60,000 bases of DNA from assembly GCA_965235115.1 (NCBI GenBank), contig OZ249436.1, positions 29,390,001 through 29,450,000 of the forward strand, read 5' to 3'. The position numbers and the translations under genes were made by a program. Positions 1-60,000 of the stretch are shown in pieces. The stretch is from Laetmonice hystrix. Its lineage: Eukaryota. A model generated the notes under the pieces. The model was given only the letters and a program-made list of their open reading frames with translations. It was not told the DNA's origin and made no database searches. Position 1 is the first letter of the stretch. Every line of letters begins with the position of its first letter.

Positions 1-608
1 GAATTTTGCTGCCTTAGAAATGCCTCGGACTCTGCCTTTTACCAAGTAGCTTGTCACTGCAATGGTATACTGGAATGTAAACATGTCTGGTGTTGATCCG
101 AAAAGAGGAAGTGCACATATGGAATCTTATCATGTTAGATACTGTTCCTTTGATTGCTGCGAAATCCTTCACCTCAAGAGTTCATCCTTGTAAATAATCG
201 TACGGATGTTTGTGTCATCAATTTCCTAGTTCAGTAGATCTTGGTGTGAAATGTTTAAAGATCTGAGTGGATGACTAATGTAAAGCTGCTTATCTAAATA
301 CCTAACTTTTATTTAAACGATTCCTAATACATGTAATCCATAACGTCGTCCAGAAATTATATCTTTCTCGAACTAGTTCTGTCCAGGCCTCTGCAGCCTT
401 TTCTCCTAACCATACGGAAACTTAAAGATTGCGGTCAACTCAAGCTTAAAAACGCTTTTCCACAACTCTAAAAAAAGCAATAATATTATGACAGCTGCAT
501 ACTGCACGGTACCGACAATTTGCAGTTCTCATGTGATTAAAAACTGATGGCATTATATATGCTTCCTAAATGTACTTCTACATTCTTGCCCGCCATGCAC
601 TAGGCGTT

Positions 609-908
609 TCACACGTGGGTGGAAGGGCTTGAGCCCGGCTTGTCTCCGTGAAGTGTCTTGAAATGACGTGCCAGGTTGTCGGTGCGTGAAAAGCGTGCCC
701 CACACACTGAACACACATGAGGTTTGTCTCCTGTGTGCGTCAGCATGTGGCGCTGCAGTTTACCACTGATGTAAAAGATTTTTCCACAAACGTTGCAAAC
801 GTGATTGGCTGACGGCGACCTGCCTGTTGGATCTTCTGTTTTACGATACACACTTCCGTCTTTCCAGAGGTCCAGCTGTCCAGTGGCCTCCAGCCATAAG
901 CCAGTAGT
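609..908 (-). CDS. Variable terminal exon V46 (2 C2H2 fingers) of the multi-isoform zinc-finger gene
   Basis: Acceptor ttatcttccag|ACT, phase 0; open frame into CNVC..HMLTH-TGDKP-CSVC..RTDNLARHFKTLH; own stop. Confidence 0.85.
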   Translation of the reverse strand, partial: TTGLWLEATGQLDLWKDGSVYRKTEDPTGRSPSANHVCNVCGKIFYISGKLQRHMLTHTGDKPHVCSVCGARFSRTDNLARHFKTLHGDKPGSSPSTHV

Positions 909-1044
909 CTGGAAGATAACAAGCGAGTGGCTTAGCCTTATAACTTACTACGGTTTTTGTGGGCATGACTCAATACAAACTGATGGAAACCATCTACAGG
1001 AGTGAACCCCTTCCTTGGTGAATTTATATCGGCTACCCAACGCC

Positions 1045-1356
1045 TCATTCTGTAGAACCTTCGGATGGATGAAAACGTTTGACATGGCGACTTAAGTTAT
1101 CGGCCCTTGAGAAGCGCACGCCGCACACGCCACACCCGTGAGGCCGATGTCCGGTGTGGGTCAGCATGTGCCGAGCGAACTGCGCGTACACTTCTTTTCC
1201 ACAAATATGACATTTCTGTGGCTGGCCGTCAGTTGTGGGGCCAGCACTTGGGACGTTCTTGAGACGCCAGGCCGACCCGCTCGACACTGTTACTGCCCCG
1301 GTCATATTTTCCATCTGGTCCAATTGTATGGATGAGGACAGCCATTGTTCATCAGT
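1045..1356 (-). CDS. Variable terminal exon V45 (2 C2H2 fingers)
   Basis: Acceptor gtatcttccag|ACT, phase 0; CHIC..HMLTH-TGHRP-CGVC..RADNLSRHVKRFH; own stop. Confidence 0.85.
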   Translation of the reverse strand, partial: TDEQWLSSSIQLDQMENMTGAVTVSSGSAWRLKNVPSAGPTTDGQPQKCHICGKEVYAQFARHMLTHTGHRPHGCGVCGVRFSRADNLSRHVKRFHPSEGSTE

Positions 1357-1657
1357 CTGGAAGATACATGTAATAATCTTTCTTACTAGCCGATCACGGT
1401 AGGCACGCCGTTTTTAATTATAGTACAATTTCTGACATGTCTCACCACACCTGTTGATATACCATCCTATATCTAGAGGTTACTACAGACCAAGACCCTT
1501 TCCTGTTTGCGGGAATATCTACACCTTGAATGCTGGACTTCATCCCTCGTCATGCCAAGTCTACAAGAATCCAACAGACTTCTTATGGCAAAATTCCTTT
1601 ACAGAAAAAAAAACACATCCGAAACTTATTTCTGGATACCTCGGCAAGACTTGGTTT

Positions 1658-1924
1658 CTACTGTGCATGACTTCTCTCGTGTCTTTGCAAGGAGTCTTTC
1701 CTTGAGAAAAGACGTCCACAGACACTACAACCAAAAGCCCTCTCGCCAGTGTGTGTTATCATATGCCTCTGTAAGTGTGCATTTGTGCCAAAGTTTTGAC
1801 CACAAGTAGGACACTGCCGCCTCTCCTTGCTGTTCGGTGTGTCGCTCCTTGTAGGATCTGCTGGTTGGCCGAGCAGATTTATAAACGCCTGCTTGGATTC
1901 AGCCCCTTTCCATTGCCCTAACAT
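1658..1924 (-). CDS. Variable terminal exon V44 (2 C2H2 fingers)
   Basis: Acceptor ctctcttgcag|ATG; CPTC..HMITH-TGERA-CSVC..RKDSLQRHERSH; paralogous to V43. Confidence 0.85.
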   Translation of the reverse strand: MLGQWKGAESKQAFINLLGQPADPTRSDTPNSKERRQCPTCGQNFGTNAHLQRHMITHTGERAFGCSVCGRLFSRKDSLQRHERSHAQ

Positions 1925-2436
1925 CTGCAAGAGAGCATGGCACAGTCTGAGTCAACGTTTTTGGTCTACACCTGCTACAAATATTGTGGTCCTATGATTC
2001 TGGGTGTTAGACCCATCACGGCAGACAATTGAATTTATTTAAAGATGCACCCATACGGTAGTCGTCAATGCAATGTCTCATGTATTGGCTTTACTCAATC
2101 AATCCCCGGACGTCATGAGTGACTGCTGTCCTTAATCATTGTGGTATACGTAAGAACAAAAGCTCGTTTTGGCAAAACGGCCCGTCGGCCTCTAGTCTGC
2201 TGTTTTTGCTAATTAATTACTCAATACTGTTTTCCCCGTGCCAGCATCAGCTGAAGACAACCAGTAACCATGCCAATCCTTTGAAAATATAATGTCTCTG
2301 ACACAGTATATGAGCAACCGTCGCACGCCTCCAAATTTATTTTTATATCAGCCTCTCATTTAAGCAGCATCTCTAGTCGTCACTTCACGATTTCCTACAT
2401 AAAACTATTCCTTCCATATCTTTTCGACATACTGAC

Positions 2437-2733
2437 TTAGAAATCAGTTCTTGGTCTGCATGTGTGTGAACTTTTCACATGCCTTGAAAGGGTATCTTTC
2501 CGTGCGAAACCGGTATTGCAATTGGGACATTGAAACGGTTTCTCTCCTGTATGAGTTAACATATGCCTCTGTAAGTGTGAAGTGTAGACAAATGTCATCC
2601 CACATCTAAAACATTGCAGTTCCTCCTTGCGATTTGCCTTTTTGGCGCTTGTTAAATTTGGACGATCTGTAGATGATCCAAGGGGAATCAAAATCGTCTG
2701 CTCGCTTTCACTCTCTTTCCATTCACCTAACAT
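2437..2733 (-). CDS. Variable terminal exon V43 (2 C2H2 fingers)
   Basis: Acceptor ctctcttgcag|ATG; CFRC..HMLTH-TGEKP-CPNC..RKDTLSRHVKSSH. Confidence 0.85.
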   Translation of the reverse strand: MLGEWKESESEQTILIPLGSSTDRPNLTSAKKANRKEELQCFRCGMTFVYTSHLQRHMLTHTGEKPFQCPNCNTGFARKDTLSRHVKSSHTCRPRTDF

Positions 2734-2848
2734 CTGCAAGAGAGGATGACAGAGTCTGAGTCAAGCATTTCATACTGAATAAATGCTCTCGAATAACGCC
2801 GTCGCTCGATCCATAGCGACCGCTCTTTGTCTATATGAAACCAGTTTC

Positions 2849-3232
2849 TTATGAAATGCCATGGACTGTCTGCATGTGCCTGGAAAGAGAATCTTTCCTG
2901 GCAAAGGCAGTAATGCAAAGTGGGCAGGGGAAAGGTCTTTCACCGGTGTGCGACAACATGTGGCGCTTAAGTTTCCATGAATAGGCAAACGCTTTCCCAC
3001 ACACATCGCACGTAGCCGTTTTGACTGGTGGCGATGATGTAAGTTTGCTTGGAGAGTCATTGCTACTCAGGGCAATGCGTCTATTTGCATCTTCTGGGTG
3101 AGGCATTGACCTGGCTGCACCGGCATCATATCTGTACTGCTGTGCTGTATCCAACATAGTAAGCTTTGGGCCACCGGCACCAGTGGTTTGATCCTGGTTC
3201 CTCACAGGTGTTGCTCCCTCTCTCCATGCTGT
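2849..3232 (-). CDS. Variable terminal exon V42 (2 C2H2 fingers)
   Basis: Acceptor actcttgcag|ACA; CDVC..HMLSH-TGERP-CPLC..RKDSLSRHMQTVH. Confidence 0.85.
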   Translation of the reverse strand, partial: TAWREGATPVRNQDQTTGAGGPKLTMLDTAQQYRYDAGAARSMPHPEDANRRIALSSNDSPSKLTSSPPVKTATCDVCGKAFAYSWKLKRHMLSHTGERPFPCPLCITAFARKDSLSRHMQTVHGIS

Positions 3233-3490
3233 CTGCAAGAGTTGTAAAAAATGTACTCGTTTAGCTCCTTCAGGACGACATTTCTCTCTCTTCGCCATGG
3301 GCAGTCAGTACAAGTATATTGTCTTTGTGAAAGGGTCCTAAACTCTAACCCCTCCTTCAATCGAATACTCCGCCGCATGGAAACCCTTAGGGCTTCTACA
3401 CAAACACAACGACATACATGTACATATGTGGGGTTTCCGATATGGCACGAAATAGTCTTTCATGATGATGCTGAAAAGAACGTATTTCCT

Positions 3491-3913
3491 TCATTTGTGT
3501 ACCAAAATGACATGCCTTGTAAGGGTGTCCTTTCGTCCGAACGTGGCACCACAGGAGGAACACACGAACGGCCTTTCTCCCGTGTGGCACCGTTTGTGGC
3601 GGATTAACTGCCATGTATGTACGAAATGTTTCCTGCAGATGTCACAAGCTACCTTTCCTTTCTGGGTTGACGGAGAGCTTTGGTTTACTGGCTCTACCTT
3701 TCCTAAACATCCACTCTGGGTTAACGGATAACCTTGGTTTACTGGCCGTAAGTAGGTAGCGGCAAGTGGATCTTTTCGGTCATCTGGCCCAACCCCAGTG
3801 ACATCACGTTTGTTATTCACCGACTGTGCTGGATCCAACCCCTCCAGTTTCTCGACGTCAAAAGTACGTTCACCGAGAGCCCTCACCCTCTCTGACCCAT
3901 CTTTAACCGATAT
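3491..3913 (-). CDS. Variable terminal exon V41 (2 C2H2 fingers)
   Basis: Acceptor catattgcag|[34 protein letters not shown]. Confidence 0.8.
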   Translation of the reverse strand: MSVKDGSERVRALGERTFDVEKLEGLDPAQSVNNKRDVTGVGPDDRKDPLAATYLRPVNQGYPLTQSGCLGKVEPVNQSSPSTQKGKVACDICRKHFVHTWQLIRHKRCHTGERPFVCSSCGATFGRKDTLTRHVILVHK

Positions 3914-4316
3914 CTGCAATATGCGCAAAATATGCAAGTGTTATATTTTACTGTCGCACTATGAAATTAACCTTCTTATTTGAAATACACCAGGTATAAA
4001 TGATAGTAACCCAATCATTATGATGGGTAGGGAACAACCAGTTTGGATGACTTTGCTTTGATGCGACGTCTTGAAACTTATCTCCCTTCACCTACTATTA
4101 GTCTGGCAAGAAGCAACTTTTCTTATACTACACATTTTGTTATAGTTTCGGACATCCGACTATGCTCAGTACACCAACATTCCTTTTATTAAAAGATGTA
4201 TTACTAATGATTGATTACGAGAAAAAATCTGCAGCATCTTTCGGTGGTCAAGTGGAAGCCAGCGTGTTTATAATATGATATTGCCGCGTACTGTACCGAA
4301 AGAGCCTGGTTAAAGA

Positions 4317-4628
4317 TTAGCAAGGTAATTTGAGTTGGTGTCTTGACTTCAAGTGGTTCTTCAAATGATGTCCAAGTGTGAAAGCTGCAGAGCAATATGA
4401 ACACTTGTATGCCCGTTCCCCTGTGTGGCTTCTAAAGTGGCGTGCAAGTTCTGCAGGAACTCGGAACGTACCGCCACATACGGAACAAATATGTGGTTTT
4501 TTCACTGGTGACTGCTTCATCTGAGATTTATGGATCTCTGCTACAGTTTCCAAAGGCCGCACTGACGGGGATGGCCATCCAAGGCCAGGGTCCATTATTC
4601 CTAGGACTTCCCCAGATCTGGCGTTGTC
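4317..4628 (-). CDS. Variable terminal exon V40 (2 C2H2 fingers)
   Basis: Acceptor cgtcttccag|GAC; CSVC..HFRSH-TGERA-CSYC..LGHHLKNHLKSRH. Confidence 0.85.
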   Translation of the reverse strand, partial: DNARSGEVLGIMDPGLGWPSPSVRPLETVAEIHKSQMKQSPVKKPHICSVCGGTFRVPAELARHFRSHTGERAYKCSYCSAAFTLGHHLKNHLKSRHQLKLPC

Positions 4629-4976
4629 CTGGAAGACGTGAAGGGAATAATAGTTAAATATAGAATTAACTGCTAACCCCACTTTTTGATCGAAGTTTTC
4701 ACGCAGCATGCCAAATCTTTTTCTTATGAAAAGATATCTATAAGCCATTCCCCTTGATGTCAGCAGATCTTGGGCAAAAAGCAATAGGTACTTGTATATT
4801 CCATCCTTCAAAAAATACTATTCTGTAGCATTTGATAATTCTTATGTATTGGTCAGTCCATGAAGTTTGCTATATTTCAAGTCAAGAAAATTAAGCATCG
4901 CCGTCACTCATGGCTTTTCCCACGTATGGCGGCAGACTTAGGCAGGTTAGAAAATCAGTTTAGTACTGCCACCTTA

Positions 4977-5075
4977 CTTTTATCTAGCAGTGAATATTAC
5001 CTCTCATTCCTTTTATCTAGCAGTGAATTTTACCCCTTATTCCTTTTATCTAGCAGTGAATATTACCTCTCATTC
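4977..5075. repeat. Short tandem repeat, about 33-bp unit x3
   Basis: tttatctagcagtgaat(a/t)ttacc.ct.attcc occurs three times in tandem. Confidence 0.8.
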
Positions 5076-5449
5076 CAAGACACCCAAAGATGATGGCTGG
5101 CAGAGAACAGTAAACAGTATTTTTCTGACTCTTTATTGGTACATGAATAAAACATCTTACCATTATGCACTACTGATTGACACTACTGAGACCATTACTG
5201 TGGCAAATAGATGATCTCACGAACAAAACGTTTCCTACAACTGTACCGATTTCATTCTTATCGATACTTCTGCCTTTGATGTCGAAATCATCCAATCCAA
5301 TGTATAGACAATCGTAAAACCAGTTAGTGAACGAGAGGTCTCATGCTCAATTTAAAATGTGTTTTATCTGTCTCTACGTACTCTACGTGCCTATTATCCA
5401 TCCTCTTTTTCAGTCTGTATCATCAAAACTGGGTCTATATTTTGCCCCT

Positions 5450-5689
5450 TCATGGTTGTATTGGCGCTGCTCGCCGACTTTCAAGTCCACCTTGATTGCG
5501 AAACTGCGAAAATCCCGAAAAACGCAACCGTCTGACATGTCTCCTGTGGACACAAAGCAGCCTAGTAACCGCAATAAGTTTCCAGTTTCTGCCTGTATTC
5601 TGCTTGACATGGTCTTTGTGTTTGGAAACCAAATGGGAGTAGTGTTCCCGACACTGTAAAACGCGCTTACACAGACGGCGATTGTTTGA
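5450..5689 (-). pseudogene. Degenerate variable exon V39 (no intact C2H2 finger)
   Basis: Array-type phase-0 acceptor tgtttctgcag|TCA and an open frame of typical exon length, but only finger-like remnants (C..C..H..H..TG). Confidence 0.4.
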
Positions 5690-5914
5690 CTGCAGAAACA
5701 TGCTCCCCACATAGATCCTTATCCATAACTACAATTATTGAAGCAATACGTTATCATCATCCGTGATTGCATGGTCCTTATCACCACATAAATACTAGAG
5801 ACCTTTTCTATTGCAGTGCCAATTTTGGCTGGGAACATACTTCAGGGTTCCCAAAACGCCACCAAGATCTATGTACGTCTGAAATCTGCGGGCAGGGACC
5901 TGTGCCTTTGTATT

Positions 5915-6268
5915 TTATACATTTTTTGGCAATTGCCTCTCATGGATTTTCATGTGTTTCTTCAGATCTGAGTTTTGTATTAATCCGAGTCCGCATATTT
6001 TACAGAAGTATTTGCGCACCCCTGTATGACTGAGATAATGCCGCTTCAGGTTACTTGAATTTGTAAATGTTGCTGCACATGTTTCACACTTGAACGGCTT
6101 TTCTCCAGTATGGGTGCGGACATGTATACGGAGGCTGGCTCGCGTCTTGCACTCCTTGCCACAGAATACACAACGATTGCCTCCACCACAGGGACTGCCT
6201 AACACGGGCAAGGGCCAGGTTTGCTGGAACGCCTCACCCTTCAGTCCTGCCTCATTCCTGCCTGCTAG
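5915..6268 (-). CDS. Variable terminal exon V38 (3 C2H2 fingers)
   Basis: Acceptor tgtgtttcag|CTA; CVFC..HVRTH, CETC..HYLSH, CKIC..HMKIH. Confidence 0.85.
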   Translation of the reverse strand, partial: LAGRNEAGLKGEAFQQTWPLPVLGSPCGGGNRCVFCGKECKTRASLRIHVRTHTGEKPFKCETCAATFTNSSNLKRHYLSHTGVRKYFCKICGLGLIQNSDLKKHMKIHERQLPKNV

Positions 6269-6776
6269 CTGAAACACACAACCATTGTGTCTGTTAGAAA
6301 CCTGGCTCTTCCTATGAGGACAGAAATTGAAATTCTACTCTGGTGCGATACAAAGGCGACACCAGTATCTGACACCAGGCTCTTTTTTTATCTAGATTTA
6401 ATTTGACCCTCCACTCTCCCCATCAAAGTTTGTCTTTGTGGCTGTTTGTTTTCAGGTACATATTAATTTCAGCATAATCCACATTTTAAAACATTTTTAC
6501 ATTTAGGCAGTTTGCATGAGCTATCATGGTGCTGTTAGCGCCAAAGTATGTATCATATACATGTACACGTTGACGTCCTAATCCGTCAAGGTACTTACTG
6601 CCTGACCTGGTACAGTTTTAGACAGAATATAATCCAAATATATAAACTATAAATGAAATGTCGCGGTACACAATCCCAAAGTCCCAAAGGGATAAAATAA
6701 AGTCTGTCGCTTATATCTCTGTAAAGTGTAAATGTCTCCACCGTGTCTGATTTGCACGTTTTTCTTTCTGGAGCCA

Positions 6777-7076
6777 TCACTCCAAACAGTGTTGTGTTTT
6801 CATGTGCCTCTTGAGATGATGGTTCAAAGTAAACGCAGTTCCACACTGATGGCATTTATGTCTGCGTTCTCCAGTGTGTGTCAGCATATGTCGCTTTAGT
6901 TTGGAGGCGTTGGCGAACCACATGCCACAAACACTACACTGGAAATTCTTTTGGATTGGGATCAGACTCGTATTTGCAACATGATGCCGACTTGTGGAGA
7001 AGGCTTCGGAGACGGACAATGGGTGCGGCAGGATAGGAGTGTGCGAATCCCCAGGAATCGGAAAGGCAGTAGTGGA
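6777..7076 (-). CDS. Variable terminal exon V37 (2 C2H2 fingers)
   Basis: Acceptor tttgtttcag|TCC; CSVC..ASKLKRHMLTH-TGERR-CHQC..LNHHLKRHMKTQH. Confidence 0.85.
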   Translation of the reverse strand, partial: STTAFPIPGDSHTPILPHPLSVSEAFSTSRHHVANTSLIPIQKNFQCSVCGMWFANASKLKRHMLTHTGERRHKCHQCGTAFTLNHHLKRHMKTQHCLE

Positions 7077-7758
7077 CTGAAACAAACAAACACACAGCAG
7101 GTGTCTCTTGGATAATCTTTTAATATTCAGAGTAATCACACACTGACCAGTACATAACGTAATCCTCATCCCGAACAGACCAACGTATATCACTCCCCTG
7201 ACTCTATCACTATCACCATTCCGAGCGTAATAAACGTGATAAAATCAAATATATTAAAATGGATGTCATAATCAGCTGTCGAACACAACCGGTACTCATT
7301 GGTTACCGCAGGATTTTACTGGCAATACATCTGTATTCTGTTCAGTCTTCAAACTGTATACAATAGAGTTTTTCTAGGAGTTTTTCTATAGTTTCCTCAT
7401 TCTGCTGAAAGCCTGGGCCTTACTCATCTCAACTGAATTTTTTGTCTATTTGAAACAACGATGCATGTCTAAACATTACGTTATAAATAACACTGCAATG
7501 TGATAGTCCTCAACAATAAACCTCTAACCATAACACGATCAACCCTTGCCGCAGTAAAATAAAAAGTGCAGACGAAGTATCACGTTATTTCAAAAGGGTT
7601 CTGAAAATAAGTAAAATAGTCGAGTTGTCGTACAAGAAATCTCCTAATTACTTCATGGCTCCCTCACGTTAAGAGCGAGTTTCTGTTTAGTCATCGCGTA
7701 AAACAAATCCACATTGGTTGCTTAAAATAGGAGCTGGACAATAAGGGCAATTGGCAAA

Positions 7759-8034
7759 TTATTGCTTGTCTGTTCGGACGAGCTGCTGGTGCGTTTTCTG
7801 CAGATGGTTCACCAGGTAGTGGTTGCGTGTAAACGTCATACAACAAAGTGAACACCTGTAGTTGCGTTCACCCGTGTGGATCCTCTCATGTCGTCTCCGG
7901 TTTGACATGTTGGCAAATCCAATCCCACAGAAGGCGCATTTGTACTGCTTCGTATGTGACGAGTGAGCTGCGGTCCGGTCGTGGCTCCGAGACCACACAG
8001 ACCATCGAGTTTCACCTGAACTTGCTGCATGGCA
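7759..8034 (-). CDS. Variable terminal exon V36 (2 C2H2 fingers)
   Basis: Acceptor cctttttcag|TGC; CAFC..HERIH-TGERN-CSLC..RNHYLVNHLQKTH. Confidence 0.85.
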   Translation of the reverse strand, partial: CHAASSGETRWSVWSRSHDRTAAHSSHTKQYKCAFCGIGFANMSNRRRHERIHTGERNYRCSLCCMTFTRNHYLVNHLQKTHQQLVRTDKQ

Positions 8035-8249
8035 CTGAAAAAGGCGACCAAACATATGGGTTGTGATGGGTTGTCTGCCATGGTCACTTAACGTTTTCTA
8101 CACCTAAGCTCAACCGCCCCCCATCCCACAACCCGGTCACTGCTGTTATATGAGCACACATAATGAAACTGTTGAAACACCACATACTTCACTTGCAATA
8201 CTGGTGTTACGTTCCGCTACGTACTGTTCAATGCCAAGACCTGAAGAGC

Positions 8250-8528
8250 TTATTCTTGATACAACGAGTGTATTTTCTCTACGTGTTGGCCAAGCAGGTA
8301 TTTCCGTGTATAGGATTTGGGACAGTGAGGACACTGGTACTTTCTCTCTCCCGTATGAACTCTCTCATGGCGTCTCTGATTAGAGATATCGGCAAATCCC
8401 ACTCCACAGATGGCACATTTGTATGGCTTCACTCTCTCAAAACAGTCTGCTGCTTCTGTAAGTTGGACGCCGTGTAGTGGCCGTGTCTGGTGAATCAAGT
8501 CTCCTGACACCATACGGGAGGGAGGTGA
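8250..8528 (-). CDS. Variable terminal exon V35 (2 C2H2 fingers)
   Basis: Acceptor cttgttccag|TCA; CAIC..HERVH-TGERK-CPHC..RKYLLGQHVEKIH. Confidence 0.85.
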   Translation of the reverse strand, partial: SPPSRMVSGDLIHQTRPLHGVQLTEAADCFERVKPYKCAICGVGFADISNQRRHERVHTGERKYQCPHCPKSYTRKYLLGQHVEKIHSLYQE

Positions 8529-8747
8529 CTGGAACAAGCAACCAAACAAGCGCTCAATTGATTGAGATATTACTCCCTTGATTTACATTAACTTAGTGTG
8601 AACAATCTATGGGTGCTCCCTATAACTTGTGAGGCAGACATAAGCTTCACAAGCTTTGAGATCCATAACACTGGTCGTCAACTGTTGTGCACGCTGCCGT
8701 TTTCACAAAAACCTGCACTGTCCATTTCAATTTCAGGGCCATCTTCA

Positions 8748-9044
8748 TCAAGCTGTGTGTTTGAACCTGATCATGTGCCTTTTCAAATCATGGTTCAATT
8801 TGAAAGCTGATGGGCACACAGGACATTTAAATTTTCTCTCGTCTGTATGAGTCAAATAATGACGCCTTAATTTGGAGGCATTCGGGAATTGTGAAGAACA
8901 TATTTCACAAGTGGAACTGGAAGTGTTTCTAATGTGCACTCTTTGGTCCTGATGTAGCGGCTGCGGAACTGGTGCCTTCAGAAAATCAAGTTGTGAGGTA
9001 TTCCGGCCATACAACCTTTGGATATCCATACTTGTGACTGGGGG
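8748..9044 (-). CDS. Variable terminal exon V34 (2 C2H2 fingers)
   Basis: Acceptor tgtatttcag|CCC; CEIC..HYLTH-TDERK-CPVC..LNHDLKRHMIRFKH. Confidence 0.85.
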   Translation of the reverse strand, partial: PPVTSMDIQRLYGRNTSQLDFLKAPVPQPLHQDQRVHIRNTSSSTCEICSSQFPNASKLRRHYLTHTDERKFKCPVCPSAFKLNHDLKRHMIRFKHTA

Positions 9045-9298
9045 CTGAAATACAGAAAGACACATAATAATCTGTGGATCTTTTAGGTTTATTCTTTCAG
9101 GGTACCTTCATAGACAAACTGGACCGGAGTGCCATCTGTCAAACATAAGGCAAATTACGGTTGTTATAAAGAAACAAATATCCTCCGACAGATAAACTAA
9201 AGTTAACTGCCGGGAATAGGAATCCCATTCCTCTTGGAGGGAGGGGGAATTCAAGATCTATGACGTACAAACTCAACTCTTGCACGGATCACAGAAAT

Positions 9299-9616
9299 TT
9301 ATGACTTGTGTTTCCGTCTGATGTGTTTCCTCAGATCCTGGTTCAATTTAAACTCGCCCGGACAGAGAGGGCATTTGAAATTCCGTTCTGATGTGTGTGT
9401 CGTGTAATGCCGCTTTAATTTCGAGGCATACAGAAACTGAGAACAACAGATTTCACATGTAAAACGTTTTTCCAAGACTTGGCCTTGAACCTGACTATGA
9501 AGCATTCCTTGACATGTCGTTTGAAACGGGTGGCCGGGCTTGGAAGCACTCAGACCACTTGCCACGTGTGGTACGTGGCATTCCGTACTGCGATGTTCAG
9601 AGCCTCTGGCAGCAAA
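9299..9616 (-). CDS. Variable terminal exon V33 (2 C2H2 fingers)
   Basis: Acceptor tgtatttcag|TTT; CEIC..HYTTH-TSERN-CPLC..LNQDLRKHIRRKH. Confidence 0.85.
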   Translation of the reverse strand, partial: FAARGSEHRSTECHVPHVASGLSASKPGHPFQTTCQGMLHSQVQGQVLEKRFTCEICCSQFLYASKLKRHYTTHTSERNFKCPLCPGEFKLNQDLRKHIRRKHKS

Positions 9617-10057
9617 CTGAAATACACAAAAGAATACCATCGTTGGGCTATGAACTTCTTCTTTACGTTTTTCCACGTCTTCAGTTCATCAGACAAAAAT
9701 AGTGCTTTGGATTTCCCACAACCTGTTCCCAAGTATCTCTCCCCCCTAACATAAAGGAACTTCTCCACGTTCATATATTTTCCTATTGACTCATTTATTT
9801 CAACGGTTTATCAAAGTTTTCTTTTTGTCATTAGCAGACAATTGAACCTATTAACCTCACTCTTAATGTTTTTTTTTACCTAGCTGGCTAGTCCCATTTA
9901 ATCAAACTTTAGATAGCCACAATACCAAATGTCAATGCTTTGCCTTCATTCAGAACAGCCAACGTCTATCTTCCTACTAACATCAGGGCACGGTGACTGT
10001 CTTAAATGATGTATTTTCCCCCACTCGACTGGCAAACCTGAACTTTGTAATAAAAGT

Positions 10058-10372
10058 CTAAGTAGGAAAACATCCATGCTTGAAGTGTTGAGTTTTCATA
10101 TGGCGCGTCAGGTTATGGTTCAGTTTAAAGGTCTGGGGACACAGAGGACAGATGAAGTTCCTCTCACTAGAATGTGTCAGGTTATGTCTCCTTAACTTGG
10201 AAGCATTCGGAAATTGTGAGCAGCAGACTTCACACTTGAAAATCTTTCTAGGGCTCATATCCTGAGCTGCCATTACTGAACGGACTTCGAATGGCTGGCA
10301 AGAATTTGGGTCTGCCACCGTACGTCTCATCTCATAATCCAATCTTCCTTGAGCTGAACCTCTTCCAGCATA
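10058..10372 (-). CDS. Variable terminal exon V32 (2 C2H2 fingers)
   Basis: Acceptor tgtatttcag|TAT, in frame with the listed ORF; CEVC..HNLTH-SSERN-CPLC..LNHNLTRHMKTQH. Confidence 0.85.
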   Translation of the reverse strand, partial: YAGRGSAQGRLDYEMRRTVADPNSCQPFEVRSVMAAQDMSPRKIFKCEVCCSQFPNASKLRRHNLTHSSERNFICPLCPQTFKLNHNLTRHMKTQHFKHGCFPT

Positions 10373-10532
10373 CTGAAATACACAAAACAGAAGTCTGCTT
10401 CAGATTCGGACTTTGTCTGAGCTTCGTATCATAATGTGGACTGGACCTAGTCCTTGGTCATGGCTCCTAAATGAGAATCAACACAGGCAAGACATTCCAC
10501 CTACTAACGGCATCACGATCAACTGGCCCAAG

Positions 10533-10859
10533 TCACCGGGGCGGGTTTAATACAGTCTCCAGGTGAAGACTTTTAACATGTCTTTTGAGGTTATGGTTCA
10601 ATGTAAATGTTGCAGGACAGTGTGAACACTTGAAGTGACGTTCTCCTGAATGGGTAACTTGATGCCTCTTCAGGTTGGAGGCATTTGCCAGCTGAAGACC
10701 ACAAATGGAACACTTGTATTCTTTTCCTGCTGCAGACTGATGCGTCTCCCTAAGGTCAAACACGTGAGGCAAACCTTCAGTCTGCGCTTTCAAATACCAA
10801 GGGGCTGGCATCTCCTTTGGCCGATACGAAACAAGTCGATTCTCACTGGAAGGGGGGCA
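10533..10859 (-). CDS. Variable terminal exon V31 (2 C2H2 fingers)
   Basis: Acceptor tgtgtttcag|TGC; CSIC..HQVTH-SGERH-CSHC..LNHNLKRHVKSLH. Confidence 0.85.
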   Translation of the reverse strand, partial: CPPSSENRLVSYRPKEMPAPWYLKAQTEGLPHVFDLRETHQSAAGKEYKCSICGLQLANASNLKRHQVTHSGERHFKCSHCPATFTLNHNLKRHVKSLHLETVLNPPR

Positions 10860-11118
10860 CTGAAACACACAATCAAACACATGGATTGTGGTTGTTTCGT
10901 CTTTTTTATCATCTACTTACACGCAATCTACTGTGAGAGGACAACACAACAGTGCCTTCTCAGTCACATGTTCAGTTCTGCTATTTACTGGTGATCTGGT
11001 GTACCATGTCTTAAGGTTCTCAGACCACCCATCATTTCCATAAATGGATGCAGTTACTCTTCACACAATGTCTAGTGGTGTCCTTTTGTTTCAATACAAT
11101 TGGCAGGAAGAACCATAC

Positions 11119-11427
11119 TCAATTCCATGACAAGGAATGTTTGATCAAATGTCGTTTGAGGTCATGGTTTCGAGTGTAAACTGCAGGACAGAGGTGGCAC
11201 TGATATTTCTTTTCTCCAGTGTGGACAAACTGGTGCCGCTTTAGGTTCGAAGAACTCGCTAGCAATATTCCACATACGGGACACTGAAATCGCTTCCCGG
11301 ATCCTAATTCTTGCCAAGACTTGAATGCGGCTGTCTCAGACTCCTGTTCATCTGAATCTGCTGGCACAGGATGCTTGTGTTGGATTCCTGCATGTAACGT
11401 CTGGTGACCAACCTCTGAGACTTCAGA
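11119..11427 (-). CDS. Variable terminal exon V30 (2 C2H2 fingers)
   Basis: Acceptor tgtgtttcag|TCT; CPVC..HQFVH-TGEKK-CHLC..RNHDLKRHLIKH. Confidence 0.85.
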   Translation of the reverse strand, partial: SEVSEVGHQTLHAGIQHKHPVPADSDEQESETAAFKSWQELGSGKRFQCPVCGILLASSSNLKRHQFVHTGEKKYQCHLCPAVYTRNHDLKRHLIKHSLSWN

Positions 11428-11621
11428 CTGAAACACAAATCATTCTTGTGGTTGGCAGGAGGCAGTGAGAGCTCTTTCCAGAATAGGGACATTTCAAAAT
11501 ACACCTAAACTCGTACTCCTCTTCCACTGACCGCCAAAATCTGCCTAACACTGAAGTCATCATAAAGTCTGTCGATGGCAAAAAACTCACGTGAGAACCC
11601 AACCAGCAATGGCACTCAGCA

Positions 11622-11924
11622 TTAACCATTCCAATTTTCGCTCGTCCAGTGTCGAGTTTTAAGATGTCTTTGTAGGTTTTGCTTAAGGGAAAACGCAGCT
11701 GTGCAGTGTGAACATTTGAAATTCTTTTCTCCTGTATGTGTGATATTATGGCGTTTCAGCAGCCATGAATTCATGAAAGACGTCCCGCAGACCGTACAGG
11801 GGAAGGCCTTAGTTTTATTTTGGCGCTGCTGTTGGCTGATACCACCACCTGTGGTATACTGATTACTTGGAAACAGCAGGGCCTGGTTTTGTCTACTCTC
11901 TTCCCCTGAGCTCAGCAAGAAGGA
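11622..11924 (-). CDS. Variable terminal exon V29 (2 C2H2 fingers)
   Basis: Acceptor ttgttgcag|TCC; CTVC..HNITH-TGEKN-CSHC..LKQNLQRHLKTRH. Confidence 0.85.
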   Translation of the reverse strand, partial: SFLLSSGEESRQNQALLFPSNQYTTGGGISQQQRQNKTKAFPCTVCGTSFMNSWLLKRHNITHTGEKNFKCSHCTAAFSLKQNLQRHLKTRHWTSENWNG

Positions 11925-12757
11925 CTGCAACAAAACCAGACAACATAGATTCAATTTTCATGTATGCTGCAGCCTGGCCATGTAATGTTGGGGATCAAAA
12001 ATGAAATAGAAAACAACCAAGGGAATGTATATAGTGCTTACAGGCCTCATCTAAATAAGACATACAATTGGAAGGGACTAGTGACTGCGGTACCAACAAC
12101 ATAGATAAGATGTTCACCAGACTTGAAGATTTTGTTTTTATTAATCAAACACATTTATTTGGTTAGAGATCAGCCATTTACCAGTGGCAAATACATTCCG
12201 GGTTCTCAGAATGGAACGCTGGTTTGTGTCATGAATAAAGTACAGCAATGGGAGCTTCGTCAATGTTCTAAACAGTTTGTGTCAATCAGACCAAAGTCGT
12301 CGGTAGAGCTCTGCACACGTGATAAAACTAGAGTCCTATTGTTTTGCCCCGATTATCTGTCTGCAGGCAAGCAACCATCCACTTCTGTCTGGTCTCCTCG
12401 TTCAAACCATTTTCTTCATATACAGATATATAAACGTCTCGATTAATATTAACGTCTCGAGATTTGATATTTAAAATTAAAATTTCTGTAACGCAGGGGT
12501 TAAAATATTTACATTAAAAGAATACATTTTTGTTCCAGCAAGACTTTAGAAATCTGCCCAACATAATGAAAATAAAGACACTTCTTGTTTTTCTTGTTTG
12601 TCGTTCACTCTGAATGAAATATCTATCTATAGTCTAAATCGTTCATTAGTATATCTGGGTTTTTTTAAACACTTAATGCAAAGTCATCACCTATGAAATC
12701 CCATTTTCTGGTTCTAATGGTTCATGTTGTCTATTTACCAGTGAAAGAGCGTACTTA

Positions 12758-13138
12758 TTAATATCTCTCCACTTGTGAGTTAGAGACACTGTGTTGGGTT
12801 TTCATGTGCCTCTGCAGATTTTGTTTAAGGGTGAATGTTGCAGAACATTCATCACATTTATGGTTCCTTTCTCCAGTGTGAGTAATGAAGTGTCGCTTGA
12901 GCAGCCATCCTTCACTAAAGGACATGCTACACACTTCGCACTTGTGGGTTTTCTCTTTACCCATAACTGTATATCCCGATTGTCTGATCATACTTGAAGC
13001 TCTGCCACTGCCAGAGGCTGCCAACTCAGAGGACATTCTGAAGAGACTTGACTGACTATGTCTCAGTCTCACATACGGACTGCCTAGGTCCTTCCAGCCC
13101 AGACCTTCAGTGGCTCGGTCCCTGTGATATGCGATGGA
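12758..13138 (-). CDS. Variable terminal exon V28 (2 C2H2 fingers)
   Basis: Acceptor tgtgttgcag|TCC; CEVC..HFITH-TGERN-CDEC..LKQNLQRHMKTQH. Confidence 0.85.
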   Translation of the reverse strand, partial: SIAYHRDRATEGLGWKDLGSPYVRLRHSQSSLFRMSSELAASGSGRASSMIRQSGYTVMGKEKTHKCEVCSMSFSEGWLLKRHFITHTGERNHKCDECSATFTLKQNLQRHMKTQHSVSNSQVERY

Positions 13139-13303
13139 CTGCAACACATAAACAATATTTATTCTTCTTTGAGATCAGCCTCGCCTTTTATGCTTTACAT
13201 AGTGATCAGTGGTGTAAAACGTATTGGTCTTAGAAACGTCTGCTGACATCGTGAAAACTCAAAACGCACAAGCATAATATCAGAGCCACCAATTATGTCT
13301 GGC

Positions 13304-13678
13304 TCACGACTTCGAAGTTGCCTCCATGTCCATTCCAACATGCCGCCTCTTGATGTGCTGTTTCAAGCTGTGCTTTAATGAAAAAGAAGCTTGGCAATAG
13401 GGGCAGTTGTGACTTCGTTCACCCGTGTGGGTGAGGAAGTGACGCTTCAACAGCCATGCTTGTGGAAATGCTTTCCCACAAACCTGACAGTCAAAGGGCT
13501 TTTGCCCTGTGTGGGTCTGCATATGCACTCTGAGAGTTGATGTTGAAGCAAAGTCTTTCCCACAAAGAGTGCAGTATGGCTTGCCTGCCTGTTGTGACAC
13601 CGACATCTCTGAGGCGTCTGGTGTTGGCCCTTGGAACCATCTAGTGTCTGCAACAGGAGCTGTAGTGTCCCCTGAGGG
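13304..13678 (-). CDS. Variable terminal exon V27 (3 C2H2 fingers)
   Basis: Acceptor tgtttttcag|CCC; CTLC..HMQTH, CQVC..HFLTH, CPYC..HIKRRH. Confidence 0.85.
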   Translation of the reverse strand, partial: PSGDTTAPVADTRWFQGPTPDASEMSVSQQAGKPYCTLCGKDFASTSTLRVHMQTHTGQKPFDCQVCGKAFPQAWLLKRHFLTHTGERSHNCPYCQASFSLKHSLKQHIKRRHVGMDMEATSKS

Positions 13679-14821
13679 CTGAAAAACACAACGGCACATG
13701 GTCCACTTAACTTTGATGCCACTTCTTGCCAAATTTGGAAGGGAAATGACGAGGTGAGGCTGGGTTGTGTTGGCAGCAGGAGTGTGCCCTTCTCAGGTCC
13801 ATCAGTACAAAAATTAGACGATATATAATCCGATTATTATTTTAAAAGATGCTCGACATGAAATTCTGCTGTCAGATTTAAAGTTATCCTTACTCCACTT
13901 GAATGTTCACACTAAAATGAACACACACATAACAAAATCAGATACCGAACATTTCTTTTTCAAACATTTATGGTCACTGCAAGTCATATTTTCGAAAATA
14001 TGTCAAACTCAATTCATACCGGCGGTACTCGTATCTAATTGCATAACTCCCTCACTAAAGGATTCTTTGATTCCTGCAGGTTGCTGTAATACAGGTATTT
14101 TTTCCTGTCTGGCCATCATTCATCAATGTCCTATCCGATGAAAGTCACACGAAAGATGTCAAAATGAAAGGCGAAATTTTCCAGACTCTCTCCAGTAGAA
14201 AAAGACCATTTTGCCAATCCGACAACGTTTTGTAACGGCATAACGGTAAATTTATACCTACATAACATTTGCAGTGTCCTTTTAGTATTTTTATAATTTA
14301 AAAAAAAATCAATGGTTTACTTTTTTTTAATGAATGATGCAAGGGCCTTTACAGCCTTCCTATACCCGGCAATGCAACTATTTTAAAAACCTGCCTAATA
14401 ATTTCAATCTCATCCTCAGTGTCCTTCAGCAAGTTAGCAGTATTACATGGTACAATATCACATAACTGCCTTCCATCTTTCTATTTGCTGACCGTTCATT
14501 CCCTTTTAAGAAACATTAACCAGACCAACGAGAGTAAAATAATTCTATACTCGTTGACTAGATACAACTCAAATGTAAAACCCGATTCTGTACGACCTGT
14601 TCTATCTTGGTCCAATCACACGGCACTCCACATACATCTTGAAGTTCAATACGGATCGGTGAAGTTTTCATGAGAAGATAAGAGATTAAAAAGATAGAGC
14701 CAATATTGTTAAGGATGAACGCTGATATAAAATCCCTTCACATGCTCACTCCTCAGTCGATTAAATGCACCCATATCAAGTCACAAAGTGCTGCCACCAT
14801 GCTTTGGCTGAACGGCTTGCC

Positions 14822-15160
14822 TCAGTGCCACTTCAGGATGTGCTGTCTTAAGTTCTCTGAACGGGTAAACGATGAAGGACACATTAGGCAATATTGACGT
14901 TCGCCTGTATGGCTTCGAGCATGTCTTTTCAGCTTTGATTTCTGTTTAAAACATGCTCCACATGTGTTGCACTCAAAAGGCCGAGTTGGGTCCCTGTGTC
15001 TGACCCAGTCCCCAGTTTCTCCTAAGTTCTCAGGCTGTTGTCGCGCAGTGTCGGGTCTTTGGGTACTGCTTGAATCTTCCCCTTCTGGGGAACACCATGA
15101 AGGCCCTGAGGTTTCCCGTGGTCTTCCCCAGGAAGGTCCAGCAACAGAGGACCTCCCTGC
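14822..15160 (-). CDS. Variable terminal exon V26 (2 C2H2 fingers)
   Basis: Acceptor gtttttgcag|GCA; CNTC..HARSH-TGERQ-CLMC..RSENLRQHILKWH. Confidence 0.85.
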   Translation of the reverse strand, partial: AGRSSVAGPSWGRPRETSGPSWCSPEGEDSSSTQRPDTARQQPENLGETGDWVRHRDPTRPFECNTCGACFKQKSKLKRHARSHTGERQYCLMCPSSFTRSENLRQHILKWH

Positions 15161-15355
15161 CTGCAAAAACAATACATAAGTCACTTTCTGCATAATCCCT
15201 CTTTTTACAGCTGACCTAGGCTCTACTAAAATGTCCATGCAAGCCTTTGATTTCAGGGTCCCACTTTAGAAAACACCGGGACGACACTTTGACACTCAGC
15301 CACAAAACTGGAGCTCCCCGTTCTTCACCCTCCGTCATCATGTTTGCACTTTGTT

Positions 15356-15625
15356 TCAGCTTTGATTAACATCTTCTTTCTGGTGGATCATCTTATAATG
15401 ACGCCTGAGCTTAGACTTTTCCTTGAAGGATTTATCACACATATCACATTCAAATGGTCTCTCTCCTGTGTGCACCCGGCTGTGAGCTTCTAAGATAGAT
15501 GGGCTACTAAGTCTCTTGCCACAAACGTTGCAAATATACCTCCAATCCAGTCTCTCTGTCTGGCGTTGGCGCTCTGAGTAACTGACACTTACATCAGCAG
15601 AAAGATAAGAACACGAATAGCCCAC
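15356..15625 (-). CDS. Variable terminal exon V25 (2 C2H2 fingers)
   Basis: Acceptor tttgtttcag|[34 protein letters not shown]. Confidence 0.85.
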
Positions 15626-16459
15626 CTGAAACAAAAAGAACTTCTTACAGTGAAAGTCCATTCGTCAGGAGAGTTCTGTTCTTTTACGTCACAGATTCCA
15701 GAACGCAAGTGTCCTGAAAAGTCCTGGGATTCACGTCATGTGGCAATTATCTTGTAGTCTACTCAAATTCAGCCCGGTCGTGTGTGACCAAAGCAAACCA
15801 AGTCGCACACAATCAAAATCATGATCCTTCCAAGAAATGAACATAGTTACACGTACCATCAGTTGGTGGCTTACCTATAGGACTAAGCAGTACTTTGGGA
15901 CAATTTTCAAGCCCTATCCCTCAATTTTGTGAATATTTCCCTCTCTTCTAACTGTACCTGGTAAATACATGTACATTTATCTTCTCGGCTCACATACATA
16001 TTACCTGAAATTTCAGAATAATCCACTAAATAATAGCTCTAAGAATGGTTCATTCCGATTTCTGCAACAGTCACTCCATATTAGGGAAAACCGAACCAGA
16101 AACACAAAATAGACATTAGCTTTTGGAAATTGTTTTATTTATGAAACCACCACTGTACTCTTTTTCTTCGACGATCTGATCAGATCAGGACAGAACTCTA
16201 TCCGCATACATGTATTTTCTTGATCGTGAAGTTCAAGACAGAAATTGTCATTTCAATCTCTGGCCATGATGCATTTATATTATAATGGAGATCCTCATCC
16301 ATGGGCATAACCGTACCGAAAACCTCAATAAGATGAGATCTGAGGCTCAAGTCAAGGAATTGTCACGACGTCACCATGAAACCGATACAAGCTGTTCCTT
16401 CTATTGATTCTTCACAAGTTATCCGTTTTTACAGGAGTCACTTTGTCTTATGATCATAC

Positions 16460-16750
16460 TCAGCTTTTAACATGCATGGTCCGTTGATGTGACGTACAGT
16501 GCGACTTTTGTTTAAATGCTGTTCCACAGATCTCACATTTAAACGGTCTCTCTCCTGTATGGACCCTCATGTGGTCATTATGATGCCTGGCCTTTAAACT
16601 GATCTTGCCACAAAATGTACACTCGAATATCTTTCTACGATATCCTTTTGATAAAGGAGAAATTCCTATTCGATTGCTGAAAACTCTTCCAGGTAGTCCT
16701 ACAGGTGCCATGAAATTCCCAGACCCGATGTGATCTGCATTTGGGAAGTT
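16460..16750 (-). CDS. Variable terminal exon V24 (2 C2H2 fingers)
   Basis: Acceptor ctgcttccag|[34 protein letters not shown]. Confidence 0.85.
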   Translation of the reverse strand, partial: NFPNADHIGSGNFMAPVGLPGRVFSNRIGISPLSKGYRRKIFECTFCGKISLKARHHNDHMRVHTGERPFKCEICGTAFKQKSHCTSHQRTMHVKS

Positions 16751-17047
16751 CTGGAAGCAGAAGAAAGTCTTTCTGTCAAAAGGATTTCCGATAATGGCTT
16801 TTAGGTAACACACCTAAATTTGTCTCTTCAAGCGGGTAATTCGACTGTTCCTGAACTGAAAAATATCAGTGGAAGCCTTTCACTTCAAGCTACGGAAAAA
16901 AGTCTTGACCCTAAATCAATTTTACAATATTGCAATAGCATGGCCTAATAACGACATGCCTTTTTTCATCCACTATGTTTGCTCATCATGTAACCTTCCA
17001 AAAGATCCAATGTTTAGCAAGCACAGCATTTGCCACACAGGCCTCTA

Positions 17048-17347
17048 CTACTTCATGGAAACATCCATTCTTCGATGCCTGTCCCTGTCATGCCTATACA
17101 ATTTGGACCTCTCTTTAAACCGTGCACCACATATACCGCACTCAAATGGCCGTTCTCCTGTATGTGTTCTCATGTGCACAGCCAGGTTGGATGGGTAGGG
17201 AAAAACCTTGCCACATATATAACACTCATTTTTACGAAGGGGTCTCTCAGTGTGTAGACTTAATTCCTTGTCGGTAATCTTGCCAGTGTCTTCATAATGT
17301 TCCCGGGTACCACTCACTCCAGCATGCCCCACCCTGATATAGTCCAC
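17048..17347 (-). CDS. Variable terminal exon V23 (2 C2H2 fingers)
   Basis: Acceptor tatgttccag|[34 protein letters not shown]. Confidence 0.85.
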   Translation of the reverse strand: MDYIRVGHAGVSGTREHYEDTGKITDKELSLHTERPLRKNECYICGKVFPYPSNLAVHMRTHTGERPFECGICGARFKERSKLYRHDRDRHRRMDVSMK

Positions 17348-17828
17348 CTGGAACATAGGCAAGGGTACACTTGTATTGGACTGGTCTCGCTGTCTGGTCC
17401 GTTCGTCTTTCTCCCGCCGTTTACTTCTGGGTCAGGAAAAGTTTTCTACCAGAAAGAAGGCCACAGCACTGAGCAGGTGAGGATAGACGGATTGCAAAAT
17501 CGACAGATATCAGAAAGCGAGTGTGGCATTTGAGACCTACCTCAATACTATATGTGTATTAATCCAAGAAATGTGAGGCACACCTTTTCTCTTTATGTAA
17601 TTTTATTATTATAAAGGTTTACAATTGTGTACAATTTTATAAACTCCCCATACGTAGGGTAGCAACTTCGCAAACTTTTAATCACAGTATATGCCATTAG
17701 GGGGAAAACTCTTATTTGTAACGTATTTATAATGTCTCATTTCCAAAATATATTTTTTTAAAAACTAAAGGAACCTTTCAAACAAATTAACAGCGTCCAA
17801 CATAGTCATCAATGGATAATCAGCGCAA

Positions 17829-18110
17829 TTACAAAAATTGTCCATCAGCAAAAGTTCTGTCAGAATGTTTGAGTCTCCTATGTCTATTGAGGATGCTGCT
17901 CTGACTAAAGGCAACGCCACAGTCGCTGCACCGGTAAGGTCGTTCTCCAGTGTGTGTCCGGTTGTGCTTCACAAGATCTGCACTACTGATGAAACTCTTC
18001 CCACACAGAGCGCAACTGTGAGGGCGGTTCGATACTCCCACAACACTGAGCCTGTAATCCTCTGTCAAATGCTCACCAATCTTCAGTCGCCTTTGCTCCG
18101 GCCTGTAGGC
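17829..18110 (-). CDS. Variable terminal exon V22 (2 C2H2 fingers)
   Basis: Acceptor tgttttccag|[34 protein letters not shown]. Confidence 0.85.
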   Translation of the reverse strand, partial: AYRPEQRRLKIGEHLTEDYRLSVVGVSNRPHSCALCGKSFISSADLVKHNRTHTGERPYRCSDCGVAFSQSSILNRHRRLKHSDRTFADGQFL

Positions 18111-18169
18111 CTGGAAAACACAACAGGCGTTTGTCAATCTTTTGTTTCTCTCTAAAATCTTTTAAAATG

Positions 18170-18457
18170 TTAGGAGGGCTTAGCCCGGCCAGTACTTTCG
18201 CCGTGTATCTGGCGGAGGTGTCGGTTAAGTGTGCTCTTCTGTTGGAAGCTATATCCACACAGAGCACATTGGAAAGGACGCTCACCAGTGTGGCAACGTA
18301 TGTGTCTTGCAAGCTGAGACGGAACACCGAAGTCCTTTCCACAAAAGCTGCAGATACTTTGACGCTTTGCATCAAAGACATTTGGAATATCATCCCTGTT
18401 CCTGACCTGACCATCAACAATCCACTGGTACTGTTGTACCAGCCTTGTACGTGTGGC
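18170..18457 (-). CDS. Variable terminal exon V21 (2 C2H2 fingers)
   Basis: Acceptor tgtgttccag|[34 protein letters not shown]. Confidence 0.85.
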
Positions 18458-18579
18458 CTGGAACACACAATAACCACTTATTAGTTGGGGAGATTACCTA
18501 GTCTTCATCCATCGCTTCTCCCACTAACTATCTCCAAGCTCCATCTTTTGAAAGTCTTTCACCTATTATAGTACCTGAG

Positions 18580-19339
<760 letters not shown>

Positions 19340-20189
19340 CTGGAAGACACAATATGCCAGTCATTTAGCCAGAAATCACTTCTGGCTCTTTCTTGCCATC
19401 TTGATGAATTCGAAAATCTTGCCGACTGTCAAATCAACCGTTGTGGAGAAACACAGAGTGCAAATATCTGGCTGCACATTCACTTACTGCCGATTTCAAC
19501 TCTGTCTTCATATCCTCTTTTAACTATAACTAAAAATGGACGCACACACGATTTCAGGTCCAAGATGCATTATAATTTTAATCAAATTTACTCGCACTGA
19601 CAAACACTGAACGAATGTACTGAACGACAATGCCGCGTTATTATGGTAACGCACTGGCTGAAAATATAGCTCAAATATTTATTTGAAAAGAACAGTCACA
19701 TTTGATAAGCCAAGTTATTATCGGTAACTGAACGGAATAGACTACTCAGAAAACAACATTCCTGTTCTCAACCAAAACACTTGGTCCTATGCGTTTTCAT
19801 TGCCTTTCACTATATTACGGACAGCACCCAGCAAATGTGGTGTGAACATAAATCCTAAACATCTAGCCCCTAGTTTTGGAATCCAAAAAATGCCTCATTC
19901 AATCGTTACAATCGTGTCTTAGTTTGTCCTTAATAAGATTCCTTAAACGATCACCGTCAGATTTTGAATTCTAAATCAGACACTTTTGGAAGCAGCCTGT
20001 TCTTGCCATGACTAAGACTAAAGTAACTTTATTACCCGTTCCTTCCCTCCCTACCGTCATTCACCACATGAATAAACAATACTAAGGTTGATATGTGTAT
20101 TAAATGTTTTATTTTACAATTCATATCAGAAATATTCACCGTGGATATATTTTGTTTAACTGATCTGGGAACTCTACGTTCTAAAAGAA

Positions 20190-20426
20190 CTATGGAAATA
20201 CTCCATGTACATTTTTTTCATGACTCCTTGCATGTGCCATTTGTTTGAACGCTGCACCGCACTGAACACACTTATACGGCCTCTCACCGGTGTGCGTGCG
20301 AGTATGTCGCAAAAGATGATCGGGTGTTCGGAATCGTTTCGGACATATTAGGCAGTGATGTTTGTAGATGTGGTTATAATTAGACATCTGATGCAGGTGA
20401 AAGCCACCGAGTCCTGTTGGTGCTGT
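20190..20426 (-). CDS. Variable terminal exon V18 (2 C2H2 fingers; TAPT subfamily)
   Basis: Acceptor tgtgttgcag|[34 protein letters not shown]. Confidence 0.85.
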
Positions 20427-20797
20427 CTGCAACACACAACAGTGAAGATCTTTATCAGCTCAGCTCTCCTCAGAAAAAGTTTCAGTCATCTGACTTGGCA
20501 GGAGAACTGCAGCAGGTTTCTCAACCAAGTTTGTCAGTTTTCTCTTTCAATGACAAATGCAGATGTATATTTTGACCACCATTCTTTGTAATACAGTACT
20601 GTAACTCAGTACGAAGTTATTCCTTACAGTACTGGTGTTCACCACTGGTATTCACGACAATTATTCAAACCTATATACCACTTACCAACTCAAATATTTC
20701 TGTTAAGGCTATAGTAATGTATGCCCACATGTAGAGCTACTAATTCTGACTTAGCGTTTTTCCAACCGTGAATGAGACATGCCTTTTGTGCTGTCTA

Positions 20798-21034
20798 TCA
20801 TGTACCTGTGCCATGGACAGTATTATCATGACTTCTGACATGTGCCTTCTGCTTGAATGATGCCCCACACTTTGCACAAATAAAAGGTCTTTCACCGGTG
20901 TGAGTGCGTACATGTCGCACTAAGTGGGCGGGTGTTCGAAAACGTTTCAAGCATATCTGGCACTCGTGTTTGAAGGGTGTCCTAAACTCAGACATCTGAT
21001 GAAGTTGAAAGCCACCGATTCGTGTTGGTGCTTT
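20798..21034 (-). CDS. Variable terminal exon V17 (2 C2H2 fingers; TAPT subfamily)
   Basis: Acceptor tgtgttgcag|[34 protein letters not shown]. Confidence 0.85.
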   Translation of the reverse strand, partial: KAPTRIGGFQLHQMSEFRTPFKHECQICLKRFRTPAHLVRHVRTHTGERPFICAKCGASFKQKAHVRSHDNTVHGTGT

Positions 21035-21611
21035 CTGCAACACACAACAGTGAAGACCTCTTATGACCTCATCTCGGCTGACATATTTATATAGATTACT
21101 CTTCCTGGTCCAAGGCTTTATTTCTGTTCTTCTAACTTTAAGATATATACATTGTGGCATGTAGTCACATGATTGCACTGAACCTTCTTATCATCTTGAG
21201 AGCAACTGTTGAGATCAAATCAACTCTAAATCTCGAACAGCCATGTCCATGGAAGGGATTGGTCAAATACTGTCAATATTTAAACCTTTCAAGTATGGAG
21301 ACTTTTACCAGCCCAGCTCTCATCAGAAAAAGTTTTTGTCATCTGACTTGGGAAGGTCTCTTATCCATGTTTGTCAGTTTTCTCTTTCACTGACATAAAT
21401 GCAGACGTATATTTTGACCACCATTCTTTGTAATATAGTAGTTGAGTATGAAGTGGTACGCCTTATACAATAACCGCACTCAAACGGATGTGTTACCAGT
21501 CTTCACCAATATTGGCAATTATTCAAACATATAAACCAACTAAACTATTCATTTCTTTACACACGTTAAGGTACTAATTCTGACTTTGGAGTGTTTGTAT
21601 TTTTGTGAAAT

Positions 21612-21777
21612 AGACATGCCTTTCATGCTGTCTGCTGTGCTGGATAGTACTACCAATCATGACTTCTGACGTGCAATTTGCTTGAATGATGGCCAATGAG
21701 GTGGGTGCTTGTTAGAAAATGTTTCAGGCATATCTGGTACTCGTGCTGTAAGGCTGGCCGAAACTCAAGGCATCTGA
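21612..21777 (-). pseudogene. Decayed pseudo-exon copy of V17
   Basis: Patches match 20774-20999 (agacatgcctt, catgacttctgac, gcttgaatgatg, gcatatctgg.actcgtg, aaactca..catctga), with an internal deletion and no acceptor. Confidence 0.7.
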
Positions 21778-21892
21778 GCAATTGTTGACATCATGTCCAG
21801 TTTAAATCTGGGATAACCATGGCCATGGAAGGGAATGGCAAAATCATGTCAACACATACACCATCCGAGAAGTAAACCAACAGACTTCACTT

Positions 21893-22129
21893 TTAAGTAC
21901 CTGTAGTGTGAACCTTAATTTCATGTCTCCTGACATGTGCCATTTGCTTGAATGATGCCCCACACTTGGAACAACTAAAAGGTCTTTCACCAGTGTGACT
22001 CCGAGTATGGCGCAAAAGATGGTTGGGCGATCGAAAACGTTTCAAGCAGAACTGGCATGTGTGCTTCAAGGGTGGCCTAAACTCGGACATCTGATCGAGT
22101 TGAAAGCCACAGACTTCTGTTGGTGCTGT
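21893..22129 (-). CDS. Variable terminal exon V16 (2 C2H2 fingers; TAPT subfamily)
   Basis: Acceptor tgtgttgcag|ACA; CQFC..HTRSH-TGERP-CSKC..QMAHVRRHEIKVH. Confidence 0.85.
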   Translation of the reverse strand, partial: TAPTEVCGFQLDQMSEFRPPLKHTCQFCLKRFRSPNHLLRHTRSHTGERPFSCSKCGASFKQMAHVRRHEIKVHTTGT

Positions 22130-22433
22130 CTGCAACACACAACAGTGAAGACCTCTTATGAACTCATCTCTCCAGACAAATTGATTATCATTTACTTAAT
22201 ATGGTTTGTGGTTTCATTTGTCCGTAAAGCACTTTAAACATAATGAAATGTACCCGTGACTCCACTGAATTCTACTGTGTTAGAAATGACATAAATATTG
22301 CTCTTAGAAGAGATATCATTGAGATCAAGCACTTTCTTCATCCGGAGTAGCTGTGGCCATAAAGGGGAAGGCAAAATCCTGCCAATATTTTAGTCCCATT
22401 CAAAGAGCACACTACCTCATTTCAATGGGCCTT

Positions 22434-22670
22434 TCATGTTCCTGCAGTATGGAAACTACTTTCATGTCTCCTGACATGTGCCATTTGCTTGAATGATGCA
22501 CCACACTTGGAACAACTAAACGGTCTTTCACCAGTGTGACTGTGAGTATGGCGCAAAAGATGGGCGGGTGTTCGAAAACGTTTCAAGCATATTTGGCATG
22601 TGTGCTTCAAGGGTGGCCTAAATTCAGACATCTGATGGAGTTGAAAGCCACTGACTCGTGTTGGTGCTGT
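22434..22670 (-). CDS. Variable terminal exon V15 (2 C2H2 fingers; TAPT subfamily)
   Basis: Acceptor tgtgttgcag|ACA; CQIC..HTHSH-TGERP-CSKC..QMAHVRRHESSFH. Confidence 0.85.
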   Translation of the reverse strand, partial: TAPTRVSGFQLHQMSEFRPPLKHTCQICLKRFRTPAHLLRHTHSHTGERPFSCSKCGASFKQMAHVRRHESSFHTAGT

Positions 22671-22807
22671 CTGCAACACACAACAGTGAAGACCTTTATC
22701 AGTTCGGCTCTGAAAGGACCTTTCAAACTCTACATGAAGAAGACAAAACAATTGATCCCTTTCACCTGATGTAGTAGTATGATGAACAGTCAGCAGGATG
22801 TGATGAT

Positions 22808-23053
22808 TTACTCGAGACTGCCGTTATTGTACCTATGTACACTTTTTTCATGATACTTAACATGTACCAACTGTTTAAATGTCGCACCACACTGGGCACA
22901 AGAAAATGGCCTCTCACCAGTATGAGTGCGACTATGTCTCAATAGGTGTGAGGGTGACTGAAAAATTTTCAAACAAATCCCACAGGGGTGCTTCATGGTC
23001 GACTTAAAATGAGACACCTCATGTTGAACGCCACGGAATCTTGTTGGTGCTGT
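22808..23053 (-). CDS. Variable terminal exon V14 (2 C2H2 fingers; TAPT subfamily)
   Basis: Acceptor tgtgttgcag|[34 protein letters not shown]. Confidence 0.85.
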   Translation of the reverse strand, partial: TAPTRFRGVQHEVSHFKSTMKHPCGICLKIFQSPSHLLRHSRTHTGERPFSCAQCGATFKQLVHVKYHEKSVHRYNNGSLE

Positions 23054-23141
23054 CTGCAACACACAATGATGAAGAGCACTTAGCGCTATTTTACCTGTAT
23101 ATTTGGCTGAAGGATTGGTTGCTATTTTACTTCCAACATCT

Positions 23142-23408
23142 TCAGGATTTGGTGCCAGTATGCAAAGTTTGCTGATGCCTCTTAAGGTTGTTTAACTGAG
23201 TAAATGCCTGCCCGCAGAAAGTACATTTAAAAGGCTTTTCTCCTGTGTGAGTCCTGGTATGTCTAGCAAGTAGGCATGGAGACTGAAATGCTTTGCCGCA
23301 GGTTGTACAAAGATGTTTTTTAAGAGGACGCGCTACAGAGATATTAGAGCCTACAGGATCAAGTTTCCAGGGCTGACTGCTGGGGTATCCTTGAATAATT
23401 AGTCCACT
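23142..23408 (-). CDS. Variable terminal exon V13 (2 C2H2 fingers)
   Basis: Acceptor tgtgttgcag|[34 protein letters not shown]. Confidence 0.85.
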
Positions 23409-23749
23409 CTGCAACACACAACAATAAGAACTAGTTGGTACCATCACATCACACTTTAATTTTTTAAACGGCCTCAAACAGCTAAAAGACCTCTCATTGT
23501 ACATGATAGATGAAGTGGAATCCACTGAATATAATCACTGTTACAGTAATCAGTTTTATGGTAGGGGTGGAATCACCCTCATCCAGGTGTATACAAGATC
23601 GTCTGTCAAGTGTCAAAGAGTACCTAGCCTTGCTGACACAATCACCAGTTCGGCTATGTTGGCTGAAAAAGTCATGGCCAAGGTCATGCAAATCCTGTCA
23701 TCTTTGCCCTAGTGGGGCAACGCTGGATCATACAGACAGATACACCAGC

Positions 23750-24010
23750 TCATTTTCCCTCATGCTTATTGCGCTCATGTCTAAGTAGATGACCAGATTG
23801 TCTAAATGCTCTGTCACAGTGGGAGCACTGATATGGCCTCTCTCCCGTATGTGTTCGCAAGTGGCGCAAACAAGACCATTGTGATTGGAAGTATTTGCCG
23901 CATATTTCACACTGGTGTTTTGGTGTTGGTATTTTACGTGCTTGCTCCAGAGTTGCATCTGAATTCCAAAACTGGGGGCTCTGGAATCCATCCTTTGGGT
24001 ATGGGCCAGT
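23750..24010 (-). CDS. Variable terminal exon V12 (2 C2H2 fingers; PTPK subfamily)
   Basis: Acceptor gtttttgcag|[34 protein letters not shown]. Confidence 0.85.
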   Translation of the reverse strand, partial: TGPYPKDGFQSPQFWNSDATLEQARKIPTPKHQCEICGKYFQSQWSCLRHLRTHTGERPYQCSHCDRAFRQSGHLLRHERNKHEGK

Positions 24011-24313
24011 CTGCAAAAACCAACAACAGAGCATTCAATCTTGCCGCTACAGTTGTGTGTACATTTATTGGTAGGATGGATGTTTCACGTTTTCCAGTGG
24101 ATTGAAGTCCCGAGAAAATGACAAGGAACCACATTTTTTGTTCACCAGGAACCAGTCCTGAATTTTTGTCTCCTTGAAATATATTTCCCTTTATTACGAG
24201 TCCTCTTATTTCACCACGCTTTGGAGTCCTGCACAAATTCACACTTTTTGACAGATGTGTCATGAGAAGTAAGCAGATCCCATACAATACTGGCCCATGA
24301 GAACATAGCACTA

Positions 24314-24592
<279 letters not shown>

Positions 24593-24891
24593 TCAGAGCA
24601 TTCAATCTTGCCGCTATAGTTGTATGCAAATTTATTGGTAGGAGGGCTGCCTCACATTTTCCAGTGAACTGAAGTCTGTCGGTAACAAGTTTGTCTGGAT
24701 CACCCTAATCACCAGGAAATAGGAAGGAAGTTGCAAACCAGTCCTCTATGAGTAGTTTTATCTGCTTGATAGAAGTTTCCTCTATTTCGAGCAATCTTAC
24801 ATTGCTTAATGGTCCTGCAAAAATAGGTACTTTCTGAAAGGCAGTGGGCAGACCCCAAATACGTTGCCTCCTCAGAACCGAGCTCTACCAA

Positions 24892-25173
<282 letters not shown>

Positions 25174-25707
25174 TCAATCTTGCCGCTACAGTGGTGTGCA
25201 TATTTACTGCCCAGAGATGCTATGCTTTTTACATGGAACCGCAATTCTGTACATCAATTCTTGATAAAGAGTGTGCCTCCTTGAAATTTAGTGCAACATT
25301 ATAAACCAGATCATGAAAACCGACATGTCACGGATGCTAGGGAAATAAACACTAATACATTCCAATTCTTCTTTATTCTAATAATACAAAGACAATTTTT
25401 CCCTGCTAACATATTCCATTAGAAAGTTATTAGACTAAACATAGCTTGATAAAGTAATTAATAGGGCTACATGTCAAAGTTTCCTCTACTTTGTGGGCCC
25501 ATTGTTTTTTGCTTGTTTCTATAAAGATTGATTCAAGGTGTTACAAAATTCCCTTAAAGCAATCACCCAGTATCTTATTTCAATGACTCTAGGATGTTAT
25601 TCCTTCCAAAGTTTTGAGCAGCATGGAGATACCGTTTAGAACAAAGATTTTGTAGCACTATACGGAATTGTTTAAAACAAGTAATATGCTACATAGTCAA
25701 CCACTAA

Positions 25708-25983
<276 letters not shown>

Positions 25984-26452
25984 CTACTGTTGTGTATTCC
26001 TGACAAGAAGGGATGCTTCATGTATTTTCCACTTCAGACAAATATTTTTTTAATCTGTTAAATGAGATCAGCAAAATACATTTCACTTGCAAGGAGTCAT
26101 GTGATCAGTTATTTTGGATATAAACCATTGTCAAAGCATACACAGGAGAACCAGAACGCAGATTATGGATTGAAAGTAAGAGTTTTATCCTCTCAAGTTC
26201 TATACAATAATCTATTCCCATAAATCATCCAAAAGATGTCCAGCAGCCTGTTGCACATCGTCTTATCTTTTTCCATCCAAGTGTCCATATTGTTCGGTTT
26301 CCAGACCGTTTACCAGATCATTGTGTTGTAACAGTTTTGTCTTCATTCCAGCCATTGGGAAATAAACAAAAGGCTTATTTTCAGGTCGTTAGAGAAAACA
26401 TCTACCGACCAGGTATCTGATTCATGTAAGAATCGTACTGTATCATTCATGG

Positions 26453-26692
26453 CTACTCAGTTGGGTGCTTACTACGTTTATGTCTGAGTAGGCTATAGGA
26501 CTGGGTGAATGCCAGATCGCAGTGGACACATTTGTATGGTTTCTCGCCAGTATGAATTCTTCGATGCCTATTCAATGTTCCACTTTGACCAAATCTAGAT
26601 CCACAGACATTACACTCAAATCTCTGGGCCGTAGTGAGTTTGTCGCCTGCTCCTACGGTCCTGCCTAACTGTAGGTTGGATGGGAAACCCAT
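26453..26692 (-). CDS. Variable terminal exon V8 (2 C2H2 fingers)
   Basis: Acceptor tgtgttccag|[34 protein letters not shown]. Confidence 0.85.
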
Positions 26693-27232
26693 CTGGAACA
26701 CACAACAGTGAACGACACCTGTCAGTGACCAGTCACCTCCTGTACCGATTTTATTTCTTAGGTCTCAAATTACGCAACATAATGGATAAACTGTATCGGA
26801 CACAACAAGCTTACAAAAAGAATCAAGTGTACCCCATAATTCCCTTATTTTGGGCAAGTAGAATTAACATGGCAATTTTTGTCCAACAAAACGATTAGAA
26901 CCAACCAAGCATGGTAACCTTGATACCACGCAAAAAGGGACACGTTTCCACAAAAGAACAACACGTTGTAGAAGTCATAACCCCTTAGCCTTAGTAGGCC
27001 CAATCAGATAGGTGACTAGTGTTTTGTTTTCCATCCAGTTGGGCCTATTACATATTCCCTCCAGCCATGGTTCCCTGGAAATACAGCATCTCTATAGTAC
27101 TAGTCTATTGAATTCTGACCCAAATACCAGTACATTGAAATGATATACCGGTAATCTCCTATAGGATTTGAGGTTGAGAACAGAATTTCTTCGCAGTACA
27201 AGCAAAAGATGAATGAATACTATTTGGAAAAT

Positions 27233-27496
27233 CTACTGCACAGTGTATTGAGCGAAATCTTTTCCATGATGTTTGTTCCGCATGTGTCTAGCTCGATGAC
27301 AAGATTGTGTAAATGTTAGGTCACAAAGGTTACACCTGTATGGCCTCTCGCCTGTATGTGTCCTCAGGTGCCTAGTTAGTGCACCTTTCCATGTAAATTT
27401 AGATCCACAGACAACACAGCCAAATCCGTCAGGTCTTGCTTTCATGTTGACCTCTGGCCACTTGTTCCCACCAGAAAATACTTCAGAAAGGCTCAC
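27233..27496 (-). CDS. Variable terminal exon V7 (2 C2H2 fingers)
   Basis: Acceptor tttgttccag|[34 protein letters not shown]. Confidence 0.85.
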   Translation of the reverse strand: MSLSEVFSGGNKWPEVNMKARPDGFGCVVCGSKFTWKGALTRHLRTHTGERPYRCNLCDLTFTQSCHRARHMRNKHHGKDFAQYTVQ

Positions 27497-28179
27497 CTGG
27501 AACAAACAACACTCCAGCCTGTCAGTGACCTTTTCCGTCCTTATTTTAGGCCTACCTCACAACTAGACAATTTTTATCGCTAGCTGCTGCCTTAATATTG
27601 ATAATGAATGTCGAGCACTGACAGTTGTGTGTTACTGTTGACAGAAAGCAAGTTACCTGGTATTGGTTTAATACAAATATATTGGCGATAATCTATTTCG
27701 CTCAACTGCTTTCATAAATCAAACTCTGAAGTAGCAAGGACAAACATATTCAGAAGAAAAAATCGTTTGAGGTTCGTTTGAATGTAACAATTTGAACTTT
27801 ATTGCACAGAAGTCACGCCAAGTGCTAACACTTGAGAACCAATAGTGTACATGCTGCCATCAAAGAATATGATAATATCCATAGCCATCAGTAAATAATT
27901 TTTCCAAGTTTTGTCGTTTCGCCTCAATTCTGGCTCTACTGCCTCATCTTTTTGCTAAATTCCACATCTATGGTGCATTTTGGTACAACTGATAATGGTA
28001 TGCAAACAGTACTAATGGCACTGAACTAGTAAATTATTCTATACAATGGGACGTTTCTTTTATTACTATTGCACATTACGGTATTAACTCAAGGCTGAAC
28101 AGTATGCAATGAGAGCACCAACTAAAGTAAGCCATTACGTATGAGCAATGAATGCATACTCTTAATGGCTGGGACTGCG

Positions 28180-28392
28180 CTAGATGTTATGCCTGTTGCG
28201 TTTATGTCTTTGTAGGTGTCCTGACTGATTGAAAGCCTTGTCACACAGGTTACACAGGTAAGGCCTCTCCCCTGTGTGCGTTCTCAGATGCCTGATGTAG
28301 TCACTAGTTCGACGAAACTTGGCCGAACAGACACTGCAGATAGCCTTAGCCATGTCCCAGCTTAGCTGATCCGCGAGTACATTTTGAGCTCC
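28180..28392 (-). CDS. Variable terminal exon V6 (2 C2H2 fingers)
   Basis: Acceptor tgtcttccag|[34 protein letters not shown]. Confidence 0.85.
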
Positions 28393-28824
28393 CTGGAAGA
28401 CACAACCAGGCATCTAACTTGTAATTGATTTCCTTTCGAGGTTTACCTTTTTGAAAAAAATATTTTTCCAGAACTGTCAATACCAAAACATTTCTCAGTT
28501 AAACTATTTGGGCCCCCTTTTTTTCCTATTGTCTACTATTGGCTTGTGTCCATGGGCTACCGGCTAAAATTTCTGTTGAGGCTACATGTGCTGAACACTG
28601 TCGAAGCTTGGGCTAGGTCTCGTGGGAGACAGAAAGTTCGAGTTAGTGGGCTCTTTGCCATTTAGTCCGTGGATACCAGTAGCTGAAAAAAGATTGTCAA
28701 TCAACTTCCTTTTTTAGGGGGCTGGGGCACACCCATCTTCTTTTCTACTAGGGTATACAACAGATATTAAGAATTTCTTTAACTCTCACACAAGCTCATT
28801 TCCTTTTGCTTCTCCCATCTATGG

Positions 28825-29073
28825 CTAACTGGTTTCAACCAAGTTATGCACTGAACGTCTATGTCTGTACAGTGTTCCAGACTGAGAGAAAGTACGCTGA
28901 CAGTAATCACATGTGTAAGGCTTTTCTCCTGTGTGTGTCCTCATATGTACTTTAAGGTCACTAGATTGCCGAAATCTGAACCCACACACAGTACAGGCTA
29001 TGTTATATTGATACACAGTTGGGGTGGAGGTCATTTTTCTGTTGTACTGCTGCCCATCATTTTGTACAGCGAC
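28825..29073 (-). CDS. Variable terminal exon V5 (2 C2H2 fingers)
   Basis: Acceptor tctgttgcag|[34 protein letters not shown]. Confidence 0.85.
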
Positions 29074-29838
29074 CTGCAACAGACAACAGAAAATGAACCT
29101 TGTCAGTCTCATTTCCGTTTTGGACCGACTTACGGATTCAGTGGTCAGGGGCCTATAGATCTGGGACTTTATTTCCCTAAACACGGTCACTGGTGCTGGC
29201 AAAATGCTAAGGACCCTTGACCTCAAGTTCAATCAGCCTTTGCTTTTCGATTCTGTAATAAATCTGTCACGTCTGTTTGACCAACATAATACCCAAGGCA
29301 CGAAAGGAGTGACCCTTCGACAGGGCTGTGACCAGGTATTTTACAAAATGCTATTGAATGAACAAATCATATAAGCTTTCTGCTAAGCATTTAGCCATAG
29401 TTCCAGAGTTGAGCACTGACTTACACAAGTTGGAAACAAGTGAATTGGGTACATATAAATGTGAACGCCCAACGCCAATTCACAAATCTGCTGTTTTTCT
29501 AAAATATCATCAAATACTCTTGTTGGAGAAAATTGTTTCTCTTTTCCAGAGTAACTTCATACAAGTTAGTAGTCTCCCTCTAATCTGGAAAACTCTTCAT
29601 GAAAATACATCATGACTTGAACAGTTGTCTCATAGAGTTTGACATGTACATGTATCTATTCTACATCAGGCAGTTTTCCAGCCCTACTCATGTGTTACTG
29701 ATGATTAAGTCTGTCTACGTGAAAAAAGGCTGCATAAACTGACAGATAGCAATGCTACTTGAAGAATCATCATAAGCCATGCTAATAGCTAACCTGATTC
29801 GTGTTAAAAAAAAAAGACATTAAAAAAATTATATACCA

Positions 29839-30108
29839 TTATGTAAATATTTCCTCTGGGTGTTTCTGTCGTAAGTGTCTGTTGAGGTGGCTATGCTGGC
29901 TGAACGATTTGTCACAGTGCCGACATGAAAAAGGCCGCTCTCCTGTATGCGAGCGCATATGCTTTGTGACATCTGATTTTGACGGGAACAACTTCGCACA
30001 AATTACACAAGCATGTCTGCGCTCTTTCCTTAAACGTGTCTGCAGGAACTGATCATCAAACATGTTATCTGTCCGAAGAGATGACGGCAGACATACCACA
30101 CCCGAGTT
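29839..30108 (-). CDS. Variable terminal exon V4 (2 C2H2 fingers)
   Basis: Acceptor tgtgttgcag|AAC; CVIC..HMRSH-TGERP-CRHC..QHSHLNRHLRQKH. Confidence 0.85.
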   Translation of the reverse strand, partial: NSGVVCLPSSLRTDNMFDDQFLQTRLRKERRHACVICAKLFPSKSDVTKHMRSHTGERPFSCRHCDKSFSQHSHLNRHLRQKHPEEIFT

Positions 30109-30653
30109 CTGCAACACATAACACGGGTATCTTTATGCAATGGGCAACCACTGCTTTTTTGTTAATAGCCGTTTGTTTACTTCAATAACTTTTGGCAGAG
30201 ACAGTTACTAACACCTCTGCACAAATTTATTCAAAAGATTTCGTTCATTTTTCTAATCTATGAAGAGATGGATTCATGTACCTATCATCATTTGGTCAAA
30301 GCAATCCGGAATCATCCAAAGCCTCACAAGATGTGAACCAGCACTTTTACCCTGAATCATATGGCTCCCTATGCCATGGCAATATATAGCAAATGCTAGG
30401 CACCACATTGCCATCATAACACTTTAATGGCAGTGTTAAGGAATAATATTGTACATGAGTGAAATTGGGCTGCAAATGGCCTAACAAACACCAATACAGC
30501 ACTCATAATAAAACATCATTTTTTACCCCATGGCCATGACACTAGACAGCCATCTGTACACACTACGGGTATTTGTGAATCCATGACCGTCCCCCATTGT
30601 GTACGAAATAAAAAATGTACGAGTAACATCAGTCTTTTGGGGTCTTTTTGCAT

Positions 30654-30905
30654 TCACCAAGTGCTGCAAGCCTCTTTCTGTTGATGTTTGCGGTGCATGT
30701 GCCTAATTAGATGAGTTGATTGACTAAAAGCCATTGAACAATGGCTACACCTATATGGTCTCTCTCCAGTGTGTGTTCTAACATGTCTGTTCAAATTGCC
30801 ACTTTGGCGAAACCTTTTACCACAGGTGTCGCATGTAAATCTTAGTTCTCCTTCAGTCATGCTCGCACCTGCTCCCTTGTTCCCATTAGATAGCAGATGA
30901 CCTGT
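30654..30905 (-). CDS. Variable terminal exon V3 (2 C2H2 fingers)
   Basis: Acceptor tctgttgcag|[34 protein letters not shown]. Confidence 0.85.
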
Positions 30906-30992
30906 CTGCAACAGACAATGGTGAAGGAAAACCAGTCAGAGCCCAGAACATTTTCTTCCTCGTCCTACTACGTTAACATAAAATACAAATTT

Positions 30993-31283
30993 TTATTTCT
31001 TTTCAAATTTTTCATGCTTGTTTTTGATATGCCTATTCCTTGCTCCTGTCTGTGTGAATCTACACCCACAATATCTACAATGGTATGGTTTCTCCCCAGT
31101 ATGCAATCTCTTATGTTGAGAAAGGTGGCTTCGCTGTCGGAAAGTTCTGCCGCACACTTCACAGGAATAGCGAAGCTGTTCTGGCATCACTGTCTCTAAA
31201 GTGGGCAACCCTGACGTTTGCGGTACTCCAGCAACTGCCATCAATTCGGACTGGAAGGTTGGTTGGATGGAGACCACCTTGGC
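30993..31283 (-). CDS. Variable terminal exon V2 (2 C2H2 fingers)
   Basis: Acceptor cattttccag|GCC (alternative in-frame ccttccag|TCC at 31250); CEVC..HKRLH-TGEKP-CRYC..QTGARNRHIKNKH. Confidence 0.8.
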   Translation of the reverse strand, partial: AKVVSIQPTFQSELMAVAGVPQTSGLPTLETVMPEQLRYSCEVCGRTFRQRSHLSQHKRLHTGEKPYHCRYCGCRFTQTGARNRHIKNKHEKFEKK

Positions 31284-31317
31284 CTGGAAAATGCCCAATA
31301 AGATCATGTACAAGCAA

Positions 31318-31707
31318 CTACTGATGCTTCCGCATGTGATACCGAAGTGTTGTTGAACGCGTGAATGCTGATCCACACACGTTACAAATAAATGGCCTTT
31401 CTCCCGTATGGCTTCTCTTGTGTTGGTTAAGATTGCCAACAAGGGCAAAGCCTGCTCCACACACGTTACACTTAAATGGTTTTTCTCCTGTGTGAGAACG
31501 CATATGATTCTTCATTCCTGATGATGATGGTGAAAGCTTTTCACACACTTTGCAAAAACCAGACGTGTTTTGGCTAGATATATCAGGGTTCATCCCATCA
31601 CCAGAGGTATATACCCTGGGTTCGATAGTTGTTGCAGGACACTGCTGGTGATTTCCATATCCTAAGGTCTGATCAAAAGCTGTGCTAGAGTGGTCGGCCA
31701 TACCAAC
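31318..31707 (-). CDS. Variable terminal exon V1, closest to the common exon (3 C2H2 fingers)
   Basis: Acceptor ggtgtttcag|GTT; CKVC..HMRSH, CNVC..HKRSH, CNVC..HMRKH with TGEKP/TGERP linkers. Confidence 0.85.
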   Translation of the reverse strand, partial: VGMADHSSTAFDQTLGYGNHQQCPATTIEPRVYTSGDGMNPDISSQNTSGFCKVCEKLSPSSSGMKNHMRSHTGEKPFKCNVCGAGFALVGNLNQHKRSHTGERPFICNVCGSAFTRSTTLRYHMRKHQ

Positions 31708-34615
31708 CTGAAACACCCCAACAAAGACAGGTCACAATGGCATTCTGTATTTGGGGTCTTTGGAAACTCCCCACCTGCCAGAGACAATTTTTCTAAAGCA
31801 AGAGGTATGGTCCTTACATCCTGGACCTACGTTGCCTCACCAAATTATCTTCCTTCTCTGTGTTGTACGGTACCTAAGGAGGTACATCCTGAATAAATTT
31901 GATGGGGCTATATCTTAGGATCTTCAATATGATGCGTTCATATACAGTACATCTAAAGTACAAAACAATATTATGACATCTCGTGTTACATTTAAAACAT
32001 CAGCCTCATTTTTCAACCCCATTGTTCAGTGTAAAGTCTGCAGATAGAAACTGCAATAAATTAAACTGCAAAACTTTGTGCAGAAACCTAACCCAAATAA
32101 ATTACATAATCCAAGTCATACACTAGGAATTAAAGTATAGACTTCAGTCTTTTGGGAACTGAAGAGACGGTCGAAGCTCTCTTGAGTCATAACTGTAAGA
32201 AATGAACTACACTCATAATTATTTATGAAATTTACCTGTCATTCTTGCAGATTAGGATCTAATAATATGCTATTAAATGTGTACACTAAATATTTCATGA
32301 AATGTGTGATTCTCCTTCAACACCTCACATACTGCATCAACAGAAGCACAGAATCCTGTGAATAAACTCAAAGTCGAAACATCCATAAACTCGTGAAGTG
32401 ATCATTCTTCCACAACCTCGAGGTCTCTGGTAATAATCTTCATTGGAAATTATTAGCAGAAAAGCTAATGACATTGAATCTTAGCACCCAATAGTTATAC
32501 ATCCCAAAGAGTCTTGATATGATAAATCCAACTGATGTAACAACACATTTACGTCCATCCTGAAATGTCCACCTGGCATTACATGTATACACACCAACGT
32601 CCTCTGTCATTTTGGCAAGATTATTAGATCTATGGTTCATGAAAACGAATAGTATACTGTATGTACATCTCTCAACCATTTATAATGATAGGTACTTCAT
32701 AAATTCCATGCAGCAAAAGGTACATTGTACCCAGTTTACACACTTTGGAATACTTCAGAACAAAACGACCTAAGTAAGATTGTCTTAACTGCCAGACATT
32801 AAAAGAACTTTTGATTCACAGATTAAAACCAAATAAACCTATCTGCATGGATGCCACACATTCCACTGTCAATCATGTTCCCACATAAATAAATACATGT
32901 GAGAAAATCGACTTACCTGGTCAAACACAAATTTGATCAAGTTCATCTCACAATCATCTCATAACCAAAACATTCAGGGACCAACTACCAGGAATAAGAA
33001 ATTTAATAAAATTTTATAACTTATAACAAGAAATCTTAGTTGGTAATTGTTTATCAACAGTCCCAACTTTTGAACCCTCAACTTTATGTGTGAGATAAGC
33101 TTGATCATTTTAAAACACATAAATGAACATTCACTGAGGCATCATATATATGCTTCATTTTAAAACAAATAACCATTTTGGTTGATGATTTAAATCACTT
33201 TGCATATTTAATCTCTCGACCGAATTAAAAAGGCTGGTAGACAGCTGTCTCCTAGAATTGGCCAGCTTTGAACCTTACATGGTGCACATAATTTTCACCG
33301 TGCGATATGGCACTACTTTAGCCACACATGTATAGACTAGTACCTCACAAGTTTGCGATGTTATATGACATATGATGCAACACTGGTGACTGTTCATTTA
33401 TCAATAATACAGAAGAAACAGTGATAACGTGGAACCCTTTGACACTGTCACAGACCTTCCACCCACCTATTCTACTTTGTTAGTAACAATCTATGACAGT
33501 GAAAAATTGTATCAACTATTCACTCATTGATCAATACCTTCAGAGATGACAAGCTTCTTGTTCCACATTATCAACTGTACCAAAATACCTGCATTCTATA
33601 TTTCTTTATTATTGAGAATTTGTATTCTCCATCTTGTTTCAAAACAAGTATTCAACAATCTATTGAACAACCGTTGACTTGTGCTTTCAGATGGAAGGAA
33701 AACGACAGTTCAACTACCGGTAAATCAATTAGCTAAAGCATACAGGCTCGCATGCAAGCCCTGATCTGCTGGATCTGCTCCCTGAATCTTCTCAAATGAG
33801 ATAGTTCAAGGGTGTATGTTATTTGGAGTCACGGTAACTTTTCTAATAATTATGTTTGCACACATACAAAATTGTACCAGTAGGTACATTGTATGTATCA
33901 GGTCGAATATAAATATGGTATCTTTTATAACTCCAACGGAGTAGATTTCTTTTCCTTTACATCACTAAGATTTTAGAAGCCATCCAGATCTTCCAGTCAA
34001 CGGTTGTTACTGATTCAAAGCATGAACATCTCCTGGGACCAACCATATAGGACAGCTGTCCACAATAACTTTAAAATCGCAGTAAAATATTTTAAAACTG
34101 TTGGTTGGTTCCATGAGGGACTAAATCATGGAATGGCAGTTTGAGGAGCTGAAGCACTTCAACCAAGGTTTTTCTTGATAATTATTTATGGACAATTGTT
34201 TTCAGATATAATTTCCAAATACCGGTAGCTTACAGGCGAGTCATTTTAAAACATTTTCATTTTCCACACAGGGTGGGCAATAAAATGCTGAAACCAAGTA
34301 GAGTGCAAAGGGTTGGCCAAGGGTTATGCTAGTAACTAGAGCCAATGGGGTAGGGTCTGCCTGGTATCCTAGCAACTAGGTCGACAAGATAACTCCACCA
34401 CACATGAGATCTATACGTCACTGGTCAGCTGACCAAGCAGTTGTCCATCAAATCCAAATTAGCAAAAAAACAGGAATTATTTTCATAAATTACCCCAAAT
34501 CTGATTTTCTATTAGCTCTTCTAATTTTAAGGGACATTCAATTCAGGTACATGTTCCTCATATACATATCCCCAACAATTGAATTTGTGTTGAAAAAATT
34601 TTCCTTTTAAATTAA

Positions 34616-34651
34616 TGCTTAGAGGAGGCAATAATGTCTGAAAATCCAAGC
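34616..34651 (+). repeat. 36-bp direct repeat, copy 1 (copy 2 at 37384-37419)
   Basis: tgcttagaggaggcaataatgtctgaaaatccaagc is identical at both sites. Confidence 0.85.
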
Positions 34652-36188
34652 CTGCTTTGTAGGTCAAAAGCACAGATCAGAGCTCCCCATTGGTTCCAAT
34701 AGTCAACCCCCGGCCTTTAAGTCAGGGTTTCCTATGTTCCAAAATATCTTTAAAAACCAAGAATATACACTTCCAAAATATCTTTAAAAACCAAGAAGTA
34801 TGTACTTTTTCAACAGTGCTCCAGATTGTCATTCAAACTGCCATTACGTTCTTAGTACTTAATCTTAATTCTTAAGAAAATATGCTATCCACTGCATAGC
34901 TTTCCCAGGAACAGTACAGCATTTTTTAAAAGTGCTCAAATCCAGCATTAAATTTATACTGAGAATAAGTAATCTGGGGTCGAAAGATGGATACACAAAT
35001 ACGCATAATTACAGAAAACTGTGATTTTGGTTGTCATGTCATGAATTACACTGTAACATATTATCGCACGCAATGCTGCACTGAACAGGGTTCTGTTTCA
35101 ACATTTTTTAAGCATTTGCCAGAGGTTAAACTGCACATGGCTCTTTTGGGGGAGGGGGCGGGGAGGAAATCACAGTATCTAAAAGTTTTTTTTAAAAGGG
35201 TAGCAGTGATATTTCTTAATGCAGGGGGTTGGAATTAACTTGTTAGAAAATTGTCATCTTTTCAGCCTTATAACATAAAATTTATTATCGTCTTAACAGG
35301 ATGTACTTCCTGGTAATGAGGGATTTGTGGCAATGTTTTCAGCTAACAGAGACCAAGTTTTAAAAGGGGTAAACCCTTAAATTTGGAGGGGGGGGGGGGG
35401 TCCCCTGCCTTAAAATTTTGGTAGTTCTTTTTGTGAGGACCTTAGTTTTTAGGGGCAGCAATAAAGATGGATCATGATCAATATCTAGAGCAACGAGCAT
35501 TTCGTTTCCAATAAAGTGCCTCCCATTTCGATAAAAGTGCTTCCCACCAAGGTTTCTGGATTGTTAACAAATAACCTTACCTGGGACTGGCAATAAATTG
35601 GGCAAGATTCTAAATTAAAAATGTGGGTTTCAAACCTGCGAACAAGCTGGTATCCAAACCATTCAGTAACCTCTGGCAATACTTAACATAAATATTGTCT
35701 TCTCATGTAAATATCATGCTTTCACTTTTCGCCCCCCTTCCCTCCCCGGCCATGTCACACCTCTTTCCATAATATATTTTTTTGAGCTACATCACTTCCT
35801 GCTTGAAAGTTAAATGATGAATGTAATCCCCGCCCCATCAACAAAAAAGTAAAGCAGTACAGCTACACTACAATAAGTTTCATGACAACCCTAAATCCTA
35901 TTTCCTGAAATGAAGCTTAATTTTGTTGATCCCATACTATTATCAATAATTTCCATAAATATAAATAACCACTAATCTGGAGTGTAGATTTCTCTATTGT
36001 AATTGTAAAGACAGCTCATCTAAAGCTTCATTTGGTTAAATCCACTTTTTCTTTTTCTCTTTTAAATCCCGCCAAACATTTGAAAAATACTATTTTCCAA
36101 GTGAATCAGCATTTTGGTGTGATTATTTGTGTTGTCGAGCAGTGATAGCATATCTTCTTAGTCAATGAACAAAAGAGAAGGTACCAAC

Positions 36189-37022
36189 CGTGTCTGAAGC
36201 TTGCTGTAACCCGCCTCCCCCAGGCCATGACGAACAACCTGGCTGTGACAAGTCTCCACCGGACATTTGACTATCAGAGTCTTGGAATGCTGAATGCGCA
36301 ACTTGACTGGCAAACTCCCCCATTGCTGCAACATTTGGCCACTGTGATCCTATTTGGTACCCCTCGTCTCCGTCTGCTCCCGAATCCGATGCCCCGAGTC
36401 GTCTCTTGGATGGTGGTTCCCCATCATTTTCAAGCTTTCCTACGTGTTCAAAGTCTGGATATTCACCTGAATGTACACTGTCTTGTGGCATATCAAAGCC
36501 TTGTTGATCGCTTTGATATGATGTGTTCTCCTGATTTGGAGACTGAGATGAACTATGAGTCCTTGGACTGCGAACACGTCGCTGGCCTGCAACTCGAGTT
36601 GCTTGTTGTGCTACACTGTCTGGAGATCTCAGTCTTGAAGGTAACGGTTCTACAACCATACACTCATCATCAGACAAGGCCTCTTCTGTTTTAATATTTT
36701 GTGATAAAGGTTTACTGTCTTGTGTGTGAGGAGAGTTTCTTGGTGCTGGACTACTGGCCACAGCCAGAGTCCTTTTCTTACCAGGAGTGACGGGCATGTC
36801 CTCACCAGAAGGCCTAGGCTCACTGTTGTTTTCTGTCCGTTTGGCACTCAAGGCGCTTGGGAAAGATTCACTAATGTGTACAAAAAACACATCTTTACTA
36901 TCTACTTTCACCCCTAGAAGACCTTCCACACATAACTCATCATCATAAGTGAGGCTGTTTTTACACAGTAATGTCACCGTGTCAATTAGTAAATTCTTCA
37001 CACGCTCTTGATCTGCCTTCAT
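36189..37022 (-). CDS. Common (constant) coding exon of the multi-isoform zinc-finger gene: 278 aa, compact N-terminal domain plus Ser/Pro/Gln/acidic low-complexity region
   Basis: Acceptor ttattctcttttcag| (exon starts 37079); ATG at 37022 (MKADQERVKNLL...); phase-0 donor ACG|GTTGGT at 36188 matches the phase of all variable exons; NLS-like PGKKR and PSKRR, SUMO-like IKTE. Confidence 0.85.
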
Positions 37023-37383
37023 TTTGATAAAATGTTGCAATTACATCGACACTTTGGTTTTAAAAGCCACAGGTTGAATCTGAAAAGAGAATAAAACTTA
37101 TGTAGAGTTATCTATAAATATGTTGAAATATTTAATTGAACTTATTTACCATGAAATATTCTCAAATTTGATTGGCATAAGGACCAACATGGCAGGCAAT
37201 CAGTAGCATACCATCCCAGAGATCTACGTGGAACCATGCCTATATGGGGGCTGCTACCCCATTATTATACCACTGGCATGGTTCCAACTACAGGAAAATT
37301 GGACTTTTTGCAACCCCAGTTCAGAGTCGCAGATCATAGATGTTTTACCGTGCAAAATACACCGTTAGAACACATAACACACC

Positions 37384-37419
37384 TGCTTAGAGGAGGCAAT
37401 AATGTCTGAAAATCCAAGC
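37384..37419 (+). repeat. 36-bp direct repeat, copy 2
   Basis: Identical to 34616-34651. Confidence 0.85.
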
Positions 37420-37947
37420 AGGGATCAGGTTGGGTCACGATATTGTAAAGCCACCCTTGGACATTTTTTGTTCCTGCAATGCTGTGCAAGTCATGCAATT
37501 TCAGTGGTATGCAGCGGACCGTGAAGCCTTACAAGTTTGCTACCTGTTTGCACACTGTGTACACGCATAAGTTACGCACTGTCTATGCAATGCTAGGGCT
37601 TGAAAATTCTGTTTGCCTTATCGCCAAATGCGAATGAAAAGTTTGCCTTGGCGAGAATAAAATTCCAGCAGGTAGACATTTGGCGAATAAAACTTCATAA
37701 ATTTCACCTAAAGAATCGCCACTCTTTAACTGCCATCCACAAGATGTAAAATAATAGGTGAAATAGAAAGCAAAGCCCCAAGATCGGCCCAAAAAGCACA
37801 TTGTAGAATTCGTACCATTTAGAATACATTTCTTTGCACACTTAAGGCACTTCAATGCACATCATGAAGCAAATTCTAGAATTTGCATACCTGACATGAA
37901 TTACTGAATACGCTTCGCTTTGGTGCGCTATTTCAGGCTATTGTGAA

Positions 37948-38298
37948 TACTGTAAATCAGGTATTTTTCATGTGTTTTAATTTCATAATTTTTGCGTTTT
38001 CAAAAAAAACCCGGGAAATTAAGAAACGCGAAATAAACACTTGGAACGGCGCATTTCCAGTAATATCCGCTTACAAAACAAAACAACACTTCATTACCTT
38101 ATTTAACTTGGCAGTTGCTTACAATACCAGCTCTTGCTGTATTTGCGTGGTGGGGAATTAAAACTGTTGAATTTATTACATGGCTTTGCCTTTACTTTTA
38201 GATAGGATGCCATTGCCTAAACGCAAATTAACGCCAAACCAGCCCAAAATGAAAAAACGCGAAATTTTAATCATGCCAAATTAAAGTGATTTACAGTA
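37948..38298. mobile_element. Non-autonomous DNA transposon (MITE, Tc1/mariner-like ends)
   Basis: Terminal inverted repeats TACTGTAAATCA ... TGATTTACAGTA with TA ends; internal cgcgaaat repeats. Confidence 0.6.
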
Positions 38299-39145
38299 GT
38301 GTGGATTCTGCAGATCATTATATATAACAGGTATTATAGGGATAATATATAAAGTGCATTTTGGGATGGTAACAAATACACCCTGCTCCCTTGCACAGGG
38401 AAGACTCGAGGGAGACTGAAGGTCTGTAAGCAGGGTTCCTAGTCTTTTGTGATTTCAACTAAAAACCAAATTGCCCAAGTTTTCCCTTAAATCCTTCTGA
38501 AACTCCATGAGAAATATTTTGTTTTATAGGTAGACCTTTATAGCATGCCATAGCTGACTATAAAGGTAACTGTATGAACACTAAAAATGCACGATCCAAA
38601 TAAAATTATTTAGGCCGAACGTTAGTCAAAACCGAAAACACTCCCCGGCAGTCACAATGCCAAGCCCAAGGCCAAGGCAATTAGTCCGATCGACAACGAG
38701 TAACGTGTAGGCCTATGCCGCCCCTATGCCCCCGCCAAATAGAATCAACCTGATGAAAACCTTTCTCTTCTGGTATATTGTCAAATTCCCTGAGTTTTTA
38801 TGCTTTCCCCTGATTCCCCGAATCGCCTCTAGGCCTACCTCACTTTAAGGGCTTCCCTGATTTTCAGAGTGGCTGGGATTCGGAACCCTGCTAAGCTAAC
38901 GACTGGAGTCTGAGTCAAAAGTGCAAAGTGTGCCGTGGCGTGGAGGACAAGGCCTCGCGTGCGTAGAAACATCTTTTGACAAAGCCAATGATTGAAAACT
39001 CCGAAATGTACATTTCAAGACGTTCAATGCAATCTTATTGAAATCTGGAATCAAAATTTGGAATAAATATATACTAAATAATCGAACAACCCTATCAGAT
39101 CGACCGACAGAGTTTAGCGTGATGACGCGGTCTTTAAACAAAAAC

Positions 39146-39365
39146 AAAATGGCGGTCAGCGAAGCCATCTACGCCGGCATCATGCAATAATTGTGACCGG
39201 GATTGTGAAACAATTAGCCAGTTTCCGCCGCGAAAAGGTCATTAATTTGGTAAAATGGTATATGAACTTACCTTTTAAGTATATTTACGGGGAGTAACGA
39301 TAAAACGTGATGCCAATAAAACCTAAAACTTCTGTGCGCCTCTTTTCGCACTTCCTCCTTCCGCG
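39146..39365 (-). promoter_or_regulatory. Probable promoter and non-coding first exon of the zinc-finger gene
   Basis: Consensus donor AAG|GTAAGT at 39272/39271; ETS-like GGAAG motifs at 39350-39363; YY1-like AAAATGGCGG at 39146-39155; locally CpG-rich. Confidence 0.55.
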
Positions 39366-40712
39366 AACAATGGCACCTTAACTGATAGGTGGCGCCACCG
39401 TCATTTGAATAGCGCCGGGTCAGTTCCCGCGTAGAAAGTAGGGAGAATATAGAACAGACGCCACGCAATTTATGTTCCTTTTGTTTTTGTACGGGCCAAT
39501 AATACCAAACTTTTTATACTATCATATGAAGTAGGTATTGAAAAAACGACTGAGATATAAATCGATGAGTTTTCTGTCTAAAACCTTGGAGGTATAGTGT
39601 GCGATAGCGGCCAATTGTTGATACGCCACTTCATACTGCCCCGCCGCCTCTCTGGGATGCGCCGCGTGGCTTGCGCACACGTCGACATTTGGCATGGCAT
39701 ATCCGAACCGACAGGCCAATTGCATCTAGAGCTATACGAGACTCTTTAAGCCTAATTACTTTAGGCCTTATTTATTCAAACTCCTTCACATTACAGGGTC
39801 ATAGGCCTACGCAACCTAATTACAAATCGGGGGGGGGGGGGCAGACTTAGGTTCAGAAGGTGTCATGATCTCGGTGTTGTTCCTGCACATGTCATGTGTT
39901 TCCCATTAGGCCTACCCCAAAATTACCAAATTAAAAGCCAAGCGGGGCACCTGCTCGTCAAAAAGACAGCTTTTCACCATAATTAGATCTATAGTCTGTT
40001 CGCTCTATAAGGAGAGCTCTGACCTGCCCCCCTCCCCCCGTCTACCCACAGCTGGCGTATCACAAGTCATCAGCACCAGGTCCTGTCAAGATTAAATGAC
40101 CAAATTCCACGTGGTTCTGTAGCCTATTAGGCCGACTACTCCAAATGCAGACCTGCCAAGTCCCCCGGTTTCACCGGGGGACTCCCGTTTTTTTACCTGA
40201 TCCCCCGCCCCCGGGCGGTAGGCCCTATGTCACAATTTTCTCACGGTAAATTGAAAACTCATAGGGGGGGGGGGCTATAGCCTAGGCCTAGGCCCTCTAT
40301 GCACACAAATGTAGCCTACACAAAACACAAGAAAAAACATAGGGCCTAAGCCTATTGGGGCCTAGGCCTAGAGATAAATAGGTAGGCCTATGTTTGGACA
40401 ATAATATTTTAAGTTTAAAATATAGGCCTAATGAAAAAATATGTTCGAGTATGTTTTTAAGTATAGGGCCTAAGGCCTACATGTAGCAACTATAAGGGCC
40501 TATGCAACGCAGAACACTAAAAAAGGATACATAAAGAGAAAAGAAACAACATATAGGCTAGGCCTAGGCCTAAAGGAGCTGATGTCTTAGAAAAAAAATT
40601 TATTTTAAATTTATAAAACTGATGGTAGCCTATATAAGTTGTGTAGGGGAAGGGGGGGGCAATGGGAACCATGCACTTAAGCCGCCATTAGCCATAGTTC
40701 CTGCCATGTAAA

Positions 40713-41378
40713 TCGCTGCCTTTCTGGCGAACCGTCGAATATGGGGGTTTTGGCGAAATTGAGTTTTTAGTAGATTCTTAATAATTTTGAAGAAATCTGT
40801 CATCCCTGAAAATTTCATTACCCTCCGGGCGAGAATTAGCGAGATATTAACGTCGGGTTCTTTGGCGAATATGAAATGTCTTCGATTTACTTTTTACTTT
40901 TTAATATTCATATTCGACGGTTCTCCCGGAAATTATTTGTACGTAATTGATAATTTTTTTACGGCGAACCGTCGAATATAGAAATTATGCCCAAATAAGG
41001 TAATGATATGATCAGTGATCACGTATGGTTTCCATAACAACCCGTCGAATATCCACGGGCGAGATAAAATTTTTCCGGCGAACCGTCGAATATGCGTCGA
41101 ATATGCGTCGAATATGACATAAAGTCACGTAGAACTTTTTCGGGACCCGTCGAATATGGCATGGCTATTTTTAGCCTTCATTATATTGCCGGAAATTACT
41201 GTTAGCGTCAAATGGATCCAAAGTATGCCGTATCGTATCGTATATTAGCGATTCCCATAACGAAAGATATAATGTTAGGTTGATTTTGAGGATGTTTGAG
41301 AAAAGTGCAAAACTTCAAGTGCGTTTTTCTCAGTTCCGTCTAAACCCCATATTCGACGGTTCGCCAGAAAGGCAGCGA
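40713..41378. mobile_element. MITE with 34-bp perfect terminal inverted repeats
   Basis: TCGCTGCCTTTCTGGCGAACCGTCGAATATGGGG at left and its reverse complement at right; multiple internal CGTCGAATAT motifs. Confidence 0.8.
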
Positions 41379-41984
41379 AATGACAAAAATCGATGGTATC
41401 ATAATTATCAATGGGCAACTATCGCGGCATAAATACCACTAGGTTCGAGTGTTTGGTTGCCTCTAATAAGAGTGTAATCGATGATCTAGTAGGCTATAAG
41501 GTGTGCAAAAAGGTTCCTTTTACCCAACCCCTAGGGCAAAAAGATCCAGCGCCTGGGGCAAGAAAAACCAAAGATGTCAGTTACAGTGAAAGAACCTTTA
41601 TTTCAATAAAAACAATAAACGTCCAAAATAAAAATAAAGTAAAAAAAGAATTTTTTTAAAATATCTAAAACAGCCTTGCAGGCTATAGAGTCTAGGCCCT
41701 ATCACTGAAGACAAAATATTAATGTCCATGCCGAGCACTCCTATTTGCAAGTGTAGGCCCTAACACTGGAATGCAATCTCCATGCATAACTTCTACATCT
41801 ATGTAGGCCTTATTAAGTTTCTCATCGCAGAATATGCAATTAGATCGACAGTTAAACATCGAGTTCCGTGTTCTTATCCTAGGTGTGGGTTTTTAGAACG
41901 AGGTTAACATCACTGAAGACATTCATGGCAGATGAACTGGTCTAGATCTATGCCCAGTGATCGTTCACTTCCCAGCAAACAGGA

Positions 41985-42888
41985 CACGTGTTTAACACGT
42001 GTTTAGCTGGAGTCAAACTGGTGAGGTGAACACCTACCGTGTATAATACATAACGCGTGTTTAGAACGTGTTGACTTCAACAGTGATATTAGTGGGACGT
42101 GTCTATCTGGTGTCAAACTGGTGTGGTGAACACCTACCATGTATAACACGTGTTTAGAACGTGTTGACCTCACCAGTGTTATTAGTGGGACGTGTCTATC
42201 TGGTGTCAAACTGGTGTGGTGAACACCTACCGTGTATAACACGTGTTTAGAACGTGTTGACCTCACCAGTGTTATTAGTGGGACGTGTCTATCTGGTGTC
42301 AAACTGGTGTGGTGAACACCTACCGTGTATAACACGTGTTTAGAACGTGTTGACCTCACCGGTGATATTAGTGGGACGTGTCTATCTGGTGTCAAACTGG
42401 TGTGGTGAACACCTACCATGTATAACACGTGTTTAGAACGTGTTGACCTCACTAGTGATATTAGTGGGACGTGTCTATCTGGTGTCAAACTGGCGTGGTG
42501 AACACCTACCATGTATAACACGTGTTTAGAACGTGTTGACCTCACCAGTGATATTATATAGTGGGACGTGTCTATCTGGAGTCGAACTGGTGTGGTGAAC
42601 ACCTACCATGTATAACACGTGTTTAGAACGTGTTGACCTCACTAGTGATATTAGTGGGACGTGTCTATCTGGTGTCAAACTGGCGTGGTGAACACCTACC
42701 ATGTATAACACGTGTTTAGAACGTGTTGACCTCACCAGTGATATTAGTGGGACGTGTCTATCTGGAGTCAAACTGGTGTGGTGAACACCTACCGTGTATA
42801 ACACGTGTTTAGAACGTGTTGACGCCACGCAGTGTTATTAGTAGGACGTGTCTATCTGATGCCAAACTGGTGTGGTGAATACCTACCC
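41985..42888. repeat. Minisatellite, 93-bp unit, about 9.5 copies
   Basis: Unit aacacgtgtttagaacgtgttgacctcaccagtgatattagtgggacgtgtctatctggtgtcaaactggtgtggtgaacacctaccgtgtat; period 93 bp (42061 to 42154). Confidence 0.95.
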
Positions 42889-44397
42889 AATTATGCAGCT
42901 AGGCCTAGGCTATATGATTTGATTACCGTATAAGGTACGCTATTTGTTGTAGGGCTAACATGCACTACAATGCCAGCCTTCAGAAGCGTTTTTTTAAATA
43001 CAGTTATACAGTTATAATATAGGCCTCCATAATATTTGTACAAATCCATAGAAAGATACACGTGGTATCCTCATCGTAGGTCTATACGTGCAATTAAGCA
43101 CTGAAGTGTTTGTGTGAAAATGAAAATGAATCCGGCGTAATTTAAAGTTTATCGTAATGTGACCACGTCTGGTAACCGATAGGTGGCAGCACAAGCGCCG
43201 GGGGCCAGGGTGCATTATTTGAGTTCTTTTTGGCCCCGTGCAATTTTAAACCAGGAGAAAACCACCACAAATCGTTTTTCTAGGTGGCAAAGAGAATATA
43301 TTAAAAGTATCAGGCGAATTCATGCGTAATTAAGGAAATTGACTATTTCACATTTCTGGTCCGCCCAGACGTTACTGGAGACTTACACTAAAAAGCGATA
43401 ACTTTCTTGAAGTCGCGGTAATTGGTCAAAAAATGTTCAAATACTATCAAATGTGGCCTTATTTTAGCCTTTATGTGTTCTGCACATTACGAAACTTCAA
43501 CTAGATCTGTCTGCCTATTTTAATCGCTTCTTTGGGGTGCCTTTCATTCTATTTCATAAGCTCTAACTAAATTTGATTACACATTTACAAGACTTGTTTC
43601 CATAAGTGTGGTAAATTTGGGCTAAAAGGATTTAGTACATATGTGAGCCCTCCGTACTTCTCCCATACAGCTACCCCGATCTGAATCCAGTGCTCCACGG
43701 GCTCTGACAGCTCCCGGTCACGGCATTCGGCCGGCCTCGCAGCCGGGGGAATTAGGCGCGGAGTCTGTACGCTCGCTGTGTCTTGCCCGAATGGATGATT
43801 ATGAACTTTTGCGGTTACGCCCCTTTAGTTTCTCCCGAATTGAACCCCAACAAGTTTGGAACCAAAATATCTAAAATTTGTTACTTGTTGGGCTGCAAAC
43901 ATAGCCCCCCCCCCCCCACTATGCCACTGGCATCATGCACGTTCCAAGGGCAAAGGACGCGCGCGGTATGTGTTTTAGGCGCGTTGGAGTGTCTTTTTTT
44001 TTTATGGATGAACCTAACATTCTCGGACTCTACAGGGGCGTATCCAGAAATTGATTTTTTTTTTTTTTGGGGGGGGGGGGGGGTCCTATAAGCTAGGTAC
44101 TTCAGAGAAGGCCTTAGGCCAATTTGGGGAAATTTTTAAAAAGACACTAAATACCGGTAGGCTAATGCAATCGTCTTGTTTGGAAATATGAAGATTAATT
44201 TTCTTGGTTAAAATAATTCACTTTTTACACTCCTGTTATATGTCCAAAATATAGTAATTTTTTAAGGGGGGTCCGGGATACTTGAAAACCCCCCTCTTTA
44301 CATAAACTTGATTTGTCTGCACCGTAGGCCTACATCTATATAATATGTCTGCACTGATGAAGGGGGTGCGATCTCCAGTAACCCGATCACAGCTATA

Positions 44398-45256
44398 TAT
44401 CGGGTGGATAAAAAAAAACGCCCCGAACTTTAAACTCCAATATTTCAAAAAGTATTGATTGTTATTCAATGAAATTTTTCTTACTATCACTTCATGATAT
44501 TGTCTCTTAGTTGTTAATGTTACAACTCAATAGCTTGGATAATATGTCCGTGGGGCTAAAAACAAAAATCATTGTACAAAAGCGCAATGCCGGGCTAAAG
44601 CGAGTGGTAGTCGCACCAGAGTCCCTGGCCTCACACTAGAGTAGGTGGTCAATTGGTCCCCCGTTTTCACTTCATACTGCTCTCAGTCTCTTTTTACATC
44701 CGCCAATGCACTTCCTGATCTCTGATGGGGAATTATCTTCCCATTATTGGGAAATAAGCAGCGTTCTGAACGTGTTGCTAAACGTGATAATGATACGATT
44801 CCCCTTGAACTTCTGGTTACAGTCATATCATCCTAATGTTGCAGTTTCTCTGTAGGGTTTGGCACAGTAAACATCTGGTTTTCTCTAGAAGTACTAGGAT
44901 TAGCACATAATTTATTATATCTAGTGGTTCACAACATTATACATATTGTAAAACATGCAAAGACTAAATATTGAAAACTGTTTTACCCAAGGTACAATGC
45001 GGTGCATCAAACAGGTGTCAAATTGGACACCTGGCAGCTGCATGATATTTGACCTAATTCCGGCATTGTGTTTTTAGACACTGATTTTTGTTTTTAGCGC
45101 CACCTGATTAATATCAAAGCTATTGAGCTGAAACTTTAGCATACAAGAGATAATATCATGAAGTTATATTAAGAGAAATTTTATTGAATTATAATGCAAA
45201 GTTATTGAAATATTAAAGTTTAAAGTTCGGGGCGTTTTTTTTTTATCCACCCGATA
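44398..45256. mobile_element. Tc1/mariner-like MITE
   Basis: Long inverted termini TATCGGGTGGATAAAAAAAAACGCCCCGAACTTTAAA ... TTTAAAGTTCGGGGCGTTTTTTTTTATCCACCCGATA, flanked by TA. Confidence 0.85.
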
Positions 45257-45678
45257 TATAGAGCATTGCCCGGTTCCTTTTGCCCGACCCACGTCGATTA
45301 TACACAAGTGACCTTTGAAAGTATCTCGTATCAGAACAGTTTCAGTTCATTTCATGAATTCAGTAGACCTTCTAACGTCGCACACATAAACAGCTTTCAG
45401 TAACTCTTCTGTGATCTTTGTTCGAGATGTGAATTTATTACAGAAATTTTAGCAATTGAGGTAAAAAAAACCGTACTTTTGCTCCTTATTTCAAGCTACG
45501 TGGACGTTAGTCTTGAACCTCTATAGGGCCTACTGCATGAATGCAAAAACTTATGACGTATTCACACACGCCAAGAGGAGCGCCAGAGGCGGTCAGATTT
45601 CGAACTAAGCAGAGTGGTTCCTCTTACCGCCTGATTCCTTTTGCCCCCCTTCCCTTACTTCATGTGTAATCAATCAAA

Positions 45679-46405
45679 TTTGACCCAAAAACGGTTTTAA
45701 TAGTTAACCAACCGTGTACGGGGTTAACATGACCCAAAAATTTAAGTCACGTCATGTAACTCAATAACTGGGTCAATAAAAATAACCCAGCCCAGAGTCA
45801 CCCGTGATCCAGCTATAGGCCTCCACAATTTACTGGGTCATTTTTTTAAACCCAATTATTGCCCCCGCTTTAATAACCCAGAAATAACACTATATGGGTA
45901 AAGTTTGACCCAGCAAAACTTGCTCGACAATCAAGTTTGACCCAAAAGTGGATTAACTATAACAACCCAAAAAAGGGTTGTCATTGTATTTTATTTGAAC
46001 TTCATGGCCTCGAGTGACGTCACATCACATCAGCTACAGTAAAGCAATATGGTGTTTCTATGTTGGGGAATTGAATCTGATGAAAAGATTTATGTTTGCT
46101 TTCTCTGTTTCTAGCTTATTGCATAAAACATGGTTTTACCGCTTTTTTTTGCGCATGTTAAACAGCATATCAGAATATGAGTGCTGCAAGCAATCGAAAA
46201 AGAGTGATAATATGCAAGACACATGCGTGGTTATCTCCACCTCATGGGCGCCACCGAATTTTGACCCAGCTTAATTTGACCCATATTTTCAACCCAATAC
46301 TTTGTCAGATATGACCCAGTAATGGGTTATTTTGACCCCGGTTTTGACCCAATTTGCTTGACCCAGCAATTGGGTCACGAAAATGACCCAGCCGGATTTG
46401 CAGTG
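45679..46405. repeat. Degenerate repeat rich in TGACCCA/TGGGTCA motifs, likely subterminal repeats of a DNA transposon
   Basis: More than a dozen tgaccca/tgggtca/aaccca motifs in both orientations within about 700 bp. Confidence 0.5.
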
Positions 46406-47965
46406 ATATGGAGCTACCTTGCATATTTTAACACTTGCTCCAAATAACCAAGCAGTTACTCTCTATACATATCGAAAGAAGCATGTGCTTGTTTAGTGTA
46501 GCAAAAGCGAAATACTGCTTTTACTTGGAGTAAAAACTTCTTGGTAAAAGTATTTACTACATTTTTATTCATACAAATGCATAGTAATTGCTTGAAATTT
46601 GAAGTAAAAAGTATTTCCTTTTTTTATTCATTCGACCCAGTGTCTCGCGTTTGTGCGGCGACCAATGCATATTATTTCTCTCTCTATGCAACGTTGGGCT
46701 GGGATGGGACGGTCACTACATCTGGTGACAGAGAACGGTACTAATATTTCCTATTGGATTAAACTGGCGAGATATTAAAAAATAGAAGTAATTGCCAACG
46801 TTTTTGTGTGTGTACAGCATAGTATAACCTTCTGGGATGATTTTAGGGTACTTCGTTTGAACTATTTCTGCTAGGTATCAACATTCTCCCAAATTTTACA
46901 TACATTTGTGTATTCATCTTAGGACAAAATTGATCATTTTAAACGAGAGAAAACGGTAGGTCACCGCTCTAATTTTTTATGTTGAGTGGAAAGCTTTAAT
47001 GGCAAAAAACCCGGGTTCCATTGCAGTGGCGGATTTAAGGGGGGTAGGCCTATTGGGGTTGCAACCCCCCCCGTTATGAAGTAATTTTCTACAAGCCAAT
47101 AGGGCATACTGTAGGGAAAGGTGGGCGATTTGGACCAGCGGATAATTGACCTCTTCCGTGGCACCAATGTGCCAACTTGTGCTGTGATCACGATAACGCG
47201 AGAAAAATAGCCTCAATCGATCCAAAATTGGTATGTCGGCCTTCTTTTATCCGGGGCTTGGACAAGTTCGAAAACCAGTTTGGTTGACCCAGAACTTTCA
47301 AGATGGCGGCTGATCTAAAAAAAATGGCACGTGCCATTTTTTTGCCAAAGCCATAACTCGGAAAATACTGGCTGGAATAACATCAAATTTGGTCAGCAGG
47401 GTCATCTATGTGCCAAATTTAGATTTCCCGGAGGACTTGTTCGTGTGACCCCAGATGACTTCTGTGTGACCTTCAACATTTTCGAAGTGGTCGGGTGCTT
47501 ACTTGACGTCAGCCCAAAAACTACTGGGGCAAGAAAGTCCTAATTTGGGGAAAAGACAACTGTGGATATTTTCTCGGGATTTTGCTATTTTTAGCACCTC
47601 ATGACCTTTGACCTCAGTACCGTGCCAACCTTAGAGAAGCCTTTTATATCTTCCAAACCCCTGACCGTATCTTTATGAAACTTGGTGGAGAAGAATCTCC
47701 AGGTCTTTGCCTACAACTGCTACACTAAGTGTTTTCTCTACAGTTAATAGTTTCCGACTTATGCGGCCATCTTTCCGACACACAGCCACGCAGGGGAAAC
47801 TGTCGCGTGGCGTGGTCGGTTCACCACCACTGGGTCAGGGGTCGTTGCCCGGCAACAAGGTCACTGCCTGACCTCGCCACGCCTGCATCTATTTATAGGA
47901 GGTCAGATCTCCCTACTGTGGCCCATAAGTACCAACATAATTGACACAGTAATTTACTTTAAAGC

Positions 47966-48138
47966 CTGGCCACAGTTTACAGTTATGACAAGACCTTAAT
48001 TGGTCTCGGTGGCCGCAGTACAAAGTTATGCCACAACTGCACTGGAAATGTATGTTTGTTCTGGCCGGCCGCCCTGGCCACAGTTTACAGTTATGACAAG
48101 ACCTTAATTGGTCTCAGTGGCCGCAGTACAAAGTTATG
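47966..48138. repeat. Local direct duplication of about 65 bp
   Basis: cctggccacagtttacagttatgacaagaccttaattggtctc.gtggccgcagtacaaagttatg occurs twice, about 108 bp apart. Confidence 0.8.
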
Positions 48139-48810
48139 ACAACACTTTGGACTATGTGAGCAAAGGGTGGCAGCTGGTTTGTTCTCTAAAGACAATGCTC
48201 CTGCATAGGCTCTTTTCATTTCTGACATCGTTCAGCACCCACCCAAGTTGTCAAACGATTCATAATGGTGGGTCCCGGGTTCTGCGTTAATCGTGAATGT
48301 CGCATACCTACTTACATACATACCTATACAACTCCATATTTTATCTTCTTCTTATGCCGGCCAACGACACCACCTTCTTCCTTTCCTGGCACATTCTGAC
48401 GCGTCAGGCAGTATCAAGCAGCAGCTTAGTCGAACACGCACTAACATTATCACAACCCTTTCATTCACCCAAAACCGCTTTGGACTACCGCATATTACCC
48501 CGGCCCAAGGGTGTAGCCAGGGGGGTTTCCGGGTTGTCTGGAACCCCTCCCCTCCCCAAAAAAGATAATTAATAGATAATTAAGTAACTAAATAGATCTA
48601 TATGAATGACTAATATTATGGTTGCCCCCCCCCCCCCCCGCATCTCAGTTCTGCCTACACCTCTGGCCGCGCTACTACTATTATTATATCGTTTTTTGGC
48701 AAATCTGCCATAGCTCGCAACACACTATACTTTCAGACTAGTTAGGTCAAACAATATATAACGATTTAAAAAAGGGGAGACGTCCTGTTCGGACTGAACA
48801 ATTTCTAGTT

Positions 48811-49261
48811 TCCCTTGAACTTCCCGTTACAGTCATATCGTCCTAATGTTGCAGTTTCTCTGTAGGGTTTGGCACATTAAACCTCTGTTTTTCTCTAAAA
48901 GTACTAGGAATAGCACATATTTTATTATATCTAGTGGTCCACAACATGATACATATTGTAAAACATGCAAAAACTAAATATTGAATTTTTTTACCCAAGG
49001 TACAATGCGGTGCATCAAACAGGTGTCAAATTGGACACCTGGCAGCTGCATGATATTTGACCTAATTCCGGCATTGCGTTTTTAGACACTGATTTCTGTT
49101 TTTAGCGCCACGGGATTAATATCAAAGCTATTGAGCTGAAACGTTATCATACAAGAGATAATATCATGAAGGTATAGGAAGAGAAATTTTATTGAATTAT
49201 AATACATAGTTTTTGAAATATTCAAGTTTAAAGTTCGGGGCGTTTTTTTATCCACCCGATA
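48811..49261. mobile_element. Truncated second copy of the 44398-45256 MITE (right half)
   Basis: Near-identical to about 44802-45256, including the right terminus ...aaagttcggggcgttttttta tccacccgata. Confidence 0.85.
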
Positions 49262-49377
49262 TATTCTCTAAGACATTGGGAGGGCCATCGCTTTGGTCAG
49301 TTGAGATCACACTCATGTTAAATTATATGTTTTATACCAGATTTACTTTCAAAATCTTCCATTACATATTAAACTCG

Positions 49378-49663
49378 CACGTGATCCAGAATAGATATGC
49401 AAATGCTAAATTGAACCGGCAGGGGAGGCTAAATTGGACCGGTGATATGCATAGTAATTAATGTCTATATACAAACACTTATCGGATTGGTTTTCTGTTA
49501 GGTTTCAGTGATCATGATCACTGAAACACAGTGTCCAATGATCACTGAAACCTGTCAATCACTGATAAGTGCTGGTATAGACATTACTATATGCATAGAT
49601 ATCACCAATTTTGCCTCCCCCTTCTGGTTCAATTTAGCATTTGCACATCTATTCTGGATCACG
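49378..49663. mobile_element. Palindromic (foldback/MITE-like) element
   Basis: cacgtgatccagaatagatatgcaaatgctaaattgaacc... at left pairs with ...ggttcaatttagcatttgcacatctattctggatcacgtg at right; inner arms also complementary. Confidence 0.75.
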
Positions 49664-51404
49664 TGTGTAACAGGGAAAAAGATATATTTTTCCTTATATT
49701 TTTAAAATTTGCATTTTAATGCATACATGTATAGCAAAGTATAGGTAATACAAACGAGGCTTATGGCATAATGCCTAATCAAACCAAGATATACGATGGT
49801 CCAATTTTAACCAGACACCGGTCCATATTAGCCTACATGTTGGCTAATTTGGACCAGATCCAGGATTTTTTAATTTATCGGTAATTGGAAAGTTGTTCAA
49901 TCCAGATTTCTTTTATTTCCAGGTTTATATATACCCCTTGGAAGGTGTCATTTTAGTAAAAGTCAAAAATAATATTGTTGATTTGTTCTTAGGGTTCAAA
50001 TTACCCACCTTTCCCTATTGTGGTTTGCAGGTGATGCATTTTGGAGGGGCAACAAACCGAGGTAGCGTACATTTATAAATAGACCGTGGACAACAGAAGC
50101 CAATGAACCGTGACCCGACTCCGCCAATGCCCATGCACATGAATTAATAAAGGCAGCACTTGGTCTGAGTTCTTGCAGACTCTAAAAATAAACACAATTG
50201 ACAATGTAATATCTTTCCAGGAACTAATACTTTTTAAGGCTGCATTCACTTCAACTTCACGTACGAAATATTTTTAGAAGTTTGCACTGGATTCACATCT
50301 AAACGGCTCAATAACCTGTGGTAAAGTTGTGCACCGTGTTTACAAAATATGTTCACGTCATAATATATCACTAGTCCGTTTTATAGGCTATATGTATGTG
50401 ATAATGAATATAGCTTGAAATGTAAAAGAATGTTTAAGCAAACTTCACACAATGATGGCGTATTTGACAGTCTAAGAGGTGCCTTGTCAAATCTTAATGC
50501 ATACAACAGGTGTCTTTTGCTTTTATGTCCATTTTAATGTGTTCTCGTATTCTTTTAGAGGCAAATAAAATAAAATAAATAAAAAATAAACATAAACATA
50601 ACCATGATGTTTCCCTCCAAATGACGTCACTGCCTAACCTCTAGTATACCGTTCGCTAAGTGAGTTGACTGTGAACCGCCAGGTGGCCTCCGTGACTATA
50701 CTTACCGCCAGATGGCATTATAAACTGTTCTCACCTTTGCAGTCCATGCATCTATAACCCTTTAATAGCTGGGCTCTTGTCAATGGGTTCGAAGGAACAA
50801 ATATTTTTTTTCTAAATTTGGACCCGTTATCAGAAATTGAATTATGTCATTGTATTCCTATTCGTCTAGGCATACGAGCCGGGGGCAGGGGAGGGGGCAA
50901 ATGCCCTCCTAATTTCGGGCAAAACAGTGGGGAAAATTCGGGCAAAGCAAAAGGAAAAAATCGGGCAGAGAAATTCCGGGCAAATCAACCCCTCTGCCCC
51001 CCTTAACCAAAGAGTCCCCATACGCCCATGCACGGTGCCTATTCAATATCAGAATGCCAAGAATTGATATGTTAGTTGTATTTTTTTAATTGCTTGTCAT
51101 CAATGCTGACAATCAAATGCAATTTTAATCTTAGACCTTTTGTACGGGTGTTTACTAAACATTATGCCAAGAGTGATTCCTATTTATCACATTTTTTATG
51201 GCCACCCAAGTTTTGGAAGCTGGACCATCAATAATTATTCGTACGATTTTTCATCATTAATTTTAAAAAGTTATTAGCCACTGAACGTGAAGTGCCTTAT
51301 TAATTCAAGAAGTACGTACACATCGAAATAATCTATCAGATTGTTTGTTCGATGAGTTTGCGTTGTCGTGGTTGACGTGTGATGTGCTAATGATGCAGGT
51401 GAAT

Positions 51405-51509
51405 CTATAGGCCTATAGAACACGCACTTCTCAGTTTGTAGCGAACACGCCGAGTTAATGCACAGAACAGCACGCAGTTTGCGAAACCTTGACCGCTGTC
51501 ACCAAGCCC
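51405..51509 (-). CDS. GPR157: GPR157-like GPCR, exon 4 (TM7 and C-terminus)
   Basis: Acceptor ttttgtttcag|GGG; GLGDSGQGFANCVLFCALTRRVRYKLRSACSIGL*. Confidence 0.8.
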   Translation of the reverse strand, partial: GLGDSGQGFANCVLFCALTRRVRYKLRSACSIGL

Positions 51510-51761
51510 CTGAAACAAAATTAACGTTTCAGCTATACGGAACCAGCTCATGGTGTTTAATAAACATTTAGGCCATAGATATATCAGAATAAACCTTTTT
51601 CCTCTCTTTTACATGGACTGATCTAGTATTTTTGAAAAGGGAGTGGGCAATATGGTGCCCGACCCCCTGGATCCACCGATCAAAATTCCGGGGGAGGGAC
51701 GGTGGCAAAGTGCAAAAAAAGGAAAGGCAACAATATACATTGTGTACACATGTTGACTAGC

Positions 51762-51886
51762 CATGAGGGCAACAGCATACGTCTGTTCCCCCCGAGGGAC
51801 ATGTTGATTACCCCAAAATCAATCTATTTCCCGAGGGTTTCGCCCGAGGGGGGGGGGGGGGGCAGACGTATGCTGTTGCCCTCATG
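51762..51886. repeat. Small inverted-repeat element with 24-bp arms
   Basis: catgagggcaacagcatacgtctg ... cagacgtatgctgttgccctcatg. Confidence 0.75.
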
Positions 51887-52168
51887 TCCAGTTCCTTTGG
51901 CAGATGATCCAGTGAAGGGGGGGGGGGCTGCCCCCTTGGTCACCCTTCTGCGGATATCCGTGCTTTAAACTATGGTAGCTATATGCCTATTTCTAAACCT
52001 AAATCTAAACCTAAACCAATTTTTAAAAATATATAGTTCCATAGAGATATATATGAATATGTTATAATTATTATACACGTGTTTAACTTGTATGCAGTCG
52101 ATAGTATAGCTTACTATCAAGATAAGATCAAGATAGACAAACGAAACAAAAGAAGTAAATTGGGGAAA

Positions 52169-52498
52169 AACCAGAGGTAGCTTGTTCACCTAAAGTGGCA
52201 CTATCAAATAACCAGTGGTAACTTGTTCACCTGAAGTGGCACTATCAAATAACCAGAGGTAACTGGTTCACCTAAAGTGGCACTATCAAATAACCAGAGG
52301 TAACTTGTTCACATGAAGTGGCACTAACAAATAACCAGAGGTAACTGGTTCACCTAAAGTGGCACTATCAAATAACCAGAGGTAACTTGTTCACCTGAAG
52401 TGGCACTAACAAATAACCAGAGGTAACTGGTTCACATGAAGTGGCACTATCAAATAACCAGTGGTAACTTGTTCACCTGAAGTGGCACTATCAAATAA
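52169..52498. repeat. Minisatellite, 41-bp unit x8, built from the GPR157-like exon-3/intron junction
   Basis: Unit aaataaccagaggtaacttgttcacctgaagtggcactatc; on the minus strand it contains ATAGTGCCACTTCAG|GTGAAC. Confidence 0.9.
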
Positions 52499-52701
52499 GA
52501 AACCCACGACGTCGCGGCTTGATTCGGGTAGTGTGCGCCCATCAGGAATCGCACGGTTCCCCAAATGCGCACAACGATGAAAACAATGGGCACAAACGTA
52601 AGATTTCGACAGGCCCTGTTGATGGTATCCGCATTCCCACTGTCGTGTCCTTCCTGAGCTGTCGAGAAATAATTTTGTTGCATGTTCCTTCTGCGTCTAA
52701 T
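52477..52701 (-). CDS. GPR157: GPR157-like GPCR, exon 3 (ICL3 and TM6)
   Basis: Acceptor ttgttccag|ATT; IRRRRN...LTFVPIVFIVVRIWGTVRF...IVPLQ; donor CAG|GTGAAC; phases 0/0. Confidence 0.85.
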
Positions 52702-53505
52702 CTGGAACAAAATAATTCAGGATGTATAGGCGTATAAATGTGGGCCTTACATTTCAACCATAAATTTTAATTAGATCTAGACCTACTTTTGGGGTTAAAT
52801 CATTGCCTATAGCTTATAGGCCTAGCATGCATGCGAACTATATAACTAGGTCTCCCAGTGCTATTGGAGACCATAAAACAACGACAGCCTATGAACAATT
52901 AGATTTTTTCCATTGGAAGGAATACGCCAATCCCCTCTCATTCAGTACCCTGACTTAATTGGCCTATAATATTATGTAGGTCCCCTTTTTGGTGGCTTTA
53001 CCTTTTGCCCCCCCCCCCCCAATCCTGGATCTGGGTGGTTGGGCCGATTATTAATGTCCGGAACACCATTGCCATATTTTGTTTCATTTGAAGGTGCGGT
53101 CCATCCCCTCATCCCTTCTTGGCTAAATTCAATTAAATCTCCGATTGTCATCCGCATGGGTTGCATATAGGCCTAGAAATATTTTGTGATACATCAAAAT
53201 GCTCCTACAGTCTGTCCGCGTTAATCTGATCTCGGGGCGGGGTCTTATTAGCGGTGGGCCCAGCGCTCACGTAACCCAATACCGGCCAATGGGGGACGGG
53301 AGAATCCCGTCATTCAAACCAGTGTGTACAGCCACACAGATTGAGTGACGAGCGCGGAATGACTGTAGGTGCCAATACAGGGGCGGATCCAGGAATTGAA
53401 TCTGGCAAAGGTGGTCCCAACACGGTTAATTCAGAACGCTCTATGGAAACAATTGACGCCCTGACCCCCTTGACCCCCCCGTGACCCGCCACTGCGATAG
53501 ATTAC

Positions 53506-53705
53506 CTGTACAAGGAGATACCATTTGATCCGGGTATACAGTAAAACCGTTATGATATAGGAGGCGATCTCCCACGCCTTCCCTGTCACGTACTGCCACG
53601 CCAAGACGTTGTCCTTCTGGGGGTTTATCCAGCACCAGCTTGGATGGAGCAGTTTGTCGTCATGCCCAAGCGTGTCAAACGATAATGCTAGTCCAAGTAC
53701 AAAAC
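53506..53705 (-). CDS. GPR157: GPR157-like GPCR, exon 2 (TM4-TM5); not in the ORF track in this frame
   Basis: Acceptor ttgtttcag|GT (phase 1); FVLGLALSFDTLGHDDKLLHPSWCWINPQKDNVLAWQYVTGKAWEIASYIITVLLYTRIKWYLLVQ; donor CAG|GTAATC. Confidence 0.85.
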
Positions 53706-54222
53706 CTGAAACAAGCCATACTTAACAGTCATTCTCTCCAAACCTGATGGATTCAGGCTGCAATTCCAAGATCAAATCTGATGTTGTGGCTCGAGGGGAC
53801 CATGCAATCCGCCAGCCTGAGAGATGGGGGGGGGGGGGGGGGGGGGGCTTTGCCGTTTCCCCCCGGTTCCAATGATTATTTGCTTATCTTTTTCCCTGTG
53901 TCCCTTGGACGCATGTCCAGGTCAGGGACCCTAAATTAAATCATATGGAATGCTGAAAGTGCACCATAATTTGTATTATTAACAGCGAACGTTTTACTTG
54001 GCCCAATTAACGTGGATGTAGACCTGAACCACTAAACATTTTTGCCAGAATGTACAAAATGTAGACATGCCACATCAATTGCGATGTCTACTCACACTTT
54101 TCGATATCGATGTGAAAATTCATTTTTAAACGCGAAAAACGACAGATCGATATGAAGGAGCGTCAAGTAGGCCTACATGGAAACAAGTCATGATGTTATG
54201 CAGACATTTATATAACATCTAT

Positions 54223-54256
<34 letters not shown>

Positions 54257-54998
54257 TAGCATAAATGTGCCTGCAGTTATGATCTAGGGCAGCTAATATT
54301 TGTACTATGTTATAAGACAAACGTTCTCCCTCCGGCTGACTTCGCAACATGACAGGAAAATGTATTTGCATTCGGTATTATGAGCTTGCCACGACACTTC
54401 TATACAGGCCTAATATACCCCGAGTCAATAGCAAAGTTCATTGACAGAATGTCAATATAGGGAACAGGGACGTTTAGTTGTGTGTGTGTGGGGGGGGGGG
54501 GGGGGGTAGGCGTGCTGGAAAATGTATTTCTGTCCAACCAAATTTTATATATCACATACAAAATATTAAAAAAAAATCTACATATCGCTCAAAAGAATCA
54601 GGACTTTTACGTTTAAGACCCTAACATAAAATAAGTGCAAAATCAGCGGCGATTCAGAGCTAATCCCTCGGAATTTGCTACTTTTTGCTAAGTTTTTATT
54701 CAGAGTACTAAAATATCAAGCATTGAAGCATTCTGGATGTCCCAGGAAGTCTCATCGAATACGGCCATGAAAACCGGCGACAAGTACTGTACAGTTCTTG
54801 CCTCTTGCCTTCTTCTCTTATATTCTTGGGTCAGATTTTCTGGAATTGTACAAATGCCAATTTTCAGACCTTATTACTTTCCATCTAGCACAACTTGTGT
54901 GCATCGTTAAAAATCACCATTTCGCCAAGACACCCTTTTCTATTTCCATTTTCCAAAATCATTTAAAAAATGCAAAATGAATGGCTTTTCTCACCAGT

Positions 54999-55535
54999 TA
55001 TTCATGCAATCGTGTTCCCGTACCTCTCTACAGTTTTTGGTCCACCATGCATGTTTAACCTTAATTTCTGTAGAAAGTGGAGCGTTCGTGTTATATATTT
55101 TTGTAACGTCCGCTCTCAAAATTCACAACGTATGTCATAAAGTAACAATTTTTCATTATATATTTTGTATGACTGCATTTAAAATAACAAAAAATATGTC
55201 CCTACCCATATTAGTTCTCATGTCATAATGTGTCAAAGTTTGGCACCTCTGGTTTATACAACTTTCCATCGCGGAAGTTACACTTATTTACCAAATAGTT
55301 ACCAAATTACTTCTATCTATCACTGCATAATTCAAATCCCGTATTTTATCATTACTCATTCTTTGTTAAACATTGAAAAATAATTTGCGGACGATTGGAG
55401 AGTTTTTCTCCATTTTTGTACACATTTTTGACCAATTTTACGGGCGCTATGAAAGTAAAGTACGTGAGTATGTAAGTAACATGGGGGGGGGGGCAAAAAA
55501 AGTAGAGAGTTACGCGAACACGGTTGCATGAATAC
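54999..55535. mobile_element. MITE-like element with imperfect terminal inverted repeats
   Basis: tattcatgcaatcgtgttcccgtacctctctac at left; gtagagagttacgcgaacacggttgcatgaata at right. Confidence 0.65.
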
Positions 55536-55836
55536 CATTAAGGTGAAAAAAACAATTCATTTGATTGAATTCACAGATATGACCCTCTTCTGAAAATCAA
55601 ATATTTAACGTTTCGAAACATGCCTGCAAGTGAAAGTGATATATAATGGAGCGGCCAGTTTGCCTGTAAAATCAAACAATGACAATATGTATGTATATAT
55701 GCTGTGGGCGGATAATATGTAGCTGATGGCTTTAAGTGAATGGACTACCATGACCCAACCAATAATATTTGCCGCGAGGTGGTAAGTGGTAAGCCTATAC
55801 ATGATGAAAAACAGACTTCCCGTCCCATGCAGACAC

Positions 55837-55839
<3 letters not shown>

Positions 55840-55883
<44 letters not shown>

Positions 55884-55929
55884 GGAGATGGGGAGATAGA
55901 TAGAGAGAGGGGGAGATAGATAGAGAGAT

Positions 55930-55963
<34 letters not shown>
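55840..55963. repeat. (GA)n microsatellite, interrupted
   Basis: Long gagaga run with gata interruptions. Confidence 0.95.
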
Positions 55964-56641
55964 GTAATTACATTTGCACTATAGCAAACTAAAAGCCTGC
56001 TGTCGGTCTGCAACAAATCGAGGTGGCAGGGAATCATTACAAACATTCCAACAGGTCGCTGGTATGGCTTTCTGCAGCCCTATTGCAATACAGGTCGCCA
56101 TGGCAACATGCTAAGGGAAATTGGCCGTTTTTACATTCGTCCTCTAAAATTAGTTAACAGATCCACCGTTCTTTATACTTTAATACTTTCTAACTTTAGT
56201 GGATAGCACTTTCATGAGTTTAATAATTGTAAAGTTCCACATGCACGTTTATTCGTTGAATACTATTAATGGGCCCTTACTTATCGGAAATTTATACGCA
56301 TAGGTACATAGCTTCTCTTTGTGTGTGTCCTAATCACTTCAGCTGAAGAACGATAGCATACCTGGTGCACCGTAAACTTTAGGCCCTACTTAGTGAATAT
56401 TACATGTCGGGGGGAAGGCTCAAATCAACGGCGCCAGAAGCAAATTATTATTGGTGGTGCAAGAGACCGACGAAAGCAATATCTACGTACAAGCACAATA
56501 CAGAAAATAACAGGTTACAATAGGCTCTCATAAAAATTACAATATAGAGAATAATTCTACTTTTTCAGACACCACAGTGCGTGCTAATGTTATAGATAAC
56601 GCACACAAAATAATTTATTCTGTTACCAACGAAAAACCTAC

Positions 56642-57257
56642 CTGGTACTATCCAACAAACGAAGTGAAATGGAAAGAAAAGTTTGTTAGCCAAAGGGACA
56701 TTTGTTCGGACGAGACACACGTACAGGTGTATGGCAATGCACACAGTCCAGAAGAAGGACGATATACTAGAAAAAATGGTCAATCCACTATGGCTCTGAC
56801 AGAGTATGTCACTCTGGTGGTGGGTTAGTATTTCCTTTTGTCGTAGAATGTACCACAAAATTCCATTAAGATTCCCAAGGGCAGTCAGAAAATCTGCCAC
56901 ACTAAGGAATACTAGGAGCCTGCGCCCACTCGTGCGTAGATCAGGAAATAGGTAGTAAGTCATGACAATAATGACACAACCAATCATGGACAAGGCCGAC
57001 ATGATGGCGGTCAGACAGAAGTAAACGGTTGCCAACAGGGTGGAGACGTCAGCAGCAGGGGTTAGTTGGAACGTTACGTTAGACGAATGTAGAGTCGTGG
57101 TCGTGTCGTATTTGAATTCGAGGGAATTGTAATGAAAACTCAGCCCCTCCGTTGTCAGCCTCAGGGAATCTCCTGTGTCCTGGTAGGGGAACGTCACGGA
57201 ACCCGTCTGGTTTATCGCCATACTGTTGTTGCTAAGCGTGTAGGACAGCTTTTCCAT
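56642..57257 (-). CDS. GPR157: GPR157-like GPCR, exon 1 (N-terminus, TM1-TM3); spliced protein 381 aa
   Basis: ATG at 57257; LSMIGCVIIVMTY..LRTSGRRLLVFLSVADFLTA..C..SSFFWTVCIAIHLY..FHFVCWIVP; donor G|GTAGGT, phase 1; all four exons join in frame; motifs recognised as GPR157/cAMP-receptor-like family. Confidence 0.85.
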
Positions 57258-60000
57258 GGAAATGGAGACTTCAAAATTCCAACCAAATGATGATCATATT
57301 ATTGGGCACCGATCTGTCCGTACGTTTAGATGTCCAGCGACGAGTCTTTCTGCCAGGCTGCTGGTGGTCCAAACAAAGCGGATCCGGTTCGGCTCGGTTC
57401 ATTATATTCTGGTTTGATTTATAGGCTGGTAGGATTGGTAACATATTGAAGAGATATTAACAGGTGTGCGACACAAACCAATCTTCGCCATAGGTCTGAC
57501 AGCCTTCCTGGATTTGAGTGATGTCAGCACCCAACCGGTTCTCCTTGGCAACATGCAGGTCAACTGGCTTTCTCTGTTTGATCCACAGCACTTGGTTGGT
57601 TCCTATGTATGTGACGGTCTCGAGCACTATATTGTTCCTGCAATGAGGGCCGATATACGGTATCCGGGTATAAGCGCGTCACATTATTGTAGTATGGGTA
57701 GGGGCCTATATAGGGGCTACTGTTTACACTTCGTTTGGCCAAGCCGGGGTCACACCGCCCGATTTCTTTCGTCAACCGATTCCGGCGTCGGCCGACGGAA
57801 TTTGTAGAATCGGTAGTCTCGCCGATAAGATCTCGTCAGACATCTCGCGTGATCACACTGCCCGACACGTGCGTTCACAGTCACCGATCATCGGCCACAT
57901 TTCCCCCAAACGCTTTCAACATCAAGCAGAAACGCTATATCATAGGTATACCTGCCTTTTAGCTGAGAAAGGAACGATAATTTGCACATATTAACATGAA
58001 TTCGTAAGTCGTGCACCATAAATCCGTTCTTGCGCATTGAGGCAGACGGGGGAATTCCCTGGTGTCACGTGACTTGAGGTTCTCAGCCGATACTGTAACC
58101 GACAATTATGACGACCCTTCTTAATACTAGGCCTATAGTATGAGTACTGACTATTGTTCACCCTGATGCCGAGTTCAAATCGGAAAATACCCATGTACAG
58201 ACCAAACGTCCAAAGTCTCACCTGCCTAGTAGGGCCTAGAAGGATCTCACCAAGCCCGGCATTGACATTGCCATTATCATTGGGTAGCAACTCGAACAAC
58301 TCCCATAAATGCGCCCAGCGCTCCAATACATCACAGATAAAAATGCTACTCCAGGATCTAGGCCTACTAATGTCTCGTTCACATTTCCTGCGTTTTTGTA
58401 AGCTGAAGTTGTGCCCGATGCGTGGCATGTTGCCTGTTCAACCGTTGCAGGAAATAGCCTAATGCGGACGAATGTCTGTTTATACGTGGTTGACGAGTCT
58501 AACTCGGAGTTCGGGTAACGCATGCGGGGACAAGAAACGAAACCTTTTTTGGCCTAATACCACCACACGCGTGACAGTCGTGCTTGAGACTGCTGTCTGG
58601 ACGTCTCGTGGAGATTCATTAAATCAGGACGCGACTTTTTGCCTTTCGACTTTTGCAAACACTTCGTCGAGTAAACCTGATATATTGTATAATGGGACAG
58701 CCTGAAGGTTCAGTTGATACATATGTGTTACGAAGGAACGCCTACGTGCATTCTTGTCGCTGATATCGGATGGATGGGTAGCATGTGTTCTGCCTAGGCC
58801 TCATGTTCTTACATTAGCTAACGTTTTTAGCTAGATATGCAAGCAAGCTGATATAACTAAAATAACGGTGTCACTATAGCTTAAACCTATAGACCTACTC
58901 CCGATTGTCGCTCCCCTCAAGATTCTTTCTGTTACTCATTATCCTATTTGAAACAGTATCAACTTTTTGAAGGGGCCTGAAACCCAACCCCAGGTTAACC
59001 CTCCCATTGTAGGCCTCAGATTTTATACATAGGCTATAGCTACAGATTTCAACGTTGTATAAATTAATCACTTATTATTATCGCCTGTCAATATTCTATA
59101 GATTAATTAATAAGATTTTATGGTCAAATGCCATACCAAAAAAGCCTATACTTTTAATGTGATCTATTTGTTGTCACGTATTGTGCATGGGGTAGTAAGC
59201 AGTTGGGGTATAGGGGGTGATGGTCATGACCAGACTGTGGCGGATCCAGGGACGCAGGGTGCGCGCGCATCCCTTCGGGACTTTCGATGATAGTTAGGCC
59301 TATTCTCTGTTCTTGCATGCTAGGCTTTTTTTTTGGTTTGCTTTTTTGTTTTGAAGAAGTGACAAAAAAAATATTGGTAGGCTATAGGCCTATAAATGCT
59401 TTGAGAAACATCACAATTTTCATCATGGGACAGATGCCGGGAAATAGCGTTTCTTTGGTCTTCTAAAGTCAAAAATTTTCTGGGGGTGCATTATTTCTAC
59501 AAGCAGGCTGATAAGTCTTCTCCCATAACTGATGATCTGTAACGCCCGGATCTCATGAGTTCCGGGGACCGGTTGCCATTTGTTCTGGATGCGGTTCTGA
59601 GTTGCAGCAAAATACAGGGAGACTATTTTGAATTACCGCTAACCATGATGGGAAATAAGTGGGGATCCAGGATTTTGATAAGGGGGGCCCATTATTTTTA
59701 TTGTGGTTATTGCGGTTCTGGGCCCCTTTTGGTCTATTTCAATGCTGCATGGTCCAGAGTTATGTTGCTCCTGGATGACTGAGGAGGCCGTTTTGGGCCC
59801 AATGTTCGTGCAATATAGTAGGCTTTTTAAAAAAGAATTTGGTTGGAATCCTGGTTTCAGGGTCCGAATAATGCATCTTCTTTAAGAAAAAAGGAAAATT
59901 TAAGGGGGGCGGGTCCCTTGGCCCCCTGGATCCCCCAGTAGAAATGAGTTCCGTGGACCGGTTGCGATTTGTTCCACCAGTTATAAACGTTTGCCGCTAG

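Follow-up and report, generated by a model that had tools for sequence, protein, structure and literature searches.

A probable lola-like array of 54 zinc-finger last exons behind one constant exon in Laetmonice hystrix

The constant exon and the cassette array

The window, a stretch of 60,000 nucleotides of the Laetmonice hystrix genome (contig OZ249436.1, positions 29,390,001 to 29,450,000), contained a constant exon and, behind it on the same strand, an array of C2H2 zinc-finger cassettes. The constant exon and its acceptor occupied positions 36189–37079 of the minus strand. The acceptor lay at 37079 and the ATG at 37022, and the coding part of 834 nt (278 codons) ended at 36189, where it was followed by a phase-0 donor with its GT at 36188 (ACG/GTTGGT), which was non-consensus in the form GTTGGT. 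A constant exon of 278 residues with a phase-0 donor at 36188 had been proposed in a sequence-only reading of this DNA and was borne out by the sequence. Farther upstream, the minus-strand segment 39272–39420 probably comprised a non-coding first exon and the promoter region, and the strong donor after 39272 (AAAAG/GTAAGT) would close this 5′ UTR exon. The position of the constant-exon donor was conserved: valine (GTN) occupied the column past the exon end in 31 of 34 homologous gene calls, and a phase-0 GT stood at the exon end in 18 paralogues of the same genome, which were hand-picked from 26 distinct loci. Just upstream of the donor, a conserved PGCSSW motif (36225–36242, minus strand) was apparent in the alignment and was found in 143 homologues. 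A 4.5-kb intron (31708–36188, minus strand), in which no docking sequence was detected, extended from this single donor to the first cassette.

Forty-five minus-strand C2H2 reading frames were found in the window from 31707 to 609, each with an acceptor of the form TnTT[C/G/T]CAG, a linker of 18–89 codons, two or three fingers and a stop. The fingers were of the Kruppel type, with C-x2-C-x12-H-x3/4-H repeats and TGE[KR]P linkers. Two fingers were present in 42 of these cassettes and three in the other 3, confirming the earlier count of 45 cassettes and 93 fingers; a loose six-frame finger scan of the window gave 97 matches, 95 of which were on the minus strand. The minus-strand acceptors of cassettes 1–15 were at 31707, 31283, 30905, 30108, 29073, 28392, 27496, 26692, 25947, 25149, 24577, 24010, 23408, 23053 and 22670, those of cassettes 16–30 at 22129, 21034, 20426, 19339, 18846, 18457, 18110, 17347, 16750, 15625, 15160, 13678, 13138, 11924 and 11427, and those of cassettes 31–45 at 10859, 10372, 9616, 9044, 8528, 8034, 7076, 6268, 4628, 3913, 3232, 2733, 1924, 1356 and 908. 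The array had been suspected to run past position 1, and it did so: beyond the spacer at 1–608 (minus strand), nine further cassettes (G000:C1 ~29377190–29389950, loci L096–L097) reached 12.8 kb past position 1, and no cassette was found in the 5 kb past the ninth. The whole array held 54 same-strand cassettes with 115 fingers and 54 distinct contact-residue signatures. An orphan acceptor with a decayed cassette copy was observed in one case, outside the window.

Acceptor phase and cassette evolution

Acceptors were searched with a leave-one-out acceptor matrix from which phase information was excluded. The in-frame, stop-free acceptor was chosen in all 54 cassettes; an initial result of 54 of 55 included one more finger-like frame, an out-of-frame match that overlapped cassette 45 and was dropped. 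In the same stretches, phase-0, open sites made up 21% of the 1328 AGs and 30% of the 464 CAGs. With the crude seed score by itself, 51 of the 55 frames were assigned phase 0, and the acceptors predicted earlier (31707, 31283, 30905 ... 908) were identical to the phase-blind picks. Among the other AGs of the locus, only 12 of 3248 reached the score of the weakest cassette acceptor with the matrix, which was trained on the cassette acceptors. Moreover, the 30 bases before the acceptor exceeded the preceding 30 bases in conservation in 8 of 8 cassette pairs (ungapped comparison). The acceptors were UG-rich (2.1 TG per 10 nt at cassettes against 0.6 at constant-exon acceptors), a difference to be read with the shared descent of the cassettes and with the array behind the paralogue L004, which had no clear UG-richness. 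An exact acceptor 15-mer occurred 19 times genome-wide, 6 of them in this array, and the branch-point-like YTRAY was present in 19 of 46 cases against 14.9 +/- 3.3.

Neighbouring cassettes were closest relatives, with the nearest one at most two positions away for 32 of the 54. Two groups of recent duplicates were resolved on the minus strand, namely four cassettes at 23750–25947 (cassettes 9–12; 63–83% identity, clade support 99/95) and five at 20190–23053 (cassettes 14–18; 52–86% identity, clade support 100/99). The fingers were under purifying selection, with a dN/dS of 0.21 at non-contact and 0.30 at contact residues in 15 non-independent pairs; that of the linkers was near 1. Local tandem exon duplication, followed by changes in the DNA-contact residues, accounts for the growth of the array. 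These data also bear on whether use is confined to one or a few cassettes and the others are by-products of tandem duplication, which is improbable. Such a view is in line with the nearly neutral evolution of the linkers and with the decayed copy and its orphan acceptor, whereas all 54 frames were intact, their median pairwise identity being 26%, the finger dN/dS was held at 0.2–0.3 and the acceptors were still conserved in diverged pairs.

The constant region, its paralogues and its relatives

The constant protein began with a conserved N-terminal domain of ~55 residues (36858–37022, minus strand), a candidate dimerisation module. The predicted fold was a helix (residues 2–23) and a beta-hairpin (29–55), both faces of which were conserved hydrophobic. 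No Pfam family was found at E<=10 for the 278-residue constant protein, none of 52 domain sequences matched a BTB family, and the earlier statement that a BTB domain is lacking holds at this level of sequence. The FxLRWN motif was absent from the constant-exon translation and the family consensus. Pfam STN1_2 was rejected as an identity, its E of 8e-5 being reached in 4 of 52 members and lying under its cut-off. A natural tandem-domain model gave a pTM of 0.73 with ~90 pLDDT in both copies and a disordered linker between them, against 0.49 for the single-domain model, pTM values being comparable across lengths only with care. The more confident folding of the tandem copy hints at dimerisation of the domain; the score of the two-copy complex prediction was 0.02, with the alignment unused and the fold uncertain, and it counted neither for nor against dimerisation. 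The PDB sequence search gave no match better than E 2.6. The single-domain structure search had a best Foldseek E of 0.88 and a best Z of 4.3 (rmsd 4.1, 51 aligned), with MADS-box chains (Z 3.6 and 3.2) appearing among unrelated entries, and the tandem model had a best Z of 5.4 (Hsp33, rmsd 3.2, 79 aligned) and a best E of 0.017. These searches yielded no usable match, from which novelty of the fold does not follow. Farther along, at 36651–36695 (minus strand), a psi-K-x-E site (IKTE) was followed by an acidic-hydrophobic stretch (DDECMVV), which we take to be SUMO-acceptor-like and SUMO-interaction-like motifs, respectively. The former pattern occurred in 222 of 243 homologous constant regions against ~20 in shuffles, and the latter in 169 of 243 against ~16.

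The gene was one of at least 36 paralogues with such constant exons in this genome, several of which had arrays of their own. Behind five other constant exons, finger linkers were found on the same strand (2 to 69 matches each), and of the first 100 HTGE[KR]P linker matches, among the matches listed, 98 shared the strand of a constant exon and lay 3′ of it. With a sparser linker pattern, this held for 22 of 22 matches on C1. In another set of finger matches, 8 of 22 on C1 lay away from any detected constant exon, as did finger clusters on C3, C8 and C19; some finger clusters fall outside the system. In the first 10 kb behind the paralogues, L004 had nine terminal cassettes and L002 had four, all on the strand of the gene. 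An in-frame TT-N-CAG acceptor was present in 13 of these 13, by a rule set after looking; behind L004 the window-trained matrix found phase 0 for only 5 of the 9 cassettes, and behind both paralogues the crude score did so for 7 of the 13 (background 25–27%).

The domain family comprised ~1,600 clusters at 50% identity, and its named members were annelid; a homologue search from a divergent paralogue returned 11 proteins. Fingers were carried by 7 of 251 homologous proteins, all on contigs of 1.2–2.1 kb, and the other 244 were finger-less, the gene calls mostly running through the conserved donor into the intron. In the contigs L031, L033 and L088 of relatives, the constant region and fingers were in one frame; zf-C2H2 was detected by Pfam on L033 and L088, and in L031 the stop was followed by another intact phase-0 cassette, in the 3′ UTR. 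Furthermore, the finger part of P0176 started exactly at the phase-0 acceptor position of the genomic loci L038, L040 and L065. By anatomy and length, these joined contigs may be transcript-like, or they could be intronless copies. Each showed one join only, and L031 came nearest to a choice among several cassettes. A seemingly single finger exon was present in each of L038, L045 and L065 within the DNA examined.

The cassettes might instead be independent tiny zinc-finger genes, each with a promoter and start codon, the constant exon being a separate or single-ended gene. The sequence-only reading had relied on non-ATG starts, an argument weaker than stated: it stands for the 12 of 54 cassettes without an in-frame ATG ahead of the first finger, and the other 42 have one, as independent genes would. 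The 244 finger-less database calls would also suit such genes, but these calls end through the conserved donor. Invariant phase-0 acceptors would then be purposeless, 9 of the 53 spacers between cassettes were shorter than 150 nt (the shortest was 35 nt), and at six loci an array followed on the 3′ side of a constant exon in the same orientation. Independent genes are hence most improbable.

Docking or selector pairing in the intron gave nothing clearly above shuffles; the best-pairing intron windows were G-rich stretches with −15.8 kcal/mol, against −13.4 to −14.8 kcal/mol in four shuffles. Neither a shared word ahead of the acceptors nor a shared spacer motif rose above shuffles. AATAAA was present in 25 of 53 spacers, and its count was 36 against 18 in shuffles; AAAATA (36), AAATAA (30), ATAAAA (29) and the antisense word (27) were likewise raised, and per-cassette polyadenylation was therefore left uncounted as support.

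The same products could arise largely by trans-splicing, with internally promoted cassettes joined to a separate constant-exon transcript, the route of the closest analogues mod(mdg4) and lola (PMC13490949 and PMC11426971). A cis route to the 54th acceptor would skip 53 similar acceptors over 49 kb and cross the spacers that contain AATAAA, and a pairing element was not found in the intron or spacers, as at mod(mdg4). However, all 54 cassettes and the 13 behind the two paralogues lay 3′ of their constant exon on the same strand; nothing therefore forces trans-splicing, whereas mod(mdg4) has opposite-strand exons. No common promoter-like word was found in the spacers, and the read-through of the downstream cassette in L031 fits either route. 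Trans-splicing is accordingly regarded as rather unlikely.

Proposed mechanism and comparison with known systems

The locus is very probably one transcription unit that, through a choice among last exons, yields up to 54 isoforms of a transcription factor. Its anatomy, phase and conservation and the joined frames in relatives were observed directly. The single phase-0 donor would be joined to one of the 54 downstream phase-0 acceptors, presumably in this species by ordinary cis-splicing. The chosen cassette would give two or three C2H2 fingers and the stop, and the cassettes further downstream would be kept in the 3′ UTR or lost at polyadenylation. All cassettes are presumably used and differ in DNA specificity. 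The constant part would contribute SUMO-type motifs as well as a small domain that associates with itself, and two short finger pairs would be combined into a longer binding site, as BTB does in lola-type proteins. The lola-like character suggested earlier was supported by the donor and acceptor phase, the stops, the paralogue arrays and the constant-plus-finger frames of relatives, and the best reading is that lophotrochozoans have convergently acquired a lola-like system, based on alternative last exons. A wider proposal is tentative, with somewhat more to be held against it than for it: an independently evolved lophotrochozoan counterpart of the arthropod BTB-lola genes, i.e., a large family built on an undescribed 55-residue dimerisation domain, with dozens of genes, up to about a hundred zinc-finger last exons each and cross-gene heterodimers.

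If the best reading is true, a major animal branch diversifies DNA-binding specificity by alternative last exons far beyond the scale of lola, and the different protein scaffold makes this a clear convergence of gene architecture. Transcription-factor counts for these genomes would change, as 244 of 251 calls were without a finger. If the wider proposal were also true, one genome would hold several hundred transcription factors, the possible dimer pairs being far more numerous, and some of the "tandem C2H2 gene arrays" counted in annelids and molluscs would be exons of few genes, mis-annotated as separate genes or missed. The locus offers a testable system for how one donor selects among at least 50 near-equivalent acceptors over 50 kb and for whether the growth of such arrays always brings trans-splicing, and it points to an uncharacterised protein domain. 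The earlier suggestion that the system may be undescribed agreed with the open literature on zinc-finger and terminal-exon systems of lophotrochozoans, where no prior description was found. The accessible portions of PMC12111275, PMC7535936 and PMC13218726 do not mention it, and the label "LZF" had no match in the literature.

A structure search with the homologue P0120 ranked mollusc multi-isoform C2H2 clusters second and sixth, with a TM-score of 0.20, under the bar of the tool. Their automatic names, "zinc finger protein 37 homolog isoform X25" and "zinc finger and BTB domain-containing protein 3 isoform X9", carry isoform numbers up to X25, as of many-isoform genes, but such names are no description of a system. 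As a lead only, they point to genes of this kind being represented by many isoforms in existing automatic annotations.

In clustered protocadherin, UGT1 and Dscam-type arrays, one constant part likewise serves a large set of isoforms that arose through tandem duplication of exons. There, promoter choice or RNA docking selects among 5′ or internal exons, and the products are surface proteins or enzymes, whereas no docking site was found here and the 3′ DNA-binding end varies. The likeness is closer to the Tramtrack-group genes (lola, mod(mdg4), ttk, br and fru), in which one constant donor is in phase with many terminal finger exons, as seen here in the genomic anatomy and the joined frames of relatives. 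According to PMC13490949, mod(mdg4) has one donor and over 30 alternative 3′ exons that encode DNA-binding-type domains, without a complementary docking sequence; its constant part is BTB, its ends are mostly FLYWCH, it is exclusively trans-spliced, and its exons form five clusters, each with its own promoter, that occupy both strands. The single donor and the many 3′ exons recur at the present locus, in which no docking sequence was detected and which differs in its classical Kruppel-type C2H2 pairs with TGEKP linkers on one strand only. In lola, a constant N-terminal region likewise receives one of several terminal exons that encode paired zinc fingers, and 17 of 20 isoforms have different C2H2 fingers; the TTK motif was found in neither annelids nor molluscs (both from PMC11426971). 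The constant part of lola is BTB and its trans-splicing is established, whereas here a 55-residue domain unrelated by sequence lies in one exon and trans-splicing would be one candidate route. Moreover, lola has ~20 cassettes, whereas this locus has 54, with at least six arrays in this one genome.

The constant exon and its cassette array

The constant exon was located on the minus strand (acceptor at 37079, ATG at 37022 and end at 36189; 278 codons) and, in the window sequence, was followed directly by a phase-0 GT donor in the context ACG/GTTGGT. The first search gave 34 homologues of the constant protein and the next gave 221; at 50% identity, 1,626 clusters matched it. A Val (GTN codon) occupied the column just past the exon end in 31 of the 34 aligned homologues. 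D/E-x-V or QV was present within 45 residues of the PGxSxW motif in 137 of 143 proteins, versus 38 of 145 control windows. As judged from the alignments, the donor position is conserved across homologues, and most of the homologous database proteins are putative gene calls running on into the intron.

The sequence-only reading of 45 cassettes with 93 fingers 3' of one phase-0 donor was reproduced by recounting: 45 C2H2 reading frames (42 two-fingered, 3 three-fingered) extended on the minus strand from 31707 to 609, the first starting 4.5 kb downstream of the constant exon. The suspected extension past position 1 was found as well when two additional stretches of the contig were read, with 9 more cassettes out to 12.8 kb and none in the next 5 kb, for an array total of 54 cassettes and 115 fingers. 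The spacers had a median of 371 nt and were shorter than 150 nt in 9 of 53 cases. In every cassette a stop codon occurred 0-46 codons after the last finger, as terminal exons would have. The argument from missing start codons was borne out for the 12 of 54 cassettes whose first finger has no in-frame ATG ahead of it; it was weak taken alone because the other 42 have one. A probable pseudo-cassette lay about 9.3 kb beyond position 1, where a strong orphan acceptor preceded the decayed, fingerless copy of a cassette linker.

For the acceptors, all AGs in the 330 nt preceding each first finger were scored irrespective of frame. With a crude seed score, 51 of 55 finger-like frames had their best site in phase 0; with a leave-one-out matrix, 54 of 55 had it in phase 0 and stop-free to the finger. 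The background was 21% of 1328 AGs and 30% of 464 CAGs. The 55th frame was dropped as an out-of-frame pattern overlapping cassette 45. All chosen acceptors read TT[C/G/T]CAG; nearly all also have a T two bases upstream of this, and a UG-rich tract is present at many. With the matrix trained on cassette sites, only 12 of 3248 other AGs at the locus scored as high as the weakest cassette acceptor. All 8 of the related cassette pairs compared were more alike in the last 30 intron bases than in the preceding 30.

Alternative last-exon choice, with the predicted products sharing one constant part, is very probable: the donor would pair with one of the 54 acceptors, and the products would be dimeric factors carrying short, swappable finger pairs. 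Trans-splicing would make the same products, but every cassette lies on the strand of the gene and 3' of the constant exon, and cis-splicing is clearly favoured for this reason. No docking sequence was found at the locus, no shared motif in the cassette spacers and no specific enrichment of poly(A) signals in the array. Acceptor choice is a guess, in which similar UG-rich acceptors would compete under RNA-binding proteins.

Elsewhere in the window, GGTGGCGCCACC, palindromic, was present in the probable promoter (39388-39400) and CCGCCATTTT in the first intron (39146-39155); these resemble CTCF- and YY1-type motifs. Tandemly repeated units of ~96 bases (42003-42834) gave repeated translations. 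A seven-transmembrane receptor gene (52500-57290, minus strand), whose first coding exon matched Pfam Dicty_CAR and 7tm_2 above cut-off, has no apparent connection with the array.

Joined frames in relatives and sister arrays

Joined frames were sought in 65 metagenome loci. In three contigs of 1.1-2.3 kb (L031, L033 and L088), the constant region continued into fingers in one frame. L031 also retained, unspliced behind its first stop, a second cassette that has a phase-0 acceptor, a finger and a stop of its own, as expected had splicing selected the upstream cassette and kept the next one in the 3' UTR. Fingers were present in 7 of 251 homologous proteins, all on contigs barely exceeding the coding sequence; P0261 was an eighth. 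The finger part of protein P0176, from residue 423, aligned to genomic loci L038, L040 and L065 starting at their phase-0 acceptors. We infer that the joined contigs are transcripts.

The only two named homologues were hypothetical proteins from Ridgeia piscesae, an annelid, and the nearest atlas cluster was mostly annelid where taxonomy was known. About 80 near-identical constant exons (P0052-P0131), several on equal-sized contigs and two named Ridgeia piscesae, were also observed; the whole gene seems massively duplicated in that lineage. In a subset of the family members L035-L077 (e.g., L041, L043 and L047), the first frame had 630-715 residues without a finger or obvious donor signature; these proteins may have another terminal domain or stand alone.

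In the 627-Mb assembly (35 contigs), the constant protein matched 41 times. These matches fell at 36 distinct loci, of which 30 were on C1, the contig that carries the window at G000:C1:29390001-29450000. A phase-0 GT, mostly GTAGGT or GTGAGT, followed the aligned exon end at 18 paralogous loci, hand-picked from 26. The HTGE[KR]P linker pattern had 1,887 matches genome-wide. Among the first 100 listed, 69 lay after paralogue L004 (74 kb), 10 after L009, 2 after L011 and 17 in the window array; these 98 were on the strand of their constant-exon gene, and the other 2 were elsewhere. Sparser patterns gave more linkers behind L003 (at least 57 kb) and L002. With one of them, all 22 C1 matches lay behind a constant exon on its strand; with another, 8 of 22 lay away from any detected constant exon. 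Finger clusters on C3, C8 and C19 had no detected constant exon nearby, and several off-gene matches were spaced at 84 nt, as in ordinary poly-finger genes. Within the 10 kb next to each paralogue, 9 cassettes lay behind L004 and 4 behind L002, and none on the opposite strand. Phase-blind picks were in phase 0 in 5 of 9 behind L004, or 7 of 13 behind both, weaker than in the window; an in-frame TT-N-CAG acceptor was present in 13 of 13 when specifically looked for. L002 and L005 were head to head, 3 kb apart (G000:C1:47051328-47055829), and the window gene and L011 were tail to tail with converging arrays. At G000:C19:12093530-12131930, an identical finger linker recurred on the minus strand at intervals of ~3.15 kb and marks tandem copies of some other zinc-finger unit.

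Constant protein and finger divergence

No Pfam family matched the constant protein. Residues 1-55 were strongly conserved among homologues and were predicted to fold into a helix plus a long beta-hairpin (pLDDT 80, pTM 0.49) with conserved hydrophobic residues on both hairpin faces. This domain occurred twice in four homologues. In the model of a natural tandem from L078, both copies reached ~90 pLDDT (pTM 0.73) with a disordered linker between, a hint that two copies may pack together. Tandem double-domain natural proteins were seen in L078:1251-1640, L079, P0047, P0048, P0135 and P0152. The remainder was low-complexity. Among 243 homologues, many of them close relatives, psi-K-x-E was found in 222 versus ~20 in shuffles and an acidic-hydrophobic pattern in 169 versus ~16; both are presumably SUMO-type motifs.

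Median identity between cassettes was 26%, and the nearest relative was at most 2 positions away for 32 of 54. A tree of 61 columns, with many forks unresolved, grouped cassettes 9-12, 14-18, 26-37 and 53-54. Across 15 non-independent close pairs, dN/dS was 0.21 at non-contact finger positions, 0.30 at contact positions and ~1.05 in linkers, and synonymous divergence was low in linkers (0.15 vs 0.45). In cassettes 9-12 and 14-18 (20190-25947), that of the acceptor-side linker was ~1/3 of the fingers', which would be explained either by constraint from splicing or by partial gene conversion. DNA specificity relates to helix positions -1, 2, 3 and 6 under the standard C2H2 recognition model. All 54 cassettes were distinct at these positions, with 87 distinct combinations among 115 fingers. 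Hence, the cassettes would differ in DNA specificity.

Comparison with known systems

In a structure search, mollusc atlas clusters auto-named '...isoform X25' and '...X9' appeared at TM 0.20, a lead that annotation pipelines may already list isoforms of such genes. No description of the family or architecture was found in searches of the open literature. The array is real and large, and the system is probably undescribed. In Drosophila, 17 of 20 lola isoforms have different C2H2 fingers and no TTK-type BTB was found in annelids or molluscs (PMC11426971), and mod(mdg4) has 31 trans-spliced isoforms (PMC13490949). Unlike that group, the constant protein of the window gene lacks BTB and FxLRWN by sequence, and on this basis the gene is not a member. 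It would nevertheless work in the same way as lola and mod(mdg4), by joining a constant part to alternative ends.
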